From: Pelagomonas calceolata
Taxonomy: Eukaryota
Reading direction: 5' to 3'
DNA: 64,000 nucleotides
Assembly (NCBI GenBank): GCA_918797485.1
Contig: CAKKNE010000001.1
Span: 1-64,000 of the forward strand
Shown: positions 1 to 64,000 of the stretch, one piece after another
How the letters are laid out: each line of letters starts with the position of its first letter
Numbering within the stretch: position 1 is the first letter of the stretch
Notes under the pieces: generated by a model
Database searches by the model: none
What the model saw: the letters and a program-made list of their open reading frames with translations, nothing else
What the model was told of the DNA's origin: nothing
Made by a program: the position numbers and the translations under genes

Positions 1-115
1 CCAGGTCGACGCCTGGCGGCCCCTGGGCGACGGCGCCGGCACGGAGCGCGCGGGCGACAGCGCGCAGCGAGACAGCGCGGAGACGCACGCGCGGCACCGG
101 CAGCGGGCGAAAGCC

Positions 116-922
116 GTGCTCGACGCCGCGGTCGCGCTGGGCTACGCAAAGAGCGGCGAGCAGTGCGCGAACCGCACGGAGGACTGCGCCGACTTATATC
201 CGAACGACTACTTCGATTTCGTGTACGTCGACGCGTCGCACGATCGAATTGATGTACTCATGGATTTGCACCTCTGGTGGCCAAAGGTTAAAAATGGTGG
301 CGTCCGTGGTCTGCGTGGAATCAAATTTTGTCACTGCGACTGCTCGATGGCGTGGAGCACAACCGAACTCGCGCAGGTCATGGCCGGCCACGACTATACG
401 GAGCATCGCGAGCCGGCGCCGCACGCGTGGGCCTACGGCGCACCAGACGACGATGCGTGGCCCGAGCCTTTTGATGGGGATCATGCCGTGTCCGTCTCGA
501 TCGATGATAAAGGAGAGCAACCCGTCGAGACGCGGTTCGGCGAATCTAGGGTCGACGCGGCGCTCCGCTTCCTCGAGGGCCGCGATTTGTCGGGCGCGGG
601 CTGCGCGCGGGGCAACCAGACGTGCATGGCCGAGGCCCTCGTCGCGATGGACTGGGCGTCGCAGTATCCCGTGCGCGAGTTTCATGAGGGCGGCTTCACC
701 GACCCATGCTTACCCGCGTTCGGGGTCAACGGCTGCGGCATGGCGTTCGACCCGCACACGGCGGGCGAGGACTGGTCCAAGCACCCGCGGGCGGTCCGCG
801 GCGCCGTCGACGACTTCTTCTCGGGGACGGCCTACGCCGCGCCCGACCTGCAGAAGTGCCCGCGGCAGGTCGTCGTGACGTACCGTGAGCGGGGGTGGAA
901 CTCGTGGATGGTGGCTAAGTAG
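116..922 (+). CDS. Class I SAM-dependent methyltransferase (Methyltransf_24-like), 3' part; the gene probably starts before the window; intron 302-376
   Basis: Contains FDFVYVDASH. Removing intron 302-376 gives KVKNGG|VMAGHDY, the typical GG..GHDY motif. Confidence 0.65.
   Translation: MLDAAVALGYAKSGEQCANRTEDCADLYPNDYFDFVYVDASHDRIDVLMDLHLWWPKVKNGGVRGLRGIKFCHCDCSMAWSTTELAQVMAGHDYTEHREPAPHAWAYGAPDDDAWPEPFDGDHAVSVSIDDKGEQPVETRFGESRVDAALRFLEGRDLSGAGCARGNQTCMAEALVAMDWASQYPVREFHEGGFTDPCLPAFGVNGCGMAFDPHTAGEDWSKHPRAVRGAVDDFFSGTAYAAPDLQKCPRQVVVTYRERGWNSWMVAK
302..376 (+). mobile_element. Degenerate introner intron (75 nt, GT-AG, in frame)
   Basis: GT, then CTGCGTGGAATCAA (introner TIR), internal TCGATGGCGTGG, and a GCGCAG end. 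TSD is degenerate (GTCCGTGG/GTCATGGC). Confidence 0.7.
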
Positions 923-1052
923 GTGTGTATCAAATACCGACGCCGTGCAGACGTGTTCGCGTCGCGCGACGGCGTTTGTGAGTTGAAAATTCGGGTTTTT
1001 CAAGCCGAGTCAAGCCGCCGCGCAAGCCCAATAACTCACCGCAAAACGCAAG

Positions 1053-2192
1053 ATGATCCTCACAACATGCGCCGCCTGCGCCGCCCCACTGGCCCACGAC
1101 GCGCCGCGTTGCGTTAGATGTAAGTTGCGCTACTGCAACGCCACTTGCCAACATGACCACTGGCGCCGCGGCCACAAGCAGATGTGTAAGAAAATACACC
1201 GCGGCGGCAACGCGGAGCAATACCACGCCGACAAAAAATACAAGGAGGCCGTCGCGGAGGCCGTCGAGGCGTGCGCGGACGACACGAAGGGCCAGACGTG
1301 TTATATTTGCACGCAAGCCCTCCATTGGAAAACGAAGGAGGGTCTCGTGCGCGGGTGCTCTTGCCGTGGGACGGCGGGCTTCGCGCACGTGTCGTGCCTG
1401 GCGGAGCAGGCGAAGATTTTGATGGACGAGGCCGAGGAGAACAATTTGGATGCCAAGGCGTTGAATGAGAGGTTTGAACGGTGGTACACGTGTAGCCTGT
1501 GTGAGCAACGGTACCACGGCGTCGTAATGAACGCACTCGGGTGGGCGTGCTGGAAGAAGTACGTGGGCCGGCCGGAGACGGACCAGCTTCGGCAAATAGC
1601 GATTTCGATTCTTGGTAACGGTTTACAAAATGCGGAACAATACGAGGAGGCGTTGTCCGTGCAAGAGGCGGAGTTGTCTATGCTGCGGCGACTTTGCGCA
1701 TCAGAACAGTCATTGCTCGATACTCAGAGCAATCTTGCGATTTCGTACCTTCAGCTTGAACGGCTCGAACAGGCCGTAAATGCGTTTCGAGGTGTATATT
1801 CCGGACGTTTGAAGCTCGACGGCGAGGAACATGAGAACACCCTCATTGCGGCCAACAACTACGCGGACTCCCTTAATGGTCTCAAGCGCTTCAAAGAAGC
1901 CAAATCACTGTTGCGCAAAACGATGCCCGTAGCACGACGCGTTCTCGGAGAGGGGAATGAACACACGCTCAAGATGAGGTGGGTTTACGCGCGGGCGCTC
2001 TACTCGGACCCCGACGCCACGCTCGACGATGTCCGCGAGAGCGTGGAGACGCTCGAGGACGCTGAACGGATCGCGCGGCGCGTGCTCGGCGGCGCGCACC
2101 CTATTACAAAAGAAATGGGGAACGACCTGGGAACTACGCGAGCCGTGCTCCTCCGCGCCTGCGAGACGCTGTCGCCGCCGGGGAGTGCCTAA
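1053..2192 (+). CDS. MYND zinc finger + RING-variant (C4HC3) + TPR/kinesin-light-chain-like repeat protein, intronless
   Basis: CAAC..CVRC..YCNATCQHDHW..HKQMC (MYND); CYIC..CSCRG..HVSCL..W.TCSLC (RINGv); repeats of the type VLGE.HEHTL. Confidence 0.85.
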   Translation: MILTTCAACAAPLAHDAPRCVRCKLRYCNATCQHDHWRRGHKQMCKKIHRGGNAEQYHADKKYKEAVAEAVEACADDTKGQTCYICTQALHWKTKEGLVRGCSCRGTAGFAHVSCLAEQAKILMDEAEENNLDAKALNERFERWYTCSLCEQRYHGVVMNALGWACWKKYVGRPETDQLRQIAISILGNGLQNAEQYEEALSVQEAELSMLRRLCASEQSLLDTQSNLAISYLQLERLEQAVNAFRGVYSGRLKLDGEEHENTLIAANNYADSLNGLKRFKEAKSLLRKTMPVARRVLGEGNEHTLKMRWVYARALYSDPDATLDDVRESVETLEDAERIARRVLGGAHPITKEMGNDLGTTRAVLLRACETLSPPGSA

Positions 2193-2247
2193 GCCCAGTA
2201 CTAGCCCAAGATACTAGCCCCTGACTGAAAACTACACATAACCCTCC

Positions 2248-5200
2248 TTAGGTCGCCCACCCCGCCCCCGGCACCAGCCAGTCCGGGGCCGGCGGCGCGC
2301 CCCCCGACTTCTTCGACCCGGCCTCGGATTTTTTGCCACGCGACGACCGCGACCGCTTCGACCGCTTCGAGGATTTTGATTTTGTCGAGCCGCCGCTCGC
2401 CACGGAGCCGTCGTCCGGCGCGACCTTGGCCTTCTTGACGGAATCGTCGCTCTTCTTCCCCGCGAGGCGCTGTTGGAGTTTGCCGGCCCAGGAGTTGTCC
2501 ACCACTACTTTAGGGGTGAAGTTCAATGGTGGTTTTGGTGCATCTAACAACATCTCGGCCATCTCGTCCAACGTCAGGACGCGGCCGGCCGCCCCGAGCG
2601 ACAGATCCTTCAACTCCCCAGCAAATCTTTCCTTCATCAAACAGTTCTCGCACTTCTGGCCGCCCGTGCAGATGATGCACTCCATGTCCTTGCCGCCTCT
2701 CCCATACTTGTCGTACTCCAGGGCGAAGGTCTCCCGTTCCCTCAAAATGTCCGCATTCTGCGCGTCGCTCAAAATAGCGCGCTTGTAGACGCGGTTGATG
2801 TCCGCCGGGTCCGACAGCGGTCGTATGATGGCCACGGTGCAGTGCTTGCCGCAGACTACTCTGCTACATCGTCCGACAGAACCCTGCACGCCGATGATCC
2901 CGAAGACCTCCAACTGCGCGAAATGGAGAAAGTTGAACCCTTCCAGCTGCACGCGGATGTACCGCGCCGAGATGTTCTCGGGGACGTGCCACGTCGTGCA
3001 TCTTTTATCCCTAGCGATCTGGCCGCGCCACACTTTGCCCGAGAGCGTTGATCAGGGAGGACCCGCCGACTTCGTCGGAGTAGGGCTTTTGCGACGCCAT
3101 GATCCAGCACGGGACTAACCGAGAAGAATATTTGTCCCTAGCCATCGTCTGGTCCGGCGGCTCGTCCGTGCGGTTCCACAGCTTCACAATGTGCAAATTC
3201 GCAAAATCGCCCAGGTCGACCTCCCACCAGGCTTGGGGGTCCTGTTGGGTGGACGTGCAGAGTTCTGGTGAACTACCATCACAATTTCCATCGACGGCCA
3301 CATGAGCGTCCTGGCCGCCGTAGCAGCTTGATTGTCTTGCGGGTCTTCCTAAAGCCAAATTCCCAGGCCGCGAATAGATACAAGCGGCGAGCGTGGGCTC
3401 CGCCAAAAATCTAACTTTAGGATGGGCCGCGCAGCACCCGTCGTCGTTCATGCCCCAGCAGTAGAGCTCGCCCTCCGACGTCACGACGCCACTATGGGCG
3501 AATCCGGCAGAAGCCTGGACGGCCTGGACACTCGCGAGTTCGCCCATGACGCGATCAAAAGCCGGATGAAATAGACCTAAGACGGACGCCGAGCCGGCGG
3601 CGAAGACCTGGCCACCTTGTTTTTCCTTCATTCGATTCGTTCCCGTCCCGGTCCAGACTTCTTCAATTAATGTGACTGCTAGGGTATGGGCGTTGCCACA
3701 AGACACATCTCCTATTCTATGGCCGGCCTCAAAGAGAGCGTCCACTCGTCGCGGGGACCAGTGCGTCGCCAGACCTTCCCTCCCAAGGCCTAGTCGGCCA
3801 CCATCACCGCAGCCCCAGACGAACAGTTCACCATCAGTGGTGGTAGCCGCGGTGTGCGCCGCGCCGCAGGACACTGTCCTCAACAGGGGTCGGTTCTTCG
3901 GTCTTAGTGGCAGGTGGACCGGGAGTGAGGCGTAGCACTCCTCCTCTTTTGCCGCTAATCCTAAACCGAGCTTGCCGGAGGCCGCCGAGCCCCAGACATA
4001 CAAGTCCCTCGACGTCGTCACGCAGGCCATGTGCGAGTAGCCGCAGGCTGTGGTCAACACTGGCGTCGAGGCCAATGCTTGCACGACGGTCGGTCGCGTC
4101 GCGTCCGCTCGCGGGTCCCCATTTTCCGTAATATCCAATCCTAGTCTCCCACCAGACCCGAGGCCCCACGTGTACAACGCTCCAGACTGATGCACCGCCG
4201 CAAAATGCTGCGCGCCGCCCGCTATTTGTTTTATGGCCGCGTAGCCCTGGGCTATTTTATGACCGGCACCCCTTGCCGTAATACCACCGGACTCAATAAC
4301 AATGGAGTTGCCACGAGCGGTCCTTTCCGGAGAAGTAGCTTCAGCGGCCTCCTTGACCTGCTGGCGCCAGGCCTCGTAGGCGTGCTCGCGCTTGGCGATG
4401 TTTTCCACAACTTCCGTTTGTTTCTTTTGTCGGTCCCTCGCATCTTCTTCCGCTTGAATCTCGCGCAGGGGCGCCCACATCTTCGTGATGTCTACCACTA
4501 ACCTTTTTGCTAGAGCTACGCGTCGCACCTTCTTCAATTCCCTAATCTCTTCTTCGAGCTCGTGAATCCGCCGATGGGCCCGCTCGCCCAGCACCCGCTT
4601 CTCCAGCATGATATCTCTATGTAACAGATCACAAAGCATGAGCTTCGTCATCTCCTCGGGCTGCTTGCCCCGCACTTCTAGGGAGGTGACGATCCAGTTA
4701 TAATCGACGTTTGGGAGGCACTCGTCGGCATAAAATTTTCTCCTGTCTACGTCGGGCGGTGGGGCCGACCACTTGCCGTAGTACGTCAAGACGACTTTCA
4801 GCGCTTCGCTGCCATCATTAAGTTCTCCTAGCTCGTCGACTTCTGGTGGGGGCGGCTCGGGCTTGAACCGCGTCCCTAGGAGTAATTGGGACCTTGGAGT
4901 CGTATCCCCGCGCCAGTGCGTCTGCCAGTGGGCGTCGGGCTCGATCTCGTACCACCAGTGGTCCGAACCGCCCCAGGTCCACAATTCCCCGAGGTCCGAC
5001 TGTGCGAGTATCACCGTGTCACTGATGGCAGCATCATACACCCGCTTGCCCCACAGCTTCGCCGCATTTTCACCCACAACCAAATCATTAAACGGCGACG
5101 ACGCGAGCTCGTTCTTCAGCGCTTCCACGTCGATGGCGTCTTTTGTCTCCAATGAGTCCATCTTCCGGTCCGGGTCAAAGTCCGCCTTACCCGCGGTCAC

Positions 5201-6220
5201 TCGTCGCGTCCAGAGCTTCTGCACGATTTCATGCGTCCCGTCCTTCTCGCCCTGGGCGCCGAACTGTCCTCTAGCACCCCGACCAAACACGTAGATCTGA
5301 CCGGCCGCGTCCAGAGCCTTGCACAATTCAATCTGCGCCCGTCGCCTCGCATGCTTAATGTACTCGTTCTTCTGGTCGAGGATGGCCCGCCACGTCCGCC
5401 ACCGCTCGGCCTCGGCCATGGCCCGCCGCTCCTGCTCCTCCTCTTCGTCTAGACATTTTTCTAAAATACGTTCGAGCTTCTTGCGGGAAGCGAATTTCGG
5501 CACGTCGACACCTCTGTCAGTAAGTTCCTTCTTCACGTCGGCGACAGCGAGCCAGATCTGTCTAAATTCGTCGTAGTCAATCTCCCCCGACTGATCTTTA
5601 TCATACTTCAGGAACAACCGCTCCTGGTTCGCGTCAGACACCTCGAGCTTGAGGTACTCGAGCACGAAGTAGAACTCGTCCTCGTTAATATTGCCCGACC
5701 CGTCCTCGTCGAACATCTCGAACGCGTCGATCGGTGTCAACAACGCGTTCGGCGCGAAGCCGATCGGGTTGCCGTTGTTCGGGTCGCAGGCAAACAACGC
5801 GACGCGGAACTCCTCGAAGTCGATCTGGCCACTGTCGTCGACGTCGCACATCTTGAAGTACTTGACGGCCTTGGCGGAGGACATGTGTATTTTTAACTTT
5901 TTGAGCATAACCTTAAATTCTTCCAGGTCGATTTCACCAGATCCATCGGTATCGAAGCGCTTGAACACTTCTTCCGGGGGCATTTTGGACCAGTCGATGC
6001 CGTCGTCGTCGTCGTCGTCTTCCTCTTGCTGGGCCGCTTGGCGTCGCGTGCCGGTCGTCTCCGTATTTACTGTTTGGTCGTCCGCCGCGCCGGGGGCGCC
6101 GCCGACCATCCTATTACTGTTCTTCCAGGGGAGGAGCGAGCGGGGCCGGCGCGGTGCTTCGTCGTCGTTGGCATCGTCGTCGTCGTCGGGGCTCACGCGC
6201 CGCCGGCGTGTCCGCCTCAT
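2248..6220 (-). CDS. EF-hand x4 + RCC1 repeats + fucolectin/F5-8 type C domain protein; frameshift near 3030
   Basis: EF loops DTDGSGEID, DVDDSGQID, DEDGSGNIN and DKDQSGEID; RCC1 motifs VSCGAAHT..GELFVWG.G..GRLG; NLALGRPARQSS..WWEVDLG continuing into ARYIRVQL in ORF 2248-3033. Confidence 0.8.
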
Positions 6221-6623
6221 GGTGGTCGGTGTGACACTGGGCCCAGGCAGCCCTTGCTGCGGGCCACAGGCGCGTCCGACGTCCGACAGCTGCCCTCGGC
6301 TGAAGCCCTCGGCCGGAGCCCTGCTCCTGGGCGCGTATAAGGCCGTAAAGGCTGCCCACCGGCCGCGCTGCGTATCTCTAGTATGTTTATGCACGCTAAT
6401 AATCTCAGCCGAGCGCGACTCAGCGGGCGGCTATTGGGCGTCCACACGGCAAGCCAACGCGCTGAAAGAGACTCCCACGTTTATTTGCTGCTGCCACGCG
6501 CAACATTAGCCCGGCGCCGCCCCTGCGCTGTGATTATAAAAGGCCGCCCCTCGCCGCCTGCCCTGGGCCCGCGCGCGCACTCGCGGCCCGCTGTCGCCGA
6601 GCACCCAAGCCCAACACACAACG

Positions 6624-7468
6624 ATGCCGCGTTATTTCTGTGATTATTGTGATGTGTACCTTACGCACGACTCCGCGCCCGGTCGAAAGCAGCACATCCG
6701 GGGCTGGAAGCATCGGGAAAATGTGAAGCAGTACTACGAGCAGTACATGAAGCAGTTTTATGAACAAAATAGCGGCATGGGAATGATGCCTCCGGGTATG
6801 GCGATGGGCTCGCTCGGAGCGCTGACCGCGGGCCGCGCGCCCGTGGGTCTGCTCGGTCATCGCCCGGGCGTCGCCCCACCATTAGCGCTCGTGGGCGCGC
6901 CCGGCTCGATCCCGCGGCCACCGCTCGGCTACCCGCGGCCGCCGCTGGGCGTGCCTCCCCCTATGGGGTCGATTCCTGTGTGGAAATCAACCAGTGTGTC
7001 GGCGTGCACCCGACAATTCTTCGCTAAGTCATTTCTCGGCAATGACGCGGCCGTCCTGGCTCGGTCGAGCGGCGAGGAACCGGCATCGCCACGCCATCGA
7101 GCAGGTGTAGCGTCGATGGCGTGGAGGACGACGCGATGATTCAGCACGAACGCGCCGTAAAATTTTGATTTCCACACAGGTCGATTCCTCCGCCGCCGCG
7201 GCCGCCGGGCTTTCCCCCCGGTATGGCCATGCCGGGCATGCCTCCGATGGGCTTCCCGCCGCCGCCGGGCTCGCAGCTGTGTGGAATCAACCAGCGAGCT
7301 AGGCTGTCTCATCACGTCGATGGCGTGGGGCGCCCGAAATTTTATTTCCACGCAGGCTCGATCCCGCCACCGCCAGGATCCGTGCCACGGCCTCCGTTCC
7401 CCATGTCAGGCTTTCCGGGAGGACTCCCTCCTCCCCCGCCGGGGCCGCCTCCGCCGCGCCCTCCCTAA
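6624..7468 (+). CDS. SNRPC: U1 snRNP protein C; introns 6968-7179 and 7269-7355
   Basis: [32 protein letters not shown]1-C zinc finger, followed by a Pro/Met/Gly-rich tail. Confidence 0.95.
6968..7179 (+). mobile_element. Introner element intron (212 nt)
   Basis: Perfect TIR CTGTGTGGAAATCAA (6976) / TTGATTTCCACACAG (ends 7179). Perfect 8-bp TSD GTCGATTC at 6968-6975 and 7180-7187. Confidence 0.95.
7269..7355 (+). mobile_element. Introner element intron (87 nt, GC-AG, in frame)
   Basis: CTGTGTGGAATCAA...TTATTTCCACGCAG; TSD GCTCGCAG/GCTCGATC. Splicing restores GSIP. Confidence 0.85.
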
Positions 7469-7494
7469 ATCACTCGAAGTTTCAACACATACTC

Positions 7495-10400
7495 TTAGAG
7501 GTCGAGCGTCAGGGCGATGGGCTGCAGCGTCGGCGCGGGCGTCGGCGGCGCGACGCACATGGCCGCGCGCACGGCGGCCGCGTCCGTCACGGCGACGTCC
7601 AGCGCCGCGGCCGGATTACATTCGTAACCAGCGTCGCAGAAGACCATGTGGCGCATCGCCCCCGGGCACCGGAAGACGCCGCGCTCGATGATTGCGGAGC
7701 AGTGCCAGACGGCCTCGTCCGCGGTTTCGCACTCACGAGGGGCCGAGCAACTATCCACGAGCTGCGCCGTGTCAAAGGCCTCCGCGGTGTAGTGGCGCTG
7801 CCGCTCCACGACGAGCGGCTTGACGACACTTCCGAGACCGAGGCCCTCGAGGCAGAGCGCCTCCGTGTGCTCGCCCAGCAGTCTGTTCGCCTCCGGTGCG
7901 GCCCAGATAGCTTTCCCGGACTCAGCGTTCACGAAGGCTGGATCGTCGTAGTAAACGCATTGAGTCGCGGCCTCGGCCGCCGTCGTCGCGCCGCAGACTG
8001 GCGGCGCCGCGGCCTTGACGGAGACGAGGCCTCCCGCGTCGAAGACGTACACATACGCTTGGGCGGCCTCGACGTTCCCATGAATCCAAACGTGGTAGTC
8101 AGTGGCCCGAAAGGGCTTGATAGAGATAAACTCAAGACCTTCACCGGCAATGGTGTGGGTCGCGTCGCCACAGTTCGGCCTGCCCGCGCTCACCAAGCAC
8201 CGCTCGTCGTCGTCGGCTCGAAAGCCTAGGCGCAAATCAAGGTCCGTGCCGGCCGTCGCCCACACGAGCGCGACGACAACTTCGTCGGCCGCCAGCTGGC
8301 CGGTCAAGGGTAGCAGCGCCGTGCCCGGGTGCGCGAGCGTCGCTTTTGTCGTACCCGCGCAAGCACCATCGCAAGTCGCTTCGACGAAGGCGCCGTCCGG
8401 GACAGTGCCAAAGAATGAAGCGTCAGCGGCGCTCGCACCCACGGCGAGCGGCGCGCCGACGCTCGCCGTATCCACAACGACTAAGCTGGAGCCGTCGACG
8501 AGGTCGAGACCACACGTCCCGCTGACGGACTCGAGGCCCCCTTTGCGCGTACCGGCAGATAGACACACGACAGTGGCCGTCGCGGACGCAACGGGCGTCG
8601 TAGGCATGCTCGTGGTAGGTTGCGGTGTGGAAGGTTTCGATGTCGGCGCGGCCGTCGGCGCCGTGGACAGCGTCGGCGCCAACGACGGCGGCGCCGTCGG
8701 CGGCGGCGACGGTTGGGTCGTAGGCAGCGACGTCGGCGTCAATGACGGCGCGGGCGACGTAGGTGGCAGTGTCGACGGCATCGGCGACGGCGGTGTGGTC
8801 GGCAGCGGCGACGGAGCCAGGGTCGGATTTGACGATGGCAGATTCGTAGGAGCGACCGAAGGCAGCGGCGACGGCGCGTGCGTAGGACTCGCAGACGTCG
8901 GTCCGGCGGTCGTCGGCGCGCGAGTCGGGCGCGGAGTTGGCACCTTGGGCGTCGGCGCCGCCGTCGTCGGGACGTAGGAGGGCGCATACGACGGCTTGAG
9001 CGAGGGCGCGGCGGTCGGCGCCGACGACGCCGGCGATGGCGTCGGCGCAAGCGTCGGGGCCGAGGTCGGCGTCAGCGTCGGCGCCGGCACCGGAAGCGCC
9101 GTCGGCGCAAGAGACGGCGCGGACGTCGGGATGGACGATGGCCGCGGCGTCGGGGTCACGCTCGGCGCTGGACTCGGTGCCGGTGTCGGCCGCACGGACG
9201 GCTGCGCTGAGGGCTGCGGCGTCGTCGGAGAGGCGGTCGAGGGAGGTGATGTCGAAGGGGGCAGCGTCGCCGAGCTTAGATAGGCGGCCCCCACAACGTG
9301 CGCCGAGACCGGTTGGTCGCAGGCGCAGGGCACGCCTTCGTACGCGTCGACGCGGAGCTCCGCGCCCGTCGCCGCGGGAAGCCCGGAGCAGGTCCCGTAG
9401 CCGCCCCCATAGATGCGCGCGCCGGCCCAGCACTGGCACGTCGACGACGCCGAGTACTTCGCCGCGTAGATCGCGCAGAGGTCCACGCCGTGCGCCGCAC
9501 AATATAACGCGGAGACGGGCGCGTGCGTCGTGCCGTCCGCGCAGTGGTCCCCGATCGAACTGTTGGACGACGAGGCCCAGTAGTAGCCCGAAGACGTAGG
9601 GAGGGCGGTGGCGCCGAGGACGACGCTCTTCGTGTACGTCGAGTAGCCCTCCTTGGAGAACGATAATGAGGCCGTGCTCCCGTGCTGGCGGACGTCGTAG
9701 GGCACCTCGATGGCGTAGGCGCCGTCGGTTTTTGTAGTGACGGCGTCCGCGTAGGCGCACCCGGGCGCGTCGACCGACACCGAAGCGTCGCTCACGCCCG
9801 CCGCCCAGCAGTCGCCCCCGCAGCCCGCCTTGACGACTCTCCCATGAAACACGTGCGTGAGCTGCGTCGTCGCCTTGATTTTCAGATCATGGCTCACGCC
9901 CGCCACGGTGCAGATGCCGCAACTTACGTCATCCAATGAAAACGTCAACGCGTACGTCTCGTCGACGCACCCGGGGCAGAACTCGAAGGTCGCGAGCGCT
10001 TGCGCCACCGCGTCGGCCGCGCCCCGCAGTTTGTACGAAGAGGTGCCGTTCGCATAAGAGGACGAGGTGACCAGGGAATTATCCGAGAAGGTCAAGGACC
10101 CGAAGCCGTCGACGGACGCCCGCACGACGACGTCGCAGTCCTTGGCCCTCTCGTCACTCTGCAAAACGACGACGTTTTCGTACGTCTTGCACGCGCCCGA
10201 CGTCGCCGCGACGTCAAAAACATCGGTGCTGCAGCCCGTCCAGCCCGTCGGGCAGGTGTCGGCGCCCCAGCCGGGGACCGCCGCGATCGCCGCGGCTTTA
10301 CTCTGGCACGTCGCGACGCCGTCGAGCTCCCTTATACAATTGTCGTCCGCCGGCTGATCGATCCAGCGCGCGCAGCCCTCGCAGCTCAGGGGTTGCAGGA

Positions 10401-13400
10401 ACTGGTGCAGCGCCATGACGCAGCCGTTCGAGGGGGCGCTCGTCGTCGGCGTCGACGACGGCTGCGGCGTCGTGGGCGCGGGCGTCGGCGTTACCGAAGG
10501 CGCGGGCGTCGGTCTTACCGAAGGCGCGGGCGTCGGTCGCAAGCTAGGACTCACGGACGGGTGGGACGACGGCCGCGGCGAGGGCGCCGTCGGCGTCGAC
10601 GACGGTTGTGCCGTCGGAAGCGACGTCGGCAGGGCCGTGGGCGCCGGGCAAGTCCCGTTCGCGTCCTCTTGCGCGACGCCGCAAGCCGTCGCGGCGCACG
10701 GCGTCTCGTAGAACAGGCTGCTCACGTGGTCGGGAAACCCGTCGTCGTCGTCGTCGATCGTCAGGACCATGTCGGCGTCGACGCACCAGCCGAGGTACTG
10801 GTCGAACGCCTTGGCGAATTGGAACATCGAGTGCATCCGCGTGACGCTGGGAAAGCTCCAGGCGCTGAGCGGCTGGTTGAATTTCGTGGCGTTTTTGAAC
10901 ATCCCGTCCATGGCCGTGACGCTGGCGAGGTTCCAGGCGTCTAGCGGTCTGTTGAATTTTATTGCGTCTGCGAACATCCAAGACATGTCCCCGACGTTGG
11001 AGATGTCCCAATCATTGAGCGACTGGTTGAAGGATCGTGCACCCTCGAACATCTCCTCTAGCCGCGTCACGCCGGAGACGTCCCACGCGCCGATGGCCTG
11101 GTTGAACGCGAAGGCCCAGTCGAACATCCCGTACATGTCCTTGACGTTGGAAACGTCCCAGTTGCCGATCGGCCGGTTGAACGCGAAGGCGTCTTCGAAC
11201 ATATATCTCATATCCGTGACGCTCTCGACCCGCCATTTGCCGATGTCTCGGTTGAACGACGAGGCGCCGAAGAACATATCATACATCGTCGTGACGCTAG
11301 AGGTATCCCACGCGCTAATGTCGTCGTTGAAGGAGGCGGCATGGGCGAAGAGAGCCTCCATGTCCGTCACCGCGCTGGTCACCCACGTCGAAATGTGGCC
11401 GTACGTCGCCTCGGCGGCCGCCGCGTCCGCGAGCCACGCCGCGACGGCCGTGCGGATGGTGGTGTCGTCCATGGCGTAGCCCGTGCAGCCATCTTGCGTG
11501 ACGCCGCACGACGTCGCCGCGCACGGCGTCTCGTAGAACAGGCTGCTCACGTCGTCGGGCTGGTCGTTTATCGCCAGGACCATGTCGGCGTCCACGCACC
11601 AGCCGAGGTCCTGGTCGAACGCCTTGGCGTAGCGGAACATCGAGTGCATCCGCGTGACGCTGGGAAAGCTCCATTCACTCAACGGCTGGTTGAACGACGT
11701 AGCGTTGTGGAACATGCCGTCCATGGCCGTGACGCTGGCGGGGTTCCAGGCGTCTAGCGGTTTGTTGAACGCCGAGGCGTCTTGGAACATCCAAGACATG
11801 TCCGTGACGCTGGAAATGTCCCAATCATTGAGCGACTGATTGAAGGATCGCGCCCCCAAGAACATGTCCTCGAGCGTCGTCACGCCCGAGGTATCCCACG
11901 CGCCGATGGCCTGGTTGAACGCGAAGGCGTCCTCGAACATTCCGTACATGTCCTCGACGTTGGAAACGTCCCAGCCGCCGATCGGTCGGTTGAACGCGTA
12001 GGCGTCGTCGAACATGTACTTCATCGACGTCACGCCAGAGACATCCCACGCGCCGATGTCCCCGTTGAATGACGGGGCGTCGAAGAACATATCATACATC
12101 GTCACGACGCTAGAGACATTCCACGCGCCGAGGTCCTGATTGAAAGACGAGGCGCCGACGAACATGTAGTGCGTCGTAGTGACGCTAGAGGTATCCCATG
12201 CGCCGATGGGCTGGTCGAAGGCCGAGGCGTCTTCGAACATGAATTCCATCGTCGTGACCTTGTCGACTTGCCAGCCGCCGATCGGTCGGTTGAACGACGA
12301 GGCGCCCCAGAACATCTCATACATCGTCGTGACGCTAGAGGTATCCCACGCGCTAATGTCGTCGTTGAAGGAGGCGGCATGGGCGAAGAGAGCCTCCATG
12401 TCCGTCACCGCGCTGGTCCCCCACGTCGAAATGTGGCCATATAACGCCTCGGCGGCGGCCGCGTCCGCGAGCCACGCCGCGACGGCCGTTCTGATGTTGC
12501 CGTCGGTCATGACGTTGTTCACGGTCGGGCGCGGCGCGGGCACAGGCGTCGGCAGGGACGTGGGGACCGCCGACGGGGCGTAGCTCGGCGCGCCGGTCGT
12601 CGGACGGGACGTGGGCAGCGGCTTCGGGGCGTAGGACGGCGCGGGCGTCGCGGGCGTCGGCAGCGGCGTCGGCCGCGACGACGGCACGGCGGACGGCGTG
12701 GAAGTCGAGGGAAGCGGCGTCGGCGCCGGCACCGGCATGGACGTCGGCGCCGAGGTCGGCACGAGGGGGGCGCGCGACGGCGCCGCAGAAGGATGCGCGG
12801 TGGGTCTCGGCGACGGCAGGCGCGAGGGCGCCGGCGATGGTTTCAAGGAAGGCGGCGACGAGCTTGGTGAAGAGGACGGCGCCGCCGTCGACGGACGCGC
12901 CGTCGACGGTATCGAGGACGGCATCGGCGACGGTAGGAATGATGGTTCCGGCGAAGGCTGGGATGTCGTAGGATACGGCGACACGGAGGGAGCCGGCGTG
13001 GGGTAGGGCCAGAACTCCGTGATCGGTTCTAGTAAAACCCTGTCGTTGCCTTCGTCCACCAGATCCGTTGGAGGGAGCCTATCTAGTAAAGTGGCGTTCT
13101 CGAAGGGCGCGTAGTCGCAGGTCAGCACGCCTCGCGCTTCGTTCGGCGGGACCCGCTTTCCCGTAGAAGCGAGGAGCACGGACAGCCCAATCACGACGAG
13201 GGCCACGCCAAACGACAGGGCGAGGGACCCGCTCACGGAGCTGTTCCGATGATGTAAAATACGTTTGCGGTCCCAACCATCGACGATCTTCGTGCGGACG
13301 TAGTGGGACGCCTTGACTAAGCCCATCAAAAGAATCAGCACGACTAACCCGCCGTAGACGAGGAAGAACCAGTTCGTCTCGATTAATACCTTCAGGGAGT

Positions 13401-15390
13401 TGCAACAGGGCCTTGAGTTGAGACACCCATAATAATCAACCTTGCAGCCACAACTCCCCTGCTCGTCGTCATATTCCCAGGCGAACACATTGGACGATGC
13501 GTCGTCGCACGTCACGGACCAGCCTTCGCCCGCGCCTCTTACATAGGAAGAATGCCGCCGCGCGTCGGACGCGTACTTGCGACAGCCGAGCACCGCATCC
13601 CACCAGTCCTCGCCTAATAGTTGCACGACGTCGTCGCAGCGCCTCTCAATAAGCGGTGGCAAGCGCGCGACGGCGGCGACCATGAGGGCGAAGGCGATGA
13701 GTATGGACGGGACGAGGAAGACGCCCATCCCCTCGAAGAGGGCTAATAGTCGAACGTTCTCGGTGTAACCGCCCCGCCACGCGACGGTACCAGAGAAGGC
13801 GGCGATCGCCGATATAATGACCGAGGCCCAGAGCGCACCATCAGAAGGCGCCGCGAACGCCGCGCCGTCCACCGCGTCTTTGTAACGCAGCGTGAGACTG
13901 GTAATGACGGCGCACGCCATCGCAAGGATACTGAGGAACGCACCGCCCCACTCGAGGCCGCTCTGCACGGTCTCGTAGACCGTGATGATTTTTATGGTTG
14001 GCAATAGAGGCAGTAAGCCGAGTACGGCGAGGACCAACAGTGAGATCCCATGTCCTAGGAGCCAATTCATTAATTCCCGGCCGGCGGCGCCTTCCTCACC
14101 ATCAAAGTACTCGGCGAAGCGCCCGGGCCGTCGTTCCGCGAGGTTCGCCGCGTGCGTCTCACCCAGCCGCCGGTTGGCTATCAAACCAGCGCCGCAGCCC
14201 AAGCATAGGATGGCGAGGAACAACCAGACATAAAGGCAGCACTCGAGCAGGCGCTGGCCCGGCGTGTCCGCGGGCGCCTCGACGCACTTGCCCTCTTCGT
14301 TGACCGCGCGCGCGACCTCGAGGGACGTCCCACCTTCCTTCAAGGCGCGCCGCGCCTCGTCCAGGCGGATCAGGCGGCGGAGCGGGGTCTCCTCCGCGAG
14401 CTGCTGGTGCGCGTGCGCGACGGGTCTCGGCTCGAAATAGGCCTCGAGGTCCCGCCGGACCCGGAGGCACGCGACGACGCAAACGGCGCCGACGAGAGCG
14501 TGCGCAAAACCTAGCAACGTGGGCGCGAGGAAGAGCGCCAGGTTCGACCGCCCGTAGCGCCAGGCGCCCGACGCGCCGAGCGCCCCACCACATAAGCAAA
14601 GTGCGGCGCCCATCGCACCCAACACTACGATGGCCGGCTGGCGCTCGCGCACGTACTGCGCCGGCGTCTGCGTGCCGTCGAGCTTCGCCCGGTAGGGCTC
14701 GTAGGCGTCCTCGGCGGGCGCCTCCTTGCACTCCTCCCTATAAGGGGAAATCGGTGGCTCTGTATGTTCATCAGACGAGGACGAGGTATCGAGGGTCAGA
14801 GGAGGCGGCGCCTGCTCGTCGTGCTGGCGCACGGCCTCCCTTACGAGTTCGAGAGATTGATGAGCCTCCTTGCGGTGGCTCTCCCTCAAGGCGGATTGTG
14901 CAGCTTGATGAGCAGCCTCGCCGTCGTGCCGCGGCGTCCTCGGCGTTTCTTCTGCGGCGAGCTCGTCGTGTAGCTCCTGGTGCGCGTGCGCTAATGTAGC
15001 AAGCGTCTCGCGCTCGGCTGCCGCCTCTGCGCGATCCAAATCGCGTTCTATGCGACGCCGCGTCGACTTCGAGGGCGTGCTCTTTAGCACATTTTCTCTC
15101 GTTTTCGCGTAGGCCTCTTTTCTTTTACTGTGTTCCTTCTCCACCGTCTTCACGAAGGCCCGGTGCCGCGCGACGCTGCCGGGGCCCTGAGCTCTTGGTG
15201 TCGCGTCGCTCTCCTCATCCAAGGGATTGTGCACCGGTGCGTTTGTTAAGGGCGGCAGCTGCCTTGTGCGCGCGAGCTGCGCTAATGAACTACTGAGGTC
15301 CTGGCGGCGTCCTTCTTCCGCTAAATCAGCGAGGGCGCTGCGGACGTAGGTCCAGCCGGACGGCGCGACTTTCGCGACGCGCCGCGGCAT
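7495..15390 (-). CDS. 2631-aa multi-pass membrane/surface protein with mucin-like P/T/S stalks and two DUF285 (BspA-like) repeat cassettes
   Basis: Uninterrupted ORF with about 10 hydrophobic segments, PTPAPS-type repeats, and 25-aa repeats of the type FN..I..WD.S.VT.M..MF..A. Confidence 0.85.
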   Translation of the reverse strand: MPRRVAKVAPSGWTYVRSALADLAEEGRRQDLSSSLAQLARTRQLPPLTNAPVHNPLDEESDATPRAQGPGSVARHRAFVKTVEKEHSKRKEAYAKTRENVLKSTPSKSTRRRIERDLDRAEAAAERETLATLAHAHQELHDELAAEETPRTPRHDGEAAHQAAQSALRESHRKEAHQSLELVREAVRQHDEQAPPPLTLDTSSSSDEHTEPPISPYREECKEAPAEDAYEPYRAKLDGTQTPAQYVRERQPAIVVLGAMGAALCLCGGALGASGAWRYGRSNLALFLAPTLLGFAHALVGAVCVVACLRVRRDLEAYFEPRPVAHAHQQLAEETPLRRLIRLDEARRALKEGGTSLEVARAVNEEGKCVEAPADTPGQRLLECCLYVWLFLAILCLGCGAGLIANRRLGETHAANLAERRPGRFAEYFDGEEGAAGRELMNWLLGHGISLLVLAVLGLLPLLPTIKIITVYETVQSGLEWGGAFLSILAMACAVITSLTLRYKDAVDGAAFAAPSDGALWASVIISAIAAFSGTVAWRGGYTENVRLLALFEGMGVFLVPSILIAFALMVAAVARLPPLIERRCDDVVQLLGEDWWDAVLGCRKYASDARRHSSYVRGAGEGWSVTCDDASSNVFAWEYDDEQGSCGCKVDYYGCLNSRPCCNSLKVLIETNWFFLVYGGLVVLILLMGLVKASHYVRTKIVDGWDRKRILHHRNSSVSGSLALSFGVALVVIGLSVLLASTGKRVPPNEARGVLTCDYAPFENATLLDRLPPTDLVDEGNDRVLLEPITEFWPYPTPAPSVSPYPTTSQPSPEPSFLPSPMPSSIPSTARPSTAAPSSSPSSSPPSLKPSPAPSRLPSPRPTAHPSAAPSRAPLVPTSAPTSMPVPAPTPLPSTSTPSAVPSSRPTPLPTPATPAPSYAPKPLPTSRPTTGAPSYAPSAVPTSLPTPVPAPRPTVNNVMTDGNIRTAVAAWLADAAAAEALYGHISTWGTSAVTDMEALFAHAASFNDDISAWDTSSVTTMYEMFWGASSFNRPIGGWQVDKVTTMEFMFEDASAFDQPIGAWDTSSVTTTHYMFVGASSFNQDLGAWNVSSVVTMYDMFFDAPSFNGDIGAWDVSGVTSMKYMFDDAYAFNRPIGGWDVSNVEDMYGMFEDAFAFNQAIGAWDTSGVTTLEDMFLGARSFNQSLNDWDISSVTDMSWMFQDASAFNKPLDAWNPASVTAMDGMFHNATSFNQPLSEWSFPSVTRMHSMFRYAKAFDQDLGWCVDADMVLAINDQPDDVSSLFYETPCAATSCGVTQDGCTGYAMDDTTIRTAVAAWLADAAAAEATYGHISTWVTSAVTDMEALFAHAASFNDDISAWDTSSVTTMYDMFFGASSFNRDIGKWRVESVTDMRYMFEDAFAFNRPIGNWDVSNVKDMYGMFDWAFAFNQAIGAWDVSGVTRLEEMFEGARSFNQSLNDWDISNVGDMSWMFADAIKFNRPLDAWNLASVTAMDGMFKNATKFNQPLSAWSFPSVTRMHSMFQFAKAFDQYLGWCVDADMVLTIDDDDDGFPDHVSSLFYETPCAATACGVAQEDANGTCPAPTALPTSLPTAQPSSTPTAPSPRPSSHPSVSPSLRPTPAPSVRPTPAPSVTPTPAPTTPQPSSTPTTSAPSNGCVMALHQFLQPLSCEGCARWIDQPADDNCIRELDGVATCQSKAAAIAAVPGWGADTCPTGWTGCSTDVFDVAATSGACKTYENVVVLQSDERAKDCDVVVRASVDGFGSLTFSDNSLVTSSSYANGTSSYKLRGAADAVAQALATFEFCPGCVDETYALTFSLDDVSCGICTVAGVSHDLKIKATTQLTHVFHGRVVKAGCGGDCWAAGVSDASVSVDAPGCAYADAVTTKTDGAYAIEVPYDVRQHGSTASLSFSKEGYSTYTKSVVLGATALPTSSGYYWASSSNSSIGDHCADGTTHAPVSALYCAAHGVDLCAIYAAKYSASSTCQCWAGARIYGGGYGTCSGLPAATGAELRVDAYEGVPCACDQPVSAHVVGAAYLSSATLPPSTSPPSTASPTTPQPSAQPSVRPTPAPSPAPSVTPTPRPSSIPTSAPSLAPTALPVPAPTLTPTSAPTLAPTPSPASSAPTAAPSLKPSYAPSYVPTTAAPTPKVPTPRPTRAPTTAGPTSASPTHAPSPLPSVAPTNLPSSNPTLAPSPLPTTPPSPMPSTLPPTSPAPSLTPTSLPTTQPSPPPTAPPSLAPTLSTAPTAAPTSKPSTPQPTTSMPTTPVASATATVVCLSAGTRKGGLESVSGTCGLDLVDGSSLVVVDTASVGAPLAVGASAADASFFGTVPDGAFVEATCDGACAGTTKATLAHPGTALLPLTGQLAADEVVVALVWATAGTDLDLRLGFRADDDERCLVSAGRPNCGDATHTIAGEGLEFISIKPFRATDYHVWIHGNVEAAQAYVYVFDAGGLVSVKAAAPPVCGATTAAEAATQCVYYDDPAFVNAESGKAIWAAPEANRLLGEHTEALCLEGLGLGSVVKPLVVERQRHYTAEAFDTAQLVDSCSAPRECETADEAVWHCSAIIERGVFRCPGAMRHMVFCDAGYECNPAAALDVAVTDAAAVRAAMCVAPPTPAPTLQPIALTLDL
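10690..12510 (-). repeat. Tandemly duplicated DUF285 cassette (about 10690-11475 and 11510-12510) built from 75-bp units
   Basis: Both copies start IRTAVAAWLADAAAAEA.YGHISTW.TSAVTDMEALFAHAASFNDDISAWDTSS and end LGWCVDADMVL..VSSLFYETPCAAT.CGV.Q, and are highly similar at the DNA level. Confidence 0.9.
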
Positions 15391-15784
15391 TTCTTTATGC
15401 TGTTGGCCCAGCGGGTCACTTGGCTTTGGTGTTTATGCTTATCCGTTAAGCCGCTGCATCGTTTGCGCGTGTGGTGCAGCGATGACGTGCTACTCCGCGC
15501 TTCTTATGATGCAAGGGCAGCCGGCGGCTGTGCAGGATTGCGCGCCTTTACGGTCGCGCTGCGCGCCCGTTGCGACGGCGGTTTGCGCCGGGTTCGCAGA
15601 TCACCGACCCGAGTTACGCCTCTCCCCCGAGGTCCGGAGCCCTCGGATGACTATTGGCACGCTGCGGAAGGCTGGGACCGGCGTTCGCTGGTTTTCCGAG
15701 CCGCGACTCCAAAGTGGGAGTCTACAAGCCCGTACTATTACGACGCCACGACGACGCCGCCGCGGCGACAAGGTACACACATTA

Positions 15785-17008
15785 CTACGCCCCCGACGAC
15801 GAAAAGCACAGGAGGTGGTAGAGGAGCCGCGCCGTCAGGTGGTTGTACTTCGGCGCGAGGTGCAGACAGTCCAGCAGGCACGCGGCGCCCGTCTTCCGCC
15901 GGCAGCACTTGGCCTGCCGCGCCGTGACGGCGCCGTCGCACGCGTTTCGTTGAATCGGCGCGGTGCTCCCGGGATGCGCCCGCCAGTCGTCTCTGACGAG
16001 CTCGAAGAGGGGCAGCACACTTCCACAACTCGTCTCCTTGACCACGGCCCGGAGCACGTCGTTGCGCCACCTTTGTTTAGGTAATGCGGCGTCGTGCGTT
16101 AACGCGTGGGACGAGCACTTCAGCGGCCACGTCAAACAGTTCGAGGCGTAGGGCGGGCAGCCCCCGTCGTAGTTCAGCTGCATCATCTCCTCGTGCGTGC
16201 CTGTTGATACCGGAAAATGCGTCGCGCTATTTTCGCGCCAAATGAGCGTCGCCCTTTTTCTATCTCTGCCGCGTTTCATCCAAGCGCAAAAGGACCGCAG
16301 GTCTCTCTCATATCGCGACGCGTTCTTGTAGTGCGGCCCGAAGCTCACTAAAATAACATCGCGCGGCCCGAACCTTACGGTCTCGTCGATGTCCTCTAAT
16401 CGATCGAGGTCCACCCTTCCGAGCTTGAACCTCTCCAAGACCTCCATACCACTTTCCGTGAGCCGCCTCCGAAAGTCGCGCTGCTTCCAGTACCGAGGGT
16501 GGCGTTTTTTGGGACGTGCAATAAACTCTTCCTTTGATGGTGCCTTGTCCATGGAAAACACGTCGCCGTGCTCCGTCTTGGTCGCGGCGTGGCCCGCATG
16601 TCCTAACATACCTAACAAGGCCTTGGAGACCTGCTCCGCGAGCGAGTCGCCCAGAAAGGCCAATCGTCGTCCTGAAAAGCACCTTCCGATCGCGTCGCGC
16701 GCGTCGAAGCGCCTTAACCTACATTGATCCGGCAAATACTCGTGGACCGGCCGTTCGTAGGCCTCCGACGCGTCCGCTCTACGTAATCGTTCGGACTCCG
16801 TTTTGTCCCAGCCGTACGCGTCGCCTCTGGCGAAGGGCGAGAGGCGCCAGGTACCGGGCAGGCCTTCACTTAAATCCGTGGCGTTGCAGGGTCTCAATGA
16901 ACGGCGTTTGAGCTCGGCCTCCTGGAACTTGCGAATCTGATACATCCGTCTTGCATGCGCTAGCGTGAGGAGCAGCATGCACAGCATTCTGTTATTTATG
17001 CAGCCCAT
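15785..17008 (-). CDS. Secreted SGNH/PC-esterase (trichome-birefringence-like) O-acetyltransferase or esterase
   Basis: Signal peptide, RRLAFLGDSL (GDS motif) and C-terminal DCLH (DxxH). Confidence 0.75.
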   Translation of the reverse strand: MGCINNRMLCMLLLTLAHARRMYQIRKFQEAELKRRSLRPCNATDLSEGLPGTWRLSPFARGDAYGWDKTESERLRRADASEAYERPVHEYLPDQCRLRRFDARDAIGRCFSGRRLAFLGDSLAEQVSKALLGMLGHAGHAATKTEHGDVFSMDKAPSKEEFIARPKKRHPRYWKQRDFRRRLTESGMEVLERFKLGRVDLDRLEDIDETVRFGPRDVILVSFGPHYKNASRYERDLRSFCAWMKRGRDRKRATLIWRENSATHFPVSTGTHEEMMQLNYDGGCPPYASNCLTWPLKCSSHALTHDAALPKQRWRNDVLRAVVKETSCGSVLPLFELVRDDWRAHPGSTAPIQRNACDGAVTARQAKCCRRKTGAACLLDCLHLAPKYNHLTARLLYHLLCFSSSGA

Positions 17009-17119
17009 CGCTGCGTCCGTCGCGGCATGTCGCTGTGGTTTTGCTCGGGGGTGCTCTGGTGGTGGTGTGACGGCTTTGGGCAGCACTGCTGCGTCGGCGG
17101 CGTCCGCAGCAAAGACCTT

Positions 17120-17142
17120 GCTAGTGTCTTACTGGCCGCTAG
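17120..17142 (+). promoter_or_regulatory. Conserved 24-bp upstream palindrome, copy 1
   Basis: GCTAGTGTCTTACTGGCCGCTAG, 112 bp from the ATG at 17008. Confidence 0.7.
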
Positions 17143-17175
17143 ATAATAATGAGAGCTTATGATGACTTGGAAGCC

Positions 17176-17904
17176 CTACGCCGTCGCCGCGGCGCCCGGA
17201 GCGTTCAGTTCGGCGCGCAGAAACGCGACGCCCGTGGCGTTGGAGGGAAAGACGCTCGCGTAGCCGGGGCCGGGTTGCCAGATCTCGAAGGGGAGGTGTC
17301 GCTGGGAGTCGGGGTCCCATAGATATCCCGTGCGCGAGGAGTCCACCTTTTCGCAGGCGACGTAGCGTGCGCCCGGTAGTAATTGCCGGGCGAAGCGGGG
17401 CACCTGCGCCGCAAAATGATCGAGCAGCGACTGCAGAGGGAGGTGCGGCATGAGGGTCATGTCCACGGCGGTCTTCGAAATCCGCACCGTGTCCGTCCCG
17501 ACGACTGTGAGCGTCTGTAGCGCAAAGACGACGGGTTTGTCGACCTCGCAGCCGCAGAGACCTAGAGCGACGGCGTCCAGACCGCCGTTGGATGACGGTG
17601 ACTCCCGGAAGAAATTCGCGATGTTCGTCAGGTCAGCCGGCGCCGGGGGCCGATCGCCGTCCGGGACCTCGGAGAGGTGGCGCAGATCGTATGAGTTGAG
17701 CTGGTCCCGGGCGCCGAACATAAAAAGGCGGACGCCCGCGAGGAGGGGGACGTGGTCGGCGGGGACAGACGCGGCCGCGGCGACCACGGGCGAAGGTTCG
17801 GTGCTCATCTCCATGGGCGCTGGCGCCGCGGCGGCGGGCGGCGGAGCGACGACAGGTGCCGGCGCGGGGGCGGTAGGACTCAGATGGCTTTTGTTGATGC
17901 TCAA
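17176..17904 (-). CDS. Hypothetical protein; start uncertain
   Basis: 242-aa ORF with a Pro/Ala linker and a globular-looking C-terminus; no recognised motif. Confidence 0.45.
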   Translation of the reverse strand: MSINKSHLSPTAPAPAPVVAPPPAAAAPAPMEMSTEPSPVVAAAASVPADHVPLLAGVRLFMFGARDQLNSYDLRHLSEVPDGDRPPAPADLTNIANFFRESPSSNGGLDAVALGLCGCEVDKPVVFALQTLTVVGTDTVRISKTAVDMTLMPHLPLQSLLDHFAAQVPRFARQLLPGARYVACEKVDSSRTGYLWDPDSQRHLPFEIWQPGPGYASVFPSNATGVAFLRAELNAPGAAATA

Positions 17905-18476
17905 GTGCGTTGCTTTTGCAGCTAGCGCTCGTGGCGTCGTTCTGCACTATCAGAGGATAATTTGTGACTACAACGACGCACCAACTCGCGCCGCAGACAA
18001 AGCTCTTTGCTTACTTTTGTGTGCCTCTATTGACTTGTAAAACGGGTTCGCGAGCCGCGCGATCCGTCCACGGCGTTGTTTTGCTCAAACGCAAGCCTCC
18101 GAGAGCTCAACAAAAAGAGAGCTCCGCTCAAAAACGCCAAACTGGCGATTCCCAAATCACGCGTGGACGGCATCCACCCGGCTAATACGCCCGCACACGA
18201 TCGCCGAGACAGAAGGGAGGTGCAACTCGTGCACAACCGTGTCCATGTATCACTCTGCCGTAACGACTTGTCGAGATTTCAAGCCTGAGCCCTAAAAGCA
18301 ATGCAGCCAATCGCTTGCCGGCATGTTTTAGCCGGCGGTTTCGGTACGCGAGAGGCGAAATGTAGTCGTGCGCGACGCCACCGCCGCGGTGCCCCCGCGG
18401 TCGCAGTTTGGAAGCGCGTCGCGAAGAGACGGCGGACGGCGCCGGCCCGGATGATCAATTGGTATGCGCACAGGCG

Positions 18477-19346
18477 ATGGCCCCGTCCATCCTCACGAAC
18501 CTCGGCTGCGCCGGCGGCGCCGCCGTGATCACGGTCACGTTCATCCACCCCATCGACACGGTGAAGACGCGTTTACAAGTGTCGGGCACCGGCAACGCGC
18601 GGAACTACGCGGAGTTGGGCCTGGCCGGCACGTGCTCGACGATCGCCAAGGAGGAGGGCATCGCCGCCTTCTGGAAGGGCATCCCCGCCGCGTGGATGCG
18701 CGAGGCGTCGTACACGTCGTTCCGGCTGGGCCTCTACGCGCCGCTCAAGCACGCGTTCGGGGCCGACAAGCCGGACTCGCCGTTCATCATGAAGTTCGCG
18801 GCGGGCGGCGCGAGCGGCGGCCTCGGCTCCATCGTCGGCAACCCCTTCGACATCCTCAAGACGAAGATGATGGCGTCCGAGACGGGTCTCGGATTGGGCG
18901 CGACCGCGTCGTCCATCTACACCAACCAGGGCCTCATCGGCTTCTACAAGGGCATCGACGCGAACATCATGCGCGCGATCGTGAACAACGGCACGAAGAT
19001 GGCCTGCTACGACACCTCGAAAGGCCTCGTCAAGGACTACGCCCCTTCTCCCTTGAACGAGGGCGTGCCCATGCAGGCCTTAGCGTCATTCATCGCGGGC
19101 TTCTTCATGACGTGCACGGTCGCGCCCTTCGACATCTGCCGCACGCGGCTCATGAACCAGCCCGCGGACAAGCCCAAGGTTTATTTTAACCTCTTCGACA
19201 CGTTCGCGAAGATCGCGACGCAGGAGGGGCCGCCGGCGCTCTGGCGCGGATTTATACCTATGTGGGCTAGAATCGCGCCGACGACGACCCTCCAGCTCCT
19301 CTTCTTCGAGAAGTTCTCCAAGTTGGCGGGCATCTCGGCGACGTAG
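18477..19346 (+). CDS. Mitochondrial carrier (SLC25; UCP/dicarboxylate-oxoglutarate-like)
   Basis: Three PxD/ExxKxR signatures: PIDTVKTRLQ, PFDILKTKMM and PFDICRTRLM. Confidence 0.93.
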   Translation: MAPSILTNLGCAGGAAVITVTFIHPIDTVKTRLQVSGTGNARNYAELGLAGTCSTIAKEEGIAAFWKGIPAAWMREASYTSFRLGLYAPLKHAFGADKPDSPFIMKFAAGGASGGLGSIVGNPFDILKTKMMASETGLGLGATASSIYTNQGLIGFYKGIDANIMRAIVNNGTKMACYDTSKGLVKDYAPSPLNEGVPMQALASFIAGFFMTCTVAPFDICRTRLMNQPADKPKVYFNLFDTFAKIATQEGPPALWRGFIPMWARIAPTTTLQLLFFEKFSKLAGISAT

Positions 19347-19390
19347 TCATACCCCCTCCTGCCCCCGTCTATAGTTCGATCTTGAAAACT

Positions 19391-21600
19391 TTACTCCTCT
19401 CTAGGCTCCCCGGGCCGGAACTTCTCGCGCGCGGCGTCCGTCACAAGCGTCCGCTTCGTGACGGCGGCCGCGCCCTTCGACGGGTGGTTCTCGTGGCCGG
19501 GCGTCCGAAGCGTCGCGTGCGCGGTGCAGGACGCCTGGAGCGTCAGGAAGCACGGCGCCGCCTCGTGGAGCTCGAACGCGACGCCCGCGCACGCCACGAT
19601 GAAGTGCCACGGGTGCCGCCGTGTGCCGCGCACCCAGGCGATGGACTCTGCGAACTTGTCCGCGCTCTTATCGACGTGGACCTCGCAGCCGAACGACTCC
19701 GACATGACCAGCATCGGCGCGGAGATGTAGTCCTCGAGCGTCCGGCTCAGCGGGACGAGGCCCATCGCGTCGCGGAAGAGCGCGCGCATCCGCCCGAGCC
19801 GCGGGACGAAAATCCGTTCGAGCTCACACACCTTGAAGAGCAGCTCGACGACGTCGCGCTTGTACGTGGCGTCGCGCCGCCACTTCTCATCGCGGTGGCA
19901 GAACGTGTGGTACGCGTCGCGGCCGAGGTCCTGCTTGTGCGCGTTGTGCCGCCGGTCGTAGCGGATGCCCTCGCAGTACTGGGCGCCCTGGACCGCGTCG
20001 CGCGCGGCGCTGACGTAGCGCTTGGCCGCGGTGACGGCGCGGTGGAACGCCGTGCGGCCCTCGGCGTCGAAGGCCGCGGCGACGGCGGCCGTCTCGCGGT
20101 CGAGGAACAAGGCCTTCACCGTGACTTGTCGCGGCGGCACGGCGCGATTCACGACCAGCGTCGTCGTCCGTAGGAACGTGAAGCCGAGCGCGCGGCAGGC
20201 CGCCTCGTCCGGCGTGGCCTTCGTGTCGAGCATGTGCTTGGCGAGCGCCTCGCCCCCGCGGACGTCCTCGACCTCGACGACCGCGCAGCGGCCATGGAGC
20301 AGCTTCACCGCCAGGTCCGGCTCCTCGCCCAGCGCGTCCCGGCCGGCGCGGCTGAGCCTTTTCAACATGTCGGGCGACGTCTGGCGCCAGCGCGCCCTTT
20401 CGATCAGCTCGTCCGCCGCGCGCGACCCCGCGGGATGAATCGTGATCTGCGGCGCCCGCGGCGCGTCGTCCTGCGGCGCCGGCGGCGGCGCCGCCATGCG
20501 CGCGCGCAGATCGTCCAGGCGCGCGCGCTGGTTCTCCGTCACGGGCTCTTCCGCGAAGCCGGTGAGCGGCGGCGGGCGCGGCGCGACGGCGCCGAAGGGG
20601 TCCTCGTCGCCGTCGCTCTCGTTCTCCTCCGAGGGCTTGGGCTCGGGCTCGGCGAGCGCGCGCGCCAAGTTGCCACGGGCGCGCTCGAGCGCCGCCGCGT
20701 CGTCCGGCGGCGTTGGAGGCCGCGGGGGTTCGACCTCGTCCGTCGTTGGCAGCGCCGCCGCCGCCGCGTCCTCCGGCGACGGCGCGGGCGTCAGTGGCGA
20801 TGGCGACGGCGATGTCACCGACTCGTCTTCTATCTCCGACGGCGGCGGCAGCGGTGGCGCCCGCGCCGCGAGCGCGCGCGGGTTGGTCCCGAGCGCGCGC
20901 GCGCGCTGGTCCCCCAGCGCAGCGGATTGGTCCCGAGCGCGCGGGGATTGGTCCCGAGCTCGCGCGGCGTCGGCCGCCGCGCGGGCGCTGCTGGTGGCGG
21001 CGCCGGCGCCGCGGTCGGCGCGGCGGCCGCCGGAGCCGGCCGCGGCCGCTTCGGAGGGCTCTTGCGCTGCTTCGGTGGGCTCGGCACGGGCCGCTTCGGA
21101 TGGCTTGGTCGCGGCGGCGACGCCCGCCGACCGACCAGCTTCTCGATCGCGCGCTTGACGCCGTTGTCGTTACCTCGCCGCCGCACGCTGTTGATCACAA
21201 CGACGGCGTTTGCCGGGACGGTGTCGGGCGACGTGTTGCATTCCTTGCACGCGAGCGCGAGCTCGCCAAACGCGGTGACGCTGTCGTCGTAGGAGACGTC
21301 CGCGTCCTCGGCTACGCGCCGCGTCTTGTCCCAACCGCGTCGCACGGCCGCGAAGTCGAGGCCCGTGGCGTCCGTGATCGCCGCGAGGCTCGCCTCGACG
21401 TGCGCGGGATCGTCCTGCTGCGTGTGCCACCACAGCTTCTGCGGGTTCTGCGGCGCCGCCGCCGGCGCGTCCTCGGCAGACTGCTGCGACGACCATCGGT
21501 TGTCCTCCTGAGACCACGGCACCTCCGCCTCGCCGCTCGGCTGCGCTTCCATCGCATCCATGGCTGCCATGATCTCCTCGTCTTCCTGCGTGTTCGCCAT
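19391..21600 (-). CDS. Pro-rich protein with a C-terminal putative 2OG-Fe(II) dioxygenase-like (TET/JBP-like) domain; probably one gene frameshifted near 20900
   Basis: ORF 20830-21600 joins ORF 19391-20818 across a (GC)n run within 21-bp tandem repeats. The C-terminus has HVD...F..F.L....L..HAT. Confidence 0.45.
20868..20965. repeat. Approximately 21-bp coding minisatellite (4-5 units)
   Basis: Units resemble GAGCGCGCGGGGATTGGTCCC and encode GTNPRAL on the minus strand. Confidence 0.8.
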
Positions 21601-21901
21601 CCTGTCGCAGCGCGGCCGGGCGCGCTGCGCCTGCAGCTCTGCAGCTCTGAACGCTGAACGCGCTAGATACGAGCTGTATCTCAACGCGCGGTTGAGAGCG
21701 CGGTACCGCAGCGATAGCGGCACTGCTGGAGGAGCAGCGCGTGTGTTCTTGCCCTCAGCGCTGAGCTTATCAGGCTCAATCACGACGGCCTGGAGATCGG
21801 TTCGGCTTGTGGGTAAGCTTGCTTTTGGCGCGCATGCGCTCTGGCACAGCTCTCGCGCGTGCCGGAGAAGCTGGTCCTCCGTGAGAGGCGTCGCGCTGCT
21901 T

Positions 21902-21925
21902 GCTAGTGTCTTACATGCCGCTAGC
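21902..21925 (+). promoter_or_regulatory. Conserved 24-bp upstream palindrome, copy 2
   Basis: GCTAGTGTCTTACATGCCGCTAGC, between divergent starts at 21600 and 22203. Confidence 0.7.
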
Positions 21926-22202
21926 TAAGCACAGTCGACTGTGGCAAAATTTTACGCCATAACAGCGTCGGCCTGGCATCCGAGGCTATTCTGAGCTTGG
22001 CACAGTACCGTCGCAGCAGTCTCAGCACATCAGCGCTGCGAGTTGGCACTCTAGCAAGCCACAAGCTGTTGTCTCAAGGCGTGGGTCGGCTTGCATCGGC
22101 TATAAGGGCTGGGACCAGAGAGGCGCGAACGCCGTCGACGCGGCGACAAAAAAAACGCCGTCGACGCGGCTACAAGACGCCGTCGACGCGTAGGAAACAA
22201 CC

Positions 22203-23811
22203 ATGGCCACCGGCACGCACGCCGCGCGCGGCGAGCTCGCTTTGTTAGGAGCTTTGAGTATAGCCTTCGCCACGCTCACGCTCCGAGAAGCGAGCCCGCA
22301 CGACGCCTTCGAAGTGATATCGAGGTTATTTTGGCGGTCGGCGTCAGCACGCCCTCCCATCCTCTTGGTGGTCATACTCGTAGGATGGGCGGGCGTCGTG
22401 CACTGCGGCCAAGTAGCCGGGTTAAGGCTCTCGAGAGCTTTGGGCGAGGGCGTGTTATCACCAAGAATCATTCTGCGGAGCGCTTTGGGTTTATTGGATG
22501 TGATACTGCTCTGTCGGCTGGTACCCTTCGTGGCCCAAGTGGTCTTCGAGACGGAGCACTTCGGGCGGTGGTGTTTGTTCTTCGATCTAGTGGCGTACGC
22601 CGCATGCATCCTACTCCTAGCGGCGCCACCCTCTGCTTGTTGTGGTAGTGATGAAGCGGGTTATTCCAGTGAAAGGTGTAAGGCCCACCAGCGCTACGAC
22701 CACGGCTGGCTGTTGCAGACGGCCCACGGTCGAAGTTCATTGCTGAGAACTCTGATAGAATCTTTATGCGCGCCGTTCGCGCCCGTGACGTTCTGGCACG
22801 TCATCGTGGCCGACTATGTGCGGACTCGGCGTCCCGCGGTGCTGCGGTGCCTTCACGCCATCGACGCGCGTCGTCGCCATCTCCTGATGAAGTGGGTGGT
22901 CTCCTTTTCGATTTTGAGCCGATTCGGACCACGTCGGGGCTGCGCGGCGTGTCAGAGAGAGAGAGAGAGCGTCTTCGTGAGACCACGCCGCCGCGACGCC
23001 GTCGATGCGGCGGTCTCGTGACATGATCTCGACACAGGCCACGAGCATGGCCAAGGCACTCGGTGACGTCCACGTCACGGGTTGTGTCGCGTGGTACGCC
23101 GGTATTTCACCGGCCTACTCCCACCTCACAACAGATACGCACGGCGTCTTCTGGGAGGAGACCAGAGGGGCTTGCGTCACGTCCGAATTAAACGCGTGGG
23201 CGCTGGCCTTGCCCTTCTGGTGTCGTTTATTTCAATGCCTATCGGTACTACGACGTACGGGCGAGCCCAAGAACTTCTGGAACGCCGTGAAATACGCGAC
23301 GGCGTTTCCTCTCGTCTATGCGGGGTACCTGGACCGACTCGCGCCGACCGATCAAACTCGTAGATTAGTAGTGTTGACGGCCTGTGTGCAATCCTCCGCA
23401 ACCTTCGCCTGGGACCTGTGCATGGACTGGGGCCTCTTCAAGAAGCGGCGAGGGGGATTACTCTGTGGCATCTTCGAGGTCGACCAGATGAGGGAGCCGA
23501 AATCACTCGTTTTTTCGAAACGTAGCGATATGTTTATATATGCTGCTTATGCCGGTCTGGTGCTCTTCAACTTCAGTCTGAGGTTTGCCTGGGCTTTGGC
23601 GGTGTTCGGTCACGTGTCGACGCGCGGCATGGGCATGTTGTCGTTTGAAATTGCGGAATTGGCGAGGAGGACGGTCTGGGCGTTGTTTCGCATCGAGTGG
23701 GAGTATCATGAAAAAGGATGGCCCCTCGATACCGACTCAGATAACGAGGAGACGGAACAGCTCGTGGAGATGGTCGAGAAGGGCGGGGCGCGGAGCGCTT
23801 CTGAAGATTGA
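22203..23811 (+). CDS. EXS-family (ERD1/XPR1/SYG1) membrane protein; intron 22818-23037
   Basis: Spliced VTFWHVIVADY|ATSMAK; LPFWCRLFQCL; NAVKY; WDLCMDWGL; LRFAW; ELARRTVWALFRIEWE. Confidence 0.9.
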
Positions 23812-23873
23812 GTAAAAAGTATAAACGGTGTGAGTGAGCCGCGGCGACGGCGTCCATGCGACCGACTCTTTTT

Positions 23874-25877
23874 GGCTAAGGCTAAGGCTAGTTACGTCGC
23901 AGGGTTCCCCGTACCCCTCCCGCTCCCCCCGGGCCCACCCGTCCGGCTGGACTAGGCGACGTCGTCCGGGTCCAGGTCGACCTTCGTCGCCCCACACATG
24001 GCGCACGCCAGGAAGCCCGCCTCGGCCTCTACGTGCCGGTAGGTGCACGCGGGGCAGGTCCACGAGTTTTCGCCCTCGGCCGCGGCGTCGTTCGCTGGCG
24101 ATTGCGGCGGCGGCGCGGCGGCGGGCGGCGCGGCCGGCGACGCGGGCGGGGCGACCGGCGAAGAAGGCGCCGGCGCCGGCGCCGCGCCGGCCTCGCGGTC
24201 TTCCATCGCGTCGATTAGCGCCAAAGTACCGGGCGACGCCGGCGGCGCCTCGTCCAAGTTGCGCATCCCCGCTATGGCTGCGACGGCGCCCGGCGACGCG
24301 GGCGGCGCGGCCGCGACGCGGGGCTTCTTCTGCGTTACGAACGGCTCCATGCCGCTTGGCTTTTTAGGTGCCCGCGGCGGCGGCACCGGCGGCGGCTTCT
24401 GCTTCTGCATATACCGATCCATGCCCTTGGGCGCCGGCGCCGGCGCCGCCGCGGACGGCGGCGGCGAGGGGGCGCGGCTGCCTCGCGCGAGGAACCGGTC
24501 CATAGCGCCCTGCGGCTCCCGCGCCTCGAAACAGCCGTCGCGGTGCCAGACGCGACACGCACGCGCCGCATTGACCGCGTTCTTGGCGATGGTCCACGCG
24601 TGAGCTTGGCTGAGGCACGGAAACTCGCGCAGGAGGTCCGCCTCGACCGTGTCGGCCGACGCGAGTGGCCCAAGCGGCTCGAAAGGGCGGCACGTCGCTG
24701 CGCCCCGCAGGGCCGCGTCCCAGGACCGGTTCTCCTCGGCAATGTAGTCTAGCGTCGCCTGTACCCCGTTGCGCGGCAGGCACAGTAACACGTCTTCGAA
24801 CCATCGGATGAGATCATCTCCTCTCAATGACGTCGCCAGGGAAACCGGCCGGCGTTCTAGGAGGGCGGGCGCAATCGGCATGAGCTCCACCAGTTTGGCG
24901 CGCAACCACTCGACGGACCTCAATTTGGCGACACGCACGAGGACGTCCATGATGTCGCGGCGCCAGTCTCGGTGCGAGCGAAGCCGTTGGAGCTTGAGCG
25001 CAAGATTTCCGAGCTTCATGGCCGCGTGTAGATGCTTGTTCGTGGCGCCGATGGAGTCCATGCCTGCTATCACGTCGAAGATGCCTGGGTTTTCGGCGTC
25101 GTACCGATTGAGTTCGGGCAGCACTAATATTTGAGTAAAGAACAGGACGTCGCCCGTGAGCGAGAGGCGCCGGTCATCAGGGTCCACAATGCGCACCCCC
25201 ATGATGCTGACCTGATTCTTGATTGTGTCGTTTAATACAGCGTCGACGCCCTTCCGACCACTACCACCTATGTCTTTGGCCTGAAACGCCATGCCCTCGT
25301 TTGCCAACCTATCGAAATCGACCACATCTCCTGAGTCGCCCAAACCCCGTGCCAATGGGTTGCCGTACACTCCAAGCAAGTTCAATTTGTAGAGCGCGGC
25401 GGCCACCGCCTCGCCGTGCGCGCCATCATAGCTCTCGCAGAGCACGTAGTTCCACTTTTTGCATAATCGGAAAAAGATCTCTTGAGCCCGCATGAGTTCT
25501 CCATCCCAGCCCCAGGAGCGCTCGGCGCCCTCGCCGCACGCAATGACCTGCGCGCCACTTAAGTGCCGTCGCCTGATCTCGCCGAGCGCTGCGACGCAGT
25601 AGGCAGCTTTGATCTTGTCGTCGTCGTACGGGGGCTTGCCGAAGAGCGTTTTCAAGGTGTCTGCGTCCTTCGTGTGGTTGAAGACTTCCGCAGCGAGGTC
25701 AAAGAACAGTATCAGGCCGCCGACAAACCTTCGCCGCCCGCCGACTTCCTAGTGGGCGGAGCCCCTGGGGGGGAGACACCGCGCGTCGCCGATTCATCGG
25801 CGGCGGGCGCGGGCCGCTTCTTTCATAACAGCGTACCTCCTTCTAAGCAGAACCGCCTCGGCAAACCCCCCCGAACA
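23874..25877 (-). mobile_element. Copy A: CRE-like retroelement 3' end with a 1.8-kb cargo ORF inserted
   Basis: 25749-25877 matches 48394-48522 (2 substitutions). 23874-23921 matches the terminal module at 48551-48597 and ends in (TTAGCC)n. Confidence 0.85.
23952..25748 (-). CDS. Cargo ORF (598 codons, no ATG at its 5' end) with a C-terminal RanBP2-type zinc finger
   Basis: The frame is open from the TAG at 25749-25751 to the TAG at 23952. The C-terminus has WTCPACTY..AGFLACAMCG. Confidence 0.7.
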   Translation of the reverse strand, partial: EVGGRRRFVGGLILFFDLAAEVFNHTKDADTLKTLFGKPPYDDDKIKAAYCVAALGEIRRRHLSGAQVIACGEGAERSWGWDGELMRAQEIFFRLCKKWNYVLCESYDGAHGEAVAAALYKLNLLGVYGNPLARGLGDSGDVVDFDRLANEGMAFQAKDIGGSGRKGVDAVLNDTIKNQVSIMGVRIVDPDDRRLSLTGDVLFFTQILVLPELNRYDAENPGIFDVIAGMDSIGATNKHLHAAMKLGNLALKLQRLRSHRDWRRDIMDVLVRVAKLRSVEWLRAKLVELMPIAPALLERRPVSLATSLRGDDLIRWFEDVLLCLPRNGVQATLDYIAEENRSWDAALRGAATCRPFEPLGPLASADTVEADLLREFPCLSQAHAWTIAKNAVNAARACRVWHRDGCFEAREPQGAMDRFLARGSRAPSPPPSAAAPAPAPKGMDRYMQKQKPPPVPPPRAPKKPSGMEPFVTQKKPRVAAAPPASPGAVAAIAGMRNLDEAPPASPGTLALIDAMEDREAGAAPAPAPSSPVAPPASPAAPPAAAPPPQSPANDAAAEGENSWTCPACTYRHVEAEAGFLACAMCGATKVDLDPDDVA

Positions 25878-25903
25878 TAGCTAGTCAGTAATGCGTGTAC
25901 TTG

Positions 25904-25926
25904 GCTAGTGTCTTACAGGACGCTAG
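25904..25926 (+). promoter_or_regulatory. Conserved 24-bp upstream palindrome, copy 3 (adjacent to the 5' end of copy A)
   Basis: GCTAGTGTCTTACAGGACGCTAG. Confidence 0.7.
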
Positions 25927-26127
25927 ACTCCAGGCTCTCGGTCACTTTGTTTTTTGGCCTGTACGCACGGTTTCACGCTAGGAAATTACCCACAGTTCTC
26001 GCAGCCTCTCACTTGAGTCGGCTCCAGCCTCTGTTAAGTTGGCGTGCGCTTAAAGGACCCTCAGGCCGAGGGACACAATATCTCTGCAGCACGCGCTGTT
26101 CACTGGAGACGCGTCACGCACACAAAA

Positions 26128-26923
26128 ATGGCCACGAAGAACCCCTTAGGCACGGCCCTCATCGACGACCTCCCGCCCGAAGAGGTCCCGTCGGGGAACA
26201 GCGGCTACGCGCCGCCGCCCGTCTCCTACGCGCCGCCACCGAGAAGAAACTTCATACAAGCCTTCCTCCAGCAGCACATTATCGTGCTCTACCTCATGTC
26301 CTTCGTGGGCTTTGTCATCGCCTGCTCGGCGATGTCGAAGGTTAATGGTATAGCAGCCAATAGAAACGGCAACGGGCCGAAGCCGGGCCCGGACGGCCGG
26401 GGCAAGGGCGGCGGCGGCGGCAAGCAGAGCCACTGGCTGGACCGGTGCCAGTACATGGGCGAAGCTTTATATGGCGATCCCGTCTATGAATACAACGGCC
26501 ACCACTACCAGATCGTGGGCGGCAACTGGGCGCAGATCACGTGGCGCCAGGCCGAGATGGATGCTTGGGGGAGATGCTATGGCGGTGTCCCAGGGTACCT
26601 CGCCACGGTCGACGACGCGGCCGAGAACGCGTTTCTGCTCGGGAAGATGCTGGCCCACCAGGGCTTCGGCGTCGGGCAACGCCCGGCTGGATCGGGGCCA
26701 ACGACATGACGAACGAGGGGACCTTCGAGTGGCTGGACGGTTTTAAGGGCGGCAGCGTCTTCTATCGAGATGGGCAGCCGGTCGCTGGCGCTTACAGCAA
26801 CTTTTGGAAGGAGAACCGGACGAGAACGGCGAGAGGACGCGTCGGACGTACGCGACGGGCCAGTGGAACGACGACAGTTGCTACAAGCGGCGCCAGTTCT
26901 TCTTCGTCGAGTACGACGCGTGA
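26128..26923 (+). CDS. Type II membrane C-type lectin domain protein (frameshifted)
   Basis: TM segment; YNGHHYQ..TWRQAE..C..GYLATVDDAAEN; WIGAND..EGTFEW; WNDDSC..FFVEY across frames. Confidence 0.8.
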
Positions 26924-27050
26924 TCGTTCTTCCCTTCCCTGTATCCTGATGATGATTAAGTACGCCTCCCTTGTAGATTTCGTGGGGCTGGACGTCTGAT
27001 CGATGGCGTGAGGGGCTGCACATCAGGCGTTCCGAGTTTGCTTGCTAGTG

Positions 27051-28665
27051 ATTATTCACCGTCCGTGTGGTCGTCCGCCTAGATCATTTCTTCATCCCGT
27101 CGATGTTACGGTGCTAGTACTAGTGGGCGGAGCCCCTGGGGGGGAGACACCGCGCGTCGCCGATTCATCGGCGATCATTTCTTCACGCAGGGAGGAAATA
27201 ATACCTAGCGTGTCGACATACTAGCAAATTCAAAGATACGCTTCGATAGCGTCAAAAGAATGACCCAAATTCAGAATATATCCTGGTCGTTCGCCGCGAC
27301 CAAATATTTCAGAGTAGCGGCCCGGGAACATACCCTCGCGCCTCCCGGAAGGCACCGCCCGCGACATTCGCGGATGAGTCTTACGGCTCGCCAAAGTAGA
27401 CCCGCGCTTGACGCCGCCATCCACCGTCCAGATAGTACATTATATCAACTCCAGCCCAGTTTTCATACAAGTTCGACGGAACCGGAGCCGACGGCGCGCG
27501 CTCGGAGGGCGGGAAAAGAATTCTACTGGACAACTCTCGCGTTTATGTTCGTTTCCTTCCGTTTGTTGGTGGTAGAGTCCATTTCGGCCGAATCAGTGAC
27601 TACTGAGCTATTTTAGATTACCCGTTAGAGCCGCGCGAAACAGCGACTCCACGACCCCAGGTTTATGTGTAGAGGGGCTCAAGACCTAGACCCGCGAGTA
27701 TCAGCGACGCCACCATCCAGATGGATCATAACGCCGTCGTTCTATCCACAATCGACTGACTTGCCCGTTCTCCGCGGACGACGGTGCGGAGACGGAGCAC
27801 CGGAAAGGCCCCAGACGGGTGGTTTATAAAGTAAATTTGCGTTTCAGGCGCTTTAGTTGTGGGACGGGCCAGATAACTGGCCTGAGCGTGTACTACATTG
27901 CTCGAGACCCCACGATGCTCCGCGCGGCTCGGCCAACTCGCGAGCCCACGATCTTGCTTTAAACGGGCAAATTACTTGGACCTGGGCCCATCAGCCCGTG
28001 TACCATCACCATGGACCATGACGCGATCATTTGTTTCATGATCGACGGACTTACGCGAGGTCCAGATAAAGATGTTCACGTCCCGAGCGTGGGCAGCCAA
28101 AAGTACCCTTCTTATAATGTAGATGTCATATACTTGTAATTGACTATCGCTGGGGTAGTATGGGGTCCAACGAGACCGCTACGGCGACTACTGGGGGCCC
28201 TCGGGTAATTGACGTTTTTGACGGGAACGGGGCGCCATCGGGTCCAAATTATTTACTTTTTGTGGATGTAGATCGGCTCGCGGACTCCCTCCGGGATAGG
28301 TCTGGGGTCGGGTAGTCGCCTACGCCGCATGCGCCCGTGCTTGGAGCTCCCCAGAGAGCTCTGGATCGAAATCTTTGGCAAATCATGGCCAATACATCAG
28401 TAGCGCAAAGGACCATGGGAGATGTATCTCACTCTGGAAGCGGCGGCGTAGGCGGCGTAGGCGATTGCACATGTCTAGTAGCGACCCAAAATGGCTTCCG
28501 GGAGACCTCAGGACCACGAATTGACAGGATTCCACCTACGCGCCCGCCATGGCGGGGTCGTCAATATCGCGAATTAAAAAAATTCCTTTTTTGGCCCCCA
28601 GGAAGTGTCCCATTGATCTCTTTGGACCATTAGCGAACTGAACGGTACTCAAACGGCTGCATGCC
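27051..28665. mobile_element. 1.6-kb non-coding insertion with a 24-bp target-site duplication
   Basis: GCGTTCCGAGTTTG(G)CTTGCTAGTG at 27027-27050 and 28666-28690. The interior has lower GC and no convincing ORF. Confidence 0.8.
27095..27172 (-). mobile_element. Copy C: 78-bp mini-element (CRE-like 3' UTR) with a 13-bp TSD
   Basis: Matches about 48470-48543 in reverse; flanked by GATCATTTCTTCA at 27082-27094 and 27173-27185. Confidence 0.85.
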
Positions 28666-28683
28666 GCGTTCCGAGTTTGGCTT

Positions 28684-28708
28684 GCTAGTGTCTCTACAGG
28701 CCGCTAGC
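28684..28708 (+). promoter_or_regulatory. Conserved upstream palindrome, copy 4 (its first 7 bp are duplicated in the TSD)
   Basis: GCTAGTGTCTCTACAGGCCGCTAGC. Confidence 0.7.
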
Positions 28709-28875
28709 TTCACCTTTGCGGACGAGACTCGGCGCAGCGGTCGAAATAGCGCGTGGCAGCCTCGTCACGCTTTGCTTTTAGAGCGCTGCGACTGCTGCTT
28801 CAAAAGAATTGAGCGCTGCGCCTTGTGCGCTACGAAACAAGCCACTGCAGAACTTGTGCTGCAGCAGCTGAGACC

Positions 28876-30273
28876 ATGCTCCGCCGCGCCGCCGCCGCGA
28901 CCGCGCGCGGCATCCGTCAAGCGTCGACGCCGCCGCAGCGCACAGATGCGATCGTCGTCGGAGCGGGCCTCGTCGGCGTCAGCACCGCGTCGCGCCTCGC
29001 CGACGCCGGCCTGCGAGTCCTCTGCGTCACGCGGCACCCGCCGTGCTCCTACACGTCGGCCGTCTCGACGGAATGCTACCGCGACTTCTGGCCGAGCCGC
29101 GAGATGGCGGAGTTAATGTCGCGGTCCATCGACCTGATGGAAGCGACGCGCGCAAGCAGGGATCGGCCTGACGCGGCGCGGCTACGCCTACTGCGCGCGG
29201 CAGCCGGAAACGCTCGCGAAGGCCGTGGCCGAGTGCGAGGACCTCGGTGGAGTGAGGCACCACGCGACGCTCGCCGCGTATGAGCCGTCGCCGGCGGGGT
29301 TTTAAACCTGGACGCCGTCGACGCGCTGCCCGCGGGCTTCGACGTGCTCCACGGAGATGCGGCAAGGCAAGCCTTCCCAGCTTTGGCGGAGGACGTCGTG
29401 GGCGTCGTGCACGCGCGGCGCGCGGGCTGGGTCGACTCGGGCCGCTACGCCGCCGAGCTCGTCGCTCGGGCGAAGGCGGTGGGCGTCACGTTTGTGGCGG
29501 GGTGCGTCGACGGCGTCGAGTGCGAAGGCGGCGCCGTCGCGGGCGTCCGGGTCGACGGGCGCCCCGTCGCGACGTCGACGCTGGTGAACTGCGCGGGGCC
29601 CTACCTGACGCATATACATGGGATGGTCTCGGCGCCGGAGCTGCCGGTTGCAAACGAGGTCCACGCGAAGTGCATCTTCAGAGATGCGTTGCGGACCGTG
29701 CCTCGGAACGCGCCCATGCTCATCTCCCTCGACTCTACGAGAATTATGGACGACGACGGGCTCGAGGACGCCTTCGGCGCTGCAACAGCGGCGAAGCTCA
29801 CGGGACTGGCGCCCGCGGGTGTCCACCTCCGCCCCTGGGGCGACGAACATATTCTGTTGCTGTGGGATTACTGGCATGCCGATTGTGACGTCGAGGAGCC
29901 GCCCGTCGATGTGCCAAGCTTCGACGCGGACCTCTACCCGGAAGTTTGCTTAAGAGGGCTCGCGGGCTTCATACCAGGGTTGCGGGCGTACGTCGACGGC
30001 GAGAGCGAGCGACCACTGATCGACGGCGGCTATTATACCCAGACGCCCGAGAACCGACCGCTGATCGGGCCCGGCGGCGTCCCGGGGTATTACGTGAATG
30101 GGGCCTTTGCTGGGTTTGGGTTGATGGCTGCTGAGGCCGCCGGTGAGCTCTGCGCGGCGCACGTTTTGGGGAACACGCTGCCTTCTTATGCCTCGGCGTT
30201 CGTCCCCTCGCGGTACGCGGACCCGGCCTACCCGCTCGAGGAGTTGGTGTCTCGCGGGGGCGGGTCGATATAG
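28876..30273 (+). CDS. FAD-dependent oxidoreductase (DAO/sarcosine-oxidase-like) with a mitochondrial-type presequence; frameshifted
   Basis: DAIVVGAGLVG Rossmann motif, LVNCAGPY, GGYYTQTPENRPLIG and GFGLMAA. Confidence 0.85.
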
Positions 30274-30514
30274 AAGTGGTGTTGTTGTTGCGTGTAAGTT
30301 TGTGGATAGTTTTGGCGGAGTCGTCTGGCCTGAGAAGAGGAGGTTGCTTGGAGAGCGCATTTTCATGAAAGCTTGAGAGCGAGTTCAGCTTAGCCCAGAA
30401 CAACTTGCACCGGTCACACCGACGCGAAAGGTTCGGAAGTAGTCACTAGTCACAAGTCTCCTAAACAGCCAACACATCAGCTCGCACAGTGAAACCGCTC
30501 TGTGAAAAACTACA

Positions 30515-33107
30515 ATGAACAGCTTGGACTCGTGGCTCGCCGCAACCATAGGCAACCCGGCCCGGCGCGCCGCCGTCCGCGCCTGCGTCGATTCACTCGA
30601 CGACTTCCGGGCGGTCGAGCTCGTCGACCTCGAAGAAACGATCGGCCTCGCGCGGTGGCCCGTGATCTCGCGGCGCCGCTTCGTCGAGGCCTGGAAGCGG
30701 CTGTGCGCCGAGCGCGCGCCGGTCGTCGCCGCGGCGACGACGACGTCGCGCGACGCCTCGACGCAGACGGACGCGTCGCCGCCGGCGGCCGCGGCGCCGG
30801 CCGCGCCGCAGCCGCCGGCCGCGACGCCGAGTGTCGGGGCGCCCAAGCAGCGCGGCCCGTCGCTTGGCCCGCGCGACGAGCTCGGCCGCTTCCCGTGCCC
30901 GGCCGGCTGCCCGCGGACCTTTGCTCACGCGCCGGCGGCGGTGCAGCACGGCAAGGCGTGCGCGGGCGGGACCCGGCCCCCGAGCATCGGGACAAGTCTA
31001 AAGCGCGTCCCTCGCGCCGACTTCGAAGCGTGGCTGGCCGACCGCAAGACGCGCTGGCGCGCGGCGCGAGGCTACGTGCCGCCGCCGCCGCCGCCGCCGC
31101 CGCGGTCCGTCCCCAAATGCCGCGCGCGGCCGCGGCCCCAGCGCGTGTTCGTCCCCGGCGATCGCGTCATATCGCGCGCGAACGCGAGCCTGGGCACGGT
31201 CATCACAGCTCGCGAGGGAGGCCTCCCGCGGGGCGACGGGGTCGTCGTGAGGCTCGACGGCCCCGAAGGCCTCGTGGTGATCTTCCCACCCGACGTCGGC
31301 GGCGACCGGCTCGTCGGGCCCATTGGCCGCGTGGCGATGGCCGGCGCGCCTCCGGCGCCGGCCGCCGCTCCACTGACCGATGCCGGCCGCGTGACGCCGC
31401 CGCCGTCAAGGAAATTGCCCGAAGGGCCGCTGCCGCCGAAGAAGCGGCGCAAGCACCAGCCCGTTGAACCGCGGCCGCACCTCGGCTCGATCACCAACGC
31501 GGCGCATAGCCACGGCGCTGGACGAGGGCACGGTCTCTCACATCCTCTCCTACTTGCGGACACTTGGCGCGGCGCCGGGCCGCGTGTACACACTCACCAC
31601 GTCGGTTTCGCCGACGCCGCAGGACACGCTGTCGTTGAAAGCGGTGCTCGCGCCGTTCCGCTCGCGGGTAATTAAGTGCCCGAGCGCCGCGCACCCATCG
31701 CTGGAAGCAGCCGTCGCCGCGGCGCGGGATCGCGACGTGGTGCTTTTGACCGAGTCCGTGCAACTGGAAGCGCCGATTACCGCGCCGCTTTTCAACCTGA
31801 TCATCGCCGCGGCGACACGGCGCCGCTACGGCGCCGCTAAGAAGGACGAACGCGAGACGATTTGCCAGCCCGGGCAGCAGTACCATCTCGAAGACGTGAC
31901 GGGGCCGCCATATACACAAGTTTCGCCGCGCGGCGAGGTCTTGAACATCCGCATCAACGATCGACACGATGATACGCCCCAGCCTCAAGCGGTCTTCTTC
32001 CGGGTTAGGACGACGACTCTCTTGGCGCTTGCATTCAATGATTTCGCGAGAAGGAAGGGTGTGGATGCGGCGTCAGTCGAGTTCCGCTTTGATGGTGAGA
32101 GGATCCGAGGCGACCAAACTGTGGCGGACGCCGGCCTGGCAGACAGAGGCGCAGATAAACGCCACGTGGACAGATAACGAGGTCATGGTCACCGTCAATG
32201 CGGGGCGCCTTCCCAAGGAAAGTGGAGGGCACAGCGCCGTGCCCTTGCCCGCGATCACAGCCTCGGGTTCGGCCGTGAAGCTCTCGCTGTACGGCATCGC
32301 GTGGGTCGGTCACCGCGGCGGTGTTGTAAACACGCCCCGGAACTCGCCGCAGACGACGGGAATGGTCTGCAAGTCCACGATGAGCACCTCAATCCGTGGT
32401 GTTTGCGGGCGTTCACGCGTTAGACGGTGCGACCGACCGTGTACGTAGAGAATTGCTGGTTCGCGGACCAGACCGTGGCGCTGAAAGTTACTGATGGCGC
32501 CTGGCTCGCTGCGGTTGACGTGACCTTCAATAGGAGCGTCTACGGTGTTTTGGTGGAGGGCGGCGGCACTGCTAGAACCGACGTTGGTGGTGAATTATTT
32601 CGCAAGGGCGGCGGCACCGTTTGTGGCGTTATCAACTGCCTGTTCAACGGCGACCACTACCATGCAATTCAAGTGACGGACGGCGCGCGCGCCGAAGTGC
32701 GCTGGTGCCACATGGATAACTGCCTCATCGCCGGCATGGGGGTCGATGGCCCCCACACTTTTCTGGCGGTCGACATAGAAAAAGGGCCCTCGAGGACGAC
32801 ATATATGTCGCGCGCGCGAACCGTTGCCGAGGGCGGCGAATATTGGCCCATGCGCTTCGCGCTTCGTCAAGGCGGCACGATCAGAGGCCTCGCCAGGGAA
32901 GCTCTCAAATACGGGTGGATGACCAATGCACATACGACCGCAGAGCCGGACAGCGATTCGTCGTTCGAGGACCGCTTGAGGGCCCTCGCGGCCGACGAAA
33001 CATTCAAGGTCCATTGCCCGGAGGACGGCGAGTTCGGCTGCATGTTTCGCAAGGGGCCCGAGCACGAGAAGACGGACCGCTACGGGAAGAAGTTCTACTG
33101 GGGCTGA
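30515..33107 (+). CDS. Multi-domain protein: small Cys/His finger, SUMO-like domain and right-handed beta-helix; several frameshifts
   Basis: CPAGCPRTF..HGKAC; VFFRVRTTT..AFNDFARRKGVD..FRFDGERI..QTVADAGL (SUMO-like); beta-helix-like repeats in 32427-33107. Confidence 0.55.
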
Positions 33108-33156
33108 TCGTCCCGGCCCGTGCTACCTAGTAAGACTATTTATAACACAAATATCA

Positions 33157-34466
33157 TTACTTCCAGTCCCGCCGCCAGCTCTCCCGGTCCCACTCGCCGT
33201 ACTTCTTCTTCGTCTCCTGTTTTTCCTCCCGTTTAAAGTTGACGGCCGTCCGCTGCCGTTTGACGTTCGCGGAACGTTTTTTGTCGTCCTGGAAGTCCTG
33301 CCACATCCCCACGCGCGCGCCGCGCCGGTCGTCCGTGTTCCACTGCTTCTCGAACAATTTCTCGTCGGCCTCCTTTTTTTCCGCTTCCGCGGCCTGGTCC
33401 CGCTCGCGCTGCTGCTGGACCCGGTTATGTTCCTCCACATCCCTCCGCTTCATTTCATTTTGCGCAAAAGTCTTGGCCACCTCCTTCTGCAGGGCTTCCT
33501 CCTCCGGTGGCAACGTGGCAGGGTCCACGCCCTTCGACAGCTTAAAAGCCCTTTCTTGCCGACACCTTTCTCGGGCGCCCTCGATCACGAGGATCGTCCG
33601 GTCGCGCTTCTTTTCATCAGATAACTTGGCACGCCATCTTTCACGGCCTCGAACGCTTGTTGGCTTGCTCGGAACCGCCATTTTTATCAGGATGACATAA
33701 GACACTCATCTTCTTGTATCTGTTCTTTATATCATCTGGTGTGGCATCGGTATCTAACACGAGGACTCGGAACGGATCTAGGTTCTTGAACTGCGCGTGC
33801 TTGTCCGTGAGGCGCGACGTGGTCCGCACCTTTCCCTAATTTCTGTTTTTGATATTTTTCCGTGATGGGATTCGTCTCGAGCTTTTTCTTCCGAGCTCTC
33901 TGGACTTTGTCGTCCTCGAGCACCCCGAAGAAGTCCTTCAATTGCTCCTCGTTCCGCGCGTCTTCCCGCCTTTTCGCTTCGTCGGCGGCGTCCCTTCGAC
34001 GTTTCTCCTCGGCTTCCCTTTCCTTGCGTTTTTCATCTTCAATTCGCTCCTTCGTTTGTTGCGCTTCGCCGTCCTTCGCCGCCTGCAGGGCTTTTTCGTA
34101 GGCCTCGTTGCCGGGGTCCAGCTGCAGCGCCTTCCGCCAGGTCGCTTGGGCGGTGATGTACCGCGTCAGGGCGTGCTCGGCCGTCGCGCGTCTTGCTAAA
34201 GCCTTGGGCCACTGCGGGTCCAACCGTACGGCCTCTTCGGCGTCCTTGAAGGCCTTGGAGACGTGGCTCATCGCGAGGTACGCGCCCGAGCGGTTCGAGT
34301 AGAGGACGGCATTCGACGGGTCCAGCGCTATCGCCTCAGAAAAGGCTTGCACGGCGCCCTCGTAGTCCCGCTCCTTGAATTTCGCGTTGCCGCGGTTCTT
34401 ATATTCTAGAGCATGCGCGGCGGCGTAGTCCTCCGACGATTCGTTGGGTGGCGGCGCGTCGGCCAT
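33157..34466 (-). CDS. TPR + J-domain protein (DNAJC8/Spf31-like C-terminus); frameshifted
   Basis: KNRGNAKFK..YSNRSGAY (TPR); LDPFRVL..YKKMSVLCHPDKN; W..DDRR..RV..WQDF. Confidence 0.85.
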
Positions 34467-34997
34467 CGTTTACGGCTGCGGCGCGCGGCGGCTGCACAGC
34501 AGCACGAAAGCTGTGCCTCTATACGCGGCCACGCTGCTCGGGCGTCGTCTGATTCTCACAGCAGTCGAACGGCCGCAAGTCTAAGAGATACTGAAGCAGC
34601 GCTGCGACGCGTTGGGACCGCCCGCAACGCCTGTTTTTTGGCGTTTTTGCTGTGCGAAACCCGTGCACAAAGCCGTCTCGGCCCCAGCCACAAAAAATAC
34701 TGAATTCGCGCTCAGCGACGTGTCTGTCGTGGTTTCGAGGAGTCGTGAGTCCCTTACCGCAAATGGCTGAGGAGGGACAAGCAGCTGAGCGAGACCAAAC
34801 TTTGCGTCCAAATACGCGCATCTGTACATTGCAAGCACTGTGACAGCAGAAGTAGCTTTCAAACGCTAGCAATTGAACGACTCCCAAGCGGCGCTTAGAA
34901 CTGCAACGCTGCAAGGATAATCAGGCAGTGCAATCTACAGCATAGCCAATACGCACGCCGCCGCAAGCACTCGAAAAAGCAATCAGCAAGCAACGAC

Positions 34998-35680
34998 ATG
35001 GCCGCCGCCGCCCCGCCGCGACGACGCCTAGGACCGCCGAGCCTCCGCCGCGCGGCGTCCAACGGCCCATTGGGAGACGCCGCCGCCCGACCGCTGCGTT
35101 ACCCGTCGCAATAGATGGCGACCCTTCCAAGGAAACGGCGCTAGATAGCGACCACTGGACCTTCTGGGGGCGCGGGCAGCGACCGCCGGAACGCGGTTCG
35201 AAAAATGCCTGGGCGTCCGAGCCGCTGCACAAAATCCGCACCGCGGAGGCCTTTTTCAGATTACATGGTGCCTTGGAAAAACCTTCGACGCTGGGCAACG
35301 GCGCGACCTACCAGCTCTTCCGGAACGACGTCGAGCCGACGTGGGAGGACCCCTCAAACGCGAACGGCGGAGAATGGTCCATACCGTTGGAACGAAGTGC
35401 CGACTTGGACGACCAGTGGAAGCGGTTGTGTTTAGCTGCTATCGGTGGTCAATTGACGCCGTCCGCGGAGGACGCGGATCTGGACGAGGTGTGCGGCTGT
35501 TCTCTGTCCCTCAAGAAGGGCGGGAGTCTGCGACTAGGCGTGTGGACGAAGCACAGAACGGATGAAGTGAGCCAACGGGCCGTCGCCGAGAACATTCGCA
35601 GAGTACTTTCGCTCCAGAAGGAAGTGGCCTTAACGTACGCGCCGCACGACTCGAAGGGCGACGCGCTCTACACGTCCTAG
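34998..35680 (+). CDS. eIF4E-family translation initiation factor; 5' part frameshifted
   Basis: YQLFRNDVEPTWEDPSNANGGEW, W..L.LA.IG, VCG and LGVWT. Confidence 0.88.
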
Positions 35681-35732
35681 GTAGGTACTAGTAGCGTGAA
35701 CGAACGTACTAAGAACGGGAGGCCCCTACACC

Positions 35733-36460
35733 TCAGAACAGGTCCCCCTTCGCCAGCTTGTTGGCCAGGATGATCCCCTTGACCTTGCCCTTGAACTTGC
35801 GCCTCGCGTTGAACTTCTTCATCGTGTCCAGCGTCTTCGCGAGGTTTCTGGAAATGAGCTCGTGGTCGCCGACCATGAACCAGGGGTGTCTCAGGGCCTG
35901 GGAGGCCGTCAGCCGCTTGTCGGGGTCGACGACGAGCATCTTTTTGATCAAATCCTTGGCGTCGTCCGAGACCTGGTCCCAGTACTGGGGGTCGAAGGCG
36001 TAGTCCGCGGCCTTGATCTTGCGGTACAAGACGGCGTGGTTGTCGTCGTGGAACCTGCGCGGGCGGCAGCGCGTCGACCTCCACGCCCCACGTCGTCGAG
36101 CTGGCGTCGCGTCGATGACGTTATGCTTCGGCAGACGCGCGGCGAGTCGGCGACGAATCGACGCGACGCCTCCGTGCCGGTCCCTCGCCGCGATGGGGCC
36201 GGCGCAGTCGCGTCGTCGTCGCCGCGAAATAACTCGGACGCGGCGCCGCGCGGCGGGTAGCCCCCGAGCAGAATGTAGACAATAACTCCACACGACCACA
36301 TGTCGACGGCCGTGCCGTACTTCTTGCCCTTGAGGATCTCCGGAGCAACATAGCCGGGCGTACCACATTGGGTATCTAAGGATTTGCCCTCGACCTTCTT
36401 GGCGAAGCCAAAATCCGCGAGCTTGATATCAAAGTCGTTGAACGGCGACTTCAGTAACAA

Positions 36461-36494
<34 letters not shown>

Positions 36495-36907
36495 CGGTGG
36501 TGCAGGTACGCGAGCGCGTCGAGCAATATGCGAACTAATCCCCGCGCGTCCATCTCGTTATAAAAGGTCTTCTTGACGATCCTTTCAAACAGCTCGCCGC
36601 CCTCCATGAGCTCGATGGCCATGTAGTAGTACCGCTTTTCGTCGAAGAAATCATATAATTTGACAATGTTCGGGTGGTCCACCGACCGTAGGACCGCGAC
36701 CTCCTCGTGCAACGAGTCAATATCCTCCTGCTTCAATTCCCCGTTCTTGGAGATGCACTTGACGGCCACTTTGGTCCCTTCGTTGGACGTCGCGAGGATG
36801 ACTCTACTGAAGGCGCCCGTGCCGAGCTCCTTATCATCTAAATTGTACTTCCTTGCAAACTCAGAATTCGCGTCGGCGCGCTCGCCCGACCCGCCGGCCT
36901 TGGAGCC
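35733..36907 (-). CDS. CAMK-family Ser/Thr kinase; GC-AG intron 36055-36251; first exon not located
   Basis: LGTGAFS, VAVK, HRDLKPEN, DFG and GTPGYVAPE. Spliced GYPP|FHDD. CaM-binding-like tail KKFNARRKFK. Confidence 0.93.
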
Positions 36908-37387
36908 CTGCGTTGTTTTGTGTGAGTGGGAGCGCTCTCTCGGTCGCGCGCGCGGTCCACGGCGTCGTACGCGCGTCCGGGCTCTCGGCGCTCTCGCTCT
37001 CTCTCTCGCGCTCTCTCATGTATGCGGTCCGCGCGCGGCGGGCCGCTTGCGCAGGCCGGCGTTCGCGCGCGCGCCTTTGCGTCTGTCCGGCCCGCGGGCC
37101 GCGTCGCGCCCGGCGCCGGCATTTATACGGGCCGCGCGCACGGATGCGGTCCGCGGGCCGCGGCGCGCAGGCCGCCGGCGCCCCGACGGCCGCGCGGCAC
37201 CAGAAACAGCTCGAAACAGCTCGTGGCTCCACTTGCTGTTTTTACGGCAGGCGTCGACGCGCCGTTGATATCACACGCGGCGGCGCACGCCACAGCCCAT
37301 CGCTCACTTCTCAGACCGCGACCAGCAGAGCTGTGCACCACAGCTGCGTCCCTGGCCTGCTCTGCCTTTGGCTTTCAGGGCATTGCT

Positions 37388-37411
37388 GCTAGTGTGTCAC
37401 AGGCCGCTAGC
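37388..37411 (+). promoter_or_regulatory. Conserved upstream palindrome, copy 5
   Basis: GCTAGTGTGTCACAGGCCGCTAGC, in the divergent kinase/antiporter spacer. Confidence 0.7.
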
Positions 37412-37683
37412 AAAGCTCCGCACGGAAGTTCTCCCAAAGGACGCAGTATATCAGTCAGACCACGCTTCGTTTTTGAATCACCATCCCGAGCTAGCGCCCG
37501 ACTCGTCCAGCAGCCGTCGAGAGGACACATTGTGGGCCGTCTAACGTAGCCAATCAGCAAGCACCAAGGCAGCCAACGCAAGGAAGAGAGCGAGCCAGGC
37601 CTGCAGCCAAGCCGGGGCAGCAAGCTCAGCAGCAGCGCGCAAGCAGGGCAGCAGCCAGCTAGCCAGGGCAGAGGCAGCCACCC

Positions 37684-40473
37684 ATGCGGCCGGCGCTCCG
37701 CCTGCTCCTCGCGGCCGCCTTTGTGATACCCATCAATTCAGATGAGGACGCCTGCGCCGTTATACTGAAGGAGGAGGGCCTCGACGCGCGCGCGTGCGCC
37801 GCGCTCGCCACGCACGGCCTCCTGCCGCGGCGCGCCCTGGGAACAGCCACGCACGCCCCTCATCCGCACGAGGAGCACCACGAGGAGCACCACGAGGCGC
37901 ACACGTACGAGGCGGGCGTGTATTTTGGCGCTTCGCTACTGATCGGAGCCTTATGTTTGTTCATCATCAGCCGCTTTTATCAAGCGGTGCCCTACACGAT
38001 GGCCGTGTTTGTCATTGGTTTAGTATTAGCCTTGGTGGACCACGCGACGGAAGAAAGGTTATTAGGGGTCTATTCTAGATCTATGGGTCGATGGCGCCGC
38101 ATGAACCCCGAACTGCTCTTATGTGGTTTTCTACCTTTGTTATTATTTGGAGATGCCATGCAGATCAATTTACATACCTTCTACACGAAGATGTACCAGT
38201 GCTTGCTGCTCGCGACCGCGGGAGTGTTGATCTCGACCTTTGCCACCGCCTATTTTGCAGCTTTATTACCCTACGAGTGGAGCTGGTTCTTCCGGTGCAT
38301 GTTCGGCTCGATCGCCGCAGCGACGGACCCCGTAGCAGTCGTAGCTTTGCTGAATGCGTTGGGCGCGTCCCCCGGCCTCACGATGACCATCACCGGAGAG
38401 TCGCTTTTTAATGATGGCACGGCCATGGTCTTGTTTTTACTGTTCGATTCTCTAGCCCAAAAACACAAGAAGTACATCTCTGGGGCGGGAAACCCGCCCT
38501 ACGAGGTTATCGAGTTCTTTGCAAGGATGGTCCTTGGAGGTTGTTTTATTGGATTGGCCTTTGGCGGCGCGGCGTTGCTGTGTCTACGGTTGTGCCAGCG
38601 CAAGTTCGACGAGGTCTCGACGACATTGCAAATAACAACAACAATCATAGTAGCGTATGCCTCGTTCTACTTCTCGGAAATCGCCTGCGGGTGTTCGGGA
38701 GTGTTAGCTACCGTGATGGCCGCCCTCTGTGTGGCGAGGTACGGCTGGGTCTACGTCGACGAGGCGCACACGGTGCACGCGGTCTGGGAGTTTCTCGAGT
38801 ACGTGGGAAATACCGTGGTATTCATGCTCGCCGGCTCCCTGACGGGCAAGATCGTCTGCGAGAACTGGAAGGACTCTGGGGGTAAGGGTGATTGGCTGGA
38901 CGTGGCCGACTTCGGCTGGTTACTATTTACGTGGTTCGCTTTGGTGATCATAAGATGTTTGACCATTGCCATGCTCTGGCCGCTCTTGAAATGGTTGGAA
39001 CAGCGGTATAGTCATGCGCACCAACTCGAGTGGAAGGACGGCGTCGTGATGGCCTGGGGCGGGCTTCGGGGCGCTGTTGGACTAGCTCTCGCATTGGTCG
39101 TGCAGGAAGAACGGGCCCATTCGGATGAAGCGAAGAGTGCGGAACAGTTACTCTTTTTAGTGAGTGGAATTGCTATGTTAACACTATTAATAAATGGGTG
39201 GTCCTGCAAGACGTTACTGGACTACCTGGGCATGACCGTTGAGAGTAGTGACACGAGGCACGTGAGAGCCTACGCGAAGAGTGCAGCGGCCCATGCCGCG
39301 GCCATCGCGTTGCACGACATCGTGGCGAAATATGGACTGGACGTCCACGGCGCCGCGCAAGTCGAGAAGAGTCAACTGCAAAGGCAAGCGACGCAGCGCT
39401 GGAACCGCGTCCGGGCGGCCACACGACTAGGCGTCGTGCAGGAAGCCTTGGCCTACGACACGGGTGTTTATGGAGGCAACGTTGGCGAGGACGACTTGGA
39501 CGCCGCTGATAGGGAAGCTCGCACGGAAAACAACGAACAGGTCCTCCAGAGGATGCGGGGCATGTTTTTGAGAGCTCTCAAGGCCGAGTTCTGGGAGATG
39601 ATCGAGAAGGGCTTGGTGCCGCGCGGTTCCTTCGCCGCGCAAATATTGCCGTTTTCGTGTGACGTCGAGCTGCAAAATGTGCACACGAAATTGCATCATT
39701 TTGAAGTGGTCCTGAGGAAGAGTACGGAGTCGATCCCGATTTATTCGCAAATCGAGAAATGTGTGGAGTTGTTCGTGTCCTGGCTCGAAGGGCTGGAGAA
39801 GCGAGGCTGTTTAGGTGATAGGATCATATCTTCGCTGTCTCATTGGTCGACCGCAACTGAGCGTTATTATTTAATAACGGCCTTCCATGCGGCCTATATG
39901 AGGACCTCAAAGCATCTGGACGAGGTGTTTGCGTTCTTTGTACAGAGTTCGGCCTTTGCCGTTGATGCCCGCGAGCAATTCAAGGAGGAGATCGATTCGC
40001 AAATAAAACAATGTGAAGATGAGGCGGCGAAGTTGCCGGCGCATGCGCGGGCTCGAGTCGACGCTCTACTCGCGGCGGAGGTCTTGGTGGGCGTCAAGCA
40101 CCACATCTTCGAGGGCTTCCACCGCAAAGGGATCATCACGTCCAAAGACCGGGATGAGCTCGGCGAGGGCCTCATGCAGCTCGAGCACCACCTCGAGAAC
40201 TGTCGGGAATTTGCCCAGGCGGAGTTTCGACGAGCGGCGCGCGCGAGCCAGCGGCATTTATCCTTAAGACGGGGCGCTTCACGCGTGGCCGACATCGAGG
40301 CCTCGTCCATAAAACAGGAGCTCACGGTCATCGACCAACTGCAGGATTCGATTATGGACCGGCGCGCGGGCGTGACGGCCGCGGCGGCGACGGCCGCTTC
40401 GCCTCAGGCCGGGCGGGCGCTGGCCCACATGGAGCGGGCCCAGGACCTGTCGGGGCGGCACCTGACGCACTGA
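37684..40473 (+). CDS. Na+/H+ antiporter, CPA1 family (SOS1/NHX7-like)
   Basis: FLPLLLF, ATDPVAVVALL, GESLFNDG and WGGLRGAVGLALAL. Confidence 0.93.
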   Translation: MRPALRLLLAAAFVIPINSDEDACAVILKEEGLDARACAALATHGLLPRRALGTATHAPHPHEEHHEEHHEAHTYEAGVYFGASLLIGALCLFIISRFYQAVPYTMAVFVIGLVLALVDHATEERLLGVYSRSMGRWRRMNPELLLCGFLPLLLFGDAMQINLHTFYTKMYQCLLLATAGVLISTFATAYFAALLPYEWSWFFRCMFGSIAAATDPVAVVALLNALGASPGLTMTITGESLFNDGTAMVLFLLFDSLAQKHKKYISGAGNPPYEVIEFFARMVLGGCFIGLAFGGAALLCLRLCQRKFDEVSTTLQITTTIIVAYASFYFSEIACGCSGVLATVMAALCVARYGWVYVDEAHTVHAVWEFLEYVGNTVVFMLAGSLTGKIVCENWKDSGGKGDWLDVADFGWLLFTWFALVIIRCLTIAMLWPLLKWLEQRYSHAHQLEWKDGVVMAWGGLRGAVGLALALVVQEERAHSDEAKSAEQLLFLVSGIAMLTLLINGWSCKTLLDYLGMTVESSDTRHVRAYAKSAAAHAAAIALHDIVAKYGLDVHGAAQVEKSQLQRQATQRWNRVRAATRLGVVQEALAYDTGVYGGNVGEDDLDAADREARTENNEQVLQRMRGMFLRALKAEFWEMIEKGLVPRGSFAAQILPFSCDVELQNVHTKLHHFEVVLRKSTESIPIYSQIEKCVELFVSWLEGLEKRGCLGDRIISSLSHWSTATERYYLITAFHAAYMRTSKHLDEVFAFFVQSSAFAVDAREQFKEEIDSQIKQCEDEAAKLPAHARARVDALLAAEVLVGVKHHIFEGFHRKGIITSKDRDELGEGLMQLEHHLENCREFAQAEFRRAARASQRHLSLRRGASRVADIEASSIKQELTVIDQLQDSIMDRRAGVTAAAATAASPQAGRALAHMERAQDLSGRHLTH

Positions 40474-40527
40474 AATTCATTACCTAATGTGTATAATACC
40501 GAACGAAAATCTTACTGCGGGGGAGGC

Positions 40528-41179
40528 TTAAAATTCGCCGTCAGCTCTTCAACCTCGGCGAGCCCGATCTCGTCGGAGTCGCCCGCGAAGCCGTGCTCCT
40601 CGGGCAGGAAGAGCATGCAGTGGCACTCGTGGCGCTCGCGCCTGTGTGGATATCAAATTTCGGGCGCCCCACGCCATCGACGCGACGTCGTCCCCGTACT
40701 GCATCTGCTCGATGGCGTGGAGCTTCCACGCCATCGACGCGAGGTTGCATCCATTCTGCGTCCGCTCGATGGCGAGATAACCTAACTCTGTTTGATGTCC
40801 ACGCCGGCTCGCGCATGGGCACGCAGGGGCAGTTCCAATACCCCGACTTCGCTTCCGCCTCCTTGTCGACGTAGTTGCGGCAGGGGCAGAGCGGCGCGCC
40901 CAAGGCTGCCTTGTGTTCGGCCAGGCCGCGGATGACGACCGCAGGGACAGAAGGTTCCGAGCAGTATTTGGTCCCCGACACTTTGACGTAGCGGTTGCTG
41001 AAGGCCGTCATCGCCGCGAGGGCCTTTTGCACGGGGACGGGCGTGTCGTCGTCCGCCGCGGGGTCCGACGACGAGCTCCGCAGCACTGTCCTGGCGTTAT
41101 GTCGGGAGAGCGCGTAAAAGCCGCTGGCGGGCTGCAAGAGGAGCGCGGCGAGGGTCCACCGCTGGCGGCGCCGCGCCAT
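40528..41179 (-). CDS. ftrB: Ferredoxin-thioredoxin reductase catalytic subunit, plastid-targeted; introner intron 40642-40814
   Basis: GAPLCPCR and WNCPCVPMRERHECHCMLFL after splicing. Signal peptide with ASG-FY (ASAF-like) cleavage site. Confidence 0.93.
40642..40814 (-). mobile_element. Introner element intron (173 nt, GC-AG)
   Basis: TIR CTGTGTGGATATCAAA / TTTGATGTCCACGCCG. Perfect TSD GCTCGCGC at 40634-40641 and 40807-40814. Confidence 0.93.
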
Positions 41180-41362
41180 GGGTGATTTTTCTCTGCCTTG
41201 CTGAAGCTGGGCAGTGTAGCGCTGGCTGGGTCTGAGAATGCGGTTAATTGTGTGCGCCGCTGCCCACTGCAACGAGGAGTCCTGTGGATACCGTGGCCAG
41301 TATAGAAGCGGCCAGCGCTGGCGTTTGACGGCTCAGAGCGCGTTTTGGCAGCAGCAACCAAT

Positions 41363-41386
41363 GCTAGTGTCTTACAGGACGCTAGC
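41363..41386 (+). promoter_or_regulatory. Conserved upstream palindrome, copy 6
   Basis: GCTAGTGTCTTACAGGACGCTAGC, 184 bp from the FTR ATG. Confidence 0.7.
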
Positions 41387-41423
41387 CACAACGTTTTGCA
41401 TCGGGAGGCCATGCATGTGCAAA

Positions 41424-42471
41424 TTACCGTACCCCGTCCCCGCCATCGCCGCGAGCCGGTCGCTTGAAGAACCCTCCCTCCGGGCAGTCGTCCCGCCCGA
41501 AGCCCGGCGACCACCACCACGAGTCGCCGAGTTGGCACGGGTACGTGTTGCCCGCGTAGCGGCCGTGGATCGGCGCGCGGTGCTCCGAAATGGCCGGGCC
41601 GGCGCGCAGGATCGAGGCAATGACCGAAAACGAGGAGCCGTGGACCGCTAATATCCCCACGTGCGCCATCGCCCGCAGGTCGTCGAGGGGGCTCCGGCCC
41701 TCGTGGACGACGACGGTGCGGGGCCCGAGGCTCTGGACGATTTTGATCGTGTCGCCGGAGCGCTCGCCGAAGACCACGACCGTCGCGTTGCTCCCGGCCA
41801 GCAAGTCGTGCAATTTCTCCGCGTAGCGCTCCAGGTGCCCCAGCGCCGCGCCTCCCTCCGGCACGCGGACGTGGACGCCGACGGCGCGGCCGTAGCCTTC
41901 GGGCGCCGGCCCCGCGTCGAACGCCGCGCGCCACTCCTCAGCTACTGCTCGCCGCGCCTTCTGACACGTGGCGTTCGTCCGGAAATCTGGCGGCGGAGGC
42001 ACGTCGCCGCAGAGCCGCGTCAACTCGTCCTGGCAGTTGTCGCGGCGGATTGATGCACGAGCGGTGGGATAGATCGCGTGGGCGACGCCGTAGACTGCTG
42101 CTTTCGCCTCGACGCCGCCCTGGTGCGAGGCGCCCGCAGGTCGACCAGGATCGTTCACGTAGCAGTACGCGGCCGGTTCTAAGGTCAACGTGCGCACCGT
42201 GCCCTAGAAGGAGCTGAACGACTTTAGGGTCCCCGTACGCAGCGGTGAAATGAAGGAGCGTAACTCCATAATCCTCGTGTCTTTTGTTGGCGTCCCAACC
42301 AGCATCTAGAAAATCGCGCACGGCCTCGACGTCATTCATGAACGAGACGTCGCCCTTCTGAAGTGCCGAAACCACCGCGTCCATTTTCTCCTGAAGATTA
42401 CCGCTGCGTCGCGCGTCGCTTCGCGCCAGAGCCGCGCCGACGGCGACGATCAAGCACCGCCACATGACCAT
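41424..42471 (-). CDS. Secreted ankyrin-repeat protein with a possible fucosyltransferase-like C-terminus; frameshift near 42200
   Basis: Signal peptide; YGVTLLHFTAAYGDPKVVQLLL (ankyrin); AVGVHVR and DL..MA...SSFS. Confidence 0.55.
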
Positions 42472-42654
42472 GGTGACTAGCCTAGCTCTTAATCCCTCGC
42501 GACCGCGGCGAAGCCGCTAAGCCTCGAAAGCGCCTTGTTATGAACCCTTATCGGTACCGCGCCGGCACAGATATCTGCAGACTAGCGCGGATAGCGCCAA
42601 GAAAAATTCTGAAAACCCGATTTGTTGGCGGAACAAACTCTTTTTACACAACAT

Positions 42655-44034
42655 CTACGACGACTTCGCCGCATCCAACATCCCCTCGACGTCAGAAAAC
42701 TTCGCCCGCGGCGCCCCGTTCCTCGCGTTCGCCTTCTCGACCCCATCGATCCGACGCCAGTCGGCCCACGACGTGCCCTCCCCATAACCGGCAACACCAC
42801 TAGCAGCCAGGTCCTCGAGCACGGCCGCGGCCGTCTCGCGCGCGTCGGCGACGTTCGAGCCGACGATGCCCGTCGGCCCGCGCTTCACCCATCCCGAGCG
42901 GCGCAACCGGGCGCGACGCGACTGCCGACCTGGGCGTAGGTCCCCGCCGGGCCGTCTTGAGGCCTGGCGCGCCTGCCGTCGGGGCAGGGCGGGCTCGCCG
43001 TGTAGCCGACGGCGCAGACCGCCAGATCGCATTCTATGCTTTCGAGGGCGCCGGTGCCCACGGCTGTCTGCGCATTCACATCACCCTCCAAGACGCACTT
43101 CTCGAAGACGACCGCTCCCAGACGGCCCTTGGCTCCTTCCTCGAAGGCCACGGGCCGCCTCAGAAACCGGAGGTGCACCTCCGCTCCGCGGTATTCGTCG
43201 AAGCAGCACCTGATCGAGGAACTTGCGCTTGCGTTTCAGTGGTCGTGCTTTCCCTTCTTCTATTGACGCTTCCGTGTCGCCCGCTTCCAGTTCGGCGGGA
43301 TCGATGACCAGGGCGGCGTTCTCGAGCTCCGTGAGCTCGCGGACCTCTTTCGTCGTAAAGGCCGCCTGCGTCGCGCCGCGCCGCCCGACGACGTGTATAA
43401 GACGCTTCGACGGGAGCCTCTGCAGCGCCTCAAAGGCTGTTGAATGGATGTCGGTCGCGTCGAGATGCGATGAAGGCGCGGCTAACAAGCGCGCGCAATC
43501 TAAAGCAACGTTGCCGTGGCCTATGATGACGCTTCGGAGCTGGTCGCTCACGTCAGGTAACTGTAAATGGGAAAACGTCGGCTCAGCGTTGTACCAACCG
43601 ACGAAGGCCCGCGCGTTGACGACACCTTCCAGTTCCGCGCCGGGCAGGTCCAACTTCCTCGCTAAATCGCAGCCCGTCGCCACGACGACGGCATCATATA
43701 GATTCATGAGGTCGTTTAGAGGTACTACGGGACCGGTATGAGATGGGGCATCAGCCGGATGCCCGACGAAGACGTGGCCCGCGTACGAGAACCTCTCTGA
43801 TGTCGCGACCTCTTCAAAGTCGTCCTGCACGCTCTTCACCTCGGGATGGTCGGGCGCGACGCCGTACCTTACCAACCCGAAAGGTGTCGGCCACCTATCG
43901 AGGATCGTGACGTGTACATTTTTGCTGTCCCTCAGGAGGTACTTCGCCGTGTAGAAGCCGCCCGGGCCGCTTCCGACGACGGCGACGCGCGGCGACGGCG
44001 TGCTGCTGAAGGCTCGGCGTGTGAGGCGCAGCAT
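42655..44034 (-). CDS. FDXR: NADPH:adrenodoxin oxidoreductase, mitochondrial; 3' frameshifts
   Basis: VAVVGSGPGG, PFGLVRYGVAPDHPEVK, IIGHGNVALDCAR and GWVKRGPTGIVG. Confidence 0.92.
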
Positions 44035-44401
44035 TTGCTGTGGTCTGCTGCTTGCTGCAGCGCACGCGTGCCGAGGCGGTTTTCTGCGGTTCGCAGCGGT
44101 ACTGAGTGGTCTCGGTGGAGCCCTGACGTCCCGTCCTTTCAGCGCTAATGCCTCCGCGTATTAGTATGGGGGTGGCAGGCCAAGTCTCAGTGGGTGAGGC
44201 CAAAGCGGGTTCTCGATGCGCGTGGCTCGTACAGTCATCTTGAGACCTCGTTGTATCAATGACAAACGGGAAAACAAGCGTCGCAGCTCTTCATTTCAAA
44301 AACCCGACCGCAAAAAAAATCGCTGAGCGACGATCAATAATCACGCTGTAGCAGCCGTAATTTGACACTAGACAGTCGTCGAGCAAGTCAGAGAAGGCAT
44401 C

Positions 44402-45209
<808 letters not shown>

Positions 45210-45328
45210 GATGGTATGTTCTAATTATATGTCGTTGCCATCACGCCCCCGTCGCGACGAATGCCAACAACTCCCACGCGAAGTCCACGTGGAGAGAAGG
45301 AGAACTTGAAAACCACATCAACTTAGTA

Positions 45329-47506
45329 TCACAGAGTAAACGTCGGCGCCTGCGCCCCTCGACCCGCGGCCTCGAAGGGCAGTCTGACCAGAGGCGAGTC
45401 GAACGCGTCGCGCTTGCGCTCCTCGACCAGCCACGCTATACACGACTCCACGGAGCTCCGGGACTGCGCATAGATTTGTGAACATGCGTCCCGGTCCGAC
45501 GCGTCCACGTCACTGGTAGAAATCGGCTCGCCGAAGCGAAAATAAAACCGCCGCGGGTTCGTGGGCACGGCCAGCGGAAAGCGGAAGTCCTCCGTGCGGT
45601 TCGCCCAGCGCCGCGCCGACGGAATGTTCGGCTGCTCGCCGGTTTTGTCGCGCAGAAAGGTCACGGAGTCCGCCGCGCCCACCGCCCCAAAGGGCACGAT
45701 CAGCGCGTCAAACTTGGCCGCCGCCCGCACGAAGTCCGTCTCCTCGGGCCAGAACAACTTGTTGTTCTCACCCTTGCCATGATTTGATTCTCTGACACCG
45801 CCCGGGAACAACAACACGCACTCGTCGCGCTGCAGTAAGCGTATGAAATTCCGCGGCGTCACTTCCACGGCCCCGAACTTCTGGAAGAAGGACTCGTCGC
45901 CTGTGTGTAAATCAACCAGTGAGTTAGGTATTGCCATCGAACCGACGCAGTCACCGCGACTAACTCGCGTCCATGGCCTAAAAACTCCACGCCATCGAGC
46001 TGATGCACTTACAGGGACGAAGTTGCGTCGATGGCGTGGGGCGCCCGAAATTTGATTTCCACACAGCTCGTTGCCCTGGCCCGTAAACGAGTCGCGGCGT
46101 CTCCCGTCGTTCCACCAATTGGGCGACGGCCGCGGCCCCTGTTGTTGGTTACCGTCTATTAGGGAAGGCGCGTTCGTCGCCACCGGGTGCGCCAATCCCC
46201 TTATGAGTAGGTCGCGGTCCCGCAAAAATTCGTCCACCAGTATGGAGAGATCAGCACCAAACAACTGGTGGTTGCCCACGAGCAGGACCGGTCGTCCCTG
46301 TTGGGGCGAGGGCACGCCTCGTAACCCTTCGACCACTCTCCCTTCAACGGTCGAGAAGAACTTCGGCGACACGAGCCGCCTCAAGGGGTCCACGACGCTG
46401 TCGCGCGTTTCTTTGATCTGCGTCGCGTTGGGCCTCACGAAGTCGTCGACTGCTCTTTGCGCTTTCTTAAGCTTGCGCGCGCGGATCTCGGCCCCATAGA
46501 GTGCTTTGGAGCTTCTCAAACACTGACCGAAGTCGAGGCGCTGCGGGTCTACAAGGACCGCGTGGCCGCCGCCCCGCAAGGTGATGGCTTCCGCATCGAG
46601 TTCCTTCTTCAGTCGTTGCGCTTCGTCCTTGGATGGTAGAAACCGATCATCTTCCCCACAGATGACCAAGAACTTGGTCGAGCGCCCCTTTCTTCTGAGG
46701 CGCCACAACCTTTCATTCGTCTTGGCACAACCACCATCGAGCCAATTTTCTACTCGATGCTTCAGCGTTTCCGGAGGGACCAAGTCAGCCAAAGCCTGGG
46801 CGCCATTGACAGCTCTTTCTAGTCCCGAGAAATCGAGCGTCGAGAACTCTTGCAGAGACTTCGAGACCATGGACCCGTCCGACGCTAGTAAACCGACGGC
46901 GGCGCCGATCGCGCCCGCGTAGGCGACGCCTTCTGCCGAGGACACTAATCTACCGCCGAGGGGCCAGGGCGTCCTATCATAAGAGGTGGCCGGGTTGACT
47001 AGTACGACGCCTCTTAGTTTGTCTATTTGTCTGGAGTCGCTCAGCTTCAGCGCGGCCGCGGTGGCGATGAGTCCGCCCATCGACTCGCCCGCCAGGATAC
47101 CGCCCTTGTCTCGCACGAATTGTGACACCGCTTCCACCACTTCATCAAACGAACTCCGATCCTCCCCGTCGACCCAGCAGTACCACGGGTCGTAGGCATT
47201 CTCAATTAAGTTCGGGAGCTGCGCCGCGACGGAGATACCTCTAAATTCGATGCCCGGGACGTAGAGCAGCGGCTCCCTTTCTACATCGTCGTCGGCGTCG
47301 AGGACGCGCGTGAAGCGCACGTTGCCTATTTTTAAGGTGGCTTCCCTTTGTAGTATCGCCTCGGCGCTGTCGAACATCTCGGTCGTCGTCGTCGACGTCG
47401 CTCCGAGGCGGTGCAGCGCCGCGTGGCGCTCCAATGCCGCGTGACGGCGTGGTGCGGTGAATGCAGTGCATGAGCTGACGAGGAGCAGCAGCCATTTGTG
47501 CGCCAT
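45329..47506 (-). CDS. Phytyl ester synthase / esterase-lipase-thioesterase-like protein (alpha/beta hydrolase + acyltransferase), plastid-targeted; introner 45901-46074
   Basis: GESMGG, LVNPATS, LLVGNHQLFG.D, RGLAHP and LLFPGGVRE. Signal peptide with CTA-FT. Confidence 0.88.
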   Translation of the reverse strand: MAHKWLLLLVSSCTAFTAPRRHAALERHAALHRLGATSTTTTEMFDSAEAILQREATLKIGNVRFTRVLDADDDVEREPLLYVPGIEFRGISVAAQLPNLIENAYDPWYCWVDGEDRSSFDEVVEAVSQFVRDKGGILAGESMGGLIATAAALKLSDSRQIDKLRGVVLVNPATSYDRTPWPLGGRLVSSAEGVAYAGAIGAAVGLLASDGSMVSKSLQEFSTLDFSGLERAVNGAQALADLVPPETLKHRVENWLDGGCAKTNERLWRLRRKGRSTKFLVICGEDDRFLPSKDEAQRLKKELDAEAITLRGGGHAVLVDPQRLDFGQCLRSSKALYGAEIRARKLKKAQRAVDDFVRPNATQIKETRDSVVDPLRRLVSPKFFSTVEGRVVEGLRGVPSPQQGRPVLLVGNHQLFGADLSILVDEFLRDRDLLIRGLAHPVATNAPSLIDGNQQQGPRPSPNWWNDGRRRDSFTGQGNELCGNQISGAPRHRRNFVPVSASARWRGVFRPWTRVSRGDCVGSMAIPNSLVDLHTGDESFFQKFGAVEVTPRNFIRLLQRDECVLLFPGGVRESNHGKGENNKLFWPEETDFVRAAAKFDALIVPFGAVGAADSVTFLRDKTGEQPNIPSARRWANRTEDFRFPLAVPTNPRRFYFRFGEPISTSDVDASDRDACSQIYAQSRSSVESCIAWLVEERKRDAFDSPLVRLPFEAAGRGAQAPTFTL
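45901..46074 (-). mobile_element. Introner element intron (174 nt, GC-AG, in frame)
   Basis: TIR CTGTGTGTAAATCAA / TTGATTTCCACACAG. TSD CTCGTCGC (45893-45900) / CTCGTTGC (46067-46074). Confidence 0.92.
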
Positions 47507-47685
47507 TGCTCAAATTGTGGGCTGAGGTGTTTTGGCTATGCAGGTTTTTTGGGGCTAGCTTGGCCGCACTGCTCTCAAGAATGCAAGCAAAGCGTCTTTT
47601 GGAGCACCTGTGCGCGCCACGCGTTGCAAATTACAGCGGTAACACGCCAAAACACGCCAATGCCAGCTTTAACAAAAAGCATCGC

Positions 47686-47709
47686 GCTAGCGGCCAGTAA
47701 GACACTAGC
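47686..47709 (-). promoter_or_regulatory. Conserved upstream palindrome, copy 7 (reverse; fused to the 5' end of copy B)
   Basis: Reverse complement is GCTAGTGTCTTACTGGCCGCTAGC. Confidence 0.7.
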
Positions 47710-48597
47710 GGCGCGAACCGGGAGGGCCTGGTGATCCAGTTATGCACCGAGGGGCTCGGTGGAGAGCAGGTGCAGAAAGTCTGGGATTCTTTAACTGACG
47801 CGGACGGGGGCGACCTCGAAGGGAGCATAGTCCCGGACATCGCCATCGAGAACGTCCTCTACGACGTCAAAACCGTCGCGGCGACGACCGAGCATTACGC
47901 GCCGGGCCATATCGAGGCCTACATGAGGGCGGAGCACAAGCGCGGTAATGCGCCGGTTGATAGACGCGCCCGTCTCGTGAACGGGCAGTACCTGAAAAAG
48001 GCCCACAAGCTGGATATGAAGTACAACTCGGTCGGGGGCGTCGAGTGCGGTCCGATGGAGAACGCCATCCGGAGCCGCGGCGAGGTTTGTGGTCTCGCGT
48101 TCGGCAGCGCCGGCGAGGCGTCCGCGGACGTCCATCGCCTCGCACGCGTCTGCGCCGACGAGATCGCCGGCAAGCAGTTCCGAAAGGGCCTGATCGACGC
48201 TGATTCGGTCGAGGACGCGGCGGCCATGATTCAGGCCCAGATCTACCGGGAGTGGGGCGTGGCGATTGTCAAGGGTCGGGCCGAGTGTCTACTGGCTTTG
48301 TTGGAATGTACGGTACCGAACGCGTCGCCGCGGTCCAAGGTCGCCTGCGGGAAGTCGCGGGACAAGTTGATTGAACGGGCGAACGTTGCACATTGTTCGG
48401 GGGGGTTTGCCGAGGCGGTTCAGCTTAGAAGGAGGTACGCTGCTATGAAAGAAGCGGCCCGCGCCCGCCGCCGATGAATCGGCGACGCGCGGTGTCTCCC
48501 CCCCAGGGGCTCCGCCCACTAGTCCTAGCACCGTAACATCGACTCTCGCAGGGAGGGGTACGGGGGACCCTGCGACGTAACTAGCCTGAGCCTGAGC
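47710..48597 (+). mobile_element. Copy B: 5'-truncated CRE-like non-LTR retrotransposon (restriction-like endonuclease domain, 3' UTR and (CTGAGC)n tail)
   Basis: ORF to 48477 with VPD..YDVK (PD-D/ExK), VDRRA..Y.KKA..D..Y, GP.E and GL.FG..GEAS..VH.L. Its 3' region is repeated at three other sites. Confidence 0.75.
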
Positions 48598-48719
48598 GAA
48601 CTGCTCGATCGAACTGCTCGCACGGGTCTGTGCGCCGCAGAAACGCCAAACACCGCGAACGCCGCCGCAGTGATTGAAAGAAAGCCTATACTTAGCGCGC
48701 CCGCCCCCATCAAAACGAA

Positions 48720-49304
48720 TCAGCCGCGCGCGAGCGTCGCGGAGCTGATATGTCCGCGGTCCGCGGGGTTGATGATGAGGTCGTTGTTCGGCAGCCAGAC
48801 GCGCTGGCACCGCGTGTCGAGGCCGGGCTCGTCGTGGATCATGTAGACCTCGCCGATCATGCCCGTGGCACTTCTCCCACGGTCGACCTTCCGCTTGGCG
48901 CCGGCGGGCCGGTCCGGCACGGCAGGCTCGCCATTGAAGCGGCCGAACGTATCTCCAAAGGTCGTGGAGTACTGGCCCACCGGCCTTTCGGGGGCGGGTG
49001 CTCTCCAGGTGAACCCAGTGCCATCTCCAGGGTTGACACTGAGCGCCATCGCTTCAAAAACATTCCCTTTCTGGGACATGTTAAACGTCGAGTCCGTGCC
49101 TCGGATGCCGCGGCGCTGCATCCTTGCTGCTCTCGTCATGGCGGCGTCCTTCGGCGGGGACTTGGACGGCACGGGGAACGCGTCGCCCGAAGTGGTGTTG
49201 TACGAGCGGTAGCCGTAGTCCACGAGCACGCCTTCCAGGGGCTCAGCTCTATCCTCGGACCAATTGCCGACCATTACGCGGGGGTCGCGGTAGACGTTGG
49301 TCAT
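48720..49304 (-). CDS. Probable ciliary microtubule-inner protein (NWE motif; CFAP95/CFAP107-like)
   Basis: N-terminal VMVGNWSEDR..Y.TT..D.F pattern. Confidence 0.5.
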   Translation of the reverse strand: MTNVYRDPRVMVGNWSEDRAEPLEGVLVDYGYRSYNTTSGDAFPVPSKSPPKDAAMTRAARMQRRGIRGTDSTFNMSQKGNVFEAMALSVNPGDGTGFTWRAPAPERPVGQYSTTFGDTFGRFNGEPAVPDRPAGAKRKVDRGRSATGMIGEVYMIHDEPGLDTRCQRVWLPNNDLIINPADRGHISSATLARG

Positions 49305-49680
49305 GGTGGTACGCGGTGCTGTTCTAGCGCTGGGGCAGCTTGTATGGGTCTTGGGGCAGCGACGGCGGGCCGGCGCGGCGGAGATTGCGAGAGGCGCTGC
49401 GAGTTACTAGGATACCTATTGTTTGAAAAGCTACTAGCATTCCGACGGGCGGAGCCTTGCTCGAGCCGTCGGCCGGGCCTTGCGGCGCCGGGACGCCGTC
49501 GACGCGTCCGCCGTCGCGCGGGGCGATTCGACGGCTAGCGGCGGCGGCGGCCGGCGACGGGCCGGACGCCACCGCGCAATCTGCTCCACCGAGCGCCCGA
49601 ACCCGCGCATTGGCCGGCGGCGCCGCGCAGTCGGGCGCCAAATCACCAGCCACCCCTTACGCCGGCGGGAGGTGCGCGGC

Positions 49681-50805
49681 CTAGTCCTCCTTGTCGTCGT
49701 CCTTGGCCGAGTCCTTGGACGCGGACCGGTCGCGGCGCCTACGACCGCGGGACCGCGACCGCGACCGGTCGCGGTGGCGGTCCGGGTCCGCACCGTGGCC
49801 GCCGCCCCCGAAGCCCGGCTCCGGTCTTCTGAAAGACGGGTCGTCGTAGGCCGAGGGCCGCGGGCCGTGGCGGCCGTCGGCGCTCGACCACGTCCGGTTG
49901 AGGTCGTCAATACGAATACCTTCTCGTTGGAGCTCGCTGCGGATGTCGTCGGCCACTCTATAATCCTTGGCGACGCGGGCTTTCTCTCTTTCTATCAAGC
50001 GCGCGCGGATGTCGTGGTCGCTGAGGCCGCGGCCGCCTCCGCCTCCGCCGCCGTAGCCCCCTCCATAGCCCTGCGGCGGGCCCCCGCCGTAGCCACCACC
50101 GTAACCTCCGCCGCCGTAGCCTCCATAGCCCCCCTGGGGCGGCCCGCCACCATATCCACCTCCATAGCCGCCTCCATAGCCGCCGCCGCCGCCGCCCCAG
50201 CCCGGGCCGCCGTAGCCGCCTCCACCATAACCGCCACCGTAGCCGCCGCCGCCGTGACCACCACCGCCGAAGCCCGCACCCCCGCGATTGCCCTCGCGGT
50301 CGTACCGGACCACTAAAGGCCGCCCGTCCCCGCTCCCGATGTTCTTGTTGTGGAACTCGTCGATCGCCTTCTCCGCCTCCTTCGGATCGCTAAATTCCAC
50401 AACTCCAAAGCCGCGGCTCCGACCTGTGCGGCCGTCCATCTTCACGATGCTATCGACGATCGTTCCGCAGCTCTTGAACGTGTCCGCGAGCTGCTCGGTG
50501 GTCATCTCGTAAGGTAAGTTTCCTACATATAATCGGGCCGCGCCGCCGAAGGCCCGCGTCGGGTTGCCGGACGGCTGGTTCTCAGCTCGGCCGCGGGACC
50601 GGCTTCGAGAACGAGAGCGGCGTCTTCTCGACGAGCGCTTCCTGCTTCTTGACCGGCTGCGGTCCTTCTTGCGGCGCGAGCGGCTGCGGCTCCTGCTGCG
50701 CGAGCGGCTCTTGCTGCCGTCGTCGGCCTTCTCGGCGCTCTTGGAGCGCGACCGGCTCTTGCTCTTCGAGACCGACGAGGCGTCGGAGTCGTCGTCCCGG
50801 GCCAT
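49681..50805 (-). CDS. RS/Gly-rich RRM RNA-binding protein with a CysRS C-terminal-like helical module
   Basis: LYVGNL (RNP2), RGFGVVEF (RNP1), RS repeats, GGGY repeats and REKARVAKDYRVADDIRSEL. Confidence 0.85.
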   Translation of the reverse strand: MARDDDSDASSVSKSKSRSRSKSAEKADDGSKSRSRSRSRSRSRRKKDRSRSRSRKRSSRRRRSRSRSRSRGRAENQPSGNPTRAFGGAARLYVGNLPYEMTTEQLADTFKSCGTIVDSIVKMDGRTGRSRGFGVVEFSDPKEAEKAIDEFHNKNIGSGDGRPLVVRYDREGNRGGAGFGGGGHGGGGYGGGYGGGGYGGPGWGGGGGGYGGGYGGGYGGGPPQGGYGGYGGGGYGGGYGGGPPQGYGGGYGGGGGGGRGLSDHDIRARLIEREKARVAKDYRVADDIRSELQREGIRIDDLNRTWSSADGRHGPRPSAYDDPSFRRPEPGFGGGGHGADPDRHRDRSRSRSRGRRRRDRSASKDSAKDDDKED

Positions 50806-51068
50806 TTTTTGCTTGGTGTGTCGCGGCGCCGGCGTAGAGCTGTGTAGAGCTGTGCCTGTTAAGGAGCTGGATATGTCTGCTGCTACGGCACGCGCGGTTG
50901 TGACGACGTGTGAGCAGTAAGATCTGGATCCACCGCCAGTGCTCTGTGAATGTGTGAGTCGCTGCTTGCTCACACGTGGAGCAATGGCGCTCGCGATAGA
51001 GGCCCGCGAAGATGTGAAACCAGCGCAACAGAGGTACTAGAAAAAATGTCCCAGCCTTGTTCCGGACC

Positions 51069-51169
51069 GGCGCTGTTCTGCATAGAAGGAGGTGTGCTGT
51101 TATGAAAAATCGCGGCACGCGCCCGCCGCCGATGAATCGCGACGCGCGGCTAGTCCTAGCACCGTAACA
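51069..51169 (+). mobile_element. Copy D: degenerate CRE-like 3' end with a 26-bp internal deletion
   Basis: TAGAAGGAGGT..TATGAAA..CGCCCGCCGCCGATGAATC.CGACGCGCGG|CTAGTCCTAGCACCGTAACA aligns to 48414-48538, lacking 48493-48518. Confidence 0.85.
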
Positions 51170-51188
51170 ATAAGACAACAAATGCAAC

Positions 51189-54100
51189 TTACCCGCCTAC
51201 GGGCCGCCTCCGCGCCGCCGGCTTCCTTTTCCCCATGTTTCTTCTTCTTCTCCATGGCCGCCTTCTTGATGCTCCCAGATCGTTCTTCCTCCGCCTCCCG
51301 AGCGGGCGCGCGGTCGATCGCGATCCACACGGCTCGCATTCGTTCTCCGTCATCATGCAGCACTCATACGCCTCGCGCGCCGCAGCGCCCTCCTTCTCCT
51401 GGCGTTCGAGTTCAGCGGCCTTCGCGGCAGCTTCCTCCTCCGCGTCTTTACGCTCTTCAATAATTTCCAAATCATACCTAGCTTTCCGCCAAGCAAGTTC
51501 GGCCGTCGACCGATCAATTAGTGCTTTATTATAAGCGACAACCGCATCTTCATCATTTCGACGGTCGATCTCCGCCTTTTCTATAGCATCATGTTCTGCT
51601 TTCCGCCGAGCCAGCCACCGTCGTCGCTTCGACCGACCCTCGACATCCAGGGCCTTGATCTCATGTCTACGTCGATAACATAACCCTTCCGCCGTTTGTA
51701 AATAACATCTATCGTTCTCCGGAAGGTCGCACTTCATGAGTCGTATCGATTGCACGCCCCGGTCGCATTCCCTCCGCAACTCGACTAGATCCAATGGTTG
51801 TAGTGCTTTGTTGACATCTCTATGTAAGTTATCTAAGTCGAACTCCTTCAAAGGCCACAGGTCAGCTCGTTTCAGCTCGATGCGCCAGGCTTTTTGGCAG
51901 TCTCGACTAGCCTGGGGGAACTGTCCTAATGATAATCGTGCTCGGGCCCGCAACGCTAGGGAAGGCGCGTGGTCCTTCCTCGCTAACAACGCTTGGTTCA
52001 GGTCTTCCACAGCCTTGCGCGCGTCGCCTCGCCTGAGGGAAGCGGAACCGCGCGCGTGCAGGATCTCGACGGCTACATTCCTAGGTTCTTGGAAGGCCAT
52101 GTTGTCCTCACCTTGTATATCGCCGTCTTCTCTCCGTAGCTCGACATCGATCTTTACGGCCTCGTCCAAAGCTAACTGCGCCTTGATCAAGTCGGCGTCG
52201 ATCGCCGCGTCGAGCTTGCCGGGCGACTTGTGCGACAAATTGCTTCCGAGGGACGGTGCCAATCGACCCGGAGATCTGGAGTTGAGGGCTCGTCGCGATA
52301 GCCTCAAGCCTGACGTATCCGTCGCCACGGTGCTATCCATGAGCGACGGGTCCTGTAGGGATGATTGCGCCAATGTCGCATCGACGGAATCCTCAGGAAA
52401 GATCCCCATCTGCATCGCTTTCCTTTCAGCTAGTTTACGAGCTGCTTCGATCTTGTCCTCCTCGTCCTGTCTGCGTTTCCTTTCCGCGTCAGCCACTAAT
52501 TTTCTCGCTCGCGCTCGCGCCACATAGGCTGCGCCCAGATGGAAATGGTGCGAGAAGTTCGCTGTATCTGGTTCATCTACAAGTAGTCTAGCATGCTTCT
52601 CCGCCGCTCTACTGAGAGGTTCCACCGCATCGAGGGGCTCGCCGCGCTCGAGCCGCTCCGTCCCTCGCGACGAGCCTTGCAAGACCATCAACCTCCTCGC
52701 CTTTCTCGCGTCCCTAGAAGGGTCCTCTTCATCTAATTCAATAGGCTCGTCGAACTCCGCGGCCCCGACGTGTATCGACTGGGCTCTATCCCTCAACAGA
52801 TAGAACGGCTCGAGGGCATCTTCGGGCCTCGCACAACACGGGTTGTGCGAGAAGGTCAAGGAGCGTAGTTGCGGCAAGTCAGCCAACTCTTCCGGCAGCT
52901 GGTCCATCTCGTTGAAGTCCAAAGCAAGCACCTCCAACGACTGGACGCTGTCTAACCGGCCGGCTTCCACGCCCTTGGTCGTGAGGAGGTTGTGGTCTAT
53001 GCGTACCGTGAACAATTCCCCACAGCCCTTAAAACAGTTCTGCGGTAGGAGCGTGAGTTGATTGTGCGAATAATTTAAAGATTGCAGCTTGTTCAGCCTG
53101 CCCAACCGCTGCGGGAAGTTCACCAAACGATTGTGCGACAGATCCAAGGATGTGAGCGACACGAGCGACTCGATGGCCTTCTCGTCGATGGTCTCGAACA
53201 GATTGTAACTAAGATCTAACGTTTTCAATCTAAACATGGTCGCGAAGCCTTTCGGCGTGGAGATGAGTTTGTTGTGTCTCAGCGAGAGTAGTTCTAGCAG
53301 GCGGCACTGCGTCACGCCCTTGTCTAGAGTTTCTAACGCGTTGTTTTCTAAGTACACTGACTTAACTTGGCGCATGTCCCCTATTCGCATACTGGTCGAA
53401 GTGATGGCGTTGTTTCTTACGGAGATGCTTTCCAGCTTCTTCGCTAGACCGACGGCGAAGCCATCGCTCAATGCTTCGAGCTTATTGTCGTCTAGTAAAA
53501 AGGACGTGCAGTTCATTAGATCAAGTGTCTGTGGCAATTCTATCAATAAATTGTTTCGACAATCCACACTTTCTAACGCCGTCATCTTCGCCAGATCATC
53601 CGGTAGCTTCTCGAGCTGGTTATGAGAAACGTCCAACGACGCCAGACTCTCGAGCTTACCCCAGTCGCATCCGTTCAAGTCGGGCTCGCCGATGCCTTCT
53701 TGCTTGTCCTGGTCGGCGCTCTGCGCGATCTTGCAGGGGGCCATGACTTTTAGTTGGTTATGCGAGACCTGCGCGGGACGCGTGGGCGCTCGTGCGGCGG
53801 CGTCGACGGCGTCACGTTCAAATTTGTTTCAAACGCCGGCGTCGCTGACATTCAACGAAGCTAATTGTTAGTTGGTCCAATTGGTTCGGCCACTTGGTCA
53901 GTTGATTTTTGGACACATCTAAATGGGTCAGTGCCGAAAGCATGCCGGGTCCCACGGCCCAGACCCGCGTTTGCTGGAGGAGTTCGAGGTCGCCGACCTG
54001 CACCGGTAATTCCCTGAACTGATTTTGTGACAGGTCCCAGTACTGGAGTTGTTCGAGTCGGTAGACATTGCCCGGGAACCAGCCTATTCTATTGCGCGCA

Positions 54101-54978
54101 CAGGCGAACCACGTGAGTTCTTCCAGTTCCTCCAGCTCTTTGGGTAATGATCTCAATTGGTTGCCCGACACATCAAGCTTTTCTAGGGAAGCTAGACCGC
54201 CGATGTCCGGCACGAGGCGCGTGATGCTGTTGTCCGACACATCTAAATGGGTCAAGGTCTCAATAGCCAAAGCGCGAAACGAGATGCGAGCCATTTTCAG
54301 TCCAGAGAGGTCCAGAGTATCGGTCTCGGGCGTATCCTCAGCTTTATCTATTCTCTTCTGGGCCTCGCTCCGGGGGTACTCGCGGGGCATCAACCCCAGG
54401 TCGTCTGATGACATCGATCTTGTTCTTCTTCTAGTAGAACCACTACCAATCGATTCCCGTTCACTATCGTCGTCCGACTCGAGCTCGACGACGGCCGTCT
54501 CGGCCAAGATCCGGCCGTCGCTAGACACTAACCGTTGCGTGCCCGGCTCGATGTCCTGCGATCCCAGTAGTAGAGGCTTCGTCCAGGACGTCTGGCCCGT
54601 TTGGGCATTATAGTAGTAGTAATTTTGACTATGTTCATCGTAGACCTTGGAGACGACACTTGCAACCAATCTTCGCACGGTCCTCAGGAATTTGAGTCGT
54701 CGCCAGGCGCACTGCATGTAAATAGCCGCTTGCTCGTCCGTGAACGTCGGAGCCACGTCGCCGAGGTCCCGCCACAGCAAAGGCGCGGGCCGCTTCCAGC
54801 TGGCTTCATCGGTCACCGTATTGTAGTAGTAGTAGATCTGCTGGACGGGGTCGAAGATCTTCTCCCAGACCGCCTTGAGTTCTAGGTAGGTGCGCTCCCT
54901 CACTAGACTGCGGCGCCACAAGCTCTGGATCTTCAGGACGGCGGCGTTGCCGACGGCGTAGTTGATCTCGTCGGCCAT
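51189..54978 (-). CDS. WW/IQ + leucine-rich repeat + TPR protein; intron with acceptor at 53769
   Basis: YYYYN..T..SW..P twice, IQSLWR, many LxxLDLSxN repeats and a TPR-like C-terminus. Confidence 0.85.
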
Positions 54979-55153
54979 GGCTGCGGCTTGTTTACGTTGC
55001 CATCGTCGGTTCACGCTGCGGGGCAGCCTCTTTTTGGCCGCAGCGGCGGCGCTTCGGGCTGCCTTGCGCCTAGTGTGTCTCACTATAGGTCCTCAGGCTT
55101 GCGGAGGCGTCGGGCGCGAGGACTGCGTGCCTCGGACGTATGCGGATTTGCTC

Positions 55154-55177
55154 GCTAGTGTCTTACAGGCCGCTAGC
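55154..55177 (+). promoter_or_regulatory. Conserved upstream palindrome, copy 8 (consensus)
   Basis: GCTAGTGTCTTACAGGCCGCTAGC, midway between divergent ATGs at 54978 and 55329. Confidence 0.7.
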
Positions 55178-55328
55178 CATCTAGCCATTGGGTCTTGCAA
55201 AAAAGGAGAGGCAATTATAGCTCGCTGATCGAACCATTGCTGTAGCTAAGCGCTGCAAAAGAACACCTGCAAAGGCATCTTCGCAGCGCCGCGGCTCATA
55301 CTCTGAAACGCATTCATGCGAGAGTGCA

Positions 55329-56285
55329 ATGGCTGACCCGGGTGGCCTCAATCACTCACTTGCCAGGCTCAAGCTCTCGCTCGGCGGCAACGGCTTCGAG
55401 GACGCGTTGGCCGCGTTCGTGGCGAAGGCGCGCAATGCAAACGAGCGGTGCGCGGAGCCGCCTCTTCTTAGCGAGTTGCCAGACGACGTGCTGATCCAGC
55501 TCCTTGCCACCGCGCCGCCGGAAGCTATTGCAGCGCTAGCATGCGTTGCCAAGCGCTACGCGGATGTGTGCGAGCGCGCGGGCTGGGCGTGCGCCGCGCG
55601 ACGGTTCGGCCGCCGCACGAATGCGCCCTTCGGCGGCGGCGGCGCGCACTGGACCGCCCTCGCCTGGGTACCACGCGACGCTACCCGCCGCCCGTTTGAC
55701 GAAGACGCTTTCTCATTTGGTCTGGGCGCGCTGCCACCACACGATCTTGCCGATGCGTTCTTCTGGGCAGAGTTTTTCCCCTGGCACGATGCACCTGATA
55801 ACAGGTGGAATGAATGCCTGGCGCTGGAAGCGACGCTCTGCCATGGGCGCGTCGTGCGCGATCCTGACGGCGTCCTCGACGATCGTGCGGTCGGGCCCGA
55901 AGTTGTTCTCACTGGCTCCCTAAGGGGTGAGCAGCGGGCTAGGCGTATGGCCAATGCAAGCGCCGTCCGTATCATGGGCGTGCTCCGGTCGCGCGTGGTC
56001 GTCCTCTACGCGTGGGACTCGCCAGATTATGGTCATGAGAAGGCCGAGGGCGAGTGGCCCGAGAGCTGGGACGCCGAAGATTGGGACGAAACCGTCGCGG
56101 CCGTCCAGATCCAGACCCCATATCCCTGCATTTGGGATAACAATGACCCCGATCGGGTGATCACTCTGCACGCGACGTACGGCATGGACGTCTCCTCGCC
56201 CCACGCCCCGAATGCTCTCTTTCGATCAGAGGGGATTCCCGGTTCCAGCAGAGCGCCGAGTTTACTCGGCGACAAGTTCTATTGA
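55329..56285 (+). CDS. F-box-like protein
   Basis: LLSELPDDVLIQLL..IAALACVAKRY. Confidence 0.6.
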   Translation: MADPGGLNHSLARLKLSLGGNGFEDALAAFVAKARNANERCAEPPLLSELPDDVLIQLLATAPPEAIAALACVAKRYADVCERAGWACAARRFGRRTNAPFGGGGAHWTALAWVPRDATRRPFDEDAFSFGLGALPPHDLADAFFWAEFFPWHDAPDNRWNECLALEATLCHGRVVRDPDGVLDDRAVGPEVVLTGSLRGEQRARRMANASAVRIMGVLRSRVVVLYAWDSPDYGHEKAEGEWPESWDAEDWDETVAAVQIQTPYPCIWDNNDPDRVITLHATYGMDVSSPHAPNALFRSEGIPGSSRAPSLLGDKFY

Positions 56286-56363
56286 TAGAGGATATCGCAA
56301 TCGCACCTTTTCTCTTAGCGGTGACCTGTCGATCCGGCTCAAGGTCCCGATGCAGGTGTGGGG

Positions 56364-57519
56364 CTACGTCCGAGCCTGGAGTGCCCACAATGTTGTTCGC
56401 CATTCTGCCCTACCGCGGCGGCGGCTGCGGCGGGTCGTCGTCGCGCGCCGCGCCCCAAGGCGCCTCCGGCAGGACGCCACGGCGGCTCCTCCGGATCGAG
56501 GCCGCCGGCGATCATAGCGGTCGCGTCGCCTAGAGCCGACGCGTCGTCGCTGCAGGCCGCCAGGGCCTTTTCCAGCTCCGCGCGCGCGTCGTCCGTCTTC
56601 ACGGCGAAGTACTCTAGTACGTGCTGCTATCAGTAAATCGTCGTCGTAGTCGGCGCCCGCGCCGATCACGGCGTCGACGGCCGCTTCCAGCGCGCAGGCG
56701 TCTGTCGACGCGATGAGCCCGCGCAAATCGTCCCGCTTCTTTGGCAGAGACGGGTCGGACGGCGCTGGAGGCGGCGCGGCGCCAGAGCTTTTACACCGTT
56801 GGTCGCCGCGGATTCCGGCCATCTTCAGCGGACCGGGAATCGCGAGTCGGTTGATGGCCATGATCTTCTCGCGTTTTGAGGTTTCGCTGTGGCTCAGGAT
56901 GGCGTCGATGTCATGAGTTTCTGATCTAGGTGTTTCCACGGTCGCCGGATGGGGCGCTAACGGCAATGTGGCGGGCATCGGTGGTGATGCTGCCCTTACA
57001 GAAGGCCGCGTCCGCTGCGACGCCATCGACGCGCACCGCGGGGGTAGTCATCATCATCATTGAAGACACGCTCTCCTGCCTCCCGCCTGAACTGCGTGGA
57101 GTGTGAGGCGCGGCCCAGGCCTCGTTCGAGGACCGCGACATGGCCTCCGCGTCGCCCCGCAACCGGCGGAGGCACGCATCCAAAGCTTCGAGCCAGTTGG
57201 CAAAATCTCTAGGAGACTCCGCTCGGACCTTGAAAGTTTTCCTTGATCTACCATGAGCATCTTGGACGTCCCAGAGTTCAAAATAGTGCGTCGCCTCGCC
57301 CGGCTTCGGCCGGTGGCGGCCGCGCATGCTCACTGTCTCGGGCACGCGCACCGACGATTTCGCGGAGAGCCGCACGGTGCCCTTCTGATCCATCAAAGAG
57401 GGGTCCGCGTAGTAGTGGAGCTCGCACGTGTCGTTCTCGAGCAGGAACCAGCGTCGCTTCCAATTCCTACGCAGGCCGACCACCGAGCCGCCCTTTTTCA
57501 GCAGGAAGGAACTGACCAT
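56364..57519 (-). CDS. PH-domain protein; 3' structure uncertain
   Basis: FLLKKGG..RNWKRRWFLL..LHYY..KG.V.L..WLEAL. Confidence 0.75.
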
Positions 57520-58185
57520 GCCTGCGGCTTCGCGGGCAGCCTATGGCTGGTTTCTGTTCAAGCTTCGATCGATGGGGGATGGTTCCGTGCAGTATGACGA
57601 TCGATGGTGCGCTGTAAGTGCTTGTTGTGCTCGGGCAGCTTGATTGGTGGCCAGTGCTCGATCGTCGCGGGGCGCGACCCGCACGCAGGCGTCTCCGCGG
57701 CGGCGGCGTTGAGCTCCCGGTGCACGAGTACGGGGGTCGCGCTCGCTCGCCGCGGCGACCGCGAGGCGCGCGGCCGGCGGCGCTCGCGTCCTAGTGGCGT
57801 CGGCCGCCGGGAAGGCTCGTCGCACCCCGAGCGGGTCGCGGGGCCCAGGAAACGTCGGGTCACGCACCGGCTGCGTGACCCCCCCCTCGCCGTTGAGGCG
57901 AGGCCGCGAAGGAGAAGCTCTCCCAAAATTCGGCAGCCAAAACAACGACCTGGGAGTGAACCTGCCGTCGCACAACGAACTCAACCAGCTGCTCGCGCAC
58001 GCGGAGCTGGGCATCGACGCCGAGCAACACCTCCGGGCTCGGCCCCTCGCGCCGTGGCGCCTGCACACCTGGCTCCCCGCGGCGTGGAAGCGCATGCACG
58101 ACGACGCCCGAGCGCCGCTCTGTGAGCTCGCGTGAGACTGATATGTGTATGCGTTTGTAGCGCGCGGTTTGAGAGAAAGAACGCG

Positions 58186-58297
58186 ATAATCGTCGCCGCC
58201 GCCGCCGTCGCCGAACATGTCCATGCCGCCGCCCATGTCGACCTCTTCCTCCTCCTCCTCTTCCTTCTTCTCCTCCTCGGCCGCCGCGGCCCCGCCG

Positions 58298-58332
<35 letters not shown>

Positions 58333-58578
58333 CGATCCCGGCGCGCCGCACATGCAGTCGAGGTCGCCGGCGAGCGTCGCCGCCTTCGAGAACACCGACA
58401 CCCAGTGCGGCGCGACCGAGAGGCCCGCGGCCTTCAGCACGGCCTCGAACTTCTCGGGCGCGAACTTGTCGTCGCCCTCGCCGCACTGGTCGAGGACCAG
58501 CGCGGCGAGCGCGACGGCCTGCTCGTCCTTGTTCTGGTCCGCGAAGGACCAGGCCTTGGGGGCTTCTTCTTCCGCCAT
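58186..58578 (-). CDS. RPLP1: 60S acidic ribosomal protein P1
   Basis: LAALVL..VLKAAG..W..VF; Gly/Ala hinge; EEKKEEEEEEVDMGGGMDMFG..DDY. The expected stop codon is absent. Confidence 0.88.
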
Positions 58579-58715
58579 CTTTGTGTCGCCTTAAAAGACC
58601 TTTGAGCCTCGACGAGGCACTCGACCGCGTCTGTGCGCGAGTCAAGCGGTACCTACGGTTGCGAGGGGTGAGCTGCTTGCGTTTCGTGCGGCGCGCGAGC
58701 CTTTGTGTGTGTGCG

Positions 58716-58799
58716 GTGCGCGCGCGGCCGGCGAGGCACGTTTGCTCGTAAGCTGGAGTGCGCGCGCGGCCGGCGAGGCACCGCTTGCTCGTAAGCTGG
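58716..58799. repeat. Two-unit 42-bp tandem repeat upstream of RPLP1
   Basis: GTGCGCGCGCGGCCGGCGAGGCAC(G/CG)(T/C)TTGCTCGTAAGCTGG twice. Confidence 0.85.
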
Positions 58800-60110
58800 C
58801 TGCTGCCTTGTTTGGGTGCCGTGCGGCCGCCGGCGTGCAGCGATTCGAGCCACCGAGCAGCGATGGGTTGTCAGTAAGACGGTGCGACGAGCGATTGCGT
58901 CCGGTTTTGCGTAGCGGCTCTGTTAGACGCACCAAAAGACGGCGATGTCAAAGCGAGGCAAAATGGACAAAGGCCCGCGAGCCGCCCGCGAAGCCCTCCA
59001 GGCGAGCGCTCCAGCCGTGCGAGGTCTCGCTCAGACCGCTGGCAAAAGCAACAGGGCAAAACGCCCAGTCTCGCCCCGACGCGCGGCCACACGACTGCTT
59101 TAGGTCATCTTGGTTGTATAAGAACAAACTAAAGTTATGGAACCATGCTTCGGTCGGCGCGAACGACGCGCCGCCCACGTCTCGGATCCGCGACGTTCGA
59201 TATTGCGTAGCGGCGGCGGCGGACGCACCTTAAGCGGCGATGTCGAGCCTCGCTGCTCACTAGAGTACGCCGGGCCGCCGAAGCAGCCCTCTCGGACGCC
59301 AGGAGAGACCCGTGCGGCGAGCTGGGGGAGAACCCTCGAGCTCGGGACGCGTTGGACGGCTGAAATCAAAACTCGTTTAAACTCGCTGCAACTCGTCGAG
59401 CGCTCGCAGGTCGTCGCGGGCTGCCGTTCTGACGTCCAGACGGGTGTCGAGACGCTTATTAGGGGCTGCCTAGTTCCACCAATCTACACTCAAAATGTTG
59501 CTGGGCTGGTGAGGAGCCGCGTGGATAAGAACGCCTCCACGCGCCAACTAGCCCACGTGTAACAGATAGGACACGTTTAGGGCGCGGGCGAAGACGTTCT
59601 GCAGCGCTGGTGTCGCTGAGCGAATTCAAATCGGCTCAGCGGGCCCCCAAACAAGTTTAAAGCGCCTCGATTCGCGGCGCACCTCCAGGGTAGCGCCCAG
59701 GGCCCCGATTGAAAAAGGGGCCCGCAGCAAACATCTAAAGAAGTAGCGGCGCGCACCACGACCGCCGCGGGCCCGACAGCACCATTTTAAACACGGCCCA
59801 AGGCTACTCGCCGTACGGCGCGCCTTCGCCCACGGCGGCGGGCGGCCTCGGCGGCCCGGCGCCCCTCGACGACGGCGGCTGGGAGGCCGCGTGCGCGCTC
59901 GGCGTCCGACGTCCGCCGAGGGGCCTTTCTTGTCATGGAGAGTCTGTCGCGCCGGCGCGCGTTCGAACGGCGGCGCTCGAGGAAACTCTAGGATGGCCTT
60001 CCGACGGCCGTCCACTCGCGTTCCAACGCGTCCACACGCCGTCGACGATTTGTATACTACACAGGCGCCGCGCCCAGCAACCGCAAAGTCGCCAGGCCTA
60101 CGCCGACTCG

Positions 60111-62434
60111 ATGGCTTTGGCGGCCGCCTACGGCCGCCCGCCCGAGCCGCGCTACGAGCAGCCGGCGCCCACTTACGGGGATCCGGGGCCCTATCGGGCC
60201 CAGGAGCCGCTTCCTTCTCAGTTAGCGCGACCGGCAAAAAAGAAGCGGCCGCGAAGAAAGCACGGCGAGCTCGCGCGGGGCATCGTCCGAAGGCGCGAGG
60301 ACTGGGACGACCACTGCCTCATCGAGATGGACGACGGGTGCGTTTCCTGTGTTTGTCAACTTCAAGGCGCCTTCAACTCACAATGGTGGGGGCTTGCGGC
60401 GGCCGGCGCGCGGCGCGCGCATTGCCGGCGACGGCGCGGTGGCGCTGGTGTGAACTGGTGTGAACTGGTGGCCTCGCGTCACCGGCGCGCGCCGCGGCGC
60501 CGTCGACGCGCCGTCGTTTCTATGACGGTGTCGGCTCGACGGCGTGGCGGTTTTGCGACGTTGGCGCCATCGACGCGACGTCGTTCCCACGGCGTCGCCT
60601 CGATGGCGTCGAGGTGGACTTACCGTTGTCAGCGCGCCGTCGCGCACAACACACAACACACAACACACGCCGTCGCCGCACTACCACGACGCGAAAAGCG
60701 AACGCGTCCATCCCGACACAGGTTCGAGGACGTCTTCTGCCACCGCCACCGCTGCCAGGGCAAGCAATTGCCCGAGCAAGGGCAGGTCGTCGACTTCAAG
60801 CTCCATCTCTCCTCGAAAAGTCTGTGCTGGCAGAGCGGCTTCGTGACCTGGGAGGAGGGCGACATGGCCGAGCTCAAGCGGCCCGAGCCGCCGTTGGACA
60901 TCCCGCGAGCGCCGCGCCGTGCCGGAGCCGCGGGACGGGCGCCGCCTCCCCAAAGACAGGCGCCGTACGGCGGCTACTACGACCAGCGGCCGCGAGCGTC
61001 GTCCTTCGACGATCGGCGGGCGCGACTGCCGTCTGATCTCTCAGATGGTGTGACGGAAAGCTCAGACGCCTCGGACGCGGGGGCTACCAACAGCCACCGC
61101 CAAGACCGTCGCCGGCGGAGTTCGCGGATCGCGGGGCCGCGTCACTACTCGCGACGCTCGACGCGCCGGCCTGACGCCGCAGCAAAGACCACAACGGCCG
61201 GCACCGCTGCCCGACACGGAGCTCGCGTCGGACCTGCGGCAGCTGGGCCTCGCCGAACAGAGACCGCCCAAGACAGCCGGACCCGTCGCCGCCGTGGTTG
61301 GCGGGCATGCTCGACGAACCGGCGCAGCAGCCGCTCGGCGCCTTCGACCGCCCAGCAGCGGCGCAGCCGCCGCCGCCGCCCGGTCTAGCTGAAGCGGAGC
61401 CGACCTGGGCCTCCGCCGCGACGCGGCCCGCCGGCGCGCCGCCTTTACCAAGACCGCGGGCCTCGTCGGTGTCGTCCTCGGTCGCGTCCGACGGTGCTTC
61501 CGCTCTGGATCGCATCGCGCTCAAGGTCGTGCCCGTGGACGAGCAGAAGACGCCCTGGCTCGCGACGGCGGACTTACCCGCTAGAAGAGCAGCCCCGATC
61601 GAGCAGCTCCGGGCCCACACGCAAAGCGCCGTCGAGGCCGGGAATGCTTCCGCTATACAAAAGCTCAAGCGGCGAAGAGAAACGCGAAAGCGCGCGAAAC
61701 GCGGCGACCATTGTAGGGTCGAGGTGCGACCGCGCGACGGCGGCGGCGTCTTCGTGAGTGCTTATGGTGTCAACGCCGCGGGCGCGGGCGCCGCGCTCCG
61801 ACGCATGCTCACGGCCAATGCCGCTCTACTGGCCGGGCGCGACGTCGACGCCACGGCCGACGACACCCCCGAAACGCGCCAGAACCTAGGCTGGGCCGAG
61901 CTCGTTGCCCAACTCCGGTCGATACTGGCGCGGGGCGAGTCCCGCGGCATCTGCTGCAACCACCTGTCCAGAGCGTTCGAGCGGGACTTCGGTTCAGCAT
62001 TGGTCGAGACGCTCTTCGGCGACTACGAGTCCCTGGCCGCATTACTGAGAGCGCCTCAACTCAAAGACGTCGTCACGCTCGCCGAGCAGCCGGGCCGGCC
62101 GACCTCATGGTGCGCCTCGCTCAGACAGAGACGCCGGAGCGGGCCCAGCCGGCGGTCCGCGAGGCCCTACGTTCGTGGTCAGCTTAGAAAGGTACGAGGC
62201 CACCTTCGCGAGGACGTGAGCGTGCAAACTTTGGTGCGCATGACGGACGACGACCTGGCGCCTGCGGAAGCTTACCAAAGGGCCGCGGGTGCAGATCCTG
62301 GCCTGGGCGAGCCGCTGACTGATATCAACCCTATGCGTGTGCCGCGGGCTCCAGGCCTCCGGCGAAAAACGACCCCCCCCCATCGAGTCCCCCGCGCGGC
62401 GGCGATATGCTGCCGTGGACGGGACACCTATTAA
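60111..62434 (+). CDS. Putative RNA-binding protein: cold-shock/OB-like domain + OST-HTH/LOTUS domain; intron 60338-60721; frameshifts
   Basis: Spliced DDG|FEDVFCH..LPEQGQVVDF; later L.RAFERDFGSAL.E..FG.Y.SL..LL. Confidence 0.55.
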
Positions 62435-62636
62435 TAACCCCTATTATCTCGTGAATCTTTTTTGCCTTCGTCGATGGCGTGCTTGCCCCGATCCATTCCA
62501 CGTGGAACCCGATCCGGCGTCGTCGTCTGGCGCCGAGGTATATATGAATAGTTTACTTCGGATGCCTGAGAAACCCGTTTTTCCGCCTTACTTATTGGCC
62601 GAGACCCCTCCCTAGGCGCCGCGATAGTTCCCAGGC

Positions 62637-62662
62637 GCTAGTATGTCTTACTTGCCGCTAGC
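62637..62662 (+). promoter_or_regulatory. Conserved upstream palindrome, copy 9
   Basis: GCTAGTATGTCTTACTTGCCGCTAGC, upstream of SNF7. Confidence 0.65.
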
Positions 62663-63015
62663 TTTACAGCTTTACCAAGAGACAAAGATTAATTGGGGTT
62701 ACGCAGTGCGGGCCCACAGCTAGCCGGCGACGCGTTAACTGTTAGCCGGAACCCTCCTGCGTGACAGCTTTCAGCTCCGCAGACCAGCGCTCGCCTCCGC
62801 CCGCCGGAGAGAGCCGCTGCCTTGTCGAAACTTCGGCAGGTCTCAAGCGGACAGAGCGGCCGCGCGCGCCAGCCAGGGCGTGCGCTCAGCTCAGCTCGGG
62901 AGACAGACGCCGCGAGCCGCCGCGCGTCTACGAGGGGCGCCGCCGATCGCGGTCAGCCCTCCGGGACGCCACGATAGGCAACGACAGCAGCAAATCGTCG
63001 GGCCAGCCGGCAAAC

Positions 63016-63695
63016 ATGAACCTCTTCGGGCGGCGGCGGTCGAAGCCGCGGGGCGCCCCGGCGTCAGGACCCGGCGCAGACGATCGTGTCGTTGCGGGGC
63101 ACCCTCGACACGTTGGAAAAGCGCCAGGCCCACCTCGACAAGCAAATCGCCAAGCAGGTCGCGGAGGCCAAGGCGAAGATGGCCAAAAAGGACAAGCGCG
63201 GCGCTTTATTTTGCCTTAAAAAGAAGAAGATGTACGAAGCGGAAATCGAGAAACTGAACGGCGCGCGCCTGACCCTCGAGTCGCAGATCATCGCGCTCGA
63301 GGGCACGGTGACGAATGCGGACACCGTCGCGGCGATGAAATCGGGAGCGACCGCCATGAAGCACGCAGCTGGCTGATGTCGACGCCGACGCCGTGGGTGA
63401 TTTGATGGACGACATCCAGGAGGAGATGGCCACCGCCGACGAGATCTCGGCGGCGATCAGCGCTCCTGGCGGCGATTTGTTGGGAGATGACGAGCTGCTC
63501 GACGAGCTCAACGAGCTCGAGGAGCACGAGCTCGAAAGTCAATTATTGGACGCGCCGCCGATCCCCGTGGCGCCCCTGCCCGATGCACCGCTCTCAATGC
63601 CTGCGGTTCCGACGCAGCCGCCGGCCGCACCCGCGAAACAGGAAGATGCGGATCTCGCCGCGCTGCGGGAGCTCGAGGCGGCGATGGCGATGTAG
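63016..63695 (+). CDS. SNF7: ESCRT-III subunit Snf7/Vps32 (CHMP4); frameshifted
   Basis: MNLFG; LEKRQ.HL; KRGALFCLKKKKMYE; TLESQIIALE; LMDDIQEE..EIS.AIS; ELLDELNELE. Confidence 0.92.
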
Positions 63696-64000
63696 TCCTC
63701 GGAGTAACGATTGACCTTTGTAGCTCGTGTCTTTTCGCGCGCAGCCGTGTTTGCTCTTACTACCCCTAGTCTAACCCTTAAGATGGATAAGATGGATGTT
63801 ACATCGGCCTGCAAGAGTCTACCGCGCTGGTGCCGGGAGGGGGGAAGCGGGCAGCAGAAGGAAACCTAAAACCCCCCGCATGCAGCAGTTTCTCCCTGAA
63901 GTACTGCGTAAAGCGCAGATTAGTCGTCGTTCGAGGCTCTCGACGTAGAATATCCATCAGCATAGGTCCTTGAACACCGGGCGGGTTGTGAACGACCAAA

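Follow-up and report, generated by a model that had tools for sequence, protein, structure and literature searches.

Truncated copies of a CRE-like retrotransposon and their probable anchoring at a promoter-proximal motif in Pelagomonas calceolata

The repeats in the window, by which we mean the whole 64,000-nucleotide stretch of DNA that was analyzed, are real, and their sequences identify them as copies, truncated at the 5′ end, of a CRE-like non-LTR retrotransposon of the RLE type that a pelagophyte alga carries. We refer to these copies as family 1. Their positions suggest that the element probably docks at a promoter-proximal motif of the host, or at a protein bound there, and nicks unrelated DNA just outside it, with the copy's 5′ end toward the motif. 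The RLE-type assignment follows from the match of the open reading frame in segment B (the B ORF) to the C-terminal nuclease of proteins that carry a reverse transcriptase (RT), together with a fixed 3′ end, variable 5′ ends and target-site duplications (TSDs).

The preliminary description of this DNA had reported four segments, A to D, that share one module. Exact copies of the module are indeed present in A (25749-25802), in B (48469-48522) and in C (27120-27173), whereas D matches it at 86-89% and lacks 26 nt of it. A and B have 129 nt in common at 98%. The segments are composed as follows.

25749..25877, minus strand: A, part 1, a 5′-truncated family-1 fragment that stops early at an internal CACTAG (98% to 48394-48522)
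23952..25748, minus strand: A, part 2, an open frame of 598 codons, single copy
23874..23951, minus strand: A, part 3, a short family-2 element ending CGTAACTAGCC with a (TTAGCC)n tail (92% to 48551-48600)
47721..48543, plus strand: B, part 1, the longest family-1 copy seen, with the endonuclease ORF (stop at 48477) and a 3′ UTR ending CACCGTAACATCGAC
48551..48597, plus strand: B, part 2, a family-2 fragment with a (TGAGCC)n tail, stacked behind family 1
27095..27172, minus strand: C, a complete family-1 3′ end, with an RNA end at 27099
27082..27094, no strand: first copy of the C TSD, 13 bp
27173..27185, no strand: second copy of the C TSD, 13 bp, a perfect duplicate
51072..51169, plus strand: D, a decayed family-1 3′ end from which 26 internal nt are deleted

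A, B and D read away from the upstream host gene, as had been stated. In B the module follows a frame that is open and carries PD-x8-DVK, which bears out the earlier report of a PD-(D/E)xK ORF. The first ~7 codons of this ORF (47701-48477) consist of the motif and its flank, so that the element-derived part begins mid-ORF, and it contains no RT. Empty alleles of A, B, C and D were not seen in read mapping with runs that included X3, X8, X14 and X21, which closely match the window; the wild runs X15 and X16 gave short pieces.

Family-1 copies have a median length of 107 nt, and 3 of 97 exceed 200 nt. Of 97 distinct copies whose flank was long enough, 65 have the 3′ end ...CACTAGTCCTAGCACCGTAACA(TCGAC), and 9 of 11 RNA molecules terminate there, at 48543. 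The fixed 3′ end is accompanied by variable 5′ truncation and TSDs of variable length, and the B ORF supplies the C-terminal PD-(D/E)xK restriction-like endonuclease. The summed contig depth of family 1 in DNA run X3, which is not a copy number, was 412,952 at the 3′ end and 2,041-5,645 mid-ORF; the corresponding value at single-copy neighbors was ~550. No full-length RT-bearing family-1 copy was found in the DNA examined. Searches of the viral and prokaryote collections turned up neither the module nor the motif nor the ORFs; one 25-residue match there (locus L122) was set aside. Neither Rfam families nor tRNA genes were found in the window.

The hairpin and CTAG near both 3′ ends might suggest that the module is the end of a Helitron-like or other gene-capturing DNA transposon. 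Helitron ends have a hairpin followed by CTRR and make no TSD. Here, conservation continues at least 17 nt beyond CTAG, the TSDs measure 10-17 bp, homologues of the B ORF are linked to RT, and the 3′ ends fold no better than shuffled sequences (z of −0.58, 1.97 and 0.61). We regard this origin as scarcely credible, and a Helitron proper is contradicted by the TSDs and the RT linkage.

The RT linkage, on which the CRE-like reading of the preliminary description also depended, comes from protein comparisons. A phmmer search with the B ORF returned 587 proteins at E≤0.001, among them proteins of 800-1170 aa at 33-37% identity, and the B ORF could be aligned to the REL region of these long relatives. 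One relative (P0126) matches Pfam RVT_1 at 30.5 bits, above the cut-off of 29.6. RT precedes RLE in one ORF in relatives at 25-37% identity. Among 14 relatives, the RT DD motif is present in 8 and a relaxed REL motif, the (R/W/K/N)H(D/N)..E..PD..K part, in 11; B itself is truncated inside this region, and the relatives have a degenerate form of the canonical CCHC knuckle. A profile built from 12 sequences matched the RT regions of LINE-1 ORF2p (1e-6) and R2 (1e-3), the only matches that the PDB gave. At the set thresholds neither the B nor the A ORF was assigned to a family by Pfam or PHROGs, and the ESM Atlas gave unnamed clusters only (0.95-0.96) for B and no match for A. The AlphaFold model of B has a pLDDT of 80; Foldseek found nothing for it at E≤0.001, with an R2 chain (8iby) at E 2.6, and a wide structure search returned helical-hairpin matches only, with Z<8. 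Thirteen of the 24 listed read variants in the B ORF are synonymous, a share that is no more than suggestive.

The motif is a 22-bp imperfect palindrome, CTAG...CTAG, that recurs just upstream of genes. A pattern written from the motif's own copies matches 7 times in the window and 0.00 times in shuffled sequence, and a looser rule finds 9 copies. The relevant sites, all without strand except the last, are the following.

25904..25927: motif next to A, preceding it by 27 nt
47686..47709: motif next to B, preceding it by 0 nt
27205..27224: degenerate motif, located 19 nt upstream of the TSD of C
17121..17142: unoccupied motif
21903..21924: unoccupied motif
28685..28707: motif that lacks an adjacent family-1 element; a duplicate of its right flank lies at 27027-27050
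37389..37410: unoccupied motif
41364..41385: unoccupied motif
55155..55176: unoccupied motif flanked by divergent genes
62638..62661: unoccupied motif, 24-bp variant
49407..49453, plus strand: empty target, comprising a variant motif (49407-49437) and a single-copy target (49442-49453)

The TSD of C and its degenerate motif were absent from the preliminary description, and D has upstream of it only a CTAG half-site (51037-51040). Downstream of the A motif, a host transcript apparently starts at 25958, where 32 molecules end in RNA run X21. The target at 49442-49453, which lies near a transcript end at 49384, occurs twice in locus L024, once on each side of a family-1 copy. Because the variant motif is retained at the empty site of this pair, the motif is the host's and not the element's, as had been proposed; this is the one clean empty/filled pair, with a variant motif and from a lineage ~85% identical. 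In addition, the CACTAGC half of the B motif is present without B at the matching place of L024.

The relation of the copies to the motif was measured in 110 distinct ocean-metagenome insertions, which came from about half of one collection, were retrieved by exact match to a single 29-mer and are all survivors of selection. The motif lies within 100 nt of the family-1 5′ end in 49 of 94 copies, and the corresponding count for the 3′ end is 0 of 93; the background rate is 18 in 1874 tiles, and at 100-200 nt upstream the motif was found for 1 of 88 copies. The expected non-random placement of copies relative to the palindrome is thus observed. The median distance from motif to 5′ end is 19 nt, with 31 of 49 values between 11 and 25 nt. 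The preliminary description was right that the palindrome adjoins A and B, but both of its ends are used, and not the CACTAGC end only: the end that faces the copy is CGCTAG in 26 cases and CACTAG in 23. On the other hand, no good full motif was present within 100 nt of 45 of the 94 copies, which counts against anchoring. A CTAG occurs within 60 nt upstream in 70 of 94 copies, yet also downstream in 24 of 78.

The directions of neighboring genes bear on the same question. The upstream gene is divergent in 22 of 23 called motif-linked copies and the downstream gene is convergent in 41 of 42 called copies, while gene directions are mixed in tiles 2.5-4.5 kb away (19+:14− downstream and 5+:8− upstream). 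Since motif-less copies too face a convergent downstream gene (26 of 27), gene direction may be the primary cue. It is conceivable, if unlikely, that there is no motif anchor, that insertion occurs in open intergenic DNA or antisense past the 3′ ends of genes, and that selection leaves copies in ~100-nt gaps where the motif is incidental. Consistent with this explanation, the gaps are small: the motif is ~100 nt from the next stop codon (median 21 + 86 nt), and tight gene packing accounts for part of the closeness of copies to the motif. Within the gap, copies tend to lie on the motif side (KS p=0.003, n=13); if 40 nt are allowed for the 3′ UTR, this skew is no longer clear (p=0.08). However, selection alone would keep both orientations of a 100-nt fragment, whereas the observed ratio is 49:0, and the 17 copies typed on both sides include 13 tandem-antisense and 0 tandem-sense cases. 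The distance from the motif to the 5′ end is also tighter than that from the 3′ end to the stop codon, which ranges from 24 to 465 nt. Unoccupied motifs lay between convergent genes in 0 of 21 typed rows.

The TSDs speak both to anchoring and to the site of cleavage. Those of family 1 are 10-17 bp long and lie in unrelated sequence. An exact TSD of at least 8 nt was found in 15 of 66 copies and in 26 of 4290 mismatched pairs; when one mismatch was allowed, the numbers were 19 of 71 and 73 of 4970. The distance from the start of a TSD to the nearest CTAG is −3 to +19 nt, and 14 of 15 ends cluster at 13-18 and 24-26 nt from CTAG, a grouping that, despite the small sample, argues against insertion independent of the motif. 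One TSD, at locus L121, overlaps the motif. The TSD positions do not support the earlier view of the palindrome as the nicked target.

Family 2 is a separate family of ~80 nt, which is found next to motifs in the absence of the module as well. The "ACTAGC plus tandem repeats" at the 3′ ends of A and B, which had been taken as a match to the target end, is the tail of this family. In three of the four loci with a family-2 core, family 2 begins ~0-10 nt after the motif, and in the fourth it lies behind family 1. CGTAAC occurs near the 3′ ends of both families. Family 2 uses the sites of family 1 with the same polarity and stacks with family 1; it is probably mobilized in trans. The ORF in A has a nuclease-like motif, D..FQAK (seen by eye), a Pro/Ala linker and a C-terminal zinc ribbon that falls below the Pfam cut-off; its single-sequence structure model has a pLDDT of 37. 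This ORF could be family 2's own truncated ORF or a host orphan struck by two insertions.

The complete model of the preliminary description appears quite improbable. It makes the palindrome itself the site that the RLE nicks, and has the same machinery transport cargo of both kinds, coding and non-coding, with the A ORF as an example. In its favor, the A ORF has a family-1 fragment on one side and the 3′ end of family 2 on the other, its first 85 codons lack Met, it is present once in X3 and received no coverage in two wild metatranscriptomes, and CGTAAC occurs in both families; the TSD at L121 and a 24-25-nt repeat, including a half-site, that flanks 27051-28665 also favor this model. Against it, the TSDs have no sequence in common and nearly always begin beyond the motif, A is not bracketed as a unit by a TSD beyond a 7-nt match, the A ORF has one relative cluster, at 79%, and its 85-codon stop-free run has p=0.06. 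Being single-copy, the A ORF is at most a candidate for cargo, and the claim that the machinery moves coding passengers is not upheld. A modified proposal is less improbable but still doubtful: an RLE element that has abandoned sequence-specific cutting would reach from a dispersed Pol II promoter motif, nick any sequence 1-2 helical turns away and, by way of a CGTAAC 3′ tag, deliver family 2 and coding cargo to safe harbors throughout the genome of an alga that ranks among the most abundant in the ocean. The outcomes that had been named in advance as adverse to the CRE-like reading (no RT-linked homologue, random positions, empty sites without the motif) did not occur.

The preferred reading, anchoring of family 1 at the motif, can be formulated as follows. 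The insertion complex would dock on the 22-bp host motif or on a protein bound there, and would nick unrelated DNA a few to ~20 bases outside it. A full-length master, as yet unseen, would then carry out target-primed reverse transcription, and new copies would end up with the 5′ end toward the motif. Copies between the motif and the start site may be lost by selection, or excluded by the transcription complex, and the survivors would remain in the short gap toward the 3′ end of the neighboring gene. The motif may be read by an N-terminal domain of the element itself or by a host factor, and the two are about equally likely. Overall, adjacency to the motif at ~20 bases, with copies pointing away, likely reflects an aiming mechanism that spares genes. 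The analysis also brings to light a conserved and apparently uncharacterized pelagophyte promoter motif, as well as numerous polymorphic insertions in wild populations.

Family 1 resembles the CRE group (CRE1/2, SLACS, CZAR, Cnl1, MoTeR, FoTeR) in that RT is followed by a C-terminal REL in the relatives, in its 5′ truncation and in its TSDs; the parts of PMC12857005 available to us give the REL layout of this group as RH(D/N)..E..PD..(D/E). According to portions of the same source and of PMC4640811, the targets of RLE clades are for the most part multicopy repeats; rRNA genes, spliced leaders, microsatellites and telomeres are examples. Family 1, in contrast, is not inserted in a multicopy RNA gene or simple repeat; its anchor is a dispersed motif and its cut sites have no common sequence. 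Titles and abstract openings from the full-text literature, a scope outside which Repbase and subscription journals fall, contained no description of an RLE element aimed at a promoter motif. In R2Bm, as far as the consulted part of PMC10499050 goes, the RUM at −34 to −22, on the future 5′ side of the element, positions the first nick, much as we propose for the family-1 motif; R2 also requires the RASIN sequence at the nick and tolerates a spacing change of +1 nt only. The spacing of family 1 varies by ~20 nt, its nick sequences are unrelated, and it occurs at dispersed promoters and not in rDNA. Should motif reading and remote cutting both be the work of the protein that the element encodes, this would be natural R2-like anchoring without a cut-site sequence, with a bearing on gene-insertion tools. 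The Dictyostelium element TRE5-A, from the sections seen of PMC3159450 and PMC5006619, inserts with specificity for both position and orientation ~50 bp upstream of a gene in a compact genome, with the 5′ end facing the gene. Family 1 is likewise a non-LTR element in fixed orientation a short way upstream of a gene that its 5′ end faces. In those sections TRE5-A has an APE nuclease, two ORFs and a Pol III tRNA gene target, probably reached via TFIIIB, whereas family 1 is RLE-type and lies at protein-coding promoters, in a window with no tRNA gene. Similarly, Tf1 of S. pombe inserts beside the binding site of the promoter factor Sap1 and forms nested clusters, in the excerpt consulted of PMC5371812; both features recall family 1, for which a motif-binding factor is only putative, but Tf1 is an LTR element with an integrase. 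If the proposed anchoring is correct, family 1 would represent a safe-harbor route in a compact genome by which an RLE-type non-LTR element is aimed at protein-coding promoters, and not at rDNA, spliced leaders, telomeres or tRNA genes.

The preliminary description had treated four segments sharing a module as one system. The module is as reported there, identical in A, B and C, with part of it missing from D, and the repeats are real, but the system merges two repeat families.

23874-25877, minus strand: A, a family-1 fragment, a long open reading frame (A ORF, 23952-25748, minus) and family 2
27095-27172, minus strand: C, a clean insertion of family 1, flanked by a 13-bp target-site duplication (TSD)
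47710-48597, plus strand: B, family 1 followed by family 2
51069-51169, plus strand: D, the part-deleted module
25904-25927 and 47686-47709: copies of the motif, a 22-bp CTAG...CTAG imperfect palindrome, beside A and B

The 3' end of family 1, the module-bearing family, extends beyond CACTAG to CACCGTAACA(TCGAC) in 65 of 97 distinct copies; at this end of B, RNA molecules terminate at 48543. Family 2, about 80 nt long, has CGTAACTAGCC at its 3' end, followed by a (TNAGCC)n tail; it is also present without the module, adjoining the motif. CGTAAC lies within about 10 nt of the 3' end in both families (48532-48537, 23891-23896) and is a possible shared tag for recognition by the reverse transcriptase (RT), as which a six-base match could be chance.

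The reading frame of B had no Pfam match. A phmmer search with it returned 587 proteins at E≤0.001, many of them 80-98% identical, and several relatives of 800-1170 aa at 33-37% identity. Pfam RVT_1 was passed by one of 16 proteins scanned, with another below the cut-off. The RT DD motif was present in 8 of 14 relatives and a relaxed version of the restriction-like endonuclease (REL) pattern described for CRE/SLACS/MoTeR (PMC12857005) in 11 of 14; the CCHC knuckle is degenerate. In PDB, a 12-sequence profile matched LINE-1 ORF2p and R2 within their RT regions. Given these motifs and matches, B is the C-terminal nuclease of a 5'-truncated non-LTR element with a restriction-like endonuclease, CRE-like by the REL pattern of its relatives. 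An RT-bearing copy of family 1 was not seen in the metagenome loci and sequencing runs. In the portions of text and supplements available, the Pelagomonas calceolata genome paper mentions masked repeats and introners and not this element, and its gene table holds at least two PF00078 genes (PMC9481584).

The A ORF, an open frame of 598 codons, is 100% identical over the aligned part to a public Pelagomonas calceolata protein, which identifies the host as this pelagophyte alga or a very near relation. Its 24608-25612 stretch is single-copy in the DNA run X3 and uncovered in two wild metatranscriptomes. In the RNA run X21 its sense RNA is low and 3'-biased, and antisense RNA (plus strand) is higher, reaching a depth of 62 over 24206-25000. 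There is one relative cluster, at 79% identity, which keeps the zinc ribbon; a D..FQAK stretch resembles a nuclease motif on visual inspection only. The A ORF may be family 2's own truncated frame or cargo that was captured, or else a host orphan that received two insertions independently.

Family-1 copies were collected from an ocean-metagenome collection by one exact 29-mer (121 loci from 33 of 64 parts); its 122 matches represent 110 distinct copies once shared flanks were merged. The median length was 107 nt, with 3 of 97 exceeding 200 nt. Summed contig depth in X3, which is not copy number, was 3'-biased: 412,952 at the 3' end, compared with 2,041-5,645 mid-ORF and about 550 in neighbours. 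Exact TSDs of at least 8 nt flanked 15 of 66 complete copies versus 26 of 4290 mismatched pairs; allowing one mismatch, 19 of 71 versus 73 of 4970, with lengths of 10-17 nt and sequences unrelated to each other. Truncation, 3' bias and TSDs of this kind are hallmarks of target-primed reverse transcription.

The consensus of the motif over 47 22-mers, chosen by likeness to the window copies, is CTAGTGTCTTACAGGCCGCTAG. One apparent transcript start, at 25958, is 32 nt downstream of the motif, and another, at 49384, is 23 nt downstream of a variant. Unoccupied motifs typed on both sides were divergent in 11 rows (8 distinct), tandem in 10 and convergent in none, and 11 were untypable. The motif behaves as a host promoter-associated element. 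The window itself is gene-dense eukaryotic DNA of about 62% GC. Repeats based on CGCCATCGACGCGA within genes (7069-7361, 40636-40743, 45964-46066) resemble pelagophyte introner elements. An ORF of 2631 aa (7495-15390) carries DUF285 repeats in 75-nt units and Pro/Thr-rich linkers; since DUF285 is named from Mycoplasma, it is possibly of bacterial origin. Clusters of indels and substitutions relative to the sequencing runs (26668-26847, 49536-49639, 51183-51446), where host ORFs are broken, are probably local assembly errors.

Of 94 family-1 copies with enough flank, 49 had the motif within 100 nt of their 5' junction; in the matching window past the 3' end it lay in none of 93. At 100-200 nt upstream it occurred in 1 of 88 copies, and among background tiles in 18 of 1874. 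The median distance to the 5' end was 19 nt, 31 of 49 falling at 11-25 nt, and either motif end served as the near side (26:23). Relative to the nearest CTAG, TSD starts ranged from -3 to +19 nt, and TSD ends lay at 13-18 nt (8), 24-26 nt (6) or 32 nt (1). This grouping hints at helical phasing, but the sample is 15, and in some cases the nearest CTAG differs from the outer end of the motif. In 12 of the 94, a further piece of family 1 or family 2 lies within 100 nt upstream, which shows that sites are reused.

Gene direction was called by a codon model (52 of 52 right in leave-one-out). The upstream gene was divergent in 22 of 23 called motif-linked copies, with 2 more ambiguous and 25 too short to call; where no motif was linked, it was divergent in 11 of 19. 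Of 42 copies called for the downstream gene, 41 had it convergent; a further 5 were ambiguous, and 63 were too short or lacked a full 3' end. Directions were mixed in tiles 2.5-4.5 kb away. Surviving copies therefore almost never split the motif from its gene. Gene packing and selection account for part of this pattern: a good full motif is missing at 45 of 94 copies, only about 100 nt separate the motif from the stop codon of the neighbour, and the downstream gene is also convergent in 26 of 27 copies without the motif. Position within this gap was skewed to the motif at p=0.003 (13 of 17 loci callable), a skew that was no longer clear (p=0.08) once a 40-nt UTR was allowed for. The 49:0 polarity, however, is not readily accounted for by packing and selection.

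At a site where the window lacks an element (49442-49453) and retains the variant motif, a metagenome locus (L024) that shares about 85% identity with the window around B carries a family-1 insertion flanked by a 12-bp TSD. At the B site it has a CACTAGC half-site and no element, adjoining an inversion breakpoint. The inversion and gene-order change (L024 2140-6990 against window 47500-49530) has breakpoints at or near motif half-sites, and the motif region may thus be a rearrangement hotspot. Elsewhere, a 24-25-nt direct repeat containing a half-motif (27027-27050, 28666-28690) brackets a 1.6-kb non-coding block that may represent one more insertion at the motif; 27216-28663 has a high repeat number in X3 and is transcribed, and family 1 is inserted in copies of it at two metagenome loci (L084, L046).

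We consider it likely that a full-length master, itself unseen, supplies an RNP that would dock on the motif or on a protein bound there and nick unrelated DNA immediately outside it. Target-primed reverse transcription would mostly abort at about 100 nt, a second nick would yield the 10-17-bp TSD, and gene-side copies would be lost or excluded. The earlier interpretation, a promoter-targeting system with cargo, is recast in part; the repeats on which it was built stand.

A literature search of partial sources, with Repbase outside its reach, found no published description of this element. The proposed mechanism resembles that of the R2 upstream motif (PMC10499050), but family 1 has no fixed cut sequence or spacing. 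TRE5-A (PMC3159450, PMC5006619) and Tf1/Sap1 (PMC5371812) are also similar in their way of working, and family 1 belongs to none of the three.
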